From assembly GCA_977017575.1 (NCBI GenBank), contig CDRNVI010000011.1:248001-312000 (forward strand): DNA of 64,000 bases, written 5' to 3'. This DNA comes from Paramoeba atlantica (Eukaryota > Protista > Discosea). A program made the translations under genes and the position numbers. Positions 1 through 64,000 of this stretch are shown here, piece by piece. Below the pieces are notes generated by a model. It did no database searches and was not told where the DNA came from. It saw only the letters and a program-made list of their open reading frames with translations. How positions within the stretch are numbered: position 1 is the stretch's first letter; the number at the start of each line of letters is the position of its first letter.

Positions 1-746
1 TTAATTCCAGAAGGTTCTACTTTCACCGGTTTAAGGAGTACATGGATTCCAAAGAACTTGCTTAATAAAACTGCTCCTGGTACAGTTTTGAGGGATGATA
101 ACAATTTCCCATTACTACACACGGAGCTCTAAAAACAAACGTCGTGCACCGCACATTATTTGTCAGTTGTACGCTTACATTACATTTCGGCCGATTGATA
201 TCTCATTCGTGGTACGCACTGTTTTTACCAAAGTAATTTTAATGTAAAGTCATTTTGAAGCGAAGAAAGATAATTCATAGATTTCTTTCATACCATCAAT
301 GGTCCATGATAGTGTAATTCTCTTGTTCTACACCAAATTACTCCCCCCTCCATAAGTAATTATAAATACACCTTGAACTAGCACTTTTACTCCCTTGCGA
401 CTTATAATTCCTATGCCTTTCATAAGTAATTATAAATACAACTTCGATCGATTCGATCGATATTTTTTGTCGCGTTTTTTTTATTTTCTCTTTTTTGTCA
501 TTTCTATTTATTTTTAGTGTCCTGTCACTACTTCACTTAATCCTTCTCAAAGATGTCTCGAAAAAGGTCATCAAGCGGGTCTTCTTCAATAGCCGACTTA
601 TCTCGGTTGGCGGTAGACCATCAAAAAGGTGGGTTGAGAAAAAGGTTCTCTGGTTTCACTCCATATTCGAAATGAGTGAAATATTTAGCATAACAATTTT
701 AGTGCTATACACTGTATATACCATCACCCTGTTGGCTGGTATTTTA

Positions 747-1150
747 TTCTGTACCTTGTTGACACCCCCCATGTGCCCCTTCTCCCAGCCACGCTCCCCG
801 CCACGCTTGCCACCGCGCGACCCGCCGCTCTCCCCGCCACGCTCACCACTGCGCTCCCCCCGCCCCACCCGCCGCGCTTCCGCCTCGCTACCCGACGCGC
901 CACCCGTAGCTCTCCCCACCGCATTTTCCGAGTATGGAGCTACCCGGCGTCAGCACAAGACGTCAAGAAACTGCGTCTCTTGCTCCCATCCTGAATGAAG
1001 GTCAATCGCGGCGATCTGCGATTGGCTATGCAAACTGCTCCGAAAGGAGCGGTGACGGCTCGGAATATACCTGAGCTGTCAGCCACCTCATCTGGATGGT
1101 TGAGGGCCCACAGCCTTTCGAGGCCAAATGGGCGGCTGACCATGACCATA
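747..1150 (+). mobile_element. SL-headed GC-rich non-autonomous retroelement, copy 1 (family C); tail region split by the insertion at 1159
   Basis: Starts with SL 3' end TTCTGTACCTTGTTG (747-761), then C-rich repeats and the box TGGAGCTACCCGGYGTCAGCAC..AAGACGTCAAGAAACT shared with 18645-18685, then a hairpin-rich segment; no TSD found. Confidence 0.55.
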
Positions 1151-1373
1151 CATGTATACTGTGACCCCCCCCTTTAATATGGACAGGGGGTATCCCCCCC
1201 CTTTATTATGGACAAATCCGACCGGGCGCCGCGCAGCGGCGCCAATTTTTTTTTTTGACGTACCCTTTTTTTTGTCTCTTTTTTTCTGTTTTTTAGGGTA
1301 TCTGTAGCTAGGTAATTTTATCAGCTTTCACATAGTTCGTCATGTTCATATATTTCAGTCATTTTTCAACCTA

Positions 1374-1781
1374 ATGAATTCCGTGGAAGGACCCTTAACC
1401 TCTTGGATTAAGGCAACACCCCCAAAGCCACAGGTAGGTAATCCAACAATGTTGATTACAAATGAGCGCAATGTCCACGCTTCTTTAGATATCCACGTGA
1501 AAGAGAAAAGGGGACGAACTGAGCTTAATATATACGAGAAGCGCGAAATCTGCCGATCGACTCTCTCGGTAAAAAGAATCCGAGAAAAATACGGAATTTC
1601 GCGAAGCGGAGTATATGAAATCCGTAGCCACGGTATGAGCTACTTTCAAAAACTCATTGATCGTTCCATGGGGAGCAACCACAGGAGACTCCTCCCACCC
1701 TGGTTGATACGTGGAAAAAATTTCGACGTCCCAAAAGCTGTCTTACCACGCACGCGGTGGATCAGCTCTGCCAAAACGTAA
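1374..1781 (+). CDS. 135-aa ORF with psq/CENP-B-like helix-turn-helix
   Basis: EKREICRSTLSVKRIREKYGISRSGVYEIR resembles the N-terminal HTH of pogo transposases. Confidence 0.55.
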   Translation: MNSVEGPLTSWIKATPPKPQVGNPTMLITNERNVHASLDIHVKEKRGRTELNIYEKREICRSTLSVKRIREKYGISRSGVYEIRSHGMSYFQKLIDRSMGSNHRRLLPPWLIRGKNFDVPKAVLPRTRWISSAKT

Positions 1782-2398
1782 TGGAGGTATATCGGGAATT
1801 GCCTAATGCAGACAGGCATCTCATGTTCCTAAATACCGGACAGACGCAGTTGATGTTAGGCCTGGGCCGCGAGCCAAAACAGCATATTACATCGGTTCGT
1901 CGAATAGCCGCGGCTTTAATTTTTAATGGGCATTTTATCCTTGTCAATTTCCAGAGGTTTGGGCTAACTGTTTTCGACAGTTACGAAACATATTGTCCCT
2001 CTGCTCGATCTGATTTTCTGAACAGCATCATGATTCACATGCGTCCGCTGATAGGTTTCTCTGCGGAGATGAAGATTAAATACGCCGCAGTGCCGCAACA
2101 GCAACCAATGACGAATGAATGCGGGCTCCATTTGGTAAACAATCTGTGTAACTTGCTTTTTTTAGTTCCCGTGGAGAACAAGCTCACACGCAAAAATATC
2201 TCAAAAACATGGCGACCATGCGTTCCCGGTGCTCTGTCTAATCGTCCTGCCCTCACTGAAGAGCTTCACGATGAGGAAATAATTGACACTCAAGATTGTT
2301 TGGGGCAACTAATGCTTCATCCAGACAATGACCGCGGGGACATGGACACAGAGGGGTGGGATCAGTCAGTAGCGTATGATGATACTTTTGAATTGTAA
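1781..2398 (+). CDS. Ulp1/C48-like (clan CE) cysteine peptidase
   Basis: H-D-Q/C motifs in order: NGHFILV, VFDSY, QQPMTNECGLHL; ATG at 1781 overlaps the upstream TAA; acidic tail. Confidence 0.7.
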   Translation: MEVYRELPNADRHLMFLNTGQTQLMLGLGREPKQHITSVRRIAAALIFNGHFILVNFQRFGLTVFDSYETYCPSARSDFLNSIMIHMRPLIGFSAEMKIKYAAVPQQQPMTNECGLHLVNNLCNLLFLVPVENKLTRKNISKTWRPCVPGALSNRPALTEELHDEEIIDTQDCLGQLMLHPDNDRGDMDTEGWDQSVAYDDTFEL

Positions 2399-3121
2399 AA
2401 GGGCTGTTATTTTATTTTGTTGTGATAAGTTTACGTGGGTTTTTTTACGTGAGCTCTTAACGTTGGTCTTGTTTTTTCCCGTCGTGAACGTAAGTTCTTT
2501 CTTTCCACCTTTAGTTCATTTGCGTGAAACTTTGTATGAGTAGGAAGTTTGGGCTCGATTTTTACGTTAGAACATCTACAATTTAACTGAATGGAACCTT
2601 TATAGCTACACGGAATATAGAGCTGAATGTGAGCATGCATGATTTTTTGCTTGTTGTTAATTTTTTATTCCTAATTATAGTGTACATCAATAATGTATAT
2701 CCTCCATGTACCCTTCACCCTTATGAAGAAGTGCCCCTTCACCCCTCATTGACGCCCTCCTCCCCCGCCCTCTTCCTCTGCTCTCCTCGCCCTCTCTCCT
2801 GGACATGGATTTTACAAATTTGATTTTTTGTCGTATTATAAGTAAAAAAGGTGCCGTGAAGCGGCGCCGAATTTTTTTTCACACCCCTTTCATCGCCCCC
2901 CCCCTTTATTATGGACAAAAGCCGAAAAAGTGTCCATATTAAAGGGGGAGGTCACAGTACCATCACATCACATGAAATTCCAATTTCTACCCCTCTCCAG
3001 GTTCACTAGATTCACATCCATAAGTGATTATAATTATAAATATAAATTCAAAAAAATTATAATTTATACTTATAATTACTTGTGTAGGGGGGAGTAGTGT
3101 AAATTTGAGTTTACAGTAAGT

Positions 3122-3832
3122 ATGTCTCTTCAAAACTTGGTTTACGAAGGCCTCCAGCGAGGAAGAGCACGAAATATCCCTATGCCTGTAGAATATGACT
3201 TGATACGCATGCTACAGAATATTACTAGCCCAGATCCTTTGTACAATACGAGTCTTTCTTCCTGTGAGTGGGAATTCGCTTCATGTGATGAAGAGCGTAA
3301 TGTCGTTAGCGTAGATCTCGAGAATCACAGACTTGAGGGGGAAATAAACTGGAAGCATGCTCCAACGACTATCGAGGGGTTCTATATTGGCAGGAATCTT
3401 CTCCGAGGAAGTATTGCGCTCGCTATTATGCCCCCACAACTCGAAGTATTAAACGCACGAGATAACTGTTTGACAGGAACTATTCAGTTTTCCGAAGCAC
3501 CTCGATCAATTAAACACATTCTATTAGATCACAACTTGCTATCCGGAGAGATTCGACTTCGCGGTTTGCCGCAAACTTTTGAAGTATTGGACGTTTCTCA
3601 TAACACTCTGACCGGAGCACTAGATTTCTATAATTTTCCATCCACTCTTCGTGTGTTACGTCTGAACGATAATTTATTTACCGGTTCTGTTGAACTGGAT
3701 TTCTTTCCCGACCAAATTGAAGAAGTATATCTTCATAACAATCCGAATCTAGAGGGCGACTGGTTTTGGCTAAAAATTCCAATGTCGATAAAGGATTGGA
3801 AATGGGAAAATACTAAAATTGTAGAATTCTAG
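3122..3832 (+). CDS. leucine-rich repeat protein with CxWxxxxC N-cap
   Basis: CEWEFASCD cap followed by LxxLxLxxNxLxG repeats. Confidence 0.85.
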   Translation: MSLQNLVYEGLQRGRARNIPMPVEYDLIRMLQNITSPDPLYNTSLSSCEWEFASCDEERNVVSVDLENHRLEGEINWKHAPTTIEGFYIGRNLLRGSIALAIMPPQLEVLNARDNCLTGTIQFSEAPRSIKHILLDHNLLSGEIRLRGLPQTFEVLDVSHNTLTGALDFYNFPSTLRVLRLNDNLFTGSVELDFFPDQIEEVYLHNNPNLEGDWFWLKIPMSIKDWKWENTKIVEF

Positions 3833-3988
3833 AAAGTCGATACACGGGGAGCTACGGCCTAAAATTCTGAAACAGCCCTAAACAGTGGTTTTTTTTCAGT
3901 ATGTAAGTTTTAAGTTGTTTCAGCAAAATAACTTATTAGTGCGATTCTGGAAAAGCTTTTTTATTTAACAATGATCCAGCGATACTAA

Positions 3989-5301
3989 GAGGGGGGGCCA
4001 CCGCCAATGCGACACTGCCATATTCTGCCGATCGCAGGGGTTTCGTCCTTTTGAGGCGTACTTTATTTTTGGAACCTGCCCCGCGCCGCGAAGCGGCGCG
4101 CTTCTTTTGTGTGGAAAGCTTTTTTTGATTTGGTGCTTATATGCCCCTCCAGTAATAGAATCGATTTTGGATCAAAATGGATCAAATCCTTATTACTGAG
4201 GGGGCATACTTTTTGGGAGAGAAAGGTGCTTTTTTGTTCATGAGTGCGTTGATTTTCAGTCCATCCAACCCCGCAACCACGCTCCACATTCGCTCCCTTG
4301 CAACCGCCCTCACCCCGCCCAAATACCCCCACCCGCCCAAACACCTACTGGACATTAAACGGGACATTAAACGCGGTGGTTGTTTTCAACGTAGAAGTCA
4401 CTCATGCTGCGTGCTTCGAGTTGAAAACTACCCCCGCGTTTAATGAAGCGACTAAAAAAGAAAAATTGCCAAAAAGATCACGAATAATACAATTTTTTGG
4501 GTGAAAATGCCCGATTTTTGGGCCAAAAAAGCGAAATTTTGACCCAAATTTGGGCTGCTTTTGATGCCTTACCAGTAGGGGTAGGAGGCGCACCTGACGA
4601 AAAAACCGTCGTAGAATGGTAGCCCAAACTCTTAAAATATGTTTTAGGAGTCGATTTAGGAAAAATAATATTTTTACTTTTCTTTTGGATTTTTTTTGGA
4701 ATTTCGAACTTGTCGGGCCCCTCCTACGCGTACCAGGGGGGTTCACCCCCAAGTGGGGGGGGGGGGGGGGGAATTATCGCCGCGGCGTACTCTAACACTT
4801 CCCTTCGCTGGATTTCGAAACATAAGATTTTTAAAGAGCATATGCCCCCCCTCGACCCCCCATTTTTTTCAACTTTGTTTTTCAATGTTTGGACCTACGA
4901 CGACTATGTTGTATGCCAGGTGACGCTTCGCGAGGAAGGGCTTGCAAAGTCAATCCTCGACCTCATCACGTATCATGGTGTGTGGCTTGGTGTACATGAA
5001 AAAAAAATCATGTGGTGAAGTAAGCTCTCGAACTACAATCAAAACAAGGCAAATACTAAAAATTTAAGACTTTTAACACACATCTAACATAATTTTCGTA
5101 CATTTTTAGCAAAGAACATTTTTTTAGCACAAAGTACATGCTGGATGTCACGCTTAAGTAACTGAGGACTTACGCCGCGAAGCGGCACCGATTTTTTTTT
5201 CACATGGGACTTTTTTTCTCCGCTGCAGTCCTCGTTAACAGCAGATTATTGCCCATTTCTGCCATATTCTGCCGATCACCACAGACGCGTGGCCCCCCCT
5301 C
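3989..5301. mobile_element. non-autonomous element with TAA TSD (PIF/Harbinger-like)
   Basis: 13-bp TIR GAGGGGGGGCCAC/GTGGCCCCCCCTC flanked by TAA on both sides; subterminal direct repeat CTGCCATATTCTGCCGATC; a similar terminus occurs at ~20763. Confidence 0.65.
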
Positions 5302-5436
5302 TAAGATAGCCTACTGGTCACAATCCAGTTGTTTAATTTTCTATGCGACAATCGTTTTATATACAAACGTTCAGCTTTTCTAGAGTAGTAACTCTCATTT
5401 ATTTAATAATTTTCAATACTTTTGTTGATTTATGTT

Positions 5437-5757
5437 TTACACAAGAACATTTGTGGGTTCTACCATACCGAGAGTAACTCGATTTAGTACGTCTTTTCCG
5501 ATCACTTCTTCTAGGCACTTGCGATGCATTCTGTTAAATTCCTCGAGTACAAGTCCACTGTGTACGTATCTGACTCCAGCGCGTGTAATTCTGCAAAGCA
5601 CTCCTTTTCTCGCAATAGACGGTCTTACAACTGCAATTTGTGCCGGACCGGCAACTTCTCCTCTGATGACCTCATCGAGCGTTCTTCTTACTTTAATGTC
5701 TCTTCTCAATGAGTTGGGTCCCATTATGTTTTGCAGAATCTTATCAATGTTAAGCAC
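5437..5757 (-). CDS. hypothetical 106-aa protein
   Basis: ATG-initiated ORF of normal composition in non-repetitive DNA; no recognisable motif; an overlapping + strand ORF also exists. Confidence 0.35.
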   Translation of the reverse strand: MLNIDKILQNIMGPNSLRRDIKVRRTLDEVIRGEVAGPAQIAVVRPSIARKGVLCRITRAGVRYVHSGLVLEEFNRMHRKCLEEVIGKDVLNRVTLGMVEPTNVLV

Positions 5758-6354
5758 ATGTTATACAAAACAATTAAACGTATATGGCATCTAATTTATG
5801 AGGGGCGGGGGTGTAGGCTTCCGGTGGGCCAGTGGAAAAATTAATCTTACTGCAATAATTTATCTTCTTGTGAACAGGGCATCGGTTTTTTGACAAGAGG
5901 AAAATATATTACATAAAACAATTACATTAAAAAAGTACATTCTTGCTGTCCCATTTTTACTTAGATTAACCCCTTTATTCTTCTATTTTGAAAGCATTGA
6001 AAACCCTATGTATACTGAAAAAAAGATTGATGATGCGATTAAAAGGGACATAAGACAAAAAGTGGGGAAAAATATTCGTCGCATTCTATTGACGATGAAA
6101 GCACCAAGAATGCCTTTCAAAAATGTCTCTCAAAAAAAAAAGAATGTCTTCATTAACATTTGGTGTGTCACAGAGAATATTTTTTTCTATCAATCTTGAG
6201 TATGATCATTTATCTTAAGTACGGCGTGCTTTTGTGCTAGTATAGAAGACGCTTACAGGTGATTCTTTCCAGCGGGAGGTACATGTATGTATTACACTAA
6301 CGTAGTAAATAAAACATTTTTCTAAATCATTACGTTATCATTCCAATAGCCTCC

Positions 6355-8631
6355 ATGAAAGAAGATAACTCGTGCGATTTGTTGGGAGACTTTAAAGCGG
6401 AAGCTGCTTCTCTTTCCCGCGGAGCAGTTGCGACTGCAGAAGGTGTGCAGTTGCACGATCTGATATCTGCGGTAGAAATTCTTGATCCGCGGACGGACAG
6501 CAATGTTTCCTACCAAAAGGTGAAAACATTGAGGTTACTTCAATTGAGTGGGGACATTCTTACTTACGACGAATTGAGTGGTATATCTCATCAAGATATG
6601 CAATCGTTTGTGCAGAATATGCTGGGGCTCGAAGTGCAGTGGTTAGAGGGTCGGTCCTTACCGCAAACAGTATACACCTGTCCGTATCTTTTTCGAATGG
6701 ATGACTTTAGACGTGTTTGTCCCATTTTACATGCTTACCTTCGTGGTGTTCTTCGCTTTCTTCTACTTACATTGGAAACTTTAATGCGAGCAGACGTTCG
6801 TGAGGACGATGAGTTTCCTGTATATACCTTCGGATTTGATCTCTTACACAATGATACGACTGAAAACGTCCTAGAAGCGCTCGATGAGGCTGCCAAGTTG
6901 TTAGAAAAACAAGGGGCATCACTACAACTGATTGCGTACTTTAGCTTGCATTCATCATTCATACGCTTACTCAACGAGTTGCCCCCTCGCAAAGTTTGTC
7001 CTTCCACATCAATTTCACAAACTCTGGAAAGCATTTCCAACTGCCTAAGCTTACTTCGCAGTACCGACGTGCGTACAGAGGCTTCGGTAAAAATGTTCCA
7101 CCCCGTAACTCTCAAATGGGTTGCCACTTTAACTCCTTTGCGTGTGCTAAAGCCACTGGAAAGAAATGACATTTTTCTCTACCTTCAAAAGATTGTTTCG
7201 GATATTGAAATCATACTATATTATACTAATTTCCTCCGGAAAGATCTTGCAGAGTACTTCACTTTCGTTTTGAGTTTCAGTTCCCGTCAACCTTGCCTTT
7301 TAGCGCGCTCACTGCTCATGCTTCTGACTTACGACCCGGAGAAAGAAATTTTTTTGAGCATTGCACCGATGATAAGTTGTGTTCAGTCTATGTTGACCGA
7401 CACTTATGGTTGCCCTACTATTGCGGCAGTTATTCAAGGCGAGACGAAAACTCTTCATGCAGTCTGCGAATATCGCAATCAAAGGATTCGAGACTTTAAA
7501 AAACATTCTGCACGAACTCCGCCTCAGGAATTGCTGGATATAAACCTAGAGAAGCAAATTATTTCAGCACAGGTAAGTGAAGTCGTTCACCTCATCGGGA
7601 GATTTTTTCTACATTTCATGTACTGTTCTCTTCATAATCGTGCAAAGTATCGACGGCGCCTTGCCAATCTATTTCCTGAGCTAGCAGGCCTGCAACAAAA
7701 AGCGTGGGACATTGACACCACCGTATTAGGAGGTGGCATGCTATGCGTTGAGCATTCTCAAAACATTGGAAAGGGTATGTCCGATGGCAATTCATGCGAA
7801 CAGTGCGCTTCAGTACAGCAAGCTGCGGTTCTGTCGGCTTTAGTGGTTGATCTTTCTACAAGGTTGATGATGGAATATCTTATCCTTGGAATCGAATTGC
7901 AGCTTTTCGCTAATGAAGAGCTGAATTTTGTGTTTTCATACATGGATTATATTTTGGCACACATGTGTGAGTTTTCTACGACTCTCTACCGAATTCGTGA
8001 GCTCATTCCGAGGAGTCCTAAAGCGATGAGACTTTTTTCCCCGATCGTTAGGGAAAGGAAGCTATGTTTCCCTACACCAACTGTTGCGCTCCGAGTAGAC
8101 GTTCAGCGTATAGCTCTGAATGCAGTGTTGAAGTTACACTTCTATTTGCAGCGCAGTGGAATTCTTGCACCTACCATAAAAAAGTCACTTTCTTCCCTTG
8201 AAATGAAATATAAGCATCGTTTTGGCCCCTTTGAATACCTCCTTCGTCCCTCCTATTTTTCATACGCTTCCTATCAAATAGCACTACTAAACATACAAGA
8301 GGTGGGACAAGAAAAGTTGCTTGAACGGACGCTCTCTCTCTTCTTTCAGGCGTTAGAGCGGTTGGAAGATGTAACTAGCACCGTACGATCTCACCAGAAT
8401 TCTGATCCACTATTTCTCGAACAAAGCGATTCCTTGAAGGCGGCCATAAAAAACAACATAGTCTGCGGCAAACTACTTAATACCTTATCGAAATCTGGGC
8501 AGACATCGCAGTGGGAGGCCACACTCGAGGTCCCTCCATCGGATGCTTTTTCCCGAGCTTGCCAAGGCCCACGAGAAAGCATGTCAAGGCAGATACCCCA
8601 GTATCGTCTATCTAGAAAAATTGAAGCGTAA
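6355..8631 (+). CDS. NAA35: N-alpha-acetyltransferase 35, NatC auxiliary subunit (Mak10)
   Basis: 758 aa; N-terminal LHDLISAVEILDPRTDS motif and C-terminal KYKHRFGPF motif typical of Mak10. Confidence 0.85.
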   Translation: MKEDNSCDLLGDFKAEAASLSRGAVATAEGVQLHDLISAVEILDPRTDSNVSYQKVKTLRLLQLSGDILTYDELSGISHQDMQSFVQNMLGLEVQWLEGRSLPQTVYTCPYLFRMDDFRRVCPILHAYLRGVLRFLLLTLETLMRADVREDDEFPVYTFGFDLLHNDTTENVLEALDEAAKLLEKQGASLQLIAYFSLHSSFIRLLNELPPRKVCPSTSISQTLESISNCLSLLRSTDVRTEASVKMFHPVTLKWVATLTPLRVLKPLERNDIFLYLQKIVSDIEIILYYTNFLRKDLAEYFTFVLSFSSRQPCLLARSLLMLLTYDPEKEIFLSIAPMISCVQSMLTDTYGCPTIAAVIQGETKTLHAVCEYRNQRIRDFKKHSARTPPQELLDINLEKQIISAQVSEVVHLIGRFFLHFMYCSLHNRAKYRRRLANLFPELAGLQQKAWDIDTTVLGGGMLCVEHSQNIGKGMSDGNSCEQCASVQQAAVLSALVVDLSTRLMMEYLILGIELQLFANEELNFVFSYMDYILAHMCEFSTTLYRIRELIPRSPKAMRLFSPIVRERKLCFPTPTVALRVDVQRIALNAVLKLHFYLQRSGILAPTIKKSLSSLEMKYKHRFGPFEYLLRPSYFSYASYQIALLNIQEVGQEKLLERTLSLFFQALERLEDVTSTVRSHQNSDPLFLEQSDSLKAAIKNNIVCGKLLNTLSKSGQTSQWEATLEVPPSDAFSRACQGPRESMSRQIPQYRLSRKIEA

Positions 8632-9020
8632 GTGTACGTCTTCTAATCTACAGATAACTAGATTGCAATGGACTGAAAACGAAATTATAGCACAAGAGTT
8701 TAATTTTGCATTTTTCTCCCATCTCCGAATGCGTTACAATCCTTCGTTTGTTAACTTCCACAACAACATTGGGTTCTAATATTTGCTTTAGTATTAATAT
8801 TTGCTTTAGTATTAGTCTGAGAATTAACCTCGCACGCCAGTGATATAGCAGCCACCCACACTTACAACCTTCTCCCACTACTTGTCACTTTCTCCCCTTT
8901 TTTCCTCCACAACCCGCTTTCCTTTTCTGAAAAATATCATATTCTCTTCAAAAAAATATTTTTATTAAACGATTTTAGCAAACGAAAGAAATCTTTTCTT
9001 AATCTCTCTCCCCCCTTCCC

Positions 9021-9797
9021 ATGTCCCGGTACGACTCGCGCACCACCATGTTCTCCCCCGAGGGGCGGGTCTACCAAGTGGAGTACGCGCTACAATCCAT
9101 CGAGCACGCAGGCTGTGCGATCACGGTCGTCTCCCCCCACCACGGGGTAGCCTTCGTCGCGGAGAAGCGCCTCCCGTCCCCGTTGCTGGACCGCGACCGC
9201 AGTGCCCTCTCCGGGGATAAGATATTTATGTTGGATGACCACCTTGCGCTGGTGGTGGCCGGGATGACGAGTGATAGCTACCTACTCGTGGAGTACGCCC
9301 GCCGGGTGGCGCAGTCCCACCGCGCTACCTACCATGAGGGGATCACAGTGGATGCTATGGCCCAGCGTGTGGCGGATTTAAAACAGAGCTACACGCAGTA
9401 CGGTGGGCTGCGGCCATTTGGGGTGTCGTTTCTGTTGGCTGGGTATGATGAGGTGGGGGGGTTTCAGTTGTTCTGTACGGAGCCCAGTGGGAACTACTCC
9501 GCGTGGAGAGCCCATGCGATTGGGAATGGCAGCACCACGGCGCAGAGTGTGCTGAAAGGGGAGTGGAGGGAGGAGATGAGTTTGCAGGAGGGTGTGCAGA
9601 TCGCGTTGAAGGCGGTTTCTCGAGTGTTGGATGTGGCGGCTCTGTCGGAGGATAAGGTCGAGGTCAGTACGCTTTCCTTTGAAAATACGAGTGGGGCTCC
9701 TGAACTGAGGTTCCGAATGATTCAAGGAGGGGCATTGGACGAGTACATTGCTGCAGGGAAACTACACGGAACAGAAGAAATCGGAAATACCAGATAA
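9021..9797 (+). CDS. PSMA4: 20S proteasome subunit alpha type-4 (alpha3)
   Basis: MSRYDSRTTMFSPEGRVYQVEYA; YTQYGGLRPFGVSFL; PSGNYSAWRAHAIG. Confidence 0.95.
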   Translation: MSRYDSRTTMFSPEGRVYQVEYALQSIEHAGCAITVVSPHHGVAFVAEKRLPSPLLDRDRSALSGDKIFMLDDHLALVVAGMTSDSYLLVEYARRVAQSHRATYHEGITVDAMAQRVADLKQSYTQYGGLRPFGVSFLLAGYDEVGGFQLFCTEPSGNYSAWRAHAIGNGSTTAQSVLKGEWREEMSLQEGVQIALKAVSRVLDVAALSEDKVEVSTLSFENTSGAPELRFRMIQGGALDEYIAAGKLHGTEEIGNTR

Positions 9798-10196
9798 TGG
9801 CATGCAGCAAAAATGTCATTCAGTTTATTTTTGATTGTATTCAACATATTTATGGTAAGTTCGCTAGCCGTGTTTGTTGTTGCTGCATTTTTTTAGTAAC
9901 ATACAACGCATTCTTTAATTCATTCGGTTGCCCTTTTGTAGACTCCGTATTTCTCGACTTGGCGCCGATTTTTTTGCAAAGATTATACATGTGCGTTGGC
10001 CGACAATTTTCTCTTTTATTTAGTAGGCCAAGTACTCCATCGTATGCGTTGTCTTCTGTCTATTTTTAGGTAACCAAAAGTGGGGTCAGATACGTAGTAC
10101 TGTATGCCGTTATGTGTGCCAACATTTTAACCCAACTGATCTCACAATTTTCGGTTTGAAAGTACACTTTGGAATCTACCCTAAATACTTTTTACC

Positions 10197-11078
10197 ATGT
10201 CCGTTGATGAAGCTCATGCGATCACGCAAAAAGCAGAAAAAACCGTAAAAACGTTTTCTCTTTTTGGTGGCACTTCCAAGTACGAAAAGGCCAGAACGTT
10301 GTTCAACACCGCCGCGAATCTCTATAAGGCTGCGGGAAATTGGTCCGATGCGGCTGAGTCGTACACGCGTGCCTACGACATGGCTGCCAAGCTCAATGAG
10401 GAGCACTCCATTGTAGAAGATCTTCGAAACGCGGCTCGCATGTATCACTTAAGTAGCGACCCGCGGGCCCTGCGCTATCTGGAAAAGGCCTCGGAGCTAC
10501 TTTTGGCGCGTGGGCGGAATGGGCCTGCCGCTAAGCTGTGCACCACCGCCGGGGAGACGTGCGAGCTCCAAAGCGACACGACGGGGGCTGTAGATTGGTA
10601 TCAGCGAAGTTCGAAACTATGGCACCGGGAGGGTAGCGCAAGGACGGCGGACGAAATCTCTCTTCGTGCTTCACGACTCCTCGCGCTCTCCGGGGAATAC
10701 CGCCAAGCTCTGGAGATTTACGAGAAAGTGGGAAAGACGTATGCTAAGGATAGGGTACTTCGCGGGTGTGCGAGAAGGGAACTTTTGCTGGCGGGTTTGT
10801 GCCATTTGGCGCTCATCCGTCCATTAAATAAGGAGGAAGGGGTGTCATCTTTCTACGAGACTTTGCGATATTATGAGCGTCTTGATTCATTCTTTACCCA
10901 ACAGTCATGGGAACACCGAATTCTATCTCAAATTGCGCAGGCTTTTCAGGAAGAGAGTTTGGAATTGTTTGATATGAGTATTCAAAATTACAAAGAGGTA
11001 CATCCCTTGGATGAGGTGCGCACGAAGCTTCTTCTTCACATACGGAACGTTTTAGAGTTGTCTGGCTGCGAGCTGTGA
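10197..11078 (+). CDS. NAPA: alpha-soluble NSF attachment protein (alpha-SNAP/Sec17)
   Basis: SLFGGTSKYEKA..AANLYKAAGNWSDAAESY; TPR-like helices; 293 aa. Confidence 0.9.
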   Translation: MSVDEAHAITQKAEKTVKTFSLFGGTSKYEKARTLFNTAANLYKAAGNWSDAAESYTRAYDMAAKLNEEHSIVEDLRNAARMYHLSSDPRALRYLEKASELLLARGRNGPAAKLCTTAGETCELQSDTTGAVDWYQRSSKLWHREGSARTADEISLRASRLLALSGEYRQALEIYEKVGKTYAKDRVLRGCARRELLLAGLCHLALIRPLNKEEGVSSFYETLRYYERLDSFFTQQSWEHRILSQIAQAFQEESLELFDMSIQNYKEVHPLDEVRTKLLLHIRNVLELSGCEL

Positions 11079-11559
11079 CTCACAGCCTGTGAGATGCCTT
11101 GGATTTGTACAAGTTTTACTCCCATTCCTCAGTTATAAATAATGTATTATTGAGGGAGATACTATCTGGCTACCCAGTATTAATAAAATTTGACCCGAAA
11201 TTTGGCCCGAAAAAAATTTTCCCGGAAAAGATTTTTTTCGCAAAATACCAAAGGCAGCACCATAAACAGATAGTTTTAGGAAAGAAAAGCGCACCTTTTG
11301 GACGACTCGAGACCCCCTTCTTCGGAAGCGATTGGCAAACTCCAATTCCCCACGTATTCGTTTTTCAACTTGAAGGGGTACGCAAGACCATAGAGGAAGG
11401 AGGAAGCGCAAGGCAAAAAGCAGAAGGCGGAGCCTTCTGCCTTTTGGCCGCAGAGACGACGACTTCCTCGCGCGGGAAGCTGTAAGGAGTCTTAGGGAAC
11501 ATGTTTTTACTATGTAACCTATGGTAGTGGACGAACCTAGTGTAGAGTAGGTAGTGGAA

Positions 11560-11733
11560 CCTAAGTGGACGAGGGTGATACCAATAGTGTGGGTGCGGCA
11601 GTTTCCACAGGAAAAACGGTATCTCCCTTATGGCATGAAGAAAAGCGCCTAAAAAGGTAGAGATGCCGTTTGTCCTGTGGAAACTGCCGCACACACACTA
11701 TTGGTATCTCCCTCGTCCACTTTACCCTAGGTA
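11560..11733. mobile_element. fold-back MITE (AAGTGGACGAGG family)
   Basis: ~65-bp inverted arms; terminal motif shared with 60956-61132 and a related end at ~58945. Confidence 0.7.
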
Positions 11734-11812
11734 CATTATACTGTACTAGTAATCTACATAATAAATTCATAATAATACATGTGTGTAAATACCTTCGCAC
11801 TAATCATTGGGA

Positions 11813-11919
11813 TTTTTAGGCTCTTCGTTAAACGCGGTGGTTGTTTTCAACATAGAAGTCACTCATGATACGCGCTTCGCGTTGAAAACTACCTCCGCGT
11901 TTAACGAAGAGCCTAAAAA
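11813..11919. repeat. hairpin at the start of a ~210-bp repeat also present at 4365-4580
   Basis: AGGCTCTTCGTTAAACGCGG...CCGCGTTTAACGAAGAGCCT inverted arms; downstream sequence aligns to 4446-4580. Confidence 0.7.
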
Positions 11920-12645
11920 AGGAAAATCGCCAAAAGATCAGGAGTAATCTATTTTCCTGGGTAAAAAAGCTCGATTTTTCGGCGAACATTGCGAAATTTT
12001 AACCCGAATTTGGACCGTTTTTGATGCCTTACCAGTACGGGCCGGAGGCGAATCTGTCAAAAAACGTCGTTGAATGGATGTATCCCCCTGGACCCCCGTG
12101 GACCACCAATTTATTTGAATTTTTTTTTTCAGTTTTGGACTACCGGAGCTCCTTTTATATTTTTTTCTTCTATTGTATTACTGCGTTTCTCTTTATATTT
12201 TCACTGTTTTTGTTGACTTTTTTTTCAATAATCGAGGGTAGAGCGGTAGTTATACAACCACCGCAATAAGCAACGCTCATATTGGACTGCGAGTTCACTT
12301 TTATGAACTCTTCTCTTGGCAAATGATATTAATACTATTTTTGCGAGACCTACGACAAAAATTCAATGTTTTTCACAAACTCTCCAGCTTTCCCAGTGTT
12401 TTAAGCCGTTTTGAGTGCCTTACCAGTATCGGTTGGCTGGGTATCTCATCGAAAAGGCTCAATTTCGGGAGCAGCAAGTGGAACACGGGAGCAGCAAGAG
12501 GAACTAACCGCTGAATGTTTTTCGGTGTTTCGGGCTTTCTTTCACTTTTTCGTGCCCTTTATCGCAAATGTAAATAATAAGTGTAAAACACACGTAATAT
12601 TTACAAACACAGTTATTCTTTGCATGCTCGTATTATTTACATGTG

Positions 12646-13812
12646 CTGCCCCCCCCTATTTACTATTGAGTGCTCAACCCCCCCTATTTAGTGTTGAATT
12701 TTGGGTTCGGTGCGTATAGGCGCCGCGAAGCGGCGCTTGATTTTTTTTCCATAACGCTTTTTTTCTTATCTTTGCTTGTTATTTGTGATTGTTTACTCTC
12801 CCTCTCATTCATTTTTACAAATAAATTTATAATTTATAGCAAAAATGAAAATTTAAATTTATGTTTATAAAAATCAATGAGAAAGCTTCCCAAGGATACT
12901 GATTTTTACATCGACTTTTTACATCAGTTAAGAAGTTTTAGTTCAGTTCCGGTAAGTAAACATAGAGTAAGTAATGAAAATGCGTCGAGAGAAGCGCTCT
13001 TCCTAACAACAAATTTATCTAAAAAAATTAACTACTGGTGGTAAATAAATTTACGAAGGCTTTTACAAAACAAAGAGGTGATCAGCACTTTCAGGGGAAA
13101 TTCCTCTTCATTTTCTTCTGCTGCATCAAGAACCGGTACCACTGTAAGCAGTTCGCTCGCCCGGCGAATCGCTTCAAGGATGTTTTCTGGCTTATTTAGA
13201 CTTTCCGGCGAAATTCCGACCTTACTCCACGCTTGAACATTGGCATGCCTCTGCCGATTATCATTAAGGTGGGCGTACGTTTTGATAATACTGTCAAGAA
13301 GCTGTGCTTTGCTTATTTTTGCTCCGATCGACCCAGTGTCACCGATTCGCTTTCCCTCAGTGTATTGACTCTGACAGTATTTCAGTAAGGCCATGGTTAG
13401 GTAGTCTAATAGTTTGGTTTCAAACGGTTAAAGAAACCCACATCACAAGGCTGAAGTCTTCATGTGCACTTTGCTGGAATGTATACAATTCGCAACCATG
13501 AAAAAGTGTCTTCGTTGCGCGCGATAAGTACAAAGCGCGTGGTATGTACGGAGCAGCAATCCAAGAGAAGAATCAAGGCAGGTTTTTGTTCAATTTGTAA
13601 AATATGTCCCCCCACAGGGCTTTCATACAAATGCCCCACAGCGTTCATAAAGTTGTATCCCCAACTGAGTGAAAAAAATACTATACTCATGGTTTTGAAA
13701 ACAATACGCCGCGAAGCGGCGCGCTTTTTTTTGAGAGGAGGAGATTTCTTACCCCCCCTATTTAGTGTTGAATTTTTCTGAATTTCACTCAACACTAAAT
13801 AGGGGGGGACAG
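12646..13812 (-). mobile_element. internally deleted pogo element with DDE_1 transposase pseudogene
   Basis: Imperfect TIRs CTGYCCCCCCCTATTTA..TTGAGTG; - strand LLLDCCSVHT...VYIPAKCT*RLQPCDVGFF with in-frame stops. Confidence 0.8.
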
Positions 13813-13971
13813 TAAATAATAACTGTGAGAGGGATTTACTAGCTTAGAATTCTGCAAAGTAGAGAGCTGATTACAACCCGCACTGCTTTGTATCAGAGTA
13901 GAATTTCCTATAACATAACGTAAATATCCTCTCTTATGCGCACTCCTTAGTTTCTTGGTTATTTTTATTCA

Positions 13972-14574
13972 ATGTTCTATTCCCTGTTTGCCTTTCCCAC
14001 AAAGGACGAAAGATGCAGTTCTACACGTTTAGGGCGAGTCCGTGCGTCATTACCTCAGGAATATAAACTGTTGAAGTTCATTGAAAATGTATCCAATCAT
14101 CATGCATCGTGGGAGGCCGGTACCCCAGCCTGCGAATGGGATGGAGTAACCTGTAATCAAGAAGGCAAAGTTATGGGAATTGATTGGGCAGCGCGCAAAT
14201 TAGAAGGTTCACTAGAATGGAAACACTTACCGGATACTCTTCTTAAATTGCGAATGTCATCGAACAAGCTCTCTGGTAGTATCGCGCTAGAAGATCTGCC
14301 ACCCCACCTGGAGTATCTCAGCTTAGGCAGCAATAACTTTACCGGAAGCATTAATCTTCAAGCTATGCCAAGAACAATGAAAAAGCTTCTGTTAGGTAAC
14401 AATGAGCTCTCCGGTTCTGTTAGTTTTTTTAACCTTCCAGAAGACTTATCTTTCCTATATTTAGCGGATAATGCAGGCCTTTGGGGTGATATGGCTCGAA
14501 AAAAACTCTGTGAAAAACTGAAACGTTCAATTTATATAGATCGAACCGATTTAAGAGAGATAAATTCAAAATAA
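13972..14574 (+). CDS. leucine-rich repeat protein with CEWDGVTC N-cap
   Basis: Paralogue of 3122-3832; LxxLxLxxNxxxG repeats. Confidence 0.85.
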   Translation: MFYSLFAFPTKDERCSSTRLGRVRASLPQEYKLLKFIENVSNHHASWEAGTPACEWDGVTCNQEGKVMGIDWAARKLEGSLEWKHLPDTLLKLRMSSNKLSGSIALEDLPPHLEYLSLGSNNFTGSINLQAMPRTMKKLLLGNNELSGSVSFFNLPEDLSFLYLADNAGLWGDMARKKLCEKLKRSIYIDRTDLREINSK

Positions 14575-15428
14575 CCGTCACAAGCCTACTGTAAAGCACC
14601 CAAAACGGCTGGGAAATATCTGGCATTCTTTGTAAATCGGTAAAGACACTACTTTCCACTACGTCTTTTTTTGTATCTTTTTGAAACAGTGTTTCGGAAA
14701 ATCTAATTATATTTCGGAAAAGGCGAATTCTCCTTCACTTCACCCATGTCTTCAACATCCTCAGGATTGTGTACTTATTTTCCGATCAAGGGCTGTAGAA
14801 GTGTTGCTTCCTAATCACGGGCTGCTGAAGGAACCTTCTTGTACTCCGCATGGTCCAAGTATTATGCGGGACGTATCCGGACGATCAAAATGTGCTGTTT
14901 TCATGAATCCCAGCGCGACCCGAGTCGCATGAAACGAGGAAAGCTCGAACAAATAGACTAGACAAACACATTCTAGAGGCCATAGGTGTGCTGATGGGGG
15001 GGGGGTCAAGTGTGTTGGGGGGGACGGCTGGCCACCAAAATCCAAATCATTCCAGATTGCTCCGGACGGTCACTGGCAAGCCAGACCCTTCACAGACAGA
15101 TTTTGAAATTCCGAGGCCGACATCGTCTATCAGTTTCCACTTTTCCAAGGCGGCACCAACGTGATGTTGGTGTGTCTGTACCTTGTTGAAAAAATTACTT
15201 TTCACATAAGCAAATGTATCGGGTTTTCTGCGACGGGGGCCACTGTTTTGGGGAAAGGACATAAACTTTTTACGGTGACAAATACTAAACCGGGGGACGG
15301 AATAATATTAAGATGCGGTTTATTATTAAGTTGCGGTTTATTATTAAGTTAGACAAGTTATTATTAAGCTAGACAGGTTATTATTAAGCTGGACAAGTTA
15401 TTATTAAGTTGTCAAGTTATTATTAAGT

Positions 15429-17718
15429 TTGTGTTTTTCGATGGGAGAAGGAGATTTTTTCGCCGAAAGTTTGACCCTTCATAGATTGGCTCAGGCAGTG
15501 TGTGACCCAACCTACGTTCAGGAAAACGATGAGATTATGTCCCTTGAGGATGATGAAGGGGTAGAAATGCTTGATGACTCGTCGGACGTAATCGGTAGCG
15601 GAAGCGATGGAGAAAGTGAAAGTGCTAGCGAGAGCGAAAGTGAAAGCAATTGTGAAAGCGAATGTGAAAGTGTGAATTCAAGCGAAGAAGAAATAGGATA
15701 TAATGTTGAAAGTGCGAGCGAAAGTAAAATTAAGGGTAATTCAACTTCGGATGATGAAGATAACGGAGCGGAGCTGACTGTTGGAGGGAAAGACAAGAAC
15801 GAGCGCAAAAAACAACATTGCGTAGTATATACGGGGCGTCATATAGACCAGGGTGTGCGCGGTCGAGTGGAATCCACGGCTAGACAAAAGCGTGTAATAT
15901 ATGAGGTGGCGGAGTGGCAAGAACTCAAAGTTTGAAGCACATGGTGCTCAGACGGCGAGTTCAAACCCACTCATCGCAATATTCCTGGCGGCCTCACTCT
16001 AAGAGGCTGGGCTGAGAACCGACTAGGCCCAGTACTCGGAGGACCGTCCCGGACCCTCCCCTCAGGGAACCAGCTCCCTTACCCGGCTTACACCTCTTGG
16101 GTAAGCCGTGTTGACGTACAATTCGTCGACGCAGCGTGTTGGCAACAGCACGTTGGTGCCGCCTTGGACAAGCGGAAACTGGTAGAGAACGTCGGCCTCG
16201 GAACTTCCAAATCTGTCTGTGAAGGGTCTGGCTTGCCAGCGACCGTCTGGAGCAACCCGGAATGATTTGGATTTGGATGATTTGGACGGCTAGACAAAAG
16301 CGTGTAATATATCAGAAGTGGATTTCCTGGTCGCAACAAGATCGAGATGCTTATGGACCACTCCGCAAGTTAAACTCTTGGATCGACAAGCGATTCCCTA
16401 AGAAATGTGTCCACATTTTTAACAAAAAGCAAGTTATGGCATACTCTAATATTCCTAGGCATAGTCAAAAGCGTAAAAGGCATGTAAAGGGGCATAAACT
16501 GAAATGGTTAAAACAACAATTGCATTATTTTATTCTTGGATCTCGAGAGAACGATGCTTTGATAACAACCGAGATGGTGCGCCAAGAGGCATTTCGCATG
16601 CTGAAAAAGGAAAACCGCAAATCATCAGAGCAGAACAAAGCACGGGGGATTACAAGAGTAAGCGAACGTAGGATAGGGAGATTCCTCCACTCTTACAAAT
16701 GGTCTATAAGATTAGTAAAGAGATCAACTCAGCTATCAAGTGAAGAGATAAAGCAAAGAATTCATTCCTTTCATACGTTTGCCTATCGTTGTCTTAAAAC
16801 AAAAAAGTTTCGTTCCGTTCTGAATTTTGATGAAATTCCCATATCATTTCGCGGGTCCATGAAATCTTTAAAAACAATTGCACAGCGAGGAGAAGAAGAT
16901 GTACGAGGGCGTTGCAATCCGAATGATATGAAGCGATGCGCAACGCTTATCTGCGGTGCTGGCGTGAAACTGGACAAAAATGGAAGTCCAACGAGTCATT
17001 TCTTTCTAAAACCTTTTATCGTGTGGAAAGGAGCTGGAAAAGGATCTAGTCACGAGATATTTGATGCAAGGACGGCTCGAGCTTTTACTCCGAAAGGTGT
17101 CGTGAACAAAGATTTTTTTCTCCAAGACTTTATTTCCTTTCTCAAACGTGAACTGGATATAAATGACGCAGGCCACACTTTAATTTATCTAGACTCCTGC
17201 CGATCTCACATAACAAGTGACGTTCTCGATGCGTTTGCCACTGTGGCTAACTGCTAATGTGCCATATTACCCCCTGCAACAACATCCTGGATCCAATGGA
17301 TTGATGTATTTTATGCTTCGTGGACAAACGCGAGCAAGTAAACATTTGGCACAGAGAACAACATATCCGTCGGACCGCCCGCCAAAAGAGACAATGGATG
17401 CATAATGCCGTTGCCCGAGCGCACGAACAAGTTATAAACCTCGACAACGACTCTCTTGATGAATCAGGGACCCTTTCCTCTTCTATGAACGTTGTTCAAC
17501 AATTCAAAAGCTTGGGGTATATCGACCCTTGTGATGCATCGTGGTCGCATGTGAAATGTTTAGAAGGATATGTCTTTGTTCCACCAAGCGATGACGATGA
17601 GAGAGACGAAGCTAAGAGAATCGAAGATGCCTTTAAGCGTGGGAAAAGCGTCCAGGCACGAAAATCATTCCAAGGACGGCTCGATAAATGGTGTAACCCA
17701 CGACGCTCCACCGAATAA
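15429..17718 (+). pseudogene. pogo transposase pseudogene with acidic N-terminus
   Basis: ORFs 15429-15935 and 16262-17257 join in frame (TARQKRVIY) once the SINE and one TSD are removed; in-frame TAA at 17255; later frameshift. Confidence 0.85.
15903..16285 (+). mobile_element. full-length tRNA-headed SINE-B
   Basis: A box TGGCGGAGTGG (15907), B box GTTCAAACC (15959), (GATTTG)n tail, 27-bp TSD ACGGCTAGACAAAAGCGTGTAATATAT (15876-15902 / 16286-16312). Confidence 0.9.
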
Positions 17719-19732
17719 AGGTAAAGAAAAGAAAGATTTATGAAGTTTATGAAGTCGGGTAAAGATTCAGATAAAAAAAATATTCTTAAAGATTGCATAC
17801 ATAAAAAAACAATTTGTTAATTTTATTACAAACTTAATAATAACCCGCTGACAAGTTAATATTAAGTTTCACAACGTTGACAGGTTATTATTAAGTTTGA
17901 CAGGTTATTATTAAGTTGTCAAGTTATTATTAAGTTTCAACAACTTAATATTATTCCGTCCCCCGGTTTACAAGCGATCGGGCACTTACGCAAGTTTTTT
18001 GAGAAAAACTTGGTTCGGCGAGATAAAATACCCCATGATGAAGGGATGGCCAATTGACCCGATGGGCGCGAATCGGATCAATATTGAAAAATTACCTTGT
18101 TAAAAATTTACACAACACCATTTTACCCTGCGCCCCCTTCTTCGCTGCCTCTTTTCCCCCCTCCTGCGCTGACTTCGTCGCCCCCCCCTTTCGCCCCCCG
18201 CCCTCCCCGCCCACTGCTCTGCGCGTCCTTCGCCGCCCCGCTCACCACCAGCGCCGCCCTCCTGCCCCCCCTCCTGCGCGTCCTTCGCCGCCCCGCTTAC
18301 CCACCACCAGCGCCGCCCTCCTGGCCCCCCTCCTGCGCTCCTGCCCCCCCTTCACCCCCTGCTTCGCCGCCCCTTTCATCCCCCTTCGCCGCCCTTTTCG
18401 CCGCCCCTTCACCGCCCCCTTCGCCCTCTTCGCCCCCCCTTCTCCGTCCCCTTCTCCGCCCCCTTCTCCGCCCTTCGCCGACCCCCTCGTCGCCCCTTCG
18501 CCGCCCCCTTCGCCGACTTCTCTCACCGCCACTCTCTCCGTCGCGCTCCCCGCCGCGCTCTCCCGCCGCTGCACTCTCCCCCGCCCTTTCGATCTCCACC
18601 GCGCCTCTTTTCGCCGCCCTTCGGCGCCCCTATCTCCCATGTTGTGGAGCTACCCGGTGTCAGCACAACAAGACGTCAAGAAACTAGGGCAGTTTCCACG
18701 CAACAATTTAAGGCAGAGTAGTGGATTAACTTGTTAATCCACGCTGGGGGGTAGCGAACCCCTCCTGCCCTGGAGCTGTTAATTATTGACTTCCTTTCAT
18801 AGGAGGATAAGTCGGGTGTGTGCCCTCTATGGTTGAGATTACTCCTGTGTTGGTACAGATGCTTCGAGCATCAGCATCCGCACAGCGGACCTAGGCTGGA
18901 ACTAGGGGGCCATATCTCTTCGGAGACAAATGGCCCTGTGTATTACTACTACTACTACTCCAAACGTGATGTTACCAACACGTTGCGCTGACGAATAGTA
19001 CTTCAACACGGCTTACCAACCAGCCAACACTGGGAAAATTTCCCAGTTAATGGATTTACAATTTTCTTCTGAACATACACCCTTCCTCCTAACCGCGCGG
19101 GGCTAATTTACAGAAAATTTTTCAAAAACAAACAGACTTTGTATTTTATGGATCCTAATCATTCGATCCCTATGACACCTCAGTACTTAGCTTTCGTTTG
19201 CTGTGTAAGGCACTTACCGATGTGAGCACGACAGCAAACGGGTTAGTTCTCATCTGTATTCTGAATCATGCAGCGATACAAAGAAATTATTGGAACTAAA
19301 TTGCACCTCCTTAAAGTCGTGTTAATCCCAGAAATTAACACGACTTTTGTTGACATAACTTAATTTCCCCCCTGCATTCGATCTCGAACTTAACAATACC
19401 TGCGTTGTTTTCGTAGTCTTATGACGACCTTCTTTGAGTTTTTCACCTGTTGAAACTTTGGTATCTTCCTCTCCTGTATCTTTTAACCTCTTCTTTTGCG
19501 GATGATTCGAACGCGCTTTTACTAGTATATTTGTATTAGGTCGAGCTGTTCGTGGAGGCTCTGGGGCAGAATCTTTGTTTTTCTGCTTTTTCGTATTTAA
19601 CACAGTTGAGGTCATGTTGCGCGTCGAATTCCTAGATCGTTTGACGGTATGTTGATCACTGCTTTCCTGATTATCGTTTTTCTTATACGTATTATCGTTT
19701 AATATCTTATCGTTAATATCTTATCGTTTTTC

Positions 19733-20573
19733 TTATATGTATTTTTGACAGTTTCCGCGTATTTTGGATTTTGCAGACAGCGGTTCCTTGAACGTTTTTT
19801 CAGTTGGCTGAGATTGTTCTGTATTGGTACCTTGTCGCTTACGCTGAGTTTTAGCTAAGCGGGGACCCAGGTTTTGACCCGTCTTTCTTTTCCCTTCCAG
19901 AAACAGCACGTCTCCCAAATACTTAACAGAAAGCTCGTGTTTTGCTAGCTCAAAAGCCTCTTTCGCCATGGAGTCGGCTGTGTCGTTGTATGAATTTTCG
20001 TTATGGGATTTTACTTTTACGCAATAAAAATTTCTGTTGGTCTTAATGTAAAAGTAAGCATCTTTTAGCAATTCCATTGTCTTACCGTCTTCGAAGGATT
20101 GGTAACCTATGAGCCTATACATGTATCTGTGAACAATTTCGTTAAAGAATTCCCATATATTCAAAATTTGTGTGTAAGATGACGTCTCCCTCGTACGATT
20201 GTGCACCTTTTATGGCCTCAATTGCTGCATATGATTCGATCGATTGAATTGAGCTGGAATATTCTAGAGGAGGTTTCATCCCCTTAAACTGTGTGCGCTC
20301 GCTTCCTCTCAGAATTACGATGCCGCATCCCTGGAGTTGTTGATTCTTTTTGTAAATAAGCCACCCGTCAGTGTAAATATGTGTTTCATTCTCTCTGATG
20401 GGAAACGCTGTTTTTCCTTCTTCGATGAATTGTAATTCCTTGTATCCGACCTGACGAGCAATTGACATATGATAGCATTTGCCCCAAGACGGCTGCCGCA
20501 AAGGGACTGAAATCGCCGATCCACGAGTTTGCGCTTTGTCTGGCACCTCGTTTTCGTGAGAATCAGCAGTCAT
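19733..20573 (-). pseudogene. LINE RNase H region, degenerate
   Basis: ETHIYTDG, ESYAAIEAI, YCVKVKSHNENSYNDTAD across frameshifts; a second RNase H relic lies on + at ~21640-22130. Confidence 0.75.
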
Positions 20574-22829
20574 TGAATGGATGAAGGGAACTAAGCATAA
20601 CGTTTCAATGATTTCCGTAAATGAAAATATTAGAAATTTACACCACTTTTACTCAACCTTTTTGGTCAAAAAAATGGTCAGTTTTTTTTCGGACAACTCT
20701 TTTCGTCATTTTTCAAAACGGCACTATAAGTGATGCGGCACTATAAGTTCACCGCGTCACTAAGAGCGGGGGGCCAAAGTATCTTTTGTCGAGTTTACCC
20801 TCGAGTCCTAACAAACTAAGGTAAAACTATGAATAATTCGGGTACTTCTCTACCTCTTTGATTAATCAACAGAGTGGCTGCCACTTCGTCGATGAATAAG
20901 CGAATAGGAAATTAAAAATACGCAATCCTGCGGAAGTGGCAGACATAGGTCCTCAGTGCACGACCCGCGCGCTGGAGCGCGCGAGTCGCCAAAAAATATA
21001 ATTATGTCCCAGGGCTACGCTCACAGTTGGGCCTTGCTCGCAAACGGGGACTTTTACCTCCAGAAGTCCAATCCAATCCAAAAAGGCCGATTTACATTGG
21101 CTGATAAAACTACTATTTTGTTTTTCGTGAAGACACCTTCCTCTTAGGTGAATCTTCCCTCTCATTATCCACCTTTTAGAGAAGCACTCTTGATTGTTCA
21201 TAACTTTTATCTTTTTCAACATTATGAGCATCACTCTCTTCGGACGATTTTACTCCAGTACTAGTGGGAAGTAATGTGCCCCTGTTGTTGACCGGTTCTC
21301 CCCCAGTGTTAGATATCTTGCGTTTGTTTTTGGCAACACGTTGAACATTAGCTTTTGGACGTAATATGCCCTTCTTTTGGGGAGAGTCTACAAGCTCCTC
21401 CGTATTCTTATTTAACGTTTTCTTCCTCCTAATTTATAGGGAAGGAACAGGCTTACCAGAGCAAGTGCTAACGCATCCGCTTTTTCATTGTGGGGATTAC
21501 CATTGTGTGATTTCACCTTACTCGCATAACTTTTTATATTCTTAGCTTGTAGGGAACGAATCTCAAAATCAAGGTCTTTTAATACCTTTTCATTTTGTAC
21601 TTTCTCATCCGGAACTAGACCGCCAACACAAGCTTCCCACTCAGCACCTGCAGTAGAAGCCTATGCGGCAATCGAGGCTCTTAATCAAGCGAATTATTAT
21701 GGCAACGACATCTTCCTACATACTGATTCTGAATACATATGGAATTTTTTCCACAACGTCATGCAAATATATCGTCTCATCGGGTTCTTAGCTTTTGAGG
21801 GAAACGAACTTCTTACACAGCTTCAGAAAACATATTCGAGCATTCGAGTTACTAAAAGGATTTTTTGTGTCAAAGTAAAAGCGCACAACGAAAATCCCTA
21901 CAATGACAGTGCGGATTCCCTGACAATTTAGTAGCACTTCGTCCTGCTAAATGTTTAAGATAGCGTTATAAAACACGAACTACAGAAGAAATTTCGTCGC
22001 AGGAACAAAAAAATAAGCACAACATTGTCCGGCCATCAAAGGACAATGCATCCTCGGGCAAGCGCTCAAGAAACGTACGACCGGAAGAAACGCAGAAAAA
22101 GCAAAAAGATTTACGCAGCGAGGGAAGAAAACCATGCACACTTCAAGACAAGACTGATAAAGCATTGAAGGAAAGATTTCCGCAAATAAAAAGGTCCCAT
22201 TCGTCAAGCGAAATCCATGATAACACCAATCATAAAGTTCTGAAATCAAAATTGGTAACTACACGCAAGTTGTCTACGAATGAAAAAGGTGGATCATCAT
22301 CAAAATGCACGGTGAAAGGGGAAAAGAAAAAAGGGGGAAAGAAGAAAGAAGTCCTACATAAAACGAGAGCTAATGAATCTGAAGAAAGCAGTGATAGGGT
22401 GCCTTAACAAAATATAATTGTATCTGGGCTCACTTATTGGAAAGTGTGGAAATGTTTCGTTGATGCTGTCGTGATTGCTACGGTTTAAAACCGGATATTT
22501 TAGCTGAGTACTAAAGTTCAATACTCACATACAATTGATGAGGAATTATGAAATTTTCAAAATGAGACGTTGTTTGAAAAGTTTCCGTAAAGAAATCGGG
22601 GCCAGAAGCGGAAAGAACTATACTATTTTTGATAAAACTGTAAAACTCTTAACTGAAGGAAACTTCAGTTACGGGTGCATCTATGTAAATATGAGCTTCT
22701 TTATCTTTAATAGGGAATGAGTCGCTACCTTCTTCCAAGAATTGTAAATCACATAAGTTTTCCTTTTCGACGCCACGCTTATAGAGACTTCCATTGTGAT
22801 GTTATAACGCGAGTATTATTCGGCAGTGG

Positions 22830-24080
22830 TCCTAGTGTTTGCTGCAAACTATAGCAGAGTGCGCCAGTGATCGCGATCTTGGGGGTATACTAAGGTCTCT
22901 TCCAGAGTTATCCCTAAGTCTCTAATGCATGCCTCAGCTGGTGACATAGTGCGTGGTGTTTCTCGGCATTTCCATTTTAGAAGGTGCTGAAAAGTCGGGG
23001 AATGTCAGAGGGTATGGCCAACAAGCTTTACGCGGCTCACGTGGTGCACGGTTGAGAATCGTGGCGTTCCAAAATACAGAGACTCCAGTGGGTAACAGTG
23101 CCCAAGTTCGTCCAGCTTCGCGCATTGACAAGCGAATCTCCGCATCATATTGATTTCAACCTCAATTGAGCGAACCATGTAATTGGGAATCGTTATAGCA
23201 GCTGCTCCAAATGTGAGTACGGGGTATACCAGGCAGTCAAATAATGGCAATTTTGTCGCCACGCTCAGTGGTGATTCCCAAATGCCCTTGAGTTTCCGAA
23301 ACCCTGCCCACGTTAGTCGGAGCCTATCTTTCACAGAAGAGGAATAGTTGGACGCATCTTGCATATTCCCTAAATAACGGTATTTGTCGACATATGGAAT
23401 CTTGCCGAATGAGTTACTACGTAGATCGCGCGTCCCACCAGGAATTTTTCCAAAAGCCAACCAAACAGTTTTATTCTGGCCAACGGCGATGTGTAAATTA
23501 GCTTGTTTCGCTTCGTGTGCGGTAGAGTCAATCATCTTTGACAGTTCACCCTTTGTGGGAGCCAGCAGGGCAATTTCATCAGCACAGTTAATAGCCCGCA
23601 ACCTCACCTCTTGGATTCCAGATTTATCTCTGGATGCTCGAGTCTTCGTTTCATTAAGCAACCGCTGAGCCCCTGCAGTCGATCGTTCTGATCGAAAACC
23701 AAATTGACTCCCGCGAAGCACTGATTCAATCGAAGGCCGAATGCGCTGCAATATCATCAGTTTGACTACGCTTTTGACAAGGCATATGGGGCGCCAATTG
23801 TTGATTTGAGTAAGATTACCCTTTTTCGGAATTGAAACTTGTAGCACGTTCTTCCAACAGCCGGGGGCAACACCAGTTTCGGAGACATTATTGATAAGAT
23901 CAGGGAGTGTGCGCCGTAATTTTCCGTGTTCCACCATCATAATAAGCACTTCGACGGGTATTTCATCAATTCCAAGGGCTTTGTTTCGTGCTAGCCTGGG
24001 GGCTCTAATCTGAAGCTCTTCTTCGGTAAACCATTCATCTCTTATTGGAATCAATGATTTCCTCGCCTCGTCAAATTCGA
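22830..24080 (-). pseudogene. RTE-like LINE RT fragment with internal deletion
   Basis: KALGIDEIP, IPKKGNLTQINNWRPICL, QFGFRSERST, then a jump to CADEIALL; QGD motif missing. Confidence 0.8.
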
Positions 24081-24224
24081 TGTCTCGGTTTCTCCGATCG
24101 TCGTTTCCTATGTTTGAAAAGAAATCGCAAACCACTTTAAAAGTGGTTATAAATTGGGACCCTATGGCCCCAATCCTCTTCGCCATCGGGATTCAAAGGG
24201 CGATTTCCAAGGTGGCAGCCAAGT

Positions 24225-25345
24225 TCACAGGCTATAGTGGGATAAAGTGGAATAAAAAATGGTGACTTGATGCATGATGTGGATCTTCAGCTCCGATTCC
24301 TAAATTTTAATTCTTATACCATATACTTGTGCAACGTAACGGCGCACATTGGAAATACATGGAATGAAGAGGCAGAGCCTAGCACTTTTAGCAGCGCGTA
24401 AAGTGGCTTGGCCTCCGATACCAAAAAGGAGAAAACCAACTGACAAATCGGAAAATGAGGAGAATTCACAGCCGTTATGGCCTTTAAAGGCCTTACTCAA
24501 AAGGATATCCCTTGTAAATGGGCCAGCGCGAGACATTCCTGCATCCAAGCGCGAAGCTGAGGCACGGAGTGTGCTTCGAGGTAAGGTTGCGAGAACTGGC
24601 GGTAATAGGAAACCCATCATAGCACATTTATAATGCATACTAAGGCACATTTATAATGCATATTAATACGGCACATTATAATGCATATAGCACATCGATG
24701 ATGCATATAGCACAAAACATTTCCACCAGGCGGACTAGCCGAAAAATACATTTAGCCAGGGACGCAAATGGGTTTCACCTTTGCTCCCGGTGAGGCCCCG
24801 GAGTTGCGAGAGGCCTCCATACCCCACAACTACCACCTTCCCCCCCTATTTAGCGGGGGTGGCGCGAGCGACCCCTGATAAATGGGGGGAAGGTGGTAGT
24901 TGTTTTGGGGAATATGAGAGACCGAACGCACGGAGGGGCCGGCCGGTCCAATAACCCCAGACCTTGTTTACCCGTCTGCGACATAAACCGGTGAATGCTG
25001 CAAAAAAAAATAAGTTGAGGTGTCCAAAAAAATCACTATTGTTATATGCATTATAAATGTGCTATATGCATTAGCAATGTGCAGCTTAATATGCATTATA
25101 AATGTGCGGGTGCCAAACCGTCCAAGTAAGGAAAGAATTGATGGAATCGCATCTTTGTAAACTTGGAGGGATTATCTGTAGGTTATGGGAAAAATATTGT
25201 TTTTTTGTACCGTATCACACACATATATTACATACTTAAGTATATAATAACGAACTTGGAGGTGATAGATGAAAGCTTTCAAGGTGACAGTGTTAAGTTT
25301 TTCAACCGACTTTAAGTCGGTCTTATTGGATTGGATTGGATTGGG
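24225..25345 (+). mobile_element. 5'-truncated LINE of the (ATTGG)n family, itself interrupted at ~24620-25115
   Basis: RNase H end (AHIGNTWNEEA) and C-terminus RGKVARTGGNRKP homologous to 41416-41706; ACCGAC/GTCGGT hairpin then (ATTGG)n. Confidence 0.75.
24620..25115. mobile_element. non-autonomous DNA element with ATAATGCATAT subterminal repeats and central palindrome
   Basis: Inverted arrays CACATTTATAATGCATA / TATGCATTATAAATGTG; core 24783-24878 recurs inverted at 27793-27888. Confidence 0.55.
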
Positions 25346-26149
25346 TTGCGCCTAAACGCGGCCAAATGTAAAGTGGCCACGAGGGAGCACAACCTCTTCT
25401 CTGAGTTTTCCGGAATCAGAATGATTCACTCCCCGGGGGGAGTTAAACTTCTGGGGGCTTTCATTTGGGAGTCGGAGGACAGGGAGGAAGAATGGGTCCT
25501 ATATAAGACCTCCAAAGTGATCTCCTTCCCTGAGAAATTGAAAGCTCTCAACAGGCAATGTGCTCTGCCTCTCCTAAGGCTCTTTTGGAGCCCACGATGG
25601 AACGAGCCGGGTAAGGGAGCTGGTTCCCTGAGGGGAGGGTCCGGGACGGTCCTCCGAGTACTGGGCCTATTCGGTTATCAGCCCAGCCTCTTAGAGTGAG
25701 GCCGCCTGGAATATTGCGATGGGCGGGCACAACCTGTGTGAGTTTCATCCTTTTTAACGATTCGTGCTCCATTTGTATAAATGTGGGTTTCATTTGGCCC
25801 GATTGGAAATCGTTGCCGCCCTTCTTCAATGCATTGTAGGGTTTCGTAGAACACCTTGTTTACCTCCTTTAGAAAAAGATTTCCATTGTTTTGAAGTTGT
25901 TTTAGTGTACGAGGTCCTGGGTTCAAGCTGGTGTTGAGGATTCTTGCGTATTGATGAAATAGTGTCAACATTCCTTCTTGGACGCAATATGAGTGTCACT
26001 TCTGGCGAGGATATGGGGTCAGAAGAAGAAGAAGGAGCCTTTGTCGTCTTCAACCTCTTTGCCGCTTGTGATTTTAACGGCCTTCGTTACGCCGAGAGAG
26101 CCAAGACATCAGCTTTGTCGCTATATTCGTTCCCATTATGAGATTTAAC

Positions 26150-26190
26150 GATAAAGATGCAATTTCTGTACCTTGTTGGTATGAGAAGCT
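26150..26190 (+). ncRNA. spliced-leader RNA fragment (exon 3' part plus first 12 nt of intron), not a full gene
   Basis: (TAAC)GATAAAGATGCAATTTCTGTACCTTGTTG|GTATGAGAAGCT resembles the kinetoplastid SL exon (...CAGTTTCTGTACTWTATTG) and the conserved intron start GTATGAGAAGCT. Confidence 0.85.
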
Positions 26191-26197
26191 AAAAAGG

Positions 26198-27011
26198 GGC
26201 GGAGGGGCAAGAATTCAAAGTTTGAAGCACATGGTGCTCAGACGGCGAGTTCAAACCCGCGGTGCGGGCGTAGTTGTTAGACGGTGGGCCTTACAACCTG
26301 CAGGTTGTGGGTTCGATTCCCGCTATCGACAAAACTCGCAACCTGGCGGCCTCACTACAAAGGGAAAGCGATCAGGAGTGCCTTCAAGGCCCACACCCAA
26401 ACCCGCCCCCCTGGAGGACCGACCCGGAACCGCCGAGCTGAACCAGGCCCCAGCGCAGCCGCTAAATTGGGAGATGCTTACGCAAAGGAGGCTTGAGACA
26501 CAGCCTACACGATGCAACGGGGTGGACGCCCGTCCTGGTAGCTACGGTTGGGTAGCCGTGCTCGGGCCGCAAGGCGTCGAGTGCCGTCTGGGAAGGGGGT
26601 AGCAACACGATGAAGGTCGGTGACCTGAGACTCTACCCTAACGGTTGGCGCTGCAGAGCCCTCCGTGTCTTCTTCTTCTTCTTCTTCTTCTTCTTCAAAC
26701 CCGCTCATCGCAATATTCCCGGCGGCCTCACTCTAAGAGGCTGGGCTGAGAACCAACTAGGCCAAGTACTCGGAGGATCGTCCCGGACCCCCCCCTCAGG
26801 GAACCAGCTCCCTTACCCGGCTTAAAACTCTTGGGTAAGCCGTGTTGACGTACAATTCGTCGACGCAGCGTGTTGGCAACAGCACGTTGGTTCCGCCTTG
26901 GACAAGCGGAAACTGGTAGAGGACGTCGGCCTCGGAACTTCCAAATCTGTCTGTGAAGGGCCTGGCTTGCCAGTGACCATCCGGAGCGATCCGGAATGAT
27001 TTGGATTTGGG
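26198..27011 (+). mobile_element. SINE-B copy containing nested SINE-A
   Basis: Head 26198-26260, resumes at 26694; 15-bp TSD ATTATGAGATTTAAC (26135-26149 / 27012-27026). Confidence 0.9.
26261..26693 (+). mobile_element. tRNA-headed SINE-A
   Basis: tRNA(Val)-like head with B box GGTTCGATTCC (26310), (TTC)n tail, TSD TTCAAACCCGC (26250-26260 / 26694-26704). Confidence 0.9.
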
Positions 27012-27026
27012 ATTATGAGATTTAAC

Positions 27027-27470
27027 TTTGCACACATACAAATTAACATTCTGAGATTTTAGTTTCCGCACCTGATGACCTATATCTTGTACAATGTTTC
27101 TGTTGACGCTGCCGTCATACCCTATTACCCGTCTCCGAATGCGAACATGATGAAAGAAGTGCCACGCATAGAACGAATCTGTGTGTACTACGATATCTTT
27201 TGCTCCGCCCGGTATTCTTTTAAGCGCCTCTCGGAAAGATTCAGCCTCAGCTTGCTCGGCACTATCAACATCTAGTGTTAAGGAAAAACATTTATCGGTT
27301 GTCCACCGTTGAAGCACAACAATTCCAGCACCTGCTCTGATCTCGTTTGTCATCCGCAAGGCACGGACTGAACCATCAATATAGAAGTGAACCTCACCAT
27401 CTTTTACTGGAAGGATCAGAACTTTCTTCGACAAATTGGAAATCGTAAGGCGTATCTTGATTCAAGGCGT
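27027..27470 (-). pseudogene. LINE RNase H domain split by the SL-SINE insertion (continues at 26134 leftwards)
   Basis: FYIDGSV, EAESF, VHTDSFY, then CKVKSHN|GNEYSDKAD rejoined across the TSD. Confidence 0.85.
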
Positions 27471-27698
27471 AGGCATGTTTACTTTTCCATCTAGGAGAAG
27501 AGAGTCTTTCGTAATCCGGGAGCGGTTCGAGTGCTACGTGTATGACCCTCGCTTGGCCGAACGAACGGCGAAGAATACAATGTCAAAGCGCTTGGTCCGC
27601 CACCGGAAAGTAGACGGCGAAGTAATTGGACTAGTGACCAGCCTTCTGGAACGGCGATACAGCCCGCAACGGATTAGTGTCACCCTAAATAAGGAGCA

Positions 27699-27790
27699 AA
27701 GAGGAAGAAAGAGGAAGAAAGAGGAAGAAAGAGGAAGAAAGAGGAAGAAAGAGGAAGAAGGAGGAAGAAAGAGGAAGAAAGAGGAAGAGG
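27699..27790 (+). repeat. (GAGGAAGAAA)n purine microsatellite
   Basis: About 9 tandem 10-mers. Confidence 0.9.
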
Positions 27791-28067
27791 AGCAGGGGTC
27801 GCTCGCGCGACCCCCGCTAAATAGGGGGGGAAGGTGGTAGTTGTGGGGTATGGAGGCCTCTCGCAACTCCGGGGCCTCACCGGGAGCACAATTGAGGTTA
27901 CCTATTTTTTATGTTAACTGTGTGGCAAAATTGTAAATTTTTGGAAGGTGTTGAAATTTTTTTTTAGGGGTCGATTTTTTTTTAGGGGTCGATTTTTTTT
28001 TAGGGGTTGAAATCTTTTTTAGGCCTTGAAATTTTTTTTAAGGGGTCGACTTTTTTTTAATCGGTTT

Positions 28068-28200
28068 ATGACAGATAAGGGTGCGGCTTATATGACAGAT
28101 AAGGGTGCATTATGACAGACAAGGGTGCTGTATGACAGATAAGGGTGCGAGTTTCTATGACAGATACGGGTGCCGCGTTTATGACAGATAAGGGTGCGAG
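28068..28200 (+). repeat. six copies of ATGACAGATAAGGGTGC with short variable spacers (likely transposon subterminal array)
   Basis: 17-bp unit, spacers under 10 nt; preceded by TTTTTTTAGGGGTCGA repeats. Confidence 0.75.
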
Positions 28201-28643
28201 TGGGTACCTTTACATCTTCACATAACTTTTTCCAGTGATCTCGATCCTGAGCGTATACGAGGGCTTGTTCTTCGGTAATGTCCAGATCGTGAAAGCAAGC
28301 TTCGCTTGGTGAGGGATTTCGTTTCCTATCGCTGCATTTCCACTGAATAAGATCTCGAAACGTGAATGAGTGCCTTAGAATGTGACCAGCAATTTTAGCC
28401 CGACTAACGCGATGTACGGTGGAGAAACGAGGAGTGCCGCAATAAAGTGACTCGATAGTGTAGCAGTGTCAAAACTCGTCCAGTTTAGCACAATTACAGC
28501 AAAATCTTCGCATCATATTGAGCTCAACTTCTGTTTGCCGAAGCATTATGTTGGATATGGAAAGCGAAGCGGCACCAAAGGCCATGATTGGATAAGCGAG
28601 GAAATCAAACAAACGCAGTTTTGTTGCTGCACTCAGTGACGAG

Positions 28644-30521
28644 GTGGAGTTGGCGGAGTGGCAAGAACTCAAAGTTTGAAGCACATGGTGCTCAGACGGC
28701 GAGTTCAAACCCGCTCATCGCAATATTCCCGGCGGCCTCACTCTAAGAGGCTGGGCTGATAACCAACTAGGCCCAGTACACACACACACAAACACACACA
28801 CACACACACACACACACAACACTGAAGGCATTACCCTTCAGTTGAGAAACTGTTAAAGCTTCACTAAATATATGCTCCTAAAGCTAGAACTAATAGAATT
28901 TGATACCCACACCATCGTGCGCCCTATTGGTAGATATATTTTTCCATTACTCTCGTTTTGAGTACACCCCTGAGTTTACAGGTTGGATGTTCGGAAATGT
29001 TTCTTTTCGCTTTGTTCAAATTCTGCGTTAGCAAGCGAAGACGCGGTGTCTAGTAACTTACCTTTTCTCTTACGCCGCATCCGACGCTCCTCACGGGTTG
29101 GGTTCGTGGTTTTCTTTTCTAATGTTTTAAGGCACGCTATCCACACATATTCGGAGTGGGCCGATTCATTTCCTCGGTTCAGGTTTTTTCTTCGTTTAGA
29201 AATAGGTTCCGAACTAACGAGCTTTTTACTTAAGGTATCCGCTTCTTCATTCCATTTATTCCCACAATGGCCTCGGACCGTAATAAAGGTGATGGTTCTC
29301 CCCTGACAATGCGCTGATCGAATAAAACTATCCAGAAAACTAAGCAGATCGGAATTCGAGACTTCAAAACCAACCAGTCGATCTTTCCTTCGGCGCATAT
29401 TTACAAAATTCCACACATAATACGAATCTGTGTGTACAACAACATTTTCAACTTCTTTTAGTTTACTCAAACCAAATAGGGCAGCGTGAATTTCGGCTCT
29501 TTCAGGAGATTTGGTTTCCAGGTAGGATAGGGAGGACGAAAAACTTTCATGCTTCTCTGCGTTTACTATTACACATCCAACTGCTACCTTTACCCTTGTG
29601 TCCGTATCATCGGAGATAGAAGCATCCACGTACGCATGCATTTCCTCCGGTTTTACAGGAAAAGGGGTTTCCCCTTCTTCGATAAATTGTAATTTATTAC
29701 ACACTGTTTCTTTTAAAGCGTTTTTGTATGCTAGTTTCCATTTAGGACTTTTGTAGCCAATATAAGACTCTGAGGGCTCGAGTCTCTCTGAGAGGTTTTC
29801 AATTAATTTGGCCCAGTGTGCGCTATCAGAGGCATATACAAGCATTTCTTCCATCTCAATCCCAAGGTCTTGTGCGCATGCTTCGGAAGGCGATGGAAAT
29901 CTCGCCTTTTCCCGGGAGCCCCATCCTACTAAAGAGCGGTAGATCTCAGAGTGCCTAATTTGGTGACCCACAAGGCGCGCCCGATTAATACGATGTATTG
30001 TATTGAAATGTAGCGTGTTGCGGTACAGAGATTCAATAGGATAACAATGCCCATTCTCATCAACTCCTACGGCGTCACACACGATGCGCCTCATGTTGTT
30101 TACTTGTACTTCAACGTTTCTCACCTGCGATGCCGATATCACCATGGATGACGTACCGTAGTTTAGTATGGGATAGACAAGGGTGTCAAAAATTCGAAGC
30201 TTAGCCTTTACGCGAAGAGGCGAGATCCAAATACCTCGTAGTTTGCTAAGACACGCCCACGCCAAACTCGCCCAGTACTCGGAGGATCGTCCCGGACCCT
30301 CCCCTCAAGGAACCAGCTCCCTTACCCGGCTTAAAACTCTTGGGTAAGCCGTGTTGACGTACAGTTCGTCGACGCAGCGTGTTGGCAACAGCACGTTGTT
30401 GCCGCCTTGGAAAAGCGGAAACTGGTAGAGGACGTCGGCCTCGGAACTTCCAAATCTGTCTGTGAAGGGTCTGGCTTGCCAGTGACCATCCGGAGCGATC
30501 CGGAATGATTTGGATTTGGAT
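28644..30521 (+). mobile_element. SINE-B split by a LINE (halves 28644-28779 and 30270-30521)
   Basis: Own TSD AGTGACGAG (28635-28643 / 30522-30530) inside an older LINE RT relic (LDSSL|SAATKLRLFD). Confidence 0.85.
28780..30269 (-). mobile_element. 5'-truncated LINE of the (GT)n-tail family (RT C-terminus plus RNase H; ORF 28976-30265)
   Basis: TSD GCCCAGTAC (28771-28779 / 30270-30278); HAYVDAS, ERAEIHAA, VHTDSYY, RGHCGNKWNEEAD; 3' hairpin ACTGAAGG/CCTTCAGT then (GT)n. Confidence 0.9.
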
Positions 30522-30826
30522 AGTGACGAGTCCAAAATGCTCTTGAGCTTCCGAAATGCGGCCCGTGTGAGCCTTAAGCGGGCTTTTACTGGCGAAGAAA
30601 CGCCTGAATCCTGAATGTTTCCCAGATAGCGGTAAGAGTCAACAAGAGGAATTTTAAAGAGCGCGATGAAGAATACGATCCACCACGAGAACGAATAGAT
30701 ACGGGGCTAAAACATCTCCTTGAAGAATACCCGTATGGATTGAAAACGATGCCGTGTCTCCAAAAGGTGTTCAAACGATCCCTCGCAGTCCACTGTGGAT
30801 CGTTGTAGGTCGTTGTAATGAACGTC

Positions 30827-30949
30827 TCTGTCTGTGAAGGGTCTGGCTTGCCAATGACCGTCCGGAGCAATCCGGAATGATTTGGTTTTTTTTGGAGACT
30901 CTACCCTAACGCCTAGCCCTCCGTGTCTTCTTCTCCTCCTCTTCTTCTT
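30827..30949 (+). mobile_element. SINE-B 3' end fused through a T-run to a SINE-A-type 3' end
   Basis: ...CCGGAATGATTTGG-T8-GGAGACTCTACCCTAAC...CCGTGTC(TTC)n. Confidence 0.75.
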
Positions 30950-32211
30950 AAGGGAGTCGATAAAAAAATTCAACTGAGGACGAGAGGCCCGATTTTTTAG
31001 TCTCAAAACGAAACTCAGTTTTTTATCCCCCTTTTTGTCGAGGGGCAAGGGCCATTTTGCGGGGGTTTTAACATTGTTGTTGGTAGCGGGGTCTTCCTCT
31101 GTCGCAGAAAACCGAAAAAACCAACCAGGAGAAAAATGCAATAAATACACTTCCAAAGACCGATAAAGAAATGTTACCAAACGAACAAAAGAGATCCAGA
31201 TCTACAGGAGAAGCTCCAAAGAAACTGCGAAAGAGATCACAGAAACAGAAACTGCCAGCTTCAAAACTATCACCAGAATTTTCAACCCCCAAGAAGATGC
31301 AAACGAAACGAAAAATGCCAACTCAAGAGATCCAGGAGTTGGAATTATCTAAGGCTTCTGTAAAATATGAAGGAGAAAACAGTGAGTAACCCCCCCAGCC
31401 TCCCCCCACCCCATCTCCCCCCCCCGCCAGCATATTGTCCGATTTTATTTCTTTTCTTTTCTGCAAGATGCATTTCGTTTTTTATGTGTTTGATGTTGGT
31501 TTGGTTGAAAACTAATTTAGTATACCGTGAAGCTGGTGTACCGCTCGTCTCGCAATTTCAGGTAAGTTGTCTCAAACTAGCTAGGTAGTAACAGTAAAAC
31601 TAGCCACGCCCAGCTAGGAAGATAAAAAAAAAGCTAGGAAGATAATCACGGCTAATTAACCTAAGGCAACGTTGCGACGATAACCTAACCTAAGTGTGAA
31701 AATTAGTATGGCAAACAGTTTAACCTCCTTAAATGATCTATATCAGTGTTGTTGTTGTTCTTGAAAGAGTCCGTGCTAACCCCCTTGGTGCGACATCCGT
31801 CATTACGGATTGTGCCGATGATATCGGCTGTCGCATCGAGGGCTGTATCTCTGCTCCAACGAGCGCATGAACATCAAATTGTCGCAGCGACGACGACTTT
31901 CTGTACCTTGTTCATTTTATTATTAAATAAGACTTTTCATGGCAGCAGGGGGGAGCCCCCCCATACGTGGTTTGTCCCCCCAAACCACAGACGTGGTTTG
32001 TCCGCAAGCTCGGTGTATTCAGGCTCATGGTGGTACAGAAGTACCGCCTTCCCGATCGCATCAAGTTTAGGCAGTTCCTCTGCTCGGCCTAACGGATTAA
32101 ATTTTGCCACACTTTGGGTTGCAGGTGAGGAGGTAAATTTTGGTTCTTTCTCGTCCATCCGCTTTCTTAGTTCATACGTAGTTCATATGGGCAAAACCCC
32201 TCTTGTTGACT

Positions 32212-32812
32212 AAATCCAATACAAATCATTCCGGATTGCTCCAGACGGTCGCTGGCAAGCCAGACCCTTCACAGACAGATTTGGAAGTTCAGAGGCCGAC
32301 GTCCTCTACCAGTTTGCGCTTGCCCAAGGCGGAACCAACGTTCTATTGCCAACACGCTGCGTCGACGAACTCGAAGTGGCAAGAACTCGAAGTTTGAAGC
32401 ACATGGTGCTCAGATGGCGAGTTCAAACCCGCTCATCGCATTTTTCCTGGCGGCTTCACTCTCAGAGGCTGCGCTGAGAACATTCTGGGCCCAGTACTCC
32501 GAGGACCGTCCCGGACCCTCCGCTAAGGGAAACAGCTCCCTTACCCGGCTTACACCTCTTGGGTAAGCCGTGTTGATGTTCATTTGGTCGACGCATCGTG
32601 TTGTTAACAGCACGTTGGTGCCGCCTTGGAAAAGCGGAAACTGGCAGAGGACGTCGGCCTCGGAACTTCCAAATCTGTCTGTGAAGGGTCTGGCTTGCCA
32701 GTGACCGTCCGGAGCAATCCGGAATGATTTGGTTTTTTTTTTGGGGACTCCACCCTAGCGGCTAGCTCTGGAGAGCTATCCGTGTCTTCTTCTTCTTCTT
32801 CTTCTTCTTCTT
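32212..32812. mobile_element. head-to-head SINE-B pair: - strand 3' part (32212-32369) and + strand copy (32375-32732) with SINE-A-type tail
   Basis: Direct alignment to the 15903-16285 consensus; a further internal fragment lies at 32957-33102 (+) and another at 25605-25727 (-). Confidence 0.8.
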
Positions 32813-33457
32813 AAGGGGGTGGATAAAAAAATTCAAATGATGGCGAGAGGCCCGATTTTTTTTGTCGCAAAACGAAACTCAGTTTTACATGCCCCTTTTT
32901 GTCGAGGGGCAAGGGCCCTTTTTCGGGGGGGGGGGGTGTAAAATTGAAGAAGAATGCCCGGCGTCTTCGCTCTAAGAGGCTGGGCTGATAACTGACTAGG
33001 TCAAGTACTCGGAGGACCGTCCCGGACCTTCCTCTCGGGGAACCAGCTCCCTTACCGGGCTCACACTTCTTGGGTGAGCCGTGTTGACGTACAATTGGTC
33101 GAGGCATAAACCCAAGAAGAAGAAGAGAAGAATAGAAACCCAACCAACCACAAACCATCACTGGGATAATAAATTAATATGTCCCAGTTGAAAGCTTCAC
33201 AAATTTCTCCTACCCATAAAACACTTTGGCGGTCTCCACAAAACTAACATATTCACCAGAAGCTTTTCAAAAACATCTTGCACCAACTTCCATGTATCCT
33301 AATAAAAAGGTGGATGACGTTCCAGTACTTAGTCAAAGAAATTTTGACTTGAAATTGACTTTTCATTTTCAGCACAAACGGTTTGCCTAATAAAATATTT
33401 TCCACGAGAAACAACAGCATATCACCTTATCACACTACCCTTCACCTTTTCAGAACA

Positions 33458-33881
33458 CCGCGGTGCGGGCGTAGTTGTTAGACGGTGGGCCTTACAACCT
33501 GCAGGTTGTGGGTTCGATTCCCGCTATCGACAAAACTCGCAACCTGGCGGCCTCACTACAAAGGGAAAGCGATCAGGAGTGCCTTCAAGGCCCACACCCA
33601 AACCCGCCCCCCTGGAGGACCGACCCGGAACCGCCGAGCTGAACCAGGCTCCAGCGCAGCCGCTAAATTGCGAGATGCTTACGCAAAGGAGGCTTGAGAC
33701 ACAGCCTACACGATGCGACGGGGTGGACGCCCGTCCTGGTAGCTACGGTTGGGTAGCCGTGCTCGGGCCGCAAGGCGTCGAGTGCCGTCTGGGAAGGGGG
33801 TAGCAACACGATGAAGGTCGGTGACCTGAGACTCTACCCTAACGGTTGGCGCTGCAGAGCCCTCCGTGTCTTCTTCTTCTG
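33458..33881 (+). mobile_element. SINE-A, second copy
   Basis: About 3 substitutions versus 26261-26693; TSD TTCAGAACA (33449-33457 / 33882-33890). Confidence 0.9.
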
Positions 33882-34269
33882 TTCAGAACATGCGATCAAG
33901 GGGGGTATGAGGGGGGTATCATTTCTTTGGTGTTCGTAATACGTTGTTAGTGCGCGATCTATCGTCTTTCCCTTGACGCTTTTCTGTCTTTTTGACGCAG
34001 ATCTCTCTTTTAGCGAGTGTTTTTTGACGTGACCCCTTTGGGCCCAGACTTTCATAGCTTGGATCGTCATTCTACTGGTATAACTGATTACTCCTCCTTC
34101 TTTGCGGAGCTCTAAATTTAACCCGATCACTAATAACAATGTCAAAGACCGTTCGTTCCAGACCACACAAGTTTCGCAAGGTGCGCCATGGATTTGCCTG
34201 GTTTTTGCGAAGTCCTCTTTCGGTGTCTCCGCACTCTTCGGCAATACATTGTTCAATTGCTTTCCTGTG

Positions 34270-35860
34270 CTGTATTACTAAAGAGTTAAAACTCTTTGGA
34301 ATTGACTCCAGGAGAAAAGATCTCGCAGCCCTCGGATTGGACGATCATTTGAGGGATTCTCAAATTGATTCGCAGATTTCGAAGAATCTTCTTGGCTAGC
34401 TGATTTGATGCCCTTTGCAGCAGAGAGAATACATTCCGACAGCGTATCCCATGAGGCTTTCTCTTCGCAGCCCTCCAAATATTGATGAGTTTTTTGGGTA
34501 AACAATTTTCGTTGCGTTTCATCTCGAAGTTGGTACCAAGGGGTCGCGCTGGATGCTCCCGCCGAAGTGCTTCGCCACTTAATCTTAATCCGCGCAAACA
34601 CAGGGAGCTGGTTCGTGGGAATAGGGGCATTGAGAACCTTGTGCCGCCAGTTTGCGGAGGCAAATCTGGACGAAATTGTAACGTGATCTAGCTGTCGTTC
34701 CGTCTTGTCTATACTCACGTCCAGTTGCGGCTGCTGGGGCAAAGGCTGTGTGCAGATTTACGCGCAATCGAGCATAAAAGCCCACGAAATCTAGCAACCG
34801 CTGGGGGATCTAAACGTTTGTTCGTTACGAGCGTTAACGGCGAATTAAAATCCCCCATGACAAGAATAGGGCGACGCGGGTTACTGGCCTGTAATTGTTG
34901 ACGCAAAGAAGTCAGTTCTCCGTAAAACGCGGTCAAAACATCTTCAGAAGAATCTCTTATAGGAGCGTAGACATTAACCAGTGTTCCGACACCATCTTCC
35001 ATCGGAAAGTGCGCGGCCATGATTCGCTCGCTAACTTTCCAGACCTTATTAAGCGGTTCAATACTCACTATTGCCATACCGTTATACGAATCCGTGGGGG
35101 CAGCTGATAAAAGATACAGATAATAACAGGTTTCCGAGTCATAGACTTTTCGACGAATTATCTCCTTGCTTTCAACCTTGGAAAAACTTTATCGCGTCTC
35201 CTGCATACAAAGAATGTGCGCACCCTTCTTCGTCATCCAGTGCAGAACCTTATGCAGATGAGCTGATTTTCGGAGCGCAAACTCGTCGTCCCCATCCAAC
35301 CTAAGCGTAGTAGTGTTGAGTGTTCCTATATTCAGTGTTCCCTTCTCAGCGGAACCTCGAAGGTTCTCCGAATCGCGATGAGCGCGTTTGCCGGACAATG
35401 CCCACTTATATTTGCGACTTCTCCGCCTTTCCCGCGATCGATGGGTACCAGAGGAGCACAGACGTGCAGCGCAAAGAACTATACGCGGGTACCGAGGAGG
35501 AAAAGGTAAGGTGTCAGACGGTCGCTGCGCATAACGAACTCGCCATCGTACTCGCCATCGAACTCGCCATCTGAAACAGAAAAGGAACATCCGCACCCCT
35601 CTGCTCCACCATCCCCTCCCAGAGATTGAATTCCCGTGCGTAGGAATATCTCCACACCACAGCAATCCGTGAACCTCGGTACATCATCTTCGTTAATTGT
35701 GACAGAGAATTCGCACGGAGTTTTGCGAGTCCATTTCTATACCTTTTGGGCTGGAAAAGGGCCCCCCGACCAAGCGTGGACCGCAGAAGGAGGCTCATGA
35801 CTTCACTTGCTTCATGCGGGCCGGACGGGTCCGTCATTTTTTGAGAGTAACAAAAAACGT
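34270..35860 (-). pseudogene. 5' portion of a second LINE (N-terminal domain plus APE endonuclease), frameshifted
   Basis: MTDPSG..VVWRY..WEG, LNIGTLN, LCMQETR, VNVYAP, VMGDFNSPL, RQLDHV. Confidence 0.85.
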
Positions 35861-36180
35861 TGGCCCAGGAGCGCTCATGGATGGAGAAACGAAAGTTTTT
35901 ACGCCTTCGTTCCTCCGGGGGATGGGGTGGGATTAAACCACTTCTACCACGAATGATGTTCCACCTCCACCGAGGGGAAAAGGTTAGCGCGCTCGCTAAC
36001 GACATGTATGCCTCGGCGACGGGTTGCCACGCCGTCTTTGCCCCAGAACGCGGTTAACGACGCCGAGAACGAGGGTAAAACAGGATTAGGAAGGGACAAT
36101 TCCCTCTTGCTAGCTCGAAAATCCTTACTTCGGAAGGCTGGAGGTCGCCACGCCCCACCACCGGCAACGGTCCAATGCCG

Positions 36181-36557
36181 GAGGTGGCGGAGTGGCCAAG
36201 AATTCAAAGTTTGAAGCACATGGTGTTCAGACGGCGAGTTCAAACCCACTCATCGCAATATTCCCGGCGGCCTCACTCTAAGAGGCTGGGCTGATAACCG
36301 GCTAGGCCAAGTACTCGGAGGATCGTCCCGGACCCCCCCTCAGGGAACTAGCTCCCTTACCCGGCTTACACCTCTTGGGTAAGCCGTGTTGACGTACAAT
36401 TCGTCGACGCAGCGTGTTGGCAACAGCACGTTGGTGCCGCCTTGGACAAGCGGAAACTGGTAGAGAACGTCGGCCTCGGAACTTCCAAATCTGTCTGTAA
36501 AGGGTCTGGCTTGCCAGCGACCGTCTGGAGCAATCCGGAATGATTTGTATTGGATTT
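36181..36557 (+). mobile_element. full-length SINE-B
   Basis: Same GAGGTGGCGG start as 15903, A/B boxes and tail; no TSD found. Confidence 0.85.
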
Positions 36558-37438
36558 AGTCAACAAGAGGGGTTTTGCCCATATGAACTACGTATGAACT
36601 AAGAAAGCGGATGGATGAGAAAGAACCAAAATTTACCCCCTCACCTGCAACGTGTGGCAAAATTTAATCCGTTAGGCCGAGCAGAGGAACTGCCTAAACT
36701 TGATGCGATCGGGAAGGCGGCAAAAGCGCTAGAGGCAAAGGAACGACAACCACTGTCTACTGAAGAGATAGCTAGGGCCATCGATCAACTTCACCCAAAG
36801 GTCTTTCAGGTTTATAAACATTTACCGGCAAAAATCTAAGGACATTGAAAAGCAGGGTGAAAGGGAACCGGTTTTGCGCCAAAATTTTAAATTTTTCTAA
36901 AAAGACTTATAATTATTTTAAAAAGTGTTTTTGTATTATCTGATACTTTTTCGGCCACTTTGGACATGAAATGTCGGCAGTACACTGATTTTTCTTGTAC
37001 TGACAACAGGTCATACACATATTTGGCAGCGGCAAGCGAAAGGGACATTATTCAACGACTAGCGGACCACGAGTTTGTATACCAACGTGTAGAGTCTCCT
37101 AAAAGCCATGGGCCATGAGTAAGGTAGAATATTCTATTAGCGGTGAGATAAGAAAAGCGTAAGATTTCTTGGCAATTTTTTAGATATTATTTTTGACGCA
37201 AAATCGGTTCCCTTTGACCAAAAGCAACTTAACTGACAGGGCTCGCCAGAGGATCCGCCAGGCTGGACACGCGAACTTCTTATACCGCTCCTAGGTGGCC
37301 AGAGTATCGTTGCCTTGGATAGTGCTGCGAAACCCCCGAAACGCTCAGCTACGGGAAGTCTTAACCAGCTCCACTCTGACCTTGCTGCTCAAGGAGGGCC
37401 TTTCCTTAGAAGGATCACCAGCCTGCCGACCTATAGCA

Positions 37439-37596
37439 ATCGAGTTTTTTGTAAAGATCGAGTTTTTTGTAAAGATCGAGTTTTCTGTAAAGATCGAGTT
37501 TTTTGTAAAGATCGAGTTTTTTGTAAAGATCGAGTTTTTTGTAAAGATCGAGTTTTTTGTAAAGATCGAGTTTTTTGTAAAGATCGAGTTTTTTTT
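37439..37596 (+). repeat. 18-bp tandem array ATCGAGTTTTTTGTAAAG forming the LINE 5' end
   Basis: 8 full copies plus a partial one, one substitution. Confidence 0.95.
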
Positions 37597-40500
37597 AAAT
37601 ATTCGCAAAATGGCGGATGCGTCCGGTGTGTGTGAGGCCACGACCATCATGAATCTTCTTGCGCATTCCACGCTCGATCGGGGGGTTTTGTTTCGTCCTG
37701 CAGAGGGCGGGGCAGAATCTGCCAAACTCCGCGTGAAATCGTTGCGACAAATTATGCGGGGCTTGCAGTTAGGTGGTGAGCTGGCGGTGGTATGGAGGTA
37801 CGCGAATTCATCGCACTACAGCGTGTGGGAGGGGGTTGTAGAGTGCCGGATGCTGAACCACTGGCGTATTCGCTATGTTCAGTGTCCGCGGTTTACGCTG
37901 CCATTTCCACCATGTAGTCCTCACATCGTCCTTCGTGCTGTTCGCCTGTTCGTTCCTAACAGTTGGCGTCGCAGGAAAAAGCGGTTTCGCAAACCGAGAG
38001 CTCAGTCCGGCAAACGGGATCTCCGTGATTCGGTGGGTCCTAGAGACCCCGCTGTGAAGAGGATGCTTAGCGTTGGAACCTTAAATGTAACTACTCTGAA
38101 GCTGAAGGGTGAGGATGAGTTTAGTGTACGAAAGTGTGGGCACCTTTATGAAGTAATTAATTTTATGGATACGAAGGGAATACATATCTTAGGCTTACAG
38201 GAAACGCGGTACAGATTTTCTCCTTCCGAAAAGTTTGATGTACTCTACCGCAAAGTGCGCTACCGGAATACGGATTATCACTTAAACCTCGTTACAGCAC
38301 GGGCAAGGGATGCATACAACGGTATGGGTTTCGTCAGCACTCTTCCTTTGACTAAGGTTTCTAAGATCAGTGAAAGGATAATGTCTGGGGAATTTGAGAT
38401 GGAGGATGGAGTCGGTACAGTTGTCAATGTTTATTCTCCTACAAGGGACGCGTCAGACGTCGAGATAAAAAAGTTTTATGGTGAATTAGAGCGTTGTTGT
38501 CTGGTAGTGCGAGAAAACAATTCACGTCGTCCTCTCATAGTCATAGGAGACTTCAACGCACCGCTAACGCACATAACTAATAAGGAACAGGATCCACTTG
38601 CAGCCGCACGACTCAAAGGTCTATCATGTTCCATAGATTGCAAATCTGCACATAGCCTTTGCCCAAGAAGCCGGAAGTGGACGTGTGAATTACCAAACAA
38701 AGCTCTGAGGCAATTAGATCACATTTTCATTTGTAGCAGATTCGCATCGGCAATTCAAAGACACAAAGTGATTAAAGCACCTATTCCTACCACTCATTGT
38801 TGTGTCATTGCGAGTATCAGGATAAAGTGGCGAGTTACTGCCCATAAGTCGAATAATAATCAGCTTTCGTGGTTTCTTCTTCGAAACAGTGATATTAGAA
38901 CGGAATTCGTCAAAAATGTTCACTGTCAGCGCTTAGCGAATGCTGAGTCAGGAGCGACATGGGGAGAACTTGCAAAATGTATGGTGAGTGCTGTGAAAAC
39001 TTTTAAAAAACCTTCGAAACGAACCGCGAATAAGGAATCGGTAAAGGACTTTAAGATACACGACTTGCGCGGTTTATATCAAAAAAGCAGAAATAAAACC
39101 ACATTCAATGCGCTATTAAGAGAGCATAAGGAAGAAATTGAAGAAACTATTTCAAACGAATGCGTCGAGATTGAAAATCAACTTCGTAAAAATCATGCGA
39201 ATCCGTGGAGAACTATTCGACAAATTTGTGGGCGGTATAGAGACACATTTAACACAAGCGGGGGCTCACGAAACAAGAAGCTACAAGAAATTCGAAATCA
39301 CTTCATGCGGTTCAGTGGTTATGACTCGGGAAATCCGGATATTAGCTTCGAGATGCTTCCGCCACCGCTCGTTCCAATTTCAGACGAACCATTTAGGGGC
39401 GAGGAATTGATCACTTCTTTGTCTCTTTTCAAGAAAGGAAAAACTCCAGGAAGTGACGGGATACCAATGGAAGCCATACAGGCAATATCAGGGCACCCAG
39501 ATCTCAGATTACAACTCCTAGAAATCATAAACCAAGTCCATGCAACGGGGGTTACTGAGGAAGCTTGGCGAATCACGCTACAGATACCCATTCCAAAAAA
39601 GGGAGATTTAACAAAGATCGAAAATTGGAGGCCCATATGCGTGGTAAACAGTATAGTGAAACTTATGAACCATATGATACTTTCCCGCATTAGGCCTAAC
39701 ATAGAAAAATCTCTTCGGGATAACCAATATGGTTTTCGACCCAACCGACTTTCGACCCAACCGCTACTGTAGGCGCCCAGATCATCATGAACGAAGTCAA
39801 AACTAAAGCATTCAGAGGAGAAGGCCTTTCGGTAGCCCACATAGATTTCGCGAAAGCTTTTCCCTCGGTTTCCTTCGCAGCGATAAAAGCTAGCTTAGAT
39901 GCATTCCGTGTGGGACCTTGTCTATTCAGAACTATCATGTCAATATACAGTAATTTGAAAGGCACCGTTCGAACTCAGCTTGGCACTACCAAACCTTTCC
40001 CTATTGCAACGGGCATACTTCAAGGCGACGTCTTAGCGCCTTATCTTTTTGTAATGGTATTGGATCGTATTTTGAACAAAGCACTAGACGACAATTCCGA
40101 CGGTGCTCTTTTAAGTTCGAGAGGTACTAGGAAAAGGGGTCTTTATGAAAAACGCCTCACTGATATTGACTATGCAGACGATATAGCATTGTTTAGCGAC
40201 ACAAAAAGCGGATTAAACAATATGATAGACAATGTAGCCACAGAAGCCAGCAAAGCAAATCTACAGCTAGCCGTTGGTGTAACGAAGACAACCTGACTAA
40301 CGTTCGGAAAATCAACAAAGAACAGTGACAACATTCAAAGCAATGTTGTCGGGAGCATTCCGAAAGTTCAAACATACAAACACTTAGGGCATCACCAGGA
40401 AAACGACTTTACATCAACAATGAAGGAACGTTTAAAGTTGGCTTGGGGTTCTCTTTTTCGTTTGAACGGGATTTGGCCGTCGTCTTTGAGTGCAGGGACA

Positions 40501-41792
40501 AAGCTCAGACTATACGATTCCCTTGTTTATCCGGTGTTAAATTTCGGAACGGGGGCCCTCTCAATATCGCAAACAATGCTCCGACGAATTGACGTTGAGG
40601 TAAATAATATGAGGAGAATTGCATGTCAATGCGACAAATTGGATGAATATGGGATGTGTTACCCGAATGCATCTTTATATCTTGGCACGGAGAAATTTTC
40701 AACAATTCACAGGGTACAAAGAGCTAAGCTTGTTGGACACATGCTTCGTCACTCATCTGATTTCCAAGAGCTCGTCAAGTGGAAACAGCGGACCAACGCA
40801 CGACAACCTTCCCCAAGCGAGGCTTGCTTGAAGGATTTGTACATCACCCTTGAATAAGCCTTGGTGTATGCAACTGACCGCGAACATTGGTATCAACTAA
40901 CCGAAAAGTTGCGAAGAGAGCTCGAGCCTATTATTCAATATGAAAAGTGCGGGCCCGTTAGATGTAAAAATGCCCTGGCAAGGGCGAAAAAACACAAAAG
41001 TCCTTCCGAGTTACAATTCGTTGAGGAGTCAGACATCCCTTTTCCAGCATATAAAACTACGCAAATTTATACAGACGGTTCAGTATTGCCGATGCGGGGC
41101 ACGGATGAAATTCGAAGCGGTATCGGAGTTGTAGTATTAAAACCTAGATTAAAACCTCTACGAATATCTGTGCCTCTAGAATCTGAAACAATTGAGCGAG
41201 TCGAAATAATGGCCTTTCAGCAGGCCTTACGTCAGCTCCCGGAAAAACCTTGCGCATGTCTTTTTCATACAGATTCGTACTATCTTTGGGAATTTTTTCA
41301 CATTCTTCGTCATCAGAGGCGCATTGTTGGATATAAGGGGATCACAAACAGAGATTAATTTTATGAACTTGACAGAAAACTCCGTGAACTAAAACATGAA
41401 TCATTTTCAATTTTTATGTGCAAGGTAAAGAGTCATTGTGGGAACAAATGGAATGAGGAGGCGAATGGGTTGGCACTCATGGCAGCACGAAAAATATCTC
41501 GACCTCCTGTACAGAAAAGGAGAAAGACAAGTGAAGACACCGAGGAGTCTCAGACAGACAAATCTTTGCAAAAACTGATTAAAAATAGAGCCTTAGAAAA
41601 GGGAAAGGCGAAAACATTGCCAGCACCCAAGCGCGGGGCTGAGGCAAAAGGGAGACCCCGAGGGAAAGTAGCGAGAACTGGTGGCAAGAGGAAGCCCTCT
41701 GAGTAGGTGTGATAAGACGGAAGTGTTCTCCGCTGGTGAGGAATATTTGTAAGATTAACGAAAAGTAATGCGTGTTTTCAGTAGTACACATA

Positions 41793-44029
41793 CACTGCCG
41801 CCAAAATTTATTGAATTTTTAATTGGTGTCGAAACCGGACAACTTTTAATTTAAAATTTAATAATTTTTGTGCCAATAATTTTTGTAGAAATGTGTACAT
41901 GCGCAAATCTTGGGCTGTGGGAAATTAAGCGCCCGTCGTAGTGTTTTCACGTTCTTATTGACTACCGTGGGTTGGCGGGTTGCTCGTCTCATGGCCTTCG
42001 TCAGGTGGAGTGAAATGGTGCGAGGGTGCATTCCAACAGAGAATTTATCATTGTACTCTTATTGGTAGATAAAAGCAATGCATGTATTAAAACAATGCAG
42101 CTAATGTTGCGTACAAAGGTGAATAACAAAAAAGCGCGCGCGTTAAAATATTTCATTTTAATATCTAGTGCGGGGAAAAAGTGTAGACCGATAGAACAAA
42201 ACATGGAAAAAACCCCACAAAATATCAGCATAAAATCTGAGTAAATGTTATTGCGCACTTTCACAATTCAATACCATCAGAAAATTCAATACAATCAAAA
42301 ATATTTTGCAGGTGCTCATCAAAGGGGGAGTCACAGCAACTAAACTTTAGGACCGATTCCGTACGATGAGAGAGGAGTAAACGTCAGACTCTGAGCGGAT
42401 TTATAGCGCTCCTTTTGTCTTCGCGTCATTCCACGAAGTCGCTGGCGTAGATTCGTGATATCTTCAGCCTCTCGTCTCTGGAGTTCCAGTTCTTCAGTTG
42501 AGAGTACCTTACGAGGTCGGCCGCGTTTTCGCTTTTCTCCAGGTGCGCTTCTTTCGATTGTGGCGCTTGCTGTCGAATTTTCGTTCTCTTCTATTATATT
42601 GATGTCCCCTTCTGCGTTCCCAATGGATGAGGTGTTAATTTCGTCGGAACCTTCATCATCCAAGAGCTTAGGATAATCTGAGCTTGGGGAAGTTCTTGCA
42701 TAGCCTGCACAATGTACGACACTTTTTTCTCTCGGCAAAGTGTTCGCGATGTGCAAATAACGTTGGAGATGGCTGAATTGAGGTCGGAACGCGCAAAGAT
42801 GCGGGATACATCATCGTTGTAGAGCTGAATAGCGCGTTGTTTTAGGCCAGAGATTACAAACTGATCTGCAGGTTGAAAGACATGCGTCATTTTCTTGGGA
42901 ATACGAACTACGTCGCAAGAACCAAGGAGAATCTCATCAGTACCACTATGCTGAGTGGCTTCATCAATAATCAAAAGGGCGGGGGCAGCGGGCTTCTTCA
43001 TAGCTTCACGTTCGGAGGCAAGTATCTCCTTAAAGCGACTCAAAAAAGTTGCCCACGTCGAGGCGTCTTGAAAATGAGATCCTTTCCGGGCACATTGTAG
43101 AACACGTGGGTCGCTACCAACATTGACGAATACGCGACTCGTTCCCTGGAATATGAACTGTAACATTTTGATTTCTCCAGCTGCAGATGAAAGAACGTTG
43201 CAAGTGAAACCCTGCTTTTCACGACGAACTGAAATTGTGCGGGACTCGCCTGGATTAATGCGTTCCCAGGTCCAAGTGGCATTTGCTTGTCCTAATCCCA
43301 GACACACAAAGAATTCGTCTGTGTTAAACACAAGCTCTTTTTCACAACGATTTTTATAGCTTTCAAGCTGTGAAAAGAATGTTTTAGATGCCTCAACAAC
43401 TTCATTCGGCGTAACAGTTCGATCGCTAGTAGCGTGGCGGACACGAATGTTATTTTGCTTCATCCAGTCCTTTGCCCATGATAGCGAAAACTTCAGAGGA
43501 CCCCCCTTTAGGGATGTGGATTTCGGGGAAGATTGCTCTTTGATACCGCGGGCCACACTAGCTACAAGAGCCGCGTACACTGGGACAGCTTGCTCCCTCA
43601 TTTTATCGAAAGCTTGAAGGACAAGTGAAGATTCCTTTCCCGTAAGTAGGCCACGCCGGCCGCGACTACCGATGTTTTCTAGCGAGCGCATGCCCTTATA
43701 TTGCGAAACGCAAGCAGCCGAAATTATTCGTCCAAATTGATCCAAAAATCTCTCCATAACTAGTGCATTTTTACATGCACCTCGAGTGTTGTCAAAAAGC
43801 CATTCGCGCTCGTCCGGCGCTAAATCTTTCGAGGACGGCTGACTTTTCTTCGTCTGATGGATCGAATTCGCTACCAAAAAATGCTGAGCAATGTCCTGGT
43901 TGACCATCTCGAGCGGTTGACAAAAAATAAATAATAAATAAAACGCAGGCAAAAAACGACCATTTTTAATTAAAAATTCAATAATTTTTGTACCATGAAT
44001 ATTAGCGACAATAAAATTTGACTGGGGCG
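41793..44029 (-). mobile_element. pogo (DD32D) transposon
   Basis: Imperfect 21-bp TIRs flanked by TA; inserted in the LINE 3' UTR. Confidence 0.75.
42594..43952 (-). CDS. pogo-family transposase (CENP-B HTH plus DDE_1); C-terminal extension in another frame (42340-42660)
   Basis: KFSLSWAKDWMK, VFNTDE, LIIDEATQH, IPKKMTHVFQPADQ. Confidence 0.85.
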   Translation of the reverse strand: MPAFYLLFIFCQPLEMVNQDIAQHFLVANSIHQTKKSQPSSKDLAPDEREWLFDNTRGACKNALVMERFLDQFGRIISAACVSQYKGMRSLENIGSRGRRGLLTGKESSLVLQAFDKMREQAVPVYAALVASVARGIKEQSSPKSTSLKGGPLKFSLSWAKDWMKQNNIRVRHATSDRTVTPNEVVEASKTFFSQLESYKNRCEKELVFNTDEFFVCLGLGQANATWTWERINPGESRTISVRREKQGFTCNVLSSAAGEIKMLQFIFQGTSRVFVNVGSDPRVLQCARKGSHFQDASTWATFLSRFKEILASEREAMKKPAAPALLIIDEATQHSGTDEILLGSCDVVRIPKKMTHVFQPADQFVISGLKQRAIQLYNDDVSRIFARSDLNSAISNVICTSRTLCREKKVSYIVQAMQELPQAQIILSSWMMKVPTKLTPHPLGTQKGTSI

Positions 44030-44293
44030 TATATAAACTCTGAATTTGGAGGTGGAAGAATATAAGTTTGAGAGAACAATGTTATGTATTCTAACCGACT
44101 TACGTCGGTCTATTGGATTGGATTGGATTGGATATAGCAATGGGTAAAATCTTTCTTAAATTGGCTAGCCGAATCACCATGGACAGGGTAGCAGAAGCAA
44201 CGGGCAGACTTTTCCAAGATGCACAATTTGGTGTTGGAACAAGAAATAGAAATAGGAGGACCTAAAATAACCCAGATTGAAAGGGGCGAAGGA

Positions 44294-44449
44294 GATACGA
44301 AGCAACAGTCGTGGCAGATTCCCACTGAAAAGAAATGGTATCTCCCCGTACCAAGTTTGTCTCCGAGCCAGCAAGCGCTAAGGCTTTTCTCGTGCGGGGA
44401 GATTCCATTTCTTTTCAGTGGGAATCTGCCACGCCTGTTGCTTCGTATC
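44294..44449. mobile_element. fold-back MITE-like hairpin
   Basis: ~55-bp inverted arms GATACGAAGCAACAG..CAGATTCCCACTGAAAAG. Confidence 0.7.
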
Positions 44450-44986
44450 CAGAACGTCTAAAACTTCAACGAAACAACAAGAACCAAAAGGTTCAGACAA
44501 ATATAGACGGGAAAAGTGAAATTAAACCAAAGCTGCGAAGCCCACAAACAAAAAGAAAGCATTCTACAGAACGCGTTTCACGTGACTAATGGTATTTGAA
44601 ATCTTGTGAAATATATTCCCCCCCCCCCTAATTTCAAATTTTGAGTAGTGCTTTTGTAGCCCGGACAAGGCGAGCAGTTCTTATTCATGTTTTTTCTGTC
44701 AGATTGTTTTTATTCTTATTACTATATTTATTATTTATCGTAGATATATAAGGTTATAAGTTTTATGTTCATATTTATATGTTAGTTGTATTGTTTTATT
44801 TTAGCGCTCAAGTAGTTGATACCTTCAATTTACGTTGAACTCTAGGGGCGTTGGTGGTTCCATTTCCTGGTTTATTGTAATGAAAAGACTCATCCTTATG
44901 CGAGGGCTCATTAAAACAAACACTAAATTTGAGATATGGTAAACAGTTGTGTGGTCAGTGTTTTTAATCTAAGGTGTGAAGATGTT

Positions 44987-45426
44987 CTGTCAGCGAGCAG
45001 TGCCACTTAAAGGACCACTAAAAGGTTCCAAGTTTGTTAAACTGCGTTATCGAGTCGTTTGCGAAGGTCTTATACAGGGGGGTGGAGCTAAATCTGGGGG
45101 GTCTAAATTTCGTAAAATTTAGCCAATTGTAGAAAATAATAGCGCATTCGGGAGCTCTCTCGAATCCCTCTGGTGGAAAATACGTCGTTTCCTGCCGTTT
45201 TGAGCCTTACTTTTTTATAGCGAAAATGGCACTTTCTACCAGAAGGATTCGAGAGAGCTCTCGAATGCGCTATTGTTTTCTAAAATTGGACAACATTTAC
45301 AAATTTTAGACCCCCCCAGATTTAGCTGCACCCCCCTGTATAAGACCTTCGCAAACGACTCGATAACGCAGTTTAACAAACTTGGAACCTTTTAGTGGTC
45401 CTTTAAGTGGCACTGCTCGCTGACAG
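44987..45426. repeat. 440-bp palindrome: Tc1-type MITE (45075-45338) with perfectly inverted 88-bp flanks
   Basis: Outer arms identical; inner arms have about ten mismatches; MITE relative at 57667-58410. Confidence 0.9.
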
Positions 45427-45582
45427 GTGCAACGAGACAAAAGTACGAAGGGTTGTATTCAGAGGTAACGCATTCCACTTCACCCTACGTATGCTTCACC
45501 GCCTTCGCATCAGCAAATCGTTGGGATCATTAGGATCCCATGCAAGCCCATCTCATTCAGCCCATCTCAAATCTTGATAGTT

Positions 45583-46479
45583 TTATATAGAAGGAATTAT
45601 AGCTAACGACTGATTGATTTCATATACCGAGGAAAAAATGTAAGTAGGGTCTAGATGACGATCAGTACCAAATCCGTTTTCGAGCCTCTCTGATCCTGTC
45701 TGCACCCATATTGTACTACACCCCATACTTTTACCTAACGCGATATCAGTAGAAAGACGGTCGCCTATAACGATAGAACTAACGGGACTTACTTGTATGT
45801 TATGCTCTTCCAGATACGAACGAATACCCAAGGAGTTCGGCTTTCCACATATAACATCCGGCTGCTTTCCAGCTGCCATACTCACTGCAGCCACAATCGC
45901 CCCAGCACCGGGGGTTCCCAAGCCACGAGATGACGGGAGCTGCGGATCACTGTTGGTTGCAATGAAATAAGCGCCGTCTTGCACACATTGCGAAGCGTAG
46001 GCTATTTTGTACATATTTATTCTTGAATCCATTCCAACGACTACTGCTGCAATATTATTTTCTCTCCGGTCCGACAGATATTTGTTTAAAAATTTAGATG
46101 CAGTGTATGCCTGATTTTTATCCTCTTCCCCTAAAGTAGTGAATCCGGCGCTACGTAGTTCACAGTGGAGGCCGCTCTCGCCAATAACGTACACCAGTGC
46201 GCGTGGAATGCTGCTAGAACGACGTTGCTGAAGTAAGCGAGCGCAGAGAAAACCACTGCTTATGATGTCTTCTTTCCTTGGTTCAGGAAACCCTAAACAG
46301 GTGAATTTGTTCAGATATTGAAGTCTTGAGAGAGTAGAGTTGTTAGTAACAAAAAGGATGCGCTTCTCTAATTGACGCAGAGTCCGAATCAGGTCGACGG
46401 CTCCTCGAATAACTGCACCATCTCTCCAGAGAACTCCATCACAGTCGAAAACCCAGACAGAATACTGCAGAAGATCCAT
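45583..46479 (-). CDS. PGP: HAD-IIA phosphatase (phosphoglycolate/4-nitrophenyl phosphatase)
   Basis: FDCDGVLW, FVTNNS, FIATNSD, CGKPN, IGDRLSTDI. Confidence 0.9.
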   Translation of the reverse strand: MDLLQYSVWVFDCDGVLWRDGAVIRGAVDLIRTLRQLEKRILFVTNNSTLSRLQYLNKFTCLGFPEPRKEDIISSGFLCARLLQQRRSSSIPRALVYVIGESGLHCELRSAGFTTLGEEDKNQAYTASKFLNKYLSDRRENNIAAVVVGMDSRINMYKIAYASQCVQDGAYFIATNSDPQLPSSRGLGTPGAGAIVAAVSMAAGKQPDVICGKPNSLGIRSYLEEHNIQVSPVSSIVIGDRLSTDIALGKSMGCSTIWVQTGSERLENGFGTDRHLDPTYIFSSVYEINQSLAIIPSI

Positions 46480-46645
46480 TGTTTTTTATCCTTTTTGGAG
46501 GAAAATTCCAATTTCTAGATGGAAGAAATAGAAAAGCACAGAAAAGAGAAAAATATTATTCTCTATACCGACGTTTTAAAAACTTTGCTTCCAGTTCCTC
46601 TTCTCCACTCGACAAACGAAACACATACATGTATACTACAGTACA

Positions 46646-46792
46646 TGAGGGGCTGATCTCGTTTTGAGGCCGTCCAACCACCCTCCCGAGCCAAAACCGC
46701 CCGCGAGGGATGTCGCGTGATCTGACGTGATCTCGCGTGATATCACATGATCTCGCGTGATCTCGTCTTGGGCCTCACCCGCAGCCCCTCAA
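46646..46792. mobile_element. small MITE-like element with CGCGTGATCT repeats
   Basis: TGAGGGGCTG/CAGCCCCTCA ends; related end at ~58676. Confidence 0.45.
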
Positions 46793-46968
46793 TAGATGTA
46801 TGAAAAACCACTTAAGCGTTTTATGCAAATTAATCAGACTAAGAGTTTATGACCTAGGAGGTCATGTCACGCGTAGGGCTTTTCTACGTGCTACATATAC
46901 ATGTATTTCACATGTTTTTTTCACAATTAAAGCGAACAAAATACGACGCAAGAAAGCGGAGTTGAATT

Positions 46969-49221
46969 TCAACTCCCAGCGCTACGAGACGTACGAAAAA
47001 CGTGGCCAAACAGAGCCCCCATACTTGCCATCAGATGTCGAATTTCTAAGGTCGCTAATATCATTGTGTCGTTCTCCTCGGCGTCCTCATCTACGACTGC
47101 AGAATCATTTAGATGAGTTTGAAGGCGATACAAGGCTTCCCTCACAGAAGGATGCGTCGCTGGGAGTGATGGGTACGCAACCGAACTTTCAACGACATAG
47201 CACGGGGGAATAAGAATCGAGGAAATTTGCTGAGAGTTCACAGTGACAGTGTCGCGGGAATTGACACATTCAAAGGCACGTTGTCTTGGAGAGCCATAAA
47301 GCTCAGAATGCTCTTGAACGCTTACTGCGAATGTGCTCCTACAGCCCCTTTTTGCAATGGGGGGAAATCTTTCATGATTAGTCTCAGTACCAGAGTACGC
47401 ATGAATATCCAGTTGGCTTTGTAGGAAATCTAAAGGAAGAGTGCAGTTAGTTAGGGACCAAGGCATTTCCTTAGTTATCATTAAAAAGTTAGTGAACGTA
47501 GTGCTCGAGGTTTTGATCTTTCTAGGGAAAGGAAGATTATTTTTCAAAACTAAATGGCGAAGACGTTCCGATATATCTTTTCGCGTTCTTATTCCGGCCA
47601 TCGTGCGGTACAAGATATTCATTGTTTCTTTCTGAGTGAGATACTTCTCCTGCGCCCACGTGTACATTGCCCAAAGCCTCTCATTTTCAAGAGTGGTCCA
47701 GGCCCGTCGAAAGCGTCCCCCCTTTAAAAGGGTCCAGTATCGTGATTGTAAATGACGAGATGACCTTGTTGCAAATTTTGACGAACATGGAATTCGAGGA
47801 GAAATGTCGTGGAAATGTATAGCAACGCTGTTGGGATCATCCGTTCCGTATATGTGGAATAAAAATAAAATTTTTGCATCGTCAGAGGAGCTGAATTCTT
47901 GGCGTAGCTTTTTGAAGGATGCATGGGAGTTGTAGTTTGAACCCTGACGGAGGTTCTCTCTTACAACCTTAGTGTGATACACAGAAATTTGTGGCAACTT
48001 TCTTGGAAGCCTTCTTAAGGCACTACAAAGGCTAGCATAGTCGACGTATCGATCTCTGTAATGAGCCTCTAAAATTAATGCTCCTTCTTCAGAAGAAAAA
48101 TCAAACTGCTCTGTCCCTTCAAATTGACTTGTATTTTGAAACCTTTTGACCAGACCTGCTGGCTTGCCGGCTTCATCTTGTGCAAAGTGATTATCCTTCA
48201 TTTCAGATACGATACATTCTGAACTGTACTCTTTCGTTCGATATCCAGAATCAAGTAGAAGACGTCTGAAACAAGAGAAACATTGCCAGGAAGAACGGCC
48301 TGTGCCCAGCTCATCGGAAATATGATCCCACACACCGAATTTTGAAAACTTCGCCATGTATTCGTCGGAGTTCAAATCGTGTCTTTTAGATCCAGTGAAA
48401 TCTTCTGCAACACTAAAACTTATGCCGAATTTAGTTGCAAGCGCAAGAAGTAGTTTCATTTCATCTTCAGTCCACGGTGTCAAATTTGAACCGAAGAGAA
48501 TCGCATGTTTGAAATGCACGTAGCAAGCAAAGCCAGGACGTTTCAAATGGCGTCCCATCAACTCCCAATGACTGGGTTGTAAATCTGATTCAGCGTGCTT
48601 TAAAATCGATTCGGTAAGTGCTGAGGTAGCTGTCGATAAATTAGACACGAGATAGACATTTTCTGTAACAAGTTCGAGTAGTCTTTGTGTCTGAATCGAG
48701 GACCATTCCCACTGGTGTGAACCAAAACAGGGGTTGATAATGTAGCGGTAAACGGCATAAATATTCGTACACGGCTCCTCCTCTGATATCTCAGACTCGG
48801 TAGTGTCTGTACTGCCACTGTTAAGTGGAGCTATTGCTTTTATTGGTTTTGAAAAATGTTTAATCGCGTTTCGATGCCAAGGCGATCCGATGAAATCTGA
48901 GTATCGAATCGCTTGTAATTTACTGGGAGGTTTGTCTTTGCTCATTCGTAAGTTTTTCTCTTTATTGGCGGTACGTGTTTGTTTGGCAGCGAAACTACTA
49001 GAAAAGAAGTGAGAAGGACTCATATATTTTCCAGGTACCCAATACGTCTCATATTTTTCAGCGGCCTCACGGAGAAGATACCGACGAGAATCCTCCTCCG
49101 AGTCTATTGAAGATAGGTCAGGAGGAGATAATATAGTCTCAATCAAATGGTCGTCAGACAACGCTTTCTCCCGAGGTGTGGACTTTGAACTACACGACTC
49201 TGAAGAAAATAAACGTTCCAT
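46969..49221 (-). CDS. Myb/SANT-repeat protein
   Basis: PWTEDEMKLLL..WDHISDELGTGRSSWQC; further degenerate repeats (FSSSDDAKIL, WTTLENERLW). Confidence 0.7.
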   Translation of the reverse strand: MERLFSSESCSSKSTPREKALSDDHLIETILSPPDLSSIDSEEDSRRYLLREAAEKYETYWVPGKYMSPSHFFSSSFAAKQTRTANKEKNLRMSKDKPPSKLQAIRYSDFIGSPWHRNAIKHFSKPIKAIAPLNSGSTDTTESEISEEEPCTNIYAVYRYIINPCFGSHQWEWSSIQTQRLLELVTENVYLVSNLSTATSALTESILKHAESDLQPSHWELMGRHLKRPGFACYVHFKHAILFGSNLTPWTEDEMKLLLALATKFGISFSVAEDFTGSKRHDLNSDEYMAKFSKFGVWDHISDELGTGRSSWQCFSCFRRLLLDSGYRTKEYSSECIVSEMKDNHFAQDEAGKPAGLVKRFQNTSQFEGTEQFDFSSEEGALILEAHYRDRYVDYASLCSALRRLPRKLPQISVYHTKVVRENLRQGSNYNSHASFKKLRQEFSSSDDAKILFLFHIYGTDDPNSVAIHFHDISPRIPCSSKFATRSSRHLQSRYWTLLKGGRFRRAWTTLENERLWAMYTWAQEKYLTQKETMNILYRTMAGIRTRKDISERLRHLVLKNNLPFPRKIKTSSTTFTNFLMITKEMPWSLTNCTLPLDFLQSQLDIHAYSGTETNHERFPPIAKRGCRSTFAVSVQEHSELYGSPRQRAFECVNSRDTVTVNSQQISSILIPPCYVVESSVAYPSLPATHPSVREALYRLQTHLNDSAVVDEDAEENDTMILATLEIRHLMASMGALFGHVFRTSRSAGS

Positions 49222-49499
49222 TAATAGAGGGAAGAGTTCTAGGTGTCAATGACGACATAATTAAAATATTTGCAGCTCGCCTTCAGCAAAATCGTACAGT
49301 AGCTTGGACTACAAAATATATTATTGGACTACCAAAATACAATTTCGCATACGCTGCCTACAATAAAATTTTAGACGTAATTTTGATGGCTATTTCATAA
49401 ACTATACTGTTAGCTATAAGATAGCTAAAAATATAGTAAAGATTATGAATCAAACTCCAGAACCTGATTTCAGAGCCATTCACAGCAGCGACCCTGCTG

Positions 49500-50726
49500 T
49501 CACGTCCTCTGAAGCTTTTCATCAACTTCTCGAAGTTTTCTCCTAAGAACGTCTTCAGAATCGTATTTTAAAACTTCAACTTTCCTATCGTCAAGTGCCT
49601 CACCGTACCTATTTTGACGAGTAAACCGTGTTCCGGTAGAGAACAATTTCTTTTCCTTCGAACGTACGTACGTTCCTGATATATCTCTTCCTGAATTTTC
49701 AACGGCCTTTTGAAGTCTTTGCTGATGTTTCACCCAATCGCTATCACTTGGATGTTTAGTTTCTTTTCCTCCAGTGGGGTGCAGAATGACACCCAATTCG
49801 TTTTCAGAGATAACGATTTGCATAGCGCTGTGACCTACGCCAACCTCTGCGGTTTTTATTTTAATCAAATCTAAAAACTCACGTATCTTGCTCACTGCGC
49901 TTGGAGGGGAAAGAAATTTTGCACAAACAATGCGTACTTGCTTTCGCTTCGAAAGATCATCACGTATTCTCTGAGATCGCCACACCAAATCGTTGTGGGC
50001 TATGACATCCCGGATGCTGTATTCCACGGGCTTTCCTTGTGATTTGATTATATTTCCAGAGGGAGAATTTCCAGTTGTCAAGTGATTGTCAATTTGTTTT
50101 AAAGCACGGCGAACTTCATTTCGAATTTTACAATACCCAACGCCTTGATTTTCACCCAGCATAACCACATCTTGATCGCGTGACCTAGCATATACAATCG
50201 CGTCTTGAATCGAAAACTTCCGTTTGTCTGCATCGGGTTTAATGTCTTTCCCATCTGGAGTCTCTACTGAAGTGATAACTACCCTCTCGCAAGGAATATA
50301 CTCATTAATCGGTGTTTTACGAAAATACTCGCGAAGAGCGCTTAACGCAGCTCGATTATTTTTCTGATCCGACGGAAGAATATTGCTGATCATTTGCTCA
50401 TATTGCGAAGGACTTGGAATCATTTTTGCTCTTCTTTGCATCTCGTGCTGCACTTGTAAGTCATTCAGAACGCCTTGCGAGAAATCAACTTCCTCAACAT
50501 GCTCATCAGAATCGGTTTCTGTGCAATAACGACGAACAGCTGTGTAAATATGCAAATGCAGAATAGGGTAACGATTACTCCTTCTCATACTCAGAGAATT
50601 GGACTCGAAAAGTGGTATCTTCGGTCGAAATCCCCCGAGGGTATGACATGTTATGTTTGGTGCTTCTGAATATTGTGACATCATGTACACACACGGGAAA
50701 GTTGGTTTCGGACGTGCTCGAAACAT
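49500..50726 (-). CDS. MTIF3: kinetoplastid-type mitochondrial translation initiation factor 3
   Basis: SIQDAIVYARSRDQDVVML..VGYCKI IF3-N-like segment and IF3-C-like HNDLVWRSQRI..KQVRI; basic N-terminal presequence. Confidence 0.6.
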   Translation of the reverse strand: MFRARPKPTFPCVYMMSQYSEAPNITCHTLGGFRPKIPLFESNSLSMRRSNRYPILHLHIYTAVRRYCTETDSDEHVEEVDFSQGVLNDLQVQHEMQRRAKMIPSPSQYEQMISNILPSDQKNNRAALSALREYFRKTPINEYIPCERVVITSVETPDGKDIKPDADKRKFSIQDAIVYARSRDQDVVMLGENQGVGYCKIRNEVRRALKQIDNHLTTGNSPSGNIIKSQGKPVEYSIRDVIAHNDLVWRSQRIRDDLSKRKQVRIVCAKFLSPPSAVSKIREFLDLIKIKTAEVGVGHSAMQIVISENELGVILHPTGGKETKHPSDSDWVKHQQRLQKAVENSGRDISGTYVRSKEKKLFSTGTRFTRQNRYGEALDDRKVEVLKYDSEDVLRRKLREVDEKLQRT

Positions 50727-50896
50727 TTGTTTGATGTGCTAATAGGAAAAATATAGAGAGCTACTTGGAAAATGACAATATCCCTTTTATAAGATTATGA
50801 CACTTATTAGTGCTTTTTGTAAGCTATTTGTGCGCCTGTTTATGATAGTCCTCGCGTAGGGACTGCAAGCACTTCAATGAAAGAGAGGATTGCCTT

Positions 50897-53008
50897 CTAG
50901 GAGTACTTAATAATGGTTTCTGCTTCTTGTAATATGGGAAACTTTTTTCTAACTAGCATTTCTATTTTATGCCCTTGGGAAAAGGTTCTCGTCCGGGATA
51001 GACCGCAACACGACCATAGCGCCGTCAAAAGCGTACTTTTTTCGCGCATTTTTTCAAGTTTAATAGCCCGCATCATACACTCACGGAGTTTGGAAGCTGT
51101 TTTTTTGCGCCATCTTGTGACGTCAGACTCATTATCTACAGAGGAAACTTCATCATGAATGTTTTTTTGCAAGAAGTCTTTCTGAAGTTTCAGCTGAGTT
51201 ATTTTTCTTTGCAAAGCCACATATTCTTGATATTTTTGCAAAACACGCAGATTTAAATGCTTCGAAGAATTTCCAGAGCTTAGGGTTGGTAAATTATTCT
51301 CTGATGCGTGCGACGTAGAATATCGCAAACGGAGAATTTTTTCTCTCAACTTCTCATCACTTGTAGTTTTCTCGACATTTAAATTATCTTGCTGTTCTAC
51401 CTTCTTACTTCTGCAATTTACACTTCGAGCTCTGTAATTCTTTTTGCGTGAGGTAGTATCATTCCTTCCCCTTGTTTCAGAGTTTGAAGACGTCACGGCT
51501 GAATAAAGCAAGAAACTTTGCAAGGATTCTATTTTGCGATCCATTTTTCTAGCTTCTTCATTCGCCTTGTCGTATTTGCACGTTTCTTTTGTTATTAGGC
51601 CTTGTAAGCCGACTTCTACTTGTTGGGATTCCACAATTTGTGCCTGGTGAATAAGTTCAGCCTCTTCTACAAGACGTTGAATCGTGTCCCTGTATTTTGC
51701 TAGTAGAGAATTGTGAGACAATACTCGAACTTGTGAAGGATAATTCGACACTTTTCGCGCGTTACTTCCAAAGTGTAAAGTACAGAGAGACTCTTTTTGT
51801 TCGTTTGGATTAATTGTGCAAATAACAAGAGTAAATGCTGAACCACCTATCGTGTGATGCAGAAGTCGCGTTAGCTTGCTATCGCGATACGGAATTCGCG
51901 TAGAATTGCGACCCGGAGACGCTAATGCTGTAGAATTCTGGGAATGAGTACTTTGCTTAGAGGCTGACTGAGCTGCAACCCTGACGCAGCTTTCGAGTGC
52001 GAGAAGACTCTTTCGGATATTTTTTCCTTCGCGCACACGAGTCGTCAGCTTTTTTGCGCGTTCCCCTTCCTGCCAACGTTGAGCTATATTGCTCTTCCTT
52101 TCACGCTCTTCGACAGCGAATTCACTACTCTCCTCGGTGAGATTTGTCGGAGTTTCATTTCCCGCCGTGTCGACAATACTTAAAGTGGAAAGACGAACGG
52201 ATTGATCGGACGCGTTTCGAGATTCAAAAATAAACCGAAAGATGGTATGAGAGCGACTCGCATCAATGTGAGCATCATTCGGCGCAACCAAACGCCTGTG
52301 CTCTCCCAGATCAAGCAGATTCATGACGTCCTCTACATTACGAACCAAGACCTCGCGAGCATGTAACACAATTGTCCCTCTATCAGGGTCTTTTACAATT
52401 GTAGGATAGAACAATAGGTCCTTTGAAGTCGAGCGGGAGGCTAATAATTCTTGCCCATCTGTCTCCGAGCAATCACTGGAATTGTATGCCAAGACTTCTC
52501 GATGTAACAAATCCCGTATCTGCTCATTGTATAGCTCCAAAAAAGAAACGCGAAGCAGAGAAACGCACTCAATTTGATTTTCAATTTCATTGAAAAAGTC
52601 TTGTGCGGCTTGAGAAATTACCCCCGGAGAAGCGCGGCATCCATGAAGGGTATGCGTCTTTCCTGAATTCGTCTGTCCAAACGCGTAGATGCACGCATCA
52701 TACCCGTCAATCGTGTTTCGTACGAGTTCATGCGCCCCGGAATGGTAAATATCCTCATTCGTGGAGGAGGGACCGAAAACGTTCTCGTAGGTACCCACAA
52801 GATCCATGTTCTCCCCGGCTTGATATACGCTGTGGTCATCCCATTTCCACTCGTGTTGTAGACCCCTATCTGGTCGGACGACATGCATGAAATGAGGATT
52901 CACCAGGGGCTCGCAAGGAGGACGAATACGAACCACCACTCGAACAGGTGCCACCAAACCACGGTCGGCGTGTGGACTACACGTTGTGCGAAACGGAGAT
53001 GGGTTCAT
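50897..53008 (-). CDS. kinesin (kinesin-7/CENP-E-like) with coiled-coil tail
   Basis: YAFGQTNSGKT, VSFLELYNEQIRDLL, ASRSHTIF, IPYRDSKLTRLL. Confidence 0.9.
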   Translation of the reverse strand: MNPSPFRTTCSPHADRGLVAPVRVVVRIRPPCEPLVNPHFMHVVRPDRGLQHEWKWDDHSVYQAGENMDLVGTYENVFGPSSTNEDIYHSGAHELVRNTIDGYDACIYAFGQTNSGKTHTLHGCRASPGVISQAAQDFFNEIENQIECVSLLRVSFLELYNEQIRDLLHREVLAYNSSDCSETDGQELLASRSTSKDLLFYPTIVKDPDRGTIVLHAREVLVRNVEDVMNLLDLGEHRRLVAPNDAHIDASRSHTIFRFIFESRNASDQSVRLSTLSIVDTAGNETPTNLTEESSEFAVEERERKSNIAQRWQEGERAKKLTTRVREGKNIRKSLLALESCVRVAAQSASKQSTHSQNSTALASPGRNSTRIPYRDSKLTRLLHHTIGGSAFTLVICTINPNEQKESLCTLHFGSNARKVSNYPSQVRVLSHNSLLAKYRDTIQRLVEEAELIHQAQIVESQQVEVGLQGLITKETCKYDKANEEARKMDRKIESLQSFLLYSAVTSSNSETRGRNDTTSRKKNYRARSVNCRSKKVEQQDNLNVEKTTSDEKLREKILRLRYSTSHASENNLPTLSSGNSSKHLNLRVLQKYQEYVALQRKITQLKLQKDFLQKNIHDEVSSVDNESDVTRWRKKTASKLRECMMRAIKLEKMREKSTLLTALWSCCGLSRTRTFSQGHKIEMLVRKKFPILQEAETIIKYS

Positions 53009-53531
53009 GGGAGGAGCTTGGAAATTCTAAAAGTGGAGCGGTGAACGTGGGTCCGCAAAGTACCCAACTAGGAGCCTGTACGCATTCTGTAAGTAGTGCA
53101 TTTCGTATGGGTTGTATTTTTGGTATGTTAGTTACCCAAAAGTTAACAAAGGGTTATGTACCTACAAAACACATTTTTTTGATTGCAAGAAGGAGAGTTA
53201 CTCAATGCCAATTTCACAAAGATTATCGAAAAAACATATCGTGCATTACAAATTTTGAGCATTTGTAACCAGACGACTTTGGAAGTATTAGAATCAATAT
53301 GACGCTAATACAACCAACAGAAACGTCACTGGATTCTATTCAGTGTTACAAGTGTGAATAAGCAGCGGCTTCTATAAGCACCTTATACACACAAGAGACA
53401 ATAAAATCTTATTTCCACGTGGAAACCGTACAATGTCTTTATTATCAACTTTAGAAGTTTTAGACACAACCACACGCAAATCATCCACGTGAGCGAAAAG
53501 ACAATGCGTGCATACTAAACTACTGGGTAAA

Positions 53532-54092
53532 CTAACCAATATTCTGCTTGTATTTAATCAAAAAATCAAAGAAACCGTACCCTGCGGACATCCCCAGCGC
53601 AAGCGAGAAGCCCGACACAAGAGGTTTTAGTCCCCAATTCACCAGAAAATTCTCACGCACTCTTTTCATATTGTATTCCAGAGAGGAGTAATCCGAAGAG
53701 CACGACGAGGAGCCTTTCTGCGAGCCCCACGCCCGGGGAGCTCGTCCCGAGAGCTCCGGGTCCCCAAACGAGGCGGTCTCATCCCGTGGGGCCGTCATGT
53801 TTGAAGACAAAGGAGAACTCAGCGCTTTTTGCGTAAGAAAATTTGGTCGTTGCGCCCCTCGAGGTGCATGACGTAAATGAGGTAAATTACTCCGTAGCGG
53901 CGCCGGGGTCTGGGAGGCGCCGCGTATTTGAGAGAGCGTTGGGGTGCGGGACTCACTGATACCTCGGTAGGGTGACGCCCGCTCGGCGGAAGTGGTCTTC
54001 TTCCCTGCTGCAAACCCTTTTTCTAATCGAGAGACGCGTTCAAGTATCGGGGGAGGTTTTGATGAGGGGGTAGAACCCGAGTTCGGTTTCAT
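53532..54092 (-). CDS. hypothetical disordered protein with C-terminal membrane anchor
   Basis: Ser/Pro/Arg-rich body, hydrophobic LVSGFSLALGMSAGYGFFDFLI; co-oriented in the cluster. Confidence 0.6.
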   Translation of the reverse strand: MKPNSGSTPSSKPPPILERVSRLEKGFAAGKKTTSAERASPYRGISESRTPTLSQIRGASQTPAPLRSNLPHLRHAPRGAQRPNFLTQKALSSPLSSNMTAPRDETASFGDPELSGRAPRAWGSQKGSSSCSSDYSSLEYNMKRVRENFLVNWGLKPLVSGFSLALGMSAGYGFFDFLIKYKQNIG

Positions 54093-54334
54093 GGGAGGAG
54101 AAATACAGTACGTTGATACTCAAAAAATAATAGAAGGCTGTGGTTACGTAGTGACCTCCGATGACATTGACAGTAATAAAAGCCACTAGCTCAATCCTTG
54201 TATCACGTTAGAAATATTAAACTTCATTTACGCGAAATGTTTTACTAATTTGTTTTGCAGAAAAATTGCAAACACCCACTTTCATCCAGTTACACCTTTT
54301 CTTCTCATACTTCCACAATTTTTCCTTTCTTCAC

Positions 54335-54859
54335 TTAGTACGATTTAGGGCGCATGGTAGAAAACTTGAGACCCTTTGGTAACTTTGGCAACGTATGCTT
54401 CAACGGAAATTTGACATCAACTTGAGCAAATTGCTGCATGTTCTTGTTGCGTACCTCCTTATCGTGAACGCTCTTCACTCCAACAACGTTGATGTCAAAA
54501 TACTTTCCACGATTGCGCGAGGCAGTATCGATGTACGCCTGCGACACAGCACTCCCACGAGAGACGTCACGAAATTCCTTGCGAATGTTGACAAAGCCGA
54601 CACGGCGGTTGTACACCTTCATCGAGACCTCATAGTTTTTTACTTTGCCTGGCTTGGACGCAGGAATTTCCTTGCACCCCAGAAGCTCACCACTGGTGCG
54701 CTTAATGCTCTTCAAAGAGCGTAAGTGATACCAGAAACGAGATTTTGCGACCACGTAGTTCGGAGCGAAGATTCGCATAGCATAAATTTCCGGATCACGG
54801 TTGGCGGTCGACGGCTGGCGACGTCCCGTAATTTCATACTCACGCAAATATGGCCCCAT
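54335..54859 (-). CDS. RPL18A: 60S ribosomal protein L18a (eL20)
   Basis: IFAPNYVVAKSRFW; KEFRDVSRGSAVSQAY resembles the trypanosomatid form. Confidence 0.95.
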   Translation of the reverse strand: MGPYLREYEITGRRQPSTANRDPEIYAMRIFAPNYVVAKSRFWYHLRSLKSIKRTSGELLGCKEIPASKPGKVKNYEVSMKVYNRRVGFVNIRKEFRDVSRGSAVSQAYIDTASRNRGKYFDINVVGVKSVHDKEVRNKNMQQFAQVDVKFPLKHTLPKLPKGLKFSTMRPKSY

Positions 54860-55097
54860 TGAGTTTTGTTTTGATTAAAATACTAATAAGAAAATAATGA
54901 GAAATAATAAGAAGATAAATATAAATTGTCTTCAATAGCCCAATTGCGTGTTTTCTCGTGAAAAGAATACTTCAAAAAAAATCATAGAACATACAGCAGA
55001 AAATTTAAGTGACAAGTTTATGTGGCCACACATTTTCGAACCTGAAATATTCAGCATAAGAGCGAGTTATTTGTATGCCCTTTTTAGGTAAAGTTCT

Positions 55098-55664
55098 TTA
55101 TTGCTGTTGAAAAAAGTTACACAGATGATCAGTAGGCTTCGCGCCTGGAACGTCCGTGTCATCGGAGGCCATGTATGATAGGGCAGAGTCATATGACTTA
55201 GCAGGTTCGTTACTTTTCAAAATGCAATAATGGGGAAAAGAGCACTGATATCCAGTACCCTCAGTATTTCTTCGAACGTAACGCGCGCTTCTAATTTGAA
55301 AATGCTGACTGCACAAGATTTCACTATTAACATCCCTCTGTAAGATTGCGCCTACATCTTCCACTGGCCCTCCTCGAAGACAGCTTGAGGAAGCCTTGCA
55401 AGCATAATATTCTGTAAGTGGTTTTACTAACCCACACTCTGAGGTATACCGAATTCGAGCATGACGAATACAATACACTTGAGGTGGGAAAGTGTTTTGC
55501 GGTGTAGACAAAGCCGTATCATAGTCTGTAAAAGGCACAGATGATGTTTGATGATCTGGAAGGGAATGTATACGCTGAGCAACGATAGGTGTCATCGGAA
55601 GTGGCTCATGAATGGAATGTTTGACTAATCTATCCGCCTCCTGAATGTTATCATAATTTACCAT
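55098..55664 (-). CDS. hypothetical protein with two C-x2-H...Y-x-C-x5-C putative Zn motifs
   Basis: CIRH..R..YYACKASSSC and CSQH..R..GYQCSFPHYC. Confidence 0.65.
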   Translation of the reverse strand: MVNYDNIQEADRLVKHSIHEPLPMTPIVAQRIHSLPDHQTSSVPFTDYDTALSTPQNTFPPQVYCIRHARIRYTSECGLVKPLTEYYACKASSSCLRGGPVEDVGAILQRDVNSEILCSQHFQIRSARYVRRNTEGTGYQCSFPHYCILKSNEPAKSYDSALSYMASDDTDVPGAKPTDHLCNFFQQQ

Positions 55665-55829
55665 TTACTAGATTTTGCTTAATTGATAGACCTTGGGGGA
55701 CATAAAGATATGAAGATTGATTTTGAACGCAGAAGGTTTTTCTAAAATAACCCTTATCGATTTCACCAATGAAAGGTTCTCAACCTTGATATAAAACAAC
55801 TACGGTGAGTAAAATCACCGAATTTAACT

Positions 55830-57437
55830 TCATAATTTTTTTTCTCTTTTTCCAAAGTAAGCTCTCTTAAAATCGACCGCGTCACAAATGGCTGGAAAAA
55901 TTGCTGCAACAAAAAGTAAGAATCGAGAAGCGTCGGTACTGTCACGAACATCCACACCAGCTTCCATGAGAAGAGTATTCATGTCAGAATAAATAGTTTC
56001 CTCATTCTCCGGAAGTAGGGAAAAACTTTGGATCTGCTGTGTTACATGTGAACTCAATTGATCGCTTCGGAAGATGGCGAGTGCTAGTCGTTGACATGCA
56101 TCACGTAGAATAAATTTAGCGCCGAAACCGACCCCGGAAAGTGCAGATGATGTGAGCATGGCAATCTCCTCAAAGAATGGCGTTGAATTGGTTGAGGTTG
56201 ATCGGATACTAAAAGATACGTCTTCGATGTAACCAGAACGAACGTGAAAAGATGTTTTTTCTATCCCACGATTATGTAATATCTTCTGCCAAAGAGAGTC
56301 TTCCCTTTGACCCTTCAAATTCAGTTTACTACATAAGGAAACTTGGAACACAGCTCCTGCACCCCGAATCCATTCCCAAGAGCCCAACTCTTTTATTCGA
56401 TGGTGTATATCAGCGCATGAATGTTCCCCAGAATCCACTTTTTGAATTTCTCCTTGTACATTCTGTGTCTTGCAATTTGTTTTAAGTGCTGTGAAAAGGT
56501 TCTTCCCTGGAGCAACATGGTCGTATACATCATAGGCGCAGTAACTTCCATTCGACCCGTATTCCGTCCAAAAGGCTTCCTGTACGAGTTCACTGGTCAA
56601 GAGAAAGAGATCGGAGTGGGGCGTGCAGTCTAAAGAATTCCCAGAAGCCTGAACCAGATTGGTGACTGAGCTTCGGACAGAGGGAGATCCCTTGGACTGC
56701 ACCTCACAAGAGGACTGATTTTGAAAGAGGGGCCGTAGGGATTCACTAACTTTTGCGAGGTCCGAGTGTACAAGGATGGTTCCGTGATGATAGGCCGCTC
56801 TGTGTACAATGCGCATAGCACTACCAGTAATTTTCTTTCCCGCAACAAATAAATCGCTTCGTGGCGTGCTCGTTATATCAAGGCTTGACTCGCTCTTTCC
56901 GTTTTGTTTCAATTGTGTGTAAATTAACTTTTCAACTGCTTGGCGTACGACACCAAGGCTTCTCGCAGGATTGTATTTAGATCGAGAGGTAATAATACTA
57001 AAGCAAAGACACCCGGAATCGTGATACACACAACCACCACCGCTAATACGACGCAACACAAGTGGACTTGTACTGGCGCCATCGTTAAAATGCATTTCTT
57101 CTGGGTGCAAATGTCTTGTTTCCATCCAGGAAACCTGATTTCGACCCATGACAACGCACGGGTATCTACTGCGGTAGAGAAACAGAATAGATCCCAAAGA
57201 ATCTACTCTAGGGTTGGTGTCGCAAACTCCGTAGACTGTCGGAAACAGCCGGAGCAACTGCTCTTCAAGAGCGAAATGAACGGTCGGATGCAGTCCTTGG
57301 CAATCGTCCTTGACGTAGGCTGTGTCCAGGCATCGAAGAACACAATTACGCCCACTGGCTATGTGATGAGAGACATCGGCAAGGCAAGCCTCTAAATTTT
57401 GAGCTAATCCAGCGCTACTTAATGCAACAATTGTCAT
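55830..57437 (-). CDS. LIPT1: lipoate-protein ligase A / lipoyltransferase
   Basis: VVMGRNQ, RRISGGGCVYHD, KKITGSA, YHHGTIL. Confidence 0.9.
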   Translation of the reverse strand: MTIVALSSAGLAQNLEACLADVSHHIASGRNCVLRCLDTAYVKDDCQGLHPTVHFALEEQLLRLFPTVYGVCDTNPRVDSLGSILFLYRSRYPCVVMGRNQVSWMETRHLHPEEMHFNDGASTSPLVLRRISGGGCVYHDSGCLCFSIITSRSKYNPARSLGVVRQAVEKLIYTQLKQNGKSESSLDITSTPRSDLFVAGKKITGSAMRIVHRAAYHHGTILVHSDLAKVSESLRPLFQNQSSCEVQSKGSPSVRSSVTNLVQASGNSLDCTPHSDLFLLTSELVQEAFWTEYGSNGSYCAYDVYDHVAPGKNLFTALKTNCKTQNVQGEIQKVDSGEHSCADIHHRIKELGSWEWIRGAGAVFQVSLCSKLNLKGQREDSLWQKILHNRGIEKTSFHVRSGYIEDVSFSIRSTSTNSTPFFEEIAMLTSSALSGVGFGAKFILRDACQRLALAIFRSDQLSSHVTQQIQSFSLLPENEETIYSDMNTLLMEAGVDVRDSTDASRFLLFVAAIFPAICDAVDFKRAYFGKREKKL

Positions 57438-57666
57438 ACATAGTTGTATGTTAAAAAATCATTGATCTATCAATTTTACAGAATCTGTAAACATTTTACA
57501 GAATCTCTCAGATGTAATTTTTTTTAAATGTATTAAAAAATATAAAAAATTAAGTTCACGTAGTTGCCAACAAGAGCAAAAAAATAAAATAAATAAACCA
57601 TTGAAAACGGGATGTTTATATTAAACATTGTTTATTAACATATTATAAACTTTGTAATTATACATA

Positions 57667-58410
57667 CAGGGGTGAAAACTTCCATCTGGGGGGGTCTAAA
57701 ATTTGCAAAACTTTTTCAATTTCGGAAAATAATACCGCATTCGAGAGCTTTCGCAGAGTTGCATGTCTTTGCACTGGTAGCTTTTGACGTATCAAATTAG
57801 AACTCCAAATACCGAATAGGCCAAAAAAGCAAATTATCACTTAAGGAATAATAAAAAATCTCAGATATTTTTAGGAAACATTATTTTAAAACCACTGTCG
57901 CATCCACAATATGCACCCTTCTTTTCTACGATGATTCTACAACGTTTTCTGAAGTTTTTAAACTTATTATCAAACTAATCTTTGTCTTTTGCCTGAAGTT
58001 TATCGTAAAAAACACGAATCATTCCACCCAGAGTTTCACAGTTCCCTAGTGAACCCAAACACTTTGGTAAGTCCGGGAATAAGACTGTGTTTTCTCGAAG
58101 TCGGCCACAAGCAGTAATCTTTGGTGTTCTTTAATCTTCCCTGGCAAGCATAAGAACGGGCGTTCGAAACACCATGAGAATTCCTTGAGCGAACTCGCTT
58201 TTGGGGCGTAAAATGGGGCAAAAATGAAAAATTGCCATATTTTCACAAGGAAAAAAACATGTTTTTTTCTCATCGGGTTAAATCTTTCAAGCCGAGCGTT
58301 CCGAATACGCCAAAGACATACAACTCTGCGAGACCTCCCCAATGCGCTATTATTTTCCAAAATTGGACAATTTTTACAAAATTTAGACCCTCCCCAGATG
58401 GAAGTTTTCA
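57667..58410. mobile_element. Tc1-type non-autonomous element related to the 45075-45338 MITE
   Basis: TA|CAGGGGTGAAAACTTCCATCTGGGGGGGTCTAAA left end; right arm truncated and followed by three 20-bp TTCAGAACAATCCGGC repeats. Confidence 0.7.
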
Positions 58411-58814
58411 GAACAATCCGGCGAATTTCAGAACAATCCGGCCCTTTCAGAACAATCCGGCGAATAGTTCTTATGTGACTAGGAAAGTGCAAGAGACGTT
58501 GTGAAGAAGATGCTCAGTATTGCAACATTGAACGTGACCACTTCAAAGCCGAAGAAGAGAGAGAGAAGAAAAGTAGTTTTTTAAGGACGCAGCTAATCAA
58601 CGACGATACGGCTTGCATAAATTATGGGATGATTTTTCATAGTCGTTGCGCACAGACATACGCAGTAGTACACATGAGGGGCTGCGGGTCGCGAGGTTTC
58701 ACCGAGGTTTCGCATGCACAATAATTTTGTAGGGGTGATCACCGGAAAATATTGATTATCTATGCCTTATTTTAGCGAAGTGTTCTTTTGATTTATGTAC
58801 ACATCCATGTATAC

Positions 58815-58920
58815 TGTACCCCAGTTATCAGTCACCCCTCCCCGCCCCCTATTTATCAGCCACTATTTGGCACTTCGTTTTTTTTTCGTCGACCACCCCC
58901 CCTAGTTATCTGTCACATTT
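58815..58920 (+). mobile_element. pogo-like terminus (partner end not seen)
   Basis: TA|CTGTACCCCAGTTATCAGTCAC with internal repeats TTATCAGCCAC / TTATCTGTCAC. Confidence 0.45.
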
Positions 58921-59776
58921 TAAAAATAGTAATTTTAAAAATCCAGGCATAAAGGGGCGAGGGAGATACCAAGCAACAGACACACCCTGGAGTAAGTGGC
59001 TTGAAAGTTACAATAGCCCACTTACAAGGTTGTAAGTTACAATTTTAACTTACAGCCTTGTAAGTAAATTTCAGGACATGTAAGTAAGAAATAATTCCTT
59101 AACATTTAGCAAATTGGGTAAATTGGTGGCGCATTCAAGAGCAACGAAAGGCATGTTCACATAAAATGGGGCAATGATGATGGATATGACACCTATTTTC
59201 AATATTCAGGACAAAACAAGAAGACGCATATGTCTTTGTGTAAGACGTTAGTAAGCACAAGTAAGCAAGTTAGTGAAGTAGTATGTGAATTAATGCAACG
59301 GCTATCCTTTTTCATTCGTTTATGTACTCGCTGGTTGCCTGGCTAAGTTAAAGGAGTGCTCTGTTCGATCATGCAGGAAGTGATTTCAATAATAATGTAA
59401 CGGTCTAGTAAAAGTATATAAAGATATATTGTAAAAAACAACGTCGTGCGATCGCTTTTCTTTCATGGTACACGTATTTTAAGATAAAAAACGTGAATTC
59501 GAATACCTAGAGAGGGTTTACGTAACACTAAGTAAAACCACAGAAAAACTTAGATACGACGTATAAAAAACGTTGCTGTGGACGGGAAAAGCTCGGGAAG
59601 GTGAGGTGCGCTATACCCCAACACTGTCGTAGAATGCCCCTGACCTCCGGCCACGTTCGTGTCCGCCAAAATATATTGCAATAACAATCTTGAAAAGAGA
59701 TATCATGCTGTATTCGGAACAGAACAATAATCGCATAGTATTTAATTTAAGGACTTATTCCTCGACGTCAAAGTCT

Positions 59777-60687
59777 TTATATATCCCCCACAAAAAACTT
59801 AGTAAGGTTTCCTCTGATGAACATTTGGGTAGCAATCATGTCGGAATCTAAGCATGACTGTCTGGGGTCATACTTCCACCCCATTATGGATAAAAGAGAA
59901 CCGCAAGCAGTTACAATGGGAGGCACCAAGTAGTGTCTAGCTGCTTCGTATATAGCAGGGAACTTATCGCAACCAAGTCTCCGACCATTTCCACGCAGTG
60001 GTATGTTGCTCAGGGTGCCACTCATAATTTTGGCATGTTATGTAGTCTGACCACTCCCCGGCGCTGATTCGAAATAAGGGCTCACCGCTATGGAAAAGAT
60101 CGTTTGCTTCGTTTGGAAAAGATCGTTTGGACAACCTGATTGTCCGAGGTATGTTCGTTAACTTGATCATCCAGTGCCGTACATCTGTTCTTATGTTGGG
60201 TATATGTTTGAATACACTTGCTGTGAAATATGGTAAAACACAGGTTGCACACTGCGTGACGCCTCTGATTCGCAGGGTCTTTTAAATATGTGCCGGCTTC
60301 GGATCTACGATCCAATTCCTTTTTACATGATTTTGATTTAACGTCATCGGTAAACGAGCAAAGCTCATAGGAGAAAAAATTGTGCAGCTTCCCATGTTTT
60401 AGAGGGTCTTTCACGTTTCCGATGTGTGTTTTAGACTTCGTAGTGTTCCTGGTTGGGGTGAGCTCCGAGGACAGTGCAGCTTGAGACCGCGACTCAAGCA
60501 ACGAGCCGGAGAGATCCTGAGAAATTAGTCTCCGCGCCTGAGAAGCACTTGGTGTTGCCGGTGACGCTTTTGAATTTGCCATTTCCTGCGATTCAGTTTG
60601 GTTGTCGGACGACCGCTTAGTTCTGGAACGTGTACTTGCCTTGCCTGGGCTCATAAGGATAAGGTATAACAGTTGAAGACTTGACAA
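59777..60687 (-). pseudogene. internally deleted hAT transposase (BED-like Zn finger plus dimerisation domain)
   Basis: AVCNLC..H..C; KFPAIYEAARHYLVPP..LSIMG..RQSCLDSDMIATQMFIRGN matches the hAT dimerisation pattern. Confidence 0.65.
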
Positions 60688-60955
60688 AAAACTAGTTTAT
60701 TGCAATAGCATCTTTGAATCAGGGTTCGCAGAAACTATAATATAGTAAAATATAGTTTTTTTCATTGAATATAGTTACTATATAGTACTATATTTACTAT
60801 ATTTTACTATAAAACTATAAGAAAACTATAAAGTTTTTTTCACTTTACAAGTGATATTTTTTGAGTCCTCTCCGCTTGTGAAGGACATACACACGCCTCT
60901 ACATGCGTTCTTACACGCTTACATACGTATGATATGACAAGAAATTCTGAAAAAA

Positions 60956-61132
60956 ATGTAACCCAAGCTAAAGTGGACGAGGAAGGTTCTAAAAGCACAT
61001 TTAAACCACCATAAAAATGGAAGGGTATGTCCCTTAAAGATTCCTTTACAAACCGGGAGATATCATTCTATTTTTGTGGTGGTTTAAAGGTGCTTTTAGA
61101 ACCTCCCTCGTCCACTTTATCCTGGGTTACAT
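60956..61132. mobile_element. fold-back MITE (AAGTGGACGAGG family)
   Basis: ~62-bp inverted arms. Confidence 0.75.
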
Positions 61133-62040
61133 AGCTATCGAAACATGCTCCCTCTTCCCCGCGATTCCATCACCGCCGAAAAATATCATCAACTAGTGTG
61201 TCATCTCCTCGGAAATGGCAATGAAACGCATGCGAAAGGAGTGACGATAGGAAGTACAAACTCTCCACTCGACAACACACCGCGTAATTTATTCAGACTC
61301 ATATGATTGTATTTATTCCTTCATATGATTGTATTTATTCAAACTCATAGAATTGTGAGCAGCAGTTATTCAGTCCCAAGACATAACGTCGGTGGCTCCA
61401 GCCAAAGCGCGGCGACAGCGATGCAGTGAGAAGATGTTCGGGACGCAAGATTCGCACAAGGCAATCTGTCAAGGCCACGCGATGGGACTGGGGTACGTCC
61501 CCTCCTGACACAAGTTACGTTCAACCGCTTGTTTACTTCCCTCCGTGTACAGCAGTTCAATAAAATAATCTTTGCAGAAACTACCCCTCGTAACTTTAAT
61601 TTCGGGCATCAATTTTCGGGTTTAAAAATAAGAAAAATCGTACACAAATGAATTCGCCGTGTATTTATGGCGTGTTGGTGAGCTTCGGAGTGCCTAAAAT
61701 GTGAAACAAAAAAATATAGTTTTTTATAGTTTTCGAAAAAAGTTTATAGTAACTACAGTCAGCAAAAAAACCGTTCGAATGTTTCGGTTTTTTTTTCTTT
61801 TGTATAGAGCTATTGATTAAATATCACCGTTGCGCTGATAATGTGTGCTAGTAGTGTAGGCATGAGTGTCACCTAATAGTACCCGTAGATAGTTCACCTC
61901 AGTTCGTTCTACCAAAGAAATAAGAATGAATATAAAAAAGTTTAGCATTCGAAAGGTTTTTTTGCTACCTATTATAGAGAAAATCTTGTCCCAAAAAATA
62001 GATGAAACGTAATCGCCCAAGAGAGATTATGCCCCTAAAA

Positions 62041-63051
62041 TTAGTATTTAGTATTCCCCCCACGAGCCTTCAGCACTGCCTTCATACGGGCAGGCATACT
62101 GTCCACCTGGGCACGACATACTGAGGGTGGTATGTTCGCCCATTCCATTTTTACCCTCTCCCACAACTCTCGGACCCCGCTTGGTGGATCATCGTGCGCT
62201 GCAAGGCGCCGCTTGAGTTCCCCCCAAACGTTTTCGATTGGATTTAAGTCAGGGGACTGCGGGGGCCACCGCATGACTTCAAACCCGGTACCCCGGAGGT
62301 GCCGTTGCGCACAATGGCTTGTGTGCTTGGGGTCATTATCTTGTTGGAAGATGACCATTGGGGGGTCTAGACCCATAGTTTCGATGGAGGGGGCAAGATT
62401 CTCTTCAAGAATCTCGACGTACTGTGTGGCGTTCAGGTTCCCTTGAACTAGACGCACATGCCCCACACCGCTTCGGGACATGCACGCCCAAATCATGATG
62501 TGCCCCCCTCCGTACTTTACCGTGGGAATTACCCCTTTTTCACCCAGTTCCTCCCCCGGGGTCCCCCATGTCCAAAGACTTCCCCCCGTTTCAAAGCGCG
62601 AGATCTTCGTCTCGTCCGACCATACAACTGGAGCCCAGTCGTGCACTGTCCAGTGCTCATGGGCCGTGGCAAAGTCCATCCGAAGCTTGCGATGGCGCTT
62701 GGACAGGTAGGGCTTGCGGACACGCTTTCTACCTTTGTGTCCGAAGCGGTGCATCGAAACTCGGATAGACTGAGGAACAACATCAGCAACGCCCTCGCGG
62801 CGCAGCTGAGATGATACCTCTCGCGCAGAATTTCCGGAGAACACAAGTCGTCGCACACGGCGTGTGCACGGCTCGGAAAGCTTTCGAGGGCGTCCACCCT
62901 GCATCCTGAGAGTATCAGGCCTTTCTTTTTTTAAGATCATAGAAATTGTTGAGATACTTAAATTTACAGTATCAGAGATGGACCTCATAGACACACCGCT
63001 GTCGTAGAGCTCTGCAATTTGTTTCTTTACGTAACGTGGTGTGGGCCTCAT
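62041..63051 (-). CDS. intact Tc1 DD34E transposase (336 aa)
   Basis: GGRPRKLS, VWSDETK, FQQDNDPKH, SPDLNPIEN with 34 residues between D and E; ends GGNTKY. Confidence 0.95.
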   Translation of the reverse strand: MRPTPRYVKKQIAELYDSGVSMRSISDTVNLSISTISMILKKERPDTLRMQGGRPRKLSEPCTRRVRRLVFSGNSAREVSSQLRREGVADVVPQSIRVSMHRFGHKGRKRVRKPYLSKRHRKLRMDFATAHEHWTVHDWAPVVWSDETKISRFETGGSLWTWGTPGEELGEKGVIPTVKYGGGHIMIWACMSRSGVGHVRLVQGNLNATQYVEILEENLAPSIETMGLDPPMVIFQQDNDPKHTSHCAQRHLRGTGFEVMRWPPQSPDLNPIENVWGELKRRLAAHDDPPSGVRELWERVKMEWANIPPSVCRAQVDSMPARMKAVLKARGGNTKY

Positions 63052-63148
63052 AGAAAATAAGAATTTTAGGTAAGAAGAATTTTAGGTTATAGAGTTTATC
63101 TTACACTATTACATTGTTTATCTTACACTGTTACATTTTGCACTCTAT

Positions 63149-64000
63149 ATGAGGCCCACACCACGTTACGTAAAGAAACAAATTGCAGAGCTCTACGACA
63201 GCGGTGTGTCTATGAGGTCCATCTCTGATACTGTAAATTTAAGTATCTCAACAATTTCTATGATCTTAAAAAAAGAAAGGCCTGATACTCTCAGGATGCA
63301 GGGTGGACGCCCTCGAAAGCTTTCCGAGCCGTGCACACGCCGTGTGCGACGACTTGTGTTCTCCGGAAATTCTGCGCGAGAGGTATCATCTCAGCTGCGC
63401 CGCGAGGGCGTTGCTGATGTTGTTCCTCAGTCTATCCGAGTTTCGATGCACCGCTTCGGACACAAAGGTAGAAAGCGTGTCCGCAAGCCCTACCTGTCCA
63501 AGCGCCATCGCAAGCTTCGGATGGACTTTGCCACGGCCCATGAGCACTGGACAGTGCACGACTGGGCTCCAGTTGTATGGTCGGACGAGACGAAGATCTC
63601 GCGCTTTGAAACGGGGGGAAGTCTTTGGACATGGGGGACCCCGGGGGAGGAACTGGGTGAAAAAGGGGTAATTCCCACGGTAAAGTACGGAGGGGGGCAC
63701 ATCATGATTTGGGCGTGCATGTCCCGAAGCGGTGTGGGGCATGTGCGTCTAGTTCAAGGGAACCTGAACGCCACACAGTACGTCGAGATTCTTGAAGAGA
63801 ATCTTGCCCCCTCCATCGAAACTATGGGTCTAGACCCCCCAATGGTCATCTTCCAACAAGATAATGACCCCAAGCACACAAGCCATTGTGCGCAACGGCA
63901 CCTCCGGGGTACCGGGTTTGAAGTCATGCGGTGGCCCCCGCAGTCCCCTGACTTAAATCCAATCGAAAACGTTTGGGGGGAACTCAAGCGGCGCCTTGCA
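63149..64000 (+). CDS. second Tc1 transposase copy, truncated by the window end
   Basis: Reverse complement of 63051 leftwards; the overlapping spurious ORFs in the track are identical in both arms. Confidence 0.9.
   Translation, partial: MRPTPRYVKKQIAELYDSGVSMRSISDTVNLSISTISMILKKERPDTLRMQGGRPRKLSEPCTRRVRRLVFSGNSAREVSSQLRREGVADVVPQSIRVSMHRFGHKGRKRVRKPYLSKRHRKLRMDFATAHEHWTVHDWAPVVWSDETKISRFETGGSLWTWGTPGEELGEKGVIPTVKYGGGHIMIWACMSRSGVGHVRLVQGNLNATQYVEILEENLAPSIETMGLDPPMVIFQQDNDPKHTSHCAQRHLRGTGFEVMRWPPQSPDLNPIENVWGELKRRLA

What the first reader, a model, noticed from the sequence alone, without database searches (positions are those of the whole stretch)
15158..18973. Spliced-leader-headed non-autonomous retroelement with TSD and a second SL-junction relic
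Seen: an 11-bp TSD brackets a non-coding element that starts with the SL 3' end (TCTGTACCTTGTTG), not followed by the GT donor, and ends in hairpins plus (TAC)n. It splits a SINE-B copy cleanly. The junction TACCTTGTT(G)AAAAA(A)TT recurs decayed at 18093. Known: kinetoplastid mRNAs are capped by SL trans-splicing, and SL relics mark recycled cDNAs in dinoflagellates. Inference: this is a SINE-like element with no Pol III head that rides polycistronic Pol II transcription, is cut out and capped by trans-splicing, and is reverse-transcribed by a LINE, possibly over two cycles.
Basis: partly seen in the sequence, partly recalled or inferred. Interest (0 to 1): 0.9.

Follow-up and report, generated by a model that had tools for sequence, protein, structure and literature searches.

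The report
Spliced-leader-headed retroposon with nested transposons
This is one copy of a roughly 0.9-kb enzyme-less jumping element of a trypanosome-like protist. It begins with the last 14 letters of the cell's own spliced leader, a sign that it was copied back into DNA from a trans-spliced RNA, and about 2.9 kb of other mobile DNA sits inside it.

Summary
An exact 11-bp duplication (AACGTGATGTT) brackets window 15169-18962. An uninterrupted paralog of the target SINE shows the empty site. The insert starts with TCTGTACCTTGTTG, which is the true 3' end of the spliced-leader (SL) exon: 40 SL RNA genes read ...ACAGTTTCTGTACCTTGTTG|GTATGAG.

The element is not 3.8 kb of non-coding DNA. About 0.9 kb is the retroposon: SL relic, short leader, 58%-C body, conserved 3' domain, (TAC)5. 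The other 2,885 bp (15199-18083) is an insert that holds a TA-flanked TIR transposon with a pogo-like ORF. That transposon carries a tRNA-headed SINE.

The family has at least 43 distinct heads genome-wide. Of 27 heads I read, 26 begin with SL 3'-end relics. The relics are 6-16 nt, never longer, often in stuttering runs, and joined to at least 15 different leaders. That fits repeated capture of trans-spliced RNA, not an inherited internal motif or insertion into SL genes.

The "second cycle" is not supported. The second junction is part of a short direct repeat around the 2.9-kb insert, and family-wide the multiple relics look like reverse-transcriptase slippage.

No RNA data exist and no partner LINE was found. 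Earlier reports of this scan describe SL-headed elements elsewhere in this genome; this family adds the truncated, stuttered type.

The parts
14960..15168 (-). Its last 11 bp, 15158-15168 (AACGTGATGTT), are the left TSD.
   Evidence: Aligns with the reverse complement of the nested SINE copy, continuing into 18963-19030 without a gap at the insertion point (I1 and I2).
15169..15174 (+). GGTGTG: six extra bases between the TSD and the SL relic. They may be untemplated or slippage filler.
   Evidence: Sequence. Absent from the empty-site paralog.
15175..15188 (+). SL relic: the last 14 nt of the spliced-leader exon (TCTGTACCTTGTTG).
   Evidence: Identical to the exon end of 40 SL RNA genes, but followed by A instead of GTATGAG.
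15186..15198 (+). Left copy of the short direct repeat TTGAAAAAATTAC, which overlaps the SL end, plus the first 10 nt of the leader.
   Evidence: D15 and D17. The right copy is at 18084-18095.
15199..18083 (.). 2,885-bp insert foreign to the family. It consists of 87 nt of unique DNA, a TIR transposon, and 113 nt of unique DNA.
   Evidence: The unique parts occur only here and in the collinear C24 copy. The insert is bounded by the direct repeat TTGAAAAA(A)TTAC.
15286..17970 (+). TIR DNA transposon: 30-nt TIRs at 15286-15315 and 17941-17970, TA at both outer ends, roughly 20-nt subterminal repeats, and an ORF at 16262-17257. Probably of pogo/Tc5 type.
   Evidence: I3, D4 and D5; ORF. Pfam finds nothing. 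Language-model features point to HTH_Tnp_Tc5 + DDE_1 clusters with score 0.92 and 179-184 shared features. Other genomic copies lack the SINE (joint 15903->16314).
15903..16285 (+). tRNA-headed SINE nested in the TIR transposon, with a 27-bp TSD at 15876-15902 and 16286-16312. It serves as the intact paralog of the target site.
   Evidence: D9. A box and loose B box found. Alignment.
18084..18111 (+). Right copy of the direct repeat (TTGAAAAATTAC), then CTTGTTA AAAATTTAC.
   Evidence: The C24 copy reads G at 18102, giving a perfect TACCTTGTTG.
18112..18640 (+). C-rich body (58% C, 5% A) made of degenerate 12-14-nt CCGCC-type repeats. It varies in length between copies.
   Evidence: Homologous bodies in L058, L063, L071 and window 770-930.
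18641..18943 (+). Conserved 3' domain with several hairpins. The last hairpin is GGGCCAT..TCTC-TTCG-GAGA..ATGGCCC.
   Evidence: 40 or more genomic matches at 72-99% identity, many of them 5'-truncated. Fold z = -2.65. The alignment shows high sequence conservation but little covariation.
18944..18962 (+). Microsatellite tail (TAC)5 followed by TCCA.
   Evidence: Other copies end in (CCAA)n, (CCCAA)n, (TCCA)n or (AAAC)n.
18963..19040 (-). Right TSD (18963-18973, AACGTGATGTT) and the continuation of the split SINE copy.
   Evidence: D19, I2.
748..1165 (+). Sister element in the same window. The same SL 14-mer is joined to a different leader (ACACC), followed by the C-rich body and a shared GGAGCTACCCGGCGTCAGCACAAGACGTCAAGAAACT box, but a different 3' domain.

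Best explanation
Window 15169-18962 is a copy of a non-autonomous, promoter-less non-LTR retroposon family. The family is built as SL relic, short variable leader, C-rich body, conserved hairpin 3' domain and microsatellite tail.

Proposed mechanism:
1. Family RNA is made by read-through Pol II transcription.
2. The RNA receives the host spliced leader by trans-splicing at whatever acceptor lies upstream of the body.
3. A LINE reverse transcriptase that recognises the hairpin plus microsatellite 3' end copies it at a nicked target. Here the target is a SINE, and an 11-bp TSD results.
4. That enzyme does not copy the whole leader. It stops 6-16 nt into the SL and often re-copies the same stretch, leaving stuttered relics.

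After or before this insertion, 2.9 kb of other DNA entered the 5' leader. This DNA comprises unique sequence, a pogo-like TIR transposon and a SINE inside that transposon.

Shown: the TSD and empty site, the identity of the SL, the family-wide relic pattern, and the nesting.

Inferred: trans-splicing of the family RNA, the LINE partner, and the cause of the truncation.
For: - SL identity: 40 SL genes end in ...TCTGTACCTTGTTG|GTATGAG.
- TSD and empty site. A second copy (L063) has an 11-bp TSD, TACCTTAGATT, with the relic directly after it.
- Family census: the head motif is found at about 65 places. 26 of 27 inspected heads carry relics.
- Genome-wide, 43 distinct heads have CTTGTTG within 30 nt of the motif. 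Controls give 0. At least 15 different leaders follow the exact exon end.
- No copy has the SL through ACAG.
- The relics never run on into intron sequence.
- Copies with the same leader have different relic sets: L095, L107, L110 and L112.
- LINE-type marks: 5'-truncated tail copies with microsatellite ends, and no A/B boxes.
- RTE-like LINEs in the same window end in a hairpin plus (TG)n.
- Genome context: 813 SL 14-mers lie outside SL genes, many as full SL heads of ORF-bearing elements behind A-runs.
Against: - There is no RNA evidence at all. The one possible RNA run held nothing.
- No SL-less master copy and no upstream pyrimidine-tract/AG acceptor could be shown, because retrocopies do not keep them.
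- The leader of this copy has no source elsewhere in the assembly.
- No LINE sharing the 3' domain was found.
- The constant absence of the 5' 22 nt of the SL is unexplained. It could mean the head is partly inherited rather than renewed at every round.
- Covariation support for the tail hairpins is weak.
Confidence: 0.7

Rival explanations
1. Two-cycle recycling. An older copy (TACCTTGTTG + AAAATTTAC + body) was transcribed together with about 200 nt of upstream flank, possibly with the TIR transposon already in it. It was trans-spliced at an acceptor in that flank and retroposed again. The outer 14-mer and the inner 9-10-mer would then record two separate SL additions.
For: - There are two SL-end pieces in one element, about 200 nt of unique DNA apart once the transposon is discounted.
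- The inner piece is a perfect TACCTTGTTG in the C24 copy.
- One other copy (L063) has a 12-nt pyrimidine-rich spacer between two relics.
- Dinoflagellate retrogenes show such stacked relics (PMC5585692, PMC12014239, abstracts seen).
Against: - The supposed source locus, holding the same 200 nt next to a family copy, is absent from the assembly.
- Similarity between the two junctions runs past the SL part (TTGAAAAA(A)TTAC), which two independent splicing events do not predict.
- In the family, most neighbouring relics abut with 0-5 nt between them, lack a preceding AG, and some are cut at their 3' side. Repeated trans-splicing does not explain these features.
Confidence: 0.2
2. The SL piece is an inherited, fixed part of the family. 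It would be an ancient capture of an SL-gene fragment serving as the element's head, as tRNA or 5S heads do in SINEs, and is not renewed by trans-splicing. The variety at the 5' end would come only from slippage and indels.
For: - Nearly every copy has it (26 of 27 heads read), and no SL-less copy with an acceptor was found.
- The piece is never longer than 16 nt.
- Inner relic pairs are shared by some copies, for example L095 and L110.
Against: - At least 15 unrelated leaders begin exactly after the exon's last G.
- No copy carries intron or promoter sequence of the SL gene.
- The innermost relic differs in length among copies with the same leader: 7, 10 and 12 nt in L112, L095 and L107.
- Unrelated ORF-bearing elements of the same genome carry full SL heads, so the RNA route is active here.
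Confidence: 0.12
3. SL-gene targeting, as in SLACS/CZAR/CRE. On this view the SL piece is target DNA left beside an element that inserts into SL RNA genes.
For: CRE-clade elements of kinetoplastids insert into SL genes (PMC12278014), and the genome holds many RT genes.
Against: - The SL piece lies inside the TSD.
- The target is a SINE whose intact paralog has no SL sequence.
- There is no SL intron downstream.
- L063 sits in unrelated DNA with its own TSD.
Confidence: 0.02

Closest known systems
Dinoflagellate retrogenes with DNA-encoded spliced-leader relics (recycled cDNAs)
   Same: The SL, normally added only to RNA, is written in the genome at the 5' end of retrocopies. Several relics can be stacked. 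It serves as a tag of passage through a trans-spliced RNA (PMC5585692, PMC12014239; abstracts).
   Different: - Those are protein-coding gene copies. This is a multi-copy, non-coding mobile family with a LINE-type 3' recognition domain, a microsatellite tail and TSDs.
- The relics here are of variable length (6-16 nt), abut without AG, and look like polymerase stutter rather than re-splicing at an AG inside the SL.
- The host is a euglenozoan.
RIME / NARTc, non-autonomous partners of ingi / L1Tc in trypanosomatids
   Same: Short non-coding, non-Pol III retroposons of kinetoplastids that are moved by a LINE and flanked by TSDs.
   Different: Those begin with the 77-nt Pr77 internal promoter, which gives unspliced transcripts (PMC1874656, PMC8190864; abstracts), and they end in poly(A). 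This family begins with SL relics plus variable leaders and ends in a hairpin domain plus microsatellite. I had no Pr77 sequence to compare.
SLACS / CZAR / CRE1-2 site-specific retrotransposons
   Same: Kinetoplastid non-LTR elements physically associated with SL sequence.
   Different: Those are autonomous and insert at a fixed position inside SL RNA genes, so the SL sequence is target DNA (PMC12278014). Here the SL piece belongs to the inserted RNA copy and the targets are unrelated.
Stringent-type SINE/LINE pairs (RTE, CR1 or I-like tails: hairpin plus short tandem repeat)
   Same: A conserved 3' hairpin domain and a microsatellite tail, 5'-truncated copies, and TSDs of about 11 bp. RTE-like LINEs of this window end the same way, with a hairpin plus (TG)n.
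   Different: There is no Pol III head, and the matching LINE tail was not found.

Membership tests
Classical SINE (Pol III-transcribed, LINE-mobilised) | Internal Pol III promoter (A and B boxes; tRNA, 5S or 7SL-derived head) | tested here: not met
   No A or B box match on the sense strand of the 909-nt retroposon. The nested SINE at 15903-16285 does match. ARAGORN finds no tRNA in the window.
Classical SINE (Pol III-transcribed, LINE-mobilised) | Target-site duplications and 5'-truncated copies, as left by target-primed reverse transcription | tested here: met
   11-bp TSD here with an empty-site paralog. 11-bp TSD in L063. Truncated tail copies in L065, L073, L088 and L089.
Classical SINE (Pol III-transcribed, LINE-mobilised) | 3' end shared with a resident autonomous LINE | tested here: inconclusive
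   No LINE with this 3' domain was found in the window, in the 1.5-kb flanks of 14 tail hits checked for ORFs, or by cross-checking coordinates with 150 of 1,851 RT candidates.
SL-relic retrocopies (dinoflagellate type) | DNA-encoded SL sequence at the exact 5' end of an RNA-derived copy, ending at the exon's last base | tested here: met
   15175-15188 lies inside the TSD. Family-wide, 46 of 68 relics end at SL position 38, and none continue into the intron.
SL-relic retrocopies (dinoflagellate type) | Stacked relics produced by re-splicing at an AG inside the integrated SL | tested here: not met
   Relic starts are spread over SL positions 23-33 and are not preceded by AG. Some relics are 3'-truncated. 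Spacers are mostly 0-5 nt.
SLACS/CZAR/CRE site-specific elements | Insertion at a fixed site within an SL RNA gene, plus an own RT and restriction-like endonuclease | tested here: not met
   The target is a SINE. There is no RT ORF in the retroposon. The only ORFs belong to the nested TIR element.
RIME/NARTc-type (Pr77-headed) retroposons | Pr77 hallmark at the 5' end | not tested
   No reference Pr77 sequence was available from a tool. The 5' end here is an SL relic plus a variable leader.
pogo/Tc1-mariner DNA transposon (nested element 15286-17970) | TIRs with a TA target duplication | tested here: met
   30-nt TIRs, 97% complementary, with TA at both outer ends (I3).
pogo/Tc1-mariner DNA transposon (nested element 15286-17970) | DDE_1 / HTH_Tnp_Tc5 transposase domains | tested here: inconclusive
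   Pfam gives no hit. Atlas features place the ORF among DDE_1 + HTH_Tnp_Tc5 clusters (0.92, 179-184 shared features). The ORF is interrupted upstream by the SINE.

The most novel reading that the evidence does not exclude
A SINE-like family may have no promoter of its own and depend entirely on the host's polycistronic transcription and SL trans-splicing to make a capped 5' end. Its partner reverse transcriptase would be halted within the last 16 nt of the spliced leader and stutter there. The copies would then be a natural record both of trans-splice-site use and of a block inside the SL of mature RNA, such as a modification, a bound cap complex or a residual RNA primer. Together with the full-SL LINEs of the same genome, this would mean a whole retroelement community has replaced internal promoters by trans-splicing.
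Probability: 0.5. Interest if true: 0.75.

Novelty: new variant of a known kind. Interest (0 to 1): 0.6.

Why it matters
Trypanosomatid retroposons are known for an internal promoter (Pr77) that gives unspliced RNAs. Here, in a deep-branching SL-using relative, a non-coding family and many coding ones carry the spliced leader in their DNA. This suggests that mobile elements can do without a promoter where every Pol II transcript is trans-spliced. It parallels dinoflagellate cDNA recycling in an unrelated lineage.

The relics give dated, countable evidence of which RNAs reach the reverse transcriptase. The sharp limit at 16 nt points to a testable feature of SL-capped RNA or of the enzyme.

The full-text searches I ran found no paper describing SL-headed retroposons in kinetoplastids or diplonemids. 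That library is incomplete.

Tried and rejected
- RNA evidence: the run search found four DNA-type runs of one study and one possible RNA run. Laid on 15000-19100, the latter gave nothing, and the DNA contigs are too fragmented in repeats to show presence/absence alleles. The hole at 15137-15273 proves nothing.
- Partner LINE: not found by ORF scan of tail-hit flanks, by tail BLAST against the window, or by comparing tail-hit and RT-hit coordinates.
- Test of whether truncated-SL heads mark APE-type LINEs and full-SL heads mark others: the N-terminal 480-490 aa of ten SL-headed ORFs gave no diagnostic Pfam domain.
- Source copy for this element's leader: none.
- Organism placement with alpha-SNAP: the best outside hit is only 31% identical, so no name can be given. 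Rfam has no SL family hit, only 5S in the SL repeat.
- Tail covariation: only one pair shows double changes, so it is inconclusive.
- Significance of the non-SL part of the direct repeat: an unconstrained shuffle test reached the observed score in 283 of 2,000 shuffles. The insertion-with-TSD reading of the 2.9 kb therefore rests on position, not on statistics.
- SL-gene targeting is rejected.
- The C24 copy is rejected as an independent insertion. It is collinear and 98.7% identical over 6.8 kb, flanks included.
Full report
**1. The observation**

The stretch was read directly.
- AACGTGATGTT stands at 15158-15168 and again at 18963-18973 (D19).
- The DNA on both sides is one copy of a SINE in minus orientation.
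- A second copy of that SINE lies by chance inside the element (15903-16285, plus strand). It reads straight through the site as ...GGCACCAACGTGCTGTTGCCAACACG....
- So the empty site is known and the duplication is a true target-site duplication of 11 bp, or 13 if CCA is counted with one extra A.
- After the left TSD come six extra bases (GGTGTG) and then TCTGTACCTTGTTG (15175-15188).

**2. Is that the spliced leader?**

Yes.
- The genome (45.7 Mb, 248 contigs) holds 40 places with TCTGTACCTTGTTGGTATGAG. Most are in head-to-tail arrays of about 2.56 kb on two contigs.
- All of these places read ...GATACAGTTTCTGTACCTTGTTG|GTATGAGAAGC (two, including the window's own copy at 26165, have GATGCAATT just before), and 36 of them continue with a stem-rich intron.
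- The array unit also carries a 5S rRNA gene.
- The ACAGTTTCTGTAC core is the kinetoplastid/diplonemid type. That comparison rests on my own knowledge.
The runs that hold it are coded.
- The 14-mer is therefore the real exon end. In the element it is followed by AAAAAATTAC, not by the GT donor.

**3. What the 3.8 kb is made of**

It is a nest.
- *TIR element, 15286-17970.* It has 30-nt terminal inverted repeats (97% complementary), TA at both outer ends and arrays of roughly 20-nt subterminal repeats. It carries an ORF of 331 aa (16262-17257) plus an acidic upstream ORF. Pfam finds nothing in these ORFs. Language-model features place the 331-aa ORF among HTH_Tnp_Tc5 + DDE_1 (pogo/Tc5) transposases (0.92). 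That is a lead, not a proof.
- *Nested SINE, 15903-16285.* This tRNA-headed SINE interrupts the TIR element and has a 27-bp TSD (D9; A box). DNA contigs of one public run join 15903 to 16314, so other copies of the transposon lack the SINE.
- *Unique DNA.* The TIR element sits within 87 + 113 nt of sequence that occurs nowhere else in the assembly, except in a collinear copy on contig 24. That copy is 98.7% identical over 6.8 kb, flanks included. It is therefore the other haplotype or a recent segmental duplicate, not an independent event.

Taking out 15199-18083 leaves a 909-nt retroposon:
- filler;
- 14-nt SL relic;
- leader;
- a 58%-C, 5%-A body of degenerate CCGCC-type repeats (18112-18640);
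- a conserved 3' domain (18641-18943);
- (TAC)5 followed by TCCA.

**4. The family**
- The 3' domain has at least 40 matches in the genome. Several are cut off at the 5' side at different points, yet all end in a short tandem repeat: (TAC)n, (AAAC)n, (CCAA)n, (CCCAA)n or (TCCA)n.
- A head motif just inside the C-rich body (CCCCATGYRCCCCTTCACCCC) occurs about 65 times.
- I read 27 true heads. 26 of them have one to six pieces of the SL 3' end immediately upstream.
- The 68 pieces start anywhere from SL position 23 to 33. 46 of them end at the last exon base (38). The longest per head is 9-16 nt.
- Genome-wide, CTTGTTG lies within 30 nt of the motif at 51 pattern matches, which are 43 distinct heads. 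The reversed-pattern control gives 0.
- No head has the SL extended through ACAG.
- Another full copy (L063) has an 11-bp TSD (TACCTTAGATT) with the first relic directly after it.
- Neither strand of the retroposon has Pol III boxes in the sense orientation.
- A sister copy in this window (748-1165) has the same 14-mer joined to another leader, plus the C-rich body, but a different 3' domain. The family is therefore modular.

**5. Why the SL piece is best read as coming from trans-spliced RNA**
- The exon's last G is followed by at least 15 unrelated leaders. Examples are ATCTTTTCAGTCAATTTC, ACCGATAATCAAATC..., AATTTCCCCCATGC..., T(9-14)CTTTCTGAGTTTC, ATCTA, ACACC, ATTACTAAAAACATACC and ATTTTTTCTCC....
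- The SL piece never runs on into intron sequence.
- A single ancestral capture would need an indel exactly at that boundary each time. Trans-splicing at different acceptors gives this pattern for free.
- Copies that share a leader differ in their innermost relic: CTTGTTG in L112, TACCTTGTTG in L095 and L110, TGTACCTTGTTG in L107. At least part of the head is therefore made anew at each insertion.
- The genome as a whole shows the route is active. 813 copies of the 14-mer lie outside SL genes. Many are near-complete leaders (CTTTAACGAT...GTTG) behind A-runs and in front of long ORFs.
- Earlier reports of this scan on other pieces of this genome say the same for R2/CRE-like LINEs, SINEs and a tyrosine-recombinase element. 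I treat those as leads. What I saw agrees with them.

**6. The 'second cycle'**

Two things speak against a second round of splicing.
- *First,* the likeness between the two junctions goes beyond the SL part. TTGAAAAAATTAC (15186-15198) matches TTGAAAAATTAC (18084-18095), and then CTTGTTA AAAATTTAC follows (D15 and D17). This is what a short duplication around the 2.9-kb insert would look like, either a TSD of 12-13 bp or a microhomology-guided template switch. The non-SL part alone is not significant in an unconstrained shuffle test (283 of 2,000). This reading therefore rests on its exact position.
- *Second,* across the family neighbouring relics mostly abut (13 of about 22 junctions) or are 1-5 nt apart. 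They are not preceded by AG, and some are cut at their 3' side as well. L095 reads TGTACCTTG CTGTACC TGTACCTTG CTGTACCTTGTTG TACCTTGTTG. That is the signature of a polymerase slipping or jumping on a short template, not of serial trans-splicing.

A 5'-transduction model would need a source locus holding the same 200 nt, and none exists in the assembly. I give the two-cycle reading about 0.2.

**7. How it probably moves**

The following point to target-primed reverse transcription by a 'stringent' LINE that reads the 3' hairpin and microsatellite:
- the TSDs;
- the 5'-truncated copies;
- the conserved 3' domain (fold z = -2.65, with strong sequence conservation but weak covariation);
- the microsatellite tails.

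LINE copies in this window end in the same style: the one whose ORF holds the RNase H domain ends in a small hairpin plus (TG)n at about 28800-28870, and the hairpin (without a microsatellite) recurs near 22650 downstream of a second RT ORF. Their sequence differs, however, and I could not find the LINE with this family's tail.

Why the copy always stops 6-16 nt into the leader is open. Other families keep nearly the whole leader. Possible causes are a block in SL-capped RNA, a less processive enzyme, or loss of a 5' RNA primer. These are inferences only.

**8. RNA and literature**
- No RNA run of this organism could be laid on the stretch. Trans-splicing of the family RNA is therefore inferred from DNA alone.
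- Full-text searches found SL relics described for dinoflagellate retrogenes, Pr77-headed unspliced retroposons, and SL-gene-specific CRE elements in trypanosomatids. They found nothing on SL-headed retroposons in kinetoplastids or diplonemids, and nothing holding this SL sequence.

**9. Verdict**

The core interpretation is well supported by the family census but lacks RNA proof: a promoter-less SINE-like element copied from SL-capped RNA by a LINE. The two-cycle idea is not supported. The theme has been found repeatedly in this genome by this scan. This case adds a distinct family with truncated, stuttered relics and many independent SL junctions.

Noticed in passing
L003, L015, L016, L017 (G000:C6:27083, C83:133023, C87:74386, C87:106944): Dispersed retrocopies of the whole unspliced SL RNA (exon plus intron, ending ...GGGGCTTAAAAA). 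They start at (C)TTTAACGAT or TTAACGAT, so they lack the first 3-5 bases seen in the array genes (AACTTTAACGAT). This fits a reverse transcriptase stopping at a modified cap structure.
   Followed up: no
L019, L001 (G000:C97 and C3 SL arrays): The roughly 2.56-kb SL RNA gene repeat unit also carries a 5S rRNA gene (99 bits).
   Followed up: partly
L031-L060 (G000:C1 and C2): Many ORF-bearing elements begin with a near-complete SL right after an A-run. Some show stutter at either end of the leader: L037 CTTTAACGATAA + full SL, L038 full SL + TACCTTGTTG, L060 full SL + CTTGTTG, and L041-L043 a partial SL + TTAAAAA + full SL.
   Followed up: partly
window 31898-31913: TTTCTGTACCTTGTTC, a 16-nt SL relic with one mismatch, heads a sequence with an ATG 25 nt downstream (ATGGCAGCAGG...). 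L050 has a similar start. Part of this 5' region recurs inverted at 36590-36720.
   Followed up: no
window 26135-26200: A truncated SL RNA copy (exon with two changes plus 12 nt of intron, then A-rich) is fused to a tRNA-headed SINE. The same arrangement is present on C24 (L008).
   Followed up: no
window 28790-28870 (minus strand): The 3' end of an RNase H-bearing LINE is a small hairpin (ACTGAAGG...CCTTCAGT) plus (TG)n, directly followed by a SINE copy.
   Followed up: no
L031-L034 and L066-L069 (G000:C1:9700-25500): A tandem repeat of 5,093 bp. Each unit holds a full-SL-headed sequence on one strand and, about 180 bp away on the other strand, a 5'-truncated copy of this family's 3' domain with an (AAAC)n-like tail.
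   Followed up: no
window 15876-15902 and 16286-16312: The nested SINE has an unusually long TSD of 27 bp, against 11 bp for the C-rich family. This suggests different enzymes or nick spacing.
   Followed up: no
G000:C24:9638-16424 versus window 13680-20473: A collinear copy, 98.7% identical (56 mismatches, 10 gaps in 6.8 kb). The assembly seems to hold both haplotypes or recent large duplications. Many repeat hits come in such pairs.
   Followed up: partly
G000, whole genome: RVT_1 search: 1,851 first-look candidates, and the 150 scored all fall at E of about 1e-29 or lower, many in open frames of 1,000-2,800 aa. This is a very large and apparently young retroelement load for a 45.7-Mb genome.
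   Followed up: no

Follow-up and report, generated by a model that had tools for sequence, protein, structure and literature searches.

SINE-B is a family of short, non-coding elements, a few hundred in number and recently active, in the genome of a kinetoplastid; the type is a familiar one, new for trypanosome relatives as far as the searched literature goes. It is probably a non-autonomous retroposon that carries a head derived from a leucine tRNA, is transcribed by RNA polymerase III (Pol III) and is mobilized by the enzyme of a hairpin-tailed LINE. In the window (the whole stretch of 64,000 nt that was analysed), the family is represented by 11 pieces of one element of ~371 nt plus a variable tail (Table 1), in agreement with the ten or so copies and fragments in 21 kb reported in an earlier note on this DNA. 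The blastn search, with a full copy as query and a recheck against the consensus, returned 12 matches from 15038 to 36555, a related core included; the set comprises three full or near-full copies, two split copies, five fragments and the related core (18963–19017), and the window pieces are 88–98% identical to the consensus. The related core is not SINE-B proper. Its neighbour is a different LINE, whose tail of (TTGG)n it adjoins. It was rejected as a LINE 3′ end: in six related LINE copies the (TTGG)n end comes immediately ahead of it, so that it lies outside the LINE as a separate fragment.

Consensus building and copy counting, which the earlier note had proposed, yielded a 371-nt consensus and, across the assembly, 300 matches to a head motif and 375 to a tail motif, counts that are inflated by allelic contigs; reversed controls gave 0. 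The matches are spread over many contigs and are far above chance, so the family is real. Mean divergence from the consensus is 1.3% among the best 27 copies, and the longest stop-free stretch, 109 aa, is not unusual at 58% GC. Apparent tail-only arrays on one contig (C12) were rejected, as these tandem matches are full SINE-B copies within a 6.5-kb tandem duplication. Head and tail motifs had no match in JGI metagenome contigs.

SINE-B is mobile, and the marks of target-site duplication and target-primed reverse transcription are present. Target-site duplications (TSDs) of 8–27 bp surround most of 27 independent copies, whose flanks are unrelated to each other; those of 9, 15 and 27 bp that had been noted before were all located in the window. 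Some copies are 5′-truncated, 5′ junctions carry 0–9 extra bases or reiterated head segments, and SINE and LINE copies are nested in one another. One copy forms a chimera with spliced-leader (SL) RNA, with a single TSD around the whole.

Table 1. SINE-B pieces, resident LINEs and associated features in the window.
Feature	Position	Strand	Remarks
Full SINE-B copy	15903..16285	+	97.8% identical to consensus; first 3 nt of consensus head missing; 27-bp TSD ACGGCTAGACAAAAGCGTGTAATATAT at 15876-15902 and 16286-16312
tRNA-like head of this copy	15903..15978	+	A box TGGCGGAGTGG 15907-15917; variable-arm-like hairpin 15936-15948; B box AGTTCAAACCC 15958-15968
3′ hairpin, then tail, of this copy	16246..16285	+	stem weakened by mutation (TCTGGA/CCCGGA)
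SINE-B/SL-RNA chimeric insertion	26150..27011	+	within one 15-bp TSD, ATTATGAGATTTAAC, at 26135-26149 and 27012-27026
SL RNA, 5′ part of chimera	26150-26197		~48 nt
SINE-B head of chimera	26198-26260		
Nested SINE-A	26261-26693		(CTT)n tail; TSD TTCAAACCCGC; splits chimeric SINE-B
Remainder of SINE-B in chimera	26694-27011		
SINE-B 5′ part	28644..28779	+	consensus 3-136; split by later LINE insertion; 9-bp TSD AGTGACGAG of the copy at 28635-28643 and 30522-30530
SINE-B 3′ part, same copy	30270..30521	+	consensus 128-371 + tail
Near-full SINE-B copy	32372..32747	+	consensus 11-371; 92.5% identical; blastn match 32372-32736; tail GATTTGG(T)10GGGG; adjoins inverted fragment 32214-32371
Full SINE-B copy	36179..36555	+	95.7% identical; 3′ part and flank duplicated, inverted, at 32118-32369
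5′-truncated SINE-B	15038..15169	-	consensus 244-371 + tail
Internal SINE-B fragment	25605..25727	-	consensus 67-189
SINE-B tail fragment	30827..30897	+	consensus 313-371 + T8 tail; in stretch duplicated from 32674-32929
Older internal SINE-B fragment	32954..33106	+	consensus 82-234; 88% identical
Relative of SINE-B core	18963..19017	-	consensus 201-255; 85% identical; (GTA)n end
LINE-2 body, candidate partner	37295..41794	+	endonuclease and reverse transcriptase; reading frame shifted after 39772; 5′ limit not a mapped end
pogo-like DNA transposon	~41791-44032		parts LINE-2 body from its own 3′ end
True LINE-2 3′ end	44030..44133	+	ACCGAC-TTAC-GTCGGT-CTA-(TTGGA)4
Second LINE-2-type 3′ end	25296..25346	+	ACCGACT-TTA-AGTCGGT-CTTA-(TTGGA)n
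Third LINE-2-type 3′ end	21066..21111	-	GTAA-loop hairpin, CTTT, (TTGGA)n; downstream of reverse-transcriptase ORF 23005-24186
5′-truncated LINE, RNase H domain	28780..30269	-	inside SINE-B copy; 9-bp TSD GCCCAGTAC; 3′ end CTGAAGG-GTAATG-CCTTCAG, then (TG)n

The 5′ 80 nt of SINE-B appear to be a decayed class II (Leu-type) tRNA in which a working-looking internal Pol III promoter has been kept. They align ungapped, with the same +1 end, to the 80-nt tRNA-Leu genes of the host, and are identical to tRNA-Leu(CAG/AAG) at 39–40 of 80 positions (shuffled sequences: mean 22, maximum 35, 0 of 5000 reaching the observed value); the gapped alignment to Leu(TAG) gave z=8.3, and T8 and G60-T-T-C have the same index as in 80-nt Leu tRNA genes. 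The copy at 15903 has the A and B boxes and an AGCAC-ATG-GTGCT hairpin, as claimed earlier. Ten of the 11 A-box positions agree with the A box of host tRNA-Leu, and GTTCAAACCC in the B box has an exact counterpart in host Leu(TAG); a B box of the AGTTC variant is found in host Thr tRNA genes as well. The spacing of the boxes is that of the host tRNA-Leu genes. The cloverleaf is reduced to an acceptor, in which 6/7 positions pair, and a T arm (GCGAG/GCGGG-TTCAAA-CCCGC); D and anticodon stems are absent, and identity to tRNA-Leu outside both boxes is 21–22/56 only (p~0.04–0.06). ARAGORN did not call the head as a tRNA, either in the window or in copies that are better preserved, and the Rfam tRNA model RF00005 did not match it at the gathering score or at E≤10 (200-nt stretch), so a tRNA call was dropped. 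The tRNA-type reading proposed before is supported by an in-register likeness of the head to host tRNA-Leu genes, though tRNA detectors are silent. Because of this silence and the marginal similarity outside the boxes, descent from a tRNA gene is likely but not proven, and transcription by Pol III is a prediction.

Runs of four or more T are absent from the 371-nt consensus, an absence that by our own rough estimate would arise by chance about half the time and is not in itself unusual. The consensus ends in TCCGGA-GCAA-TCCGGA-ATGA-(TTTGGA)n, in which a GCAA loop closes a 6-bp stem and 4 nt separate the hairpin from the (T2-3GGA)n repeats. The tail, previously read as (GATTTG)n, is better described as GGA(T)n units that differ in their number of T, with (GGATT)n in some copies and pure (TTGGA)n, identical to LINE-2 tails, in some. 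The earlier statement that intact copies lack TTTT is correct for the consensus core and fails for the tails, 19 of the 27 independent genomic copies having tail T runs of 4–20. Runs of 8–20 T occur in 13/27 SINE-B tails vs. 0/8 LINE tails.

Since the boxes and their spacing are as in host tRNA-Leu, each copy should be transcribable from about tRNA position +1; the polymerase would traverse the GC-rich body, which has no internal T4 stop, and the transcript would be ended by the long T runs of the tail. An improbable alternative is that SINE-B is a LINE-dependent retroposon without its own promoter, whose RNA is cut from Pol II polycistronic transcripts; the acceptor/T-arm remnant would then fix the 5′ end as an RNase P-type processing signal, or the boxes would be relics. 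Polycistronic transcription by Pol II is established in kinetoplastids, and such an origin would suit a head that tRNA detectors miss and whose cloverleaf has lost the D and anticodon arms, keeping only the T arm and acceptor-like pairing; nor is a Pol III promoter present in the known kinetoplastid short retroposons (PMC2323293). Within the head, however, the A and B boxes are preserved best and stand at tRNA-Leu spacing, the outcome that selection for a promoter would give, while the 0–9 variable bases ahead of +1 are better explained by start sites in source flanks than by a precise cut, and long T runs occur in SINE tails and not in those of the LINEs.

The Pol III transcript of SINE-B would end in a hairpin, spacer and (T2-3GGA)n that mimic the 3′ end of a resident LINE superfamily encoding endonuclease and reverse transcriptase, an imitation that forms part of the explanation we consider probable; the LINE enzyme would nick the target and copy SINE-B RNA in place by target-primed reverse transcription. 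Eight LINE-2-type 3′ ends are alike in build (hairpin, spacer, (TTGGA)n or (TAGGA)n), and SINE-B and LINE-2 ends have in common a 6-bp stem, a 3–4-nt loop, a 3–4-nt spacer and GGAT(2-3) repeats. A covariance model built solely from LINE-2 ends matched one SINE-B end at full length with 6/6 pairs (32.9 bits, E~1e-6), a score much of which is supplied by the microsatellite in common; typical SINE-B ends reach only 9.6–15.7 bits. LINE-2 relatives with open frames of 1483–2383 aa are found elsewhere in the genome, one of them (C63) with a (TTGGA)n end. No named clade was assigned to the resident LINE, which matched only unnamed relatives.

The partner could be another resident LINE lineage, for instance an unsampled subfamily tailed by (TTTGGA)n or one of those tailed by (TTGG)n or (TG)n; we regard this as unlikely, if less so than the absence of a promoter. 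Tails in the superfamily do vary, including (TTGGA)n, (TAGGA)n with a GCAA loop, (TG)n and (TTGG)n, and the LINE comparison covered ~370 kb of the 45.7-Mb assembly, in which a first look gave 2521 LINE candidates. Against such a partner, genome-wide patterns for (TTTGGA)n behind a non-SINE hairpin gave only chance or internal matches, and the pure (TTGGA)n tails of some SINE-B copies are those of LINE-2. Genome-wide patterns revealed neither the exact SINE-B hairpin nor a (TTTGGA)n tail on any LINE: the exact hairpin occurs in only four non-SINE contexts, of which the one examined is a SINE tail truncated to ~35 nt; the string ATGTGATTTGGATTT, recurring at 14 loci, was rejected as an element end, being internal to another repeat; and a LINE-2-type hairpin with (TTTGGA)n is limited to one allelic pair that looks like coding sequence. 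The idea that SINE-B is itself a LINE deletion derivative, its tRNA boxes having arisen by chance, is largely refuted and retains very little probability. Derivatives of this kind are the only short retroposons described so far in the group: RIME, NARTc and SIDER are deletion derivatives of ingi/L1Tc, RIME and NARTc having arisen by deletion from their own LINEs, unlike SINEs from tRNA, 5S or 7SL RNA, and trypanosomatid retroposons have a 79-bp 5′ signature in common (PMC2323293), in agreement with the earlier note that the described trypanosomatid short retroelements are LINE-derived and not tRNA-derived. Yet blastn detected no homology between SINE-B and LINE bodies or ends in the window and ~300 kb of further loci, returning SINE copies and the one 55-nt core outside a LINE; the head, for which the earlier note had foreseen a possible match to a LINE 3′ end, has none in this material, and its similarity to tRNA-Leu exceeds that of all 5000 shuffles.

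The kinetoplastid assignment of the host made in the earlier note agrees with a spliced leader of kinetoplastid type and with the kinesin encoded in the window, whose nearest named relative is from Perkinsela (39% identity). One list of transposable elements has four clades only (PMC12278014), and lists across the searched literature hold only ingi, CRE/SLACS, VIPER and TATE, plus Merlin DNA transposons. In the papers searched, a tRNA-type SINE in kinetoplastids is undescribed, which accords with the earlier supposition that such a SINE would be new in this lineage. A broader proposal, to which we give slightly less than even weight, is that these are the first Pol III/tRNA-type SINEs reported from Kinetoplastea, forming a modular superfamily of A, B and (GTA)n families with different tRNA-like heads and tails and with core blocks in common, in which each tail is tuned to one hairpin-tailed LINE lineage and SINE-specific T runs evolved as Pol III terminators. 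Small-RNA genes of this lineage are known to be driven by A and B boxes lying next to them. If the interpretation is true, hundreds of dispersed A/B-box units have been supplied to the lineage, and the classic SINE/LINE partnership through recognition of a 3′ hairpin and microsatellite extends to Euglenozoa; the general view of how SINEs work is unchanged. SINE-B insertions would also serve as young markers for an uncultured, deep-branching kinetoplastid.

Compared with known elements, SINE-B is like RIME, NARTc and SIDER in its broad host group, in being short and non-coding and in its probable need of LINE enzymes, and unlike them in its small-RNA-type head and in having no sequence in common with the LINEs examined. 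The CORE-SINE and V-SINE superfamilies have internal blocks common to families with different heads and tails. Similarly, SINE-A and SINE-B have in common CCTGGCGGCCTCACT, at equal distance from the head, and two more collinear blocks, and the (GTA)n-tailed relative has 55 nt of the core; the SINE-A/SINE-B blocks are short (15–22 nt, E 4e-4 to 2e-3) and seen in one genome. Closest in design are the eel pair UnaSINE1/UnaL2, reportedly a tRNA-derived SINE with a stringent-type LINE in the 2002 work of Kajikawa and Okada, and the tortoise Pol III SINE that Ohshima et al. are said to have paired in 1996 with a CR1-like LINE. These designs and SINE-B alike combine a unique body with a tRNA-like head that bears A and B boxes; the 3′ stem-loop and the short tandem repeats behind it resemble those of the LINE partner, which for SINE-B is a candidate, and TSDs vary in length and 5′ truncations occur. 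SINE-B differs from both pairs in that its likeness to the LINE 3′ end lies in hairpin geometry, spacer and microsatellite only, with no extended identity, in its frequent long tail T runs and in its spliced-leader kinetoplastid host.

SINE-B, a repeat family of about 371 nt with a tRNA-like head and a variable tail, is a real SINE family, as the earlier note had claimed; it is also young, and the tRNA descent of its head is likely. The window corresponds to positions 248001-312000 of contig C11 (G000). With the copy at 15903-16285 as blastn query, 12 matches were found in the window from 15038 to 36555, and a consensus query agrees; besides three full or near-full copies, the window holds two copies split by later insertions and five fragments, with 88-98% identity to the consensus across copies and fragments. 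In the whole assembly (45.7 Mb, 248 contigs), motifs of 21 nt from the head and 24 nt from the tail matched 300 and 375 times, respectively (each with ≤2 mismatches), reversed-motif controls gave none, and a DNA search returned 490 first-look candidates, with more than 40 full-length copies that are 95-98% identical. Distinct loci are fewer than these counts because the assembly contains allelic contig pairs (e.g., C11/C24, with an identical insertion and identical target-site duplication, TSD), and copy counts are further inflated because some copies are passengers in tandem segmental arrays. SINE-B recurs five times at a 6485-bp period in G000:C12:137283-163246 and at least eight times at a period of about 1995 bp in C21:765727-781449. 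Mean divergence from the consensus is 1.3% among 27 aligned non-allelic copies, a lower bound because these are the best-scoring copies; window copies diverge by up to 12%.

Coordinates of SINE-B copies, their duplications and LINE-2 features (L, genomic loci fetched for comparison; C, contigs; other positions are in the window)
Feature	Position	Remark
SINE-B full or near-full copies (n = 3)	15903-16285; 32372-32736; 36179-36555	blastn
55-nt SINE-B core relative	18963-19017	blastn
27-bp TSD	15876-15902 and 16286-16312	flanks SINE-B copy 15903-16285
15-bp TSD	26135-26149 and 27012-27026	
9-bp TSD AGTGACGAG	28635-28643 and 30522-30530	
Head-reiterated SINE-B copies	L008, L011, L012, L018, L022, L028 (near 1440-1500 in each); L091:410-440	
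LINE-2 body	37295-41794 (+)	endonuclease and reverse-transcriptase domains
Seven further LINE-2-type 3' ends	25296-25346; 21066-21111; C75; C63; C18; L016; L028	

When 30 copies were aligned with their flanks, similarity ended just 5' of G[C/T]GGAGGTGGCGGAGTGG and directly past the tail. The TSDs are mostly 8-14 bp; the 27-, 15- and 9-bp duplications described from the sequence were all located in the window, the first being the longest among these copies. Between TSD and head lie 0-9 additional bases, and about one-quarter of copies carry one to three extra tandem repeats of the first 16-24 nt; since an imperfect direct repeat of 8 nt already makes up the head (GGAGGTGG CGGAGTGG), these reiterations likely come from slippage at the 5' end of the RNA or from its being copied again. 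Some copies are 5'-truncated, and in one (26150-27011) some 48 nt of SL RNA, comprising the exon and first intron bases, are joined to the SINE-B 5' end within a single 15-bp TSD, as if the reverse transcriptase had switched templates to SL RNA. Target-primed reverse transcription by an endonuclease-type LINE usually leaves such TSDs, extra bases, truncations and chimeras behind.

Transposable elements are nested within one another in this region. One LINE, on the minus strand (27096-30803), was the target of a SINE-B insertion, and that copy was hit in turn by a 5'-truncated LINE (28780-30269) with its own 9-bp TSD. The SINE-B copy at 26198-27011 is interrupted within its B box by a member of another SINE family, SINE-A (26261-26693), which differs in its tRNA-like head, ends in (CTT)n and is flanked by the TSD TTCAAACCCGC; the two families have three or four short collinear blocks in common, such as CCTGGCGGCCTCACT at equal offset. 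On the minus strand at 18945-19017, a fragment related to the SINE-B core, truncated at its 5' end and ending in (GTA)n, comes directly after another LINE's (TTGG)n tail; it may represent a third family of SINEs or else a chimeric retrocopy. The segments 32118-32369 and 36400-36651, consisting of the SINE-B 3' part and flank, form a 252-nt inverted duplication (96% identical) that is a segmental rearrangement within the nest and not a separate insertion.

The A box (TGGCGGAGTGG) and B box (AGTTCAAACCC) that the earlier note had seen are both present in the head, which was compared with host tRNAs taken from the genome's kinetoplastid-type tRNA clusters. Consensus nucleotides 1-80 align without gaps to the 80-nt tRNA-Leu(CAG) and Leu(AAG) genes in register (position 1 on tRNA +1, T8 on T8, G60-T-T-C at the matching index), with 39-40 of 80 positions identical; across 5000 dinucleotide shuffles the mean was 22 identities and the highest count 35, short of the observed value in every case. 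Gapped z-scores are highest for Leu (TAG, 8.3; AAG, 7.0; CAG, 5.7), with two class II genes other than Leu also high (Ser(GGA), 7.1; Ser(TGA), 4.8) and class I tRNAs mostly at or below about 3, apart from the outliers Gly(CCC) (5.1) and Val(CAC) (3.5). Host Leu(TAG) has exactly the same B-box decamer, GTTCAAACCC; the A at position 52 is also found in both host Thr genes. Acceptor-like pairing survives (GCGGAGG/TCATCGC, six of seven pairs, two of them G-U), as does the T arm (GCGAG or GCGGG, TTCAAA, CCCGC). The D and anticodon stems are missing, the minimum-energy fold of the head is a long hairpin and not a cloverleaf, and no copy was called as a tRNA by ARAGORN or the Rfam tRNA model (even at E ≤ 10 over 200 nt); nor did Rfam match any other small-RNA family. 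Excluding both boxes, identity to tRNA-Leu is 21-22 of 56 (p ~ 0.04-0.06). From these alignments, the head likely descends from a tRNA, probably a class II tRNA of Leu type, and on our reading selection has left little beyond a helix at either end and the promoter boxes with the distance between them.

The body has 58% G+C in surroundings of about 43%, and its predicted fold is more stable than those of shuffled sequences (z = -4.2). It contains no run of T4 or A4, an absence with a chance of about 50% by our own estimate. The 3' end reads TCCGGA-GCAA-TCCGGA-ATGA and continues in GGA units with a variable number of Ts, so that some tails are (TTTGGA)n, others (TTGGA)n and others one uninterrupted stretch of 6-20 T. 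The earlier description of a (GATTTG)n tail without TTTT thus holds for the body and the best window copies but not for the tails of the family, where T4 or longer occurs in 19 of 27 and T8 or longer in 13 of 27. Long T runs are confined to SINE tails, with T5 the maximum among eight LINE tails; this fits the Pol III requirement for a terminator, in a small sample, and Pol III transcription of SINE-B may reasonably be inferred. A repeat with the internal string GTGACCAATACGGAATGTGATTTGGATTTGGAGCC occurs at 14 loci genome-wide (L099-L105); the string looks like a SINE-B 3' end that has lost part of its hairpin, but it lies inside the repeat and was rejected as an element end.

The candidate partner of SINE-B is LINE-2. 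Genome searches placed the end of its copies at 41794-41796 and its true 3' end in a 100-nt module at 44030-44133; copies on C40 and C39 have body and module directly joined or almost so. The window copy is interrupted between the two, within the 3' UTR, by a pogo-like DDE_1 DNA transposon (approximately 41791-44032), which has 95-100% identical copies on at least eight contigs and was therefore recently active. The 3' end reads ACCGAC-TTAC-GTCGGT-CTA-(TTGGA)4, and seven further ends share this build, their tails being (TTGGA)n or (TAGGA)n and their loops including GTAA and GCAA; the superfamily also includes (TG)n- and (TTGG)n-tailed members with their own hairpins. Several LINE copies retain stop-free frames of 1483-2383 aa, including the C63 copy with a (TTGGA)n end. 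A covariance model trained on only five LINE-2 ends matched one (TTGGA)n-tailed SINE-B end over all 49 positions (32.9 bits, E ~ 1e-6), with six of six pairs kept via changes on both sides, a score comparable to the 25-38 bits of divergent LINE ends; typical SINE-B ends scored 9.6-15.7 bits, and the microsatellite supplies much of the SINE-B score. In about 370 kb read, no LINE carried SINE-B's own hairpin sequence or a (TTTGGA)n tail, so the proposed partnership, a reasonable reading of the sequences, draws on common architecture and tail repeats and not on homology.

The SL-RNA piece at 26150-26197, compared with the trypanosome SL sequence, bears the kinetoplastid hallmark ...TTTCTGTAC...TTG|GTATGAGAAGC, and the best named relative of a kinesin in the window is from Perkinsela (39% identity), followed by diplonemid and euglenid sequences; the host is thus probably a deep-branching kinetoplastid. 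A search with the LINE protein gave no named relative among its matches. Contig C109, which also has SINE-B copies, carries a tRNA-Ser(GGA) gene of bacterial type whose CCA end is encoded (L084:1487-1576), which could reflect contig chimerism or a transferred gene. A second, distinct nuclear-type tRNA set in many copies, together with AT-rich organelle-type tRNAs, occurs on C143-C185 and C95-C135 (L031-L060, L078-L090); despite its differing tRNA set, C185 pairs with C67 in SINE and LINE matches.

Exact SINE-B head and tail motifs were absent from the JGI metagenome contigs scanned. Elements listed for Bodo saltans and trypanosomatids are ingi, CRE/SLACS, VIPER and TATE (PMC4728078, PMC12278014), and the Diplonema genome paper names SINEs by analogy only. 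No tRNA-type SINE in kinetoplastids was found in full-text literature searches; within that scope the suggestion that such a SINE would be new to the lineage stands. SINE-B belongs to a familiar kind of element, of which the papers searched record no example for this lineage. SINEs derived from tRNA, 5S or 7SL RNA have been contrasted with RIME and NARTc, which arose by deletion from ingi and L1Tc (PMC2323293), in agreement with the LINE origin that the earlier note gave for trypanosomatid short retroelements; SINE-B differs from these deletion derivatives in its head, which is likely descended from a tRNA.

Follow-up and report, generated by a model that had tools for sequence, protein, structure and literature searches.

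A chimeric insertion joins a spliced-leader exon-intron fragment to a SINE within one target-site duplication in a euglenozoan genome

SLACS, CZAR and CRE of trypanosomatids are autonomous retrotransposons that reside in spliced-leader (SL) genes at a fixed exon site. SLACS-like reverse transcriptases have also been mentioned for Diplonema (PMC10161547). Chimeras of the snRNA/LINE/SINE kind, enclosed by one target-site duplication (TSD), have been described in mammals and in Magnaporthe (PMC4476161, PMC11838501, PMC2104539). The mammalian U6/L1 and other snRNA-LINE/SINE chimeras carry a copy of a spliceosome-related small nuclear RNA on the 5' side and a retroelement with its own end on the 3' side, in the same orientation and within one TSD, and are made during or just before target-primed reverse transcription (TPRT) (PMC4476161, PMC11838501). 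The WEIRD/Mg-SINE/MGL chimeras of Magnaporthe grisea, which include a SINE and are flanked by one short direct repeat, are ascribed to template jumps by a LINE reverse transcriptase, showing that the process exists outside mammals (PMC2104539). The dinoflagellate "relic SL" retrogenes contain a genomic SL copy at the 5' end of a retroposed sequence (PMC5585692, PMC12014239).

Here we describe an 877-bp insert, found in a 64-kb stretch of DNA (hereafter the window), that consists from 5' to 3' of SL exon nucleotides 4-38, 12 nt of the SL intron, a short A run and a complete SINE-B (Table 1). It resembles the U6/L1 chimeras in its arrangement, in the shared orientation of its parts and in its single TSD, and it was probably also made during or just before TPRT. 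Unlike in U6/L1, the small RNA partner is an SL RNA of about 113 nt that is cut at nt 50, a full-length SINE takes the place of a 5'-truncated LINE on the 3' side, a short A run lies at the joint, and the host is a euglenozoan; the classic U6/L1 layout, with a complete small RNA 3' end and a 5'-truncated 3' partner, is therefore not what we observe. [quoted passage not shown] As in the relic SL retrogenes, a genomic SL copy heads a retroposed sequence; however, those relics contain the exon only, at the splice acceptor, while the exon-intron continuity of the present copy indicates that its template was never spliced. The locus shares with SLACS, CZAR and CRE a retroelement physically tied to SL RNA gene sequence in a euglenozoan, but in this case a 47-nt SL fragment has been carried together with a SINE into an unrelated LINE RNase H region. 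Our literature search, which is no proof of absence, did not find SL RNA as a partner in chimeric retrocopies.

Table 1 Features of the chimeric insert and its surroundings (window positions).
Feature	Coordinates	Strand	Evidence
Host of the insertion: decayed LINE copy, RNase H domain struck	25940..27537	-	Pfam match; paralogous contigs
5' TSD copy	26135..26149	+	exact 15-mer twice in window; empty-site joint; SL gene alignment
SL exon nt 4-38	26144..26178	+	33/35 match with the L001 SL exon (L001:26-63:-)
SL intron, first 12 nt (GTATGAGAAGCT)	26179..26190	+	12/12 identical to L001:14-25:-
A-run linker	26191..26194	+	direct reading; absent from the SL gene and other SINE-B 5' ends
SINE-B head, A-box-like and B-box-like motifs	26195..26260	+	96.7% identical to other copies' heads; five-copy alignment
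SINE-A, nested later insertion	26261..26693	+	99.3% identical to window 33458-33880
SINE-B body and 3' tail, ends in GATTTGG repeats	26694..27011	+	self-comparison; five-copy alignment
3' TSD copy	27012..27026	+	exact 15-mer; empty-site joint
Other SINE-B copies in window	15903-16286; 28652-28779 and 30270-30519; 32372-32736; 36186-36556

The chimeric insertion is confirmed, in agreement with the original prediction of a chimeric retrocopy within one TSD. We read the region 25800-27400 directly for the insert anatomy and found that the 15-mer ATTATGAGATTTAAC, which bounds the insert as an exact 15-bp TSD, occurs exactly twice in the window, with 0 occurrences expected from shuffles. We then aligned Logan contigs from four runs of this organism over 25400-27600. 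In contigs of three runs, position 26134 is joined directly to 27012, skipping the 877 bases, and the 15 letters fit both sides. These contigs are ~5% diverged from the window flanks, indicating that they are paralogues of the flanking LINE that show the uninterrupted target; they cover 25940-26134 and 27012-27537. The ORF 26796-27434(-) gave a Pfam RNase_H match (E 1.1e-08), so the flanks encode a minus-strand RNase H domain and the target was a decayed LINE. The target of the insertion codes for a VKSHN motif in the minus-strand frame, and the insert has no coding capacity. A SLACS-like, SL-gene-specific element was accordingly rejected, since the insert is non-coding and did not land in an SL gene.

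The SL part and SINE-B lie on the same strand within this one TSD; a second TSD around SINE-B alone is absent, while the TSD enclosing the whole chimera has an intact empty site in the paralogues. Two separate insertions were rejected on the ground of the single TSD around both parts. More broadly, we regard as very improbable that two abutting successive insertions, a chance SL resemblance or an assembly error produced this locus. The locus is a dense repeat nest and no read is shown across the junction: no contig of the organism's runs was shown spanning the SL/SINE junction, a run search with a 75-base junction, of which only four words were sampled, listed no run, and the other assembly contig that contains the SNAP gene of the window seems, from its coordinates, to end at ~15.5 kb of the window, before the locus. 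However, the 15-bp TSD encloses both parts and none surrounds the SINE alone, the SL match described below is not due to chance, and an assembler does not make TSD-flanked inserts with a paralogous empty site. Exact-protein look-ups of the junction-spanning ORFs 26138-26599 and 26799-27434, and of the neighbouring RT ORF 23008-24186, returned no record.

For the SL part, a metagenome scan with a 28-base query over the exon-intron boundary gave one contig, L001, whose minus strand reads ...GTAACTTTAACGATAAAGATACAGTTTCTGTACCTTGTTG/GTATGAGAAGCTTCGAACC... at the SL gene. Alignment of the SL gene to the SL segment, the check proposed in the original prediction, showed 45 of 47 aligned positions to be identical over 26144-26190, including all 12 intron bases, and the alignment stops exactly at intron nt 12; the chance expectation for such a match is 0. 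The insert thus contains an SL exon and an intron start, as predicted. Because identity to the SL gene extends through 12 intron bases and is lost at the point where the gene diverges, the template was unspliced SL RNA or its gene and not an mRNA, which upholds the earlier claim and removes a retrocopy of a trans-spliced mRNA (a relic SL) from consideration, as such a copy would not have 12/12 intron bases 3' of the exon. The segment was also rejected as an SL RNA gene, since only nt 4-50 are present and the flanks are the LINE RNase H region.

Both mismatches are transitions in the insert copy: an A of the real SL has become G at 26159, and a G has become A at 26162. The real SL therefore contains GATACAG, and the GATGCAA of the SL sequence reconstructed in the original prediction reflects changes of the insert copy. 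The predicted SL length of 36 nt also did not hold: the exon is 38 nt long and starts with AACTTTAACG instead of AACTAACG, a start that was set by analogy with AACTAACG and not by mapping. Contigs of the organism's runs that match 26146-26178 diverge past 26178 into varied mRNA-like sequence, indicating that the SL exon ends at 26178, and those that match through 26190 read on into TCGAACTC... or TCGAACTCTAAGTTCG... (TCGAAC...), which is the real intron. One contig from a run labelled "RNA?" gives GATACAGTTTCTGTACCTTGTTG, matching 26144-26178 with two other letters. The SL is of the kinetoplastid/diplonemid type in its ACAGTTTCTGTAC core, its ...TTG end and its GTATGAGAAGCT intron start, as compared with a published SL list (PMC3795323). 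The alpha-SNAP encoded in the window has its nearest Atlas cluster mostly in Euglenozoa, with relatives that are only ~31% identical in a word-based search, and the window genes are long ORFs without introns.

L001 contains a 5S rRNA gene (98 bits) at 0.4 kb from the SL gene, and its ends overlap by 7 bases, which suggests that L001:1-1785 is one 1778-bp SL RNA-5S rRNA tandem unit of a relative. Past nt 18, the L001 intron is unlike the one that the organism's contigs show, indicating that L001 derives from a relative or represents a variant gene. A long GC-rich stem-loop is present in the L001 intron (AGCCCCGGGTCCC...GGGACCTGGGGCT). No Rfam model recognises this SL RNA, L001 included, and ARAGORN found no tRNA in L001.

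At the 5' junction, SL nt 4-9 are identical to the last six target bases, TTTAAC (26144-26149). The original prediction of a TAAC microhomology with the canonical SL start was thus right in that a microhomology exists, but the real one is TTTAAC and 6 nt long; the insert lacks no more than the first three SL bases at its 5' end. Among the SINE-B copies of the window, this copy is the only one with extra 5' bases within its TSD (26150-26194). The A run comprises five A at 26191-26195, the fifth of which may be the first SINE base, and its four or five A can be traced to neither SL RNA nor SINE-B. Separately, contigs of three runs, including the RNA-like one, show at window position 26146 a sequence ...GGCATGTACACGG immediately 5' of TAACGATAAAG, which corresponds to SL nt 6 onward. 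This ...GGCATGTACACGG does not fit the SL 5' end and may be the end of an element inside an SL exon, and the element bearing it may be transcribed.

The window also contains SL relics without intron, at 749-761, 15176-15188 and 31898-31913. The second belongs to a ~3.8-kb element (15171-18963) that starts with GTGTGT and the last 13 SL exon bases, ends in (TAC)n, has the TSD AACGTGATGTT and sits in a minus-strand SINE-B-like tail. At the other two sites (745-761 and 31898-31913), 13-16 nt from the end of the SL exon abut other sequence with nothing in between. A C-rich repeat is headed by one of these relics; the other comes after a brief stretch of (GAC)n, suggestive of a tail that became attached to an RNA with the SL at its head.

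SINE-B is an abundant repeat of ~370 bp, of which ~20 other copies or fragments were observed, and the copy in the insert is complete. It begins 4-5 bases past 26190, essentially at its usual 5' end, differs by 2.7% from a five-copy consensus, and has its tail, the 3' end used by the LINE machinery, directly adjoining the TSD. The other SINE-B copies in the window start with (G)GAGGTGGCGGAGTGGCAAG, directly past their own TSDs where these are readable, without SL; readable TSDs in seven other SINE-B copies measure 9-26 bp. We also analyzed three loci from the assembly record ENA ERZ24900291, which encodes an alpha-SNAP identical to that of the window; the loci were chosen via ORFs crossing SINE-B heads. 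These loci, ~52 kb in total, contain 13 further SINE-B matches and no SL motif. The SL part is likewise missing from all three called ORFs that run across SINE-B heads at other places in the assembly, and both results indicate that the fusion does not represent a common subfamily. With the junction-crossing ORF as query, a protein-word search found only ordinary SINE-B heads.

The original prediction had listed SL, an A linker and SINE-B as the contents of the insert, all of which are present, but it overlooked the SINE-A nested in and splitting SINE-B. This 433-bp SINE-A contains a T-arm that is tRNA-like, ends in a (CTT)n tail (26669-26693) and is flanked by a TSD of 7-11 bp (TTCAAACCCGC, 26250-26260 and 26694-26704). 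At gathering scores Rfam found nothing in the window; at loose thresholds there were weak tRNA-like matches at 26273-26330, and all the matches in the window lie within the nested SINE-A. The clearer tRNA-like T-arm in the interval thus belongs to SINE-A and not to SINE-B. For SINE-B itself, the firm label "tRNA-derived" had to be withdrawn: ARAGORN called no tRNA in the window, SINE-B included, and the canonical SINE-B head had no Rfam match up to E = 10. By direct reading, SINE-B has an A-box-like motif, TGGCGGAGTGG, and a B-box-like motif, GAGTTCAAACC, and it can be called tRNA-like by these motifs only. The SINE-B head is predicted to fold stably (z = -4.7).

The last ~178 nt of SINE-B resemble DNA at 15035-15169 and 18963-19017 that lies past a LINE RNase H region on the minus strand. 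The region 18963-20600(-) comprises a LINE RNase H region and downstream sequence, which the SINE-B tail follows. The minus-strand LINE 18963-24186(-) is accordingly the only candidate for the partner LINE of SINE-B; we found no second copy linking the tail to the body, and no clear TSD. Two other LINEs, a full-length one in L005 and one with a (TG)n tail at 28780-30269, were rejected as partners, as both lack the SINE-B tail. The latter is a 5'-truncated minus-strand fragment with an RNase H domain, a (TG)n tail and the TSD GCCCAGTAC, and is nested inside another SINE-B copy. Several LINE and SINE families are found side by side here, distinguished by their microsatellite tails: (TG)n, (CTT)n, (TAC)n or GATTTGG repeats.

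The 5' ends of the other SINE-B copies bear on how the chimera was made. Among 11 full-length copies other than that of the insert, at least four have their 5'-terminal 8-20 bases reiterated and at least two have unrelated extra bases between the TSD and the head, indicating that the enzyme often keeps copying past the 5' end of the SINE-B template. The motif GGCGGAG(G)T is present two or three times before the SINE-B head at L003:13576-13655, and likewise on the minus strand at L005:12418-12497, L005:18733-18812 and L003:8429-8508. This reiteration suggests repeated short jumps at the template 5' end.

The SL RNA fold is the second source of information. Folding was predicted for the L001 SL RNA, taken as the exon and 75 further nt, and for the organism's own partial SL RNA; both gave the same hairpin of nt 21-50, with the exon AGUUUCU pairing with the intron AGAAGCU. 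In this hairpin, nt 21 pairs with nt 50, which is intron nt 12 and the final SL base in the chimera. According to this model, in which the boundary of stem-loop I is a thermodynamic prediction, the SL part would correspond to the 5' single-stranded region plus exactly stem-loop I. This is more in keeping with the end of an RNA than with a DNA break at a random position.

From these observations, we consider it somewhat probable that the insert is a dead, single-event chimeric retrocopy that arose by TPRT with a template jump from SINE-B RNA to a 3'-shortened SL RNA. The jump is favoured because the final SL base coincides exactly with the 3' base of stem-loop I and because other SINE-B copies often have reiterated or extra 5' bases. 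A SINE part that starts within a few bases of its usual 5' end is a prediction of an end-to-end jump, and two changes in 47 SL bases compared with 2.7% in the SINE give an age that fits a single event. Only one copy of the chimera was observed, and the order of events is thus not observable.

In the favoured sequence of events, a LINE reverse transcriptase would start TPRT on the 3' tail of SINE-B RNA at a nicked target inside an older LINE and copy this RNA through to its 5' end. From there the enzyme would jump end to end onto an unspliced SL RNA whose 3' side had been trimmed back to stem-loop I; the A run may be a short oligo(A) tail on the SL fragment or may have been added by the enzyme during the jump. 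The SL fragment would be copied to or near its capped 5' end, and the cDNA would be joined to the upstream target end through the 6-nt TTTAAC match, priming the second strand. The two SL transitions, the ~2.7% SINE change and the nested SINE-A would have been acquired later. Against this reading, the truncated or oligoadenylated SL RNA species is postulated, the A run has no proven source, and the classic U6 chimeras are the reverse, with a small RNA that is full to its 3' end and a 5'-truncated retroelement.

Both a template switch and a 5' transduction had been put forward in the original prediction, and both remain the main candidates, with the template jump favoured. In the transduction, SINE-B would have inserted after intron nt 12 of an SL gene or a dispersed SL-like unit, and a read-through RNA would have been retrotransposed via the SINE tail. 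The same layout is expected from this route, namely SL from near its start, intron, full SINE and one TSD, and hits in SL genes are plausible given the abundance of SINE-B in the extra loci. However, the 3' base of stem-loop I would then have been hit only by chance, at ~1-3 positions of a ~75-nt intron, the A run requires an extra event, and neither the window nor the 52 kb of extra loci contains a source locus or a sister copy. We therefore judge the transduction to be rather unlikely.

A joining of the two RNAs before reverse transcription, in which an RtcB-type ligase links a cleaved SL fragment to the 5' end of SINE-B RNA and the product is copied in one pass, seems improbable to us. Such ligation is a published route for U6/L1 chimeras (cited in PMC11838501) and would account for a full-length SINE in the same orientation as the SL part within one TSD; the sequence gives no distinction between it and a template jump. 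It leaves the four or five A between the partners unexplained, though, and requires a specific cleavage of the SL RNA after intron nt 12.

The chimera has no evident function and is a decayed insertion inside a dead LINE. It nevertheless adds a euglenozoan to the hosts, so far mammals and a fungus, in which the formation of chimeric retrocopies has been described, and introduces unspliced SL RNA as a new small-RNA partner. The exact stop at the stem-loop I base is a hint of a shortened SL RNA species. It is a long shot that a 3'-shortened SL RNA, consisting of stem-loop I and perhaps a short oligo(A), is a recurrent jump acceptor for the LINE reverse transcriptases of this genome; if so, part of the SL-headed retroelements would have obtained their SL by a jump and not by trans-splicing, and the chimeras would record an intermediate of SL RNA decay. 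The intron bases provide a clean marker that distinguishes copies derived from SL RNA from the much commoner copies of trans-spliced transcripts. Evidently, SINE mobilisation in this repeat-rich genome relies on enzymes that take up nuclear small RNAs as well.
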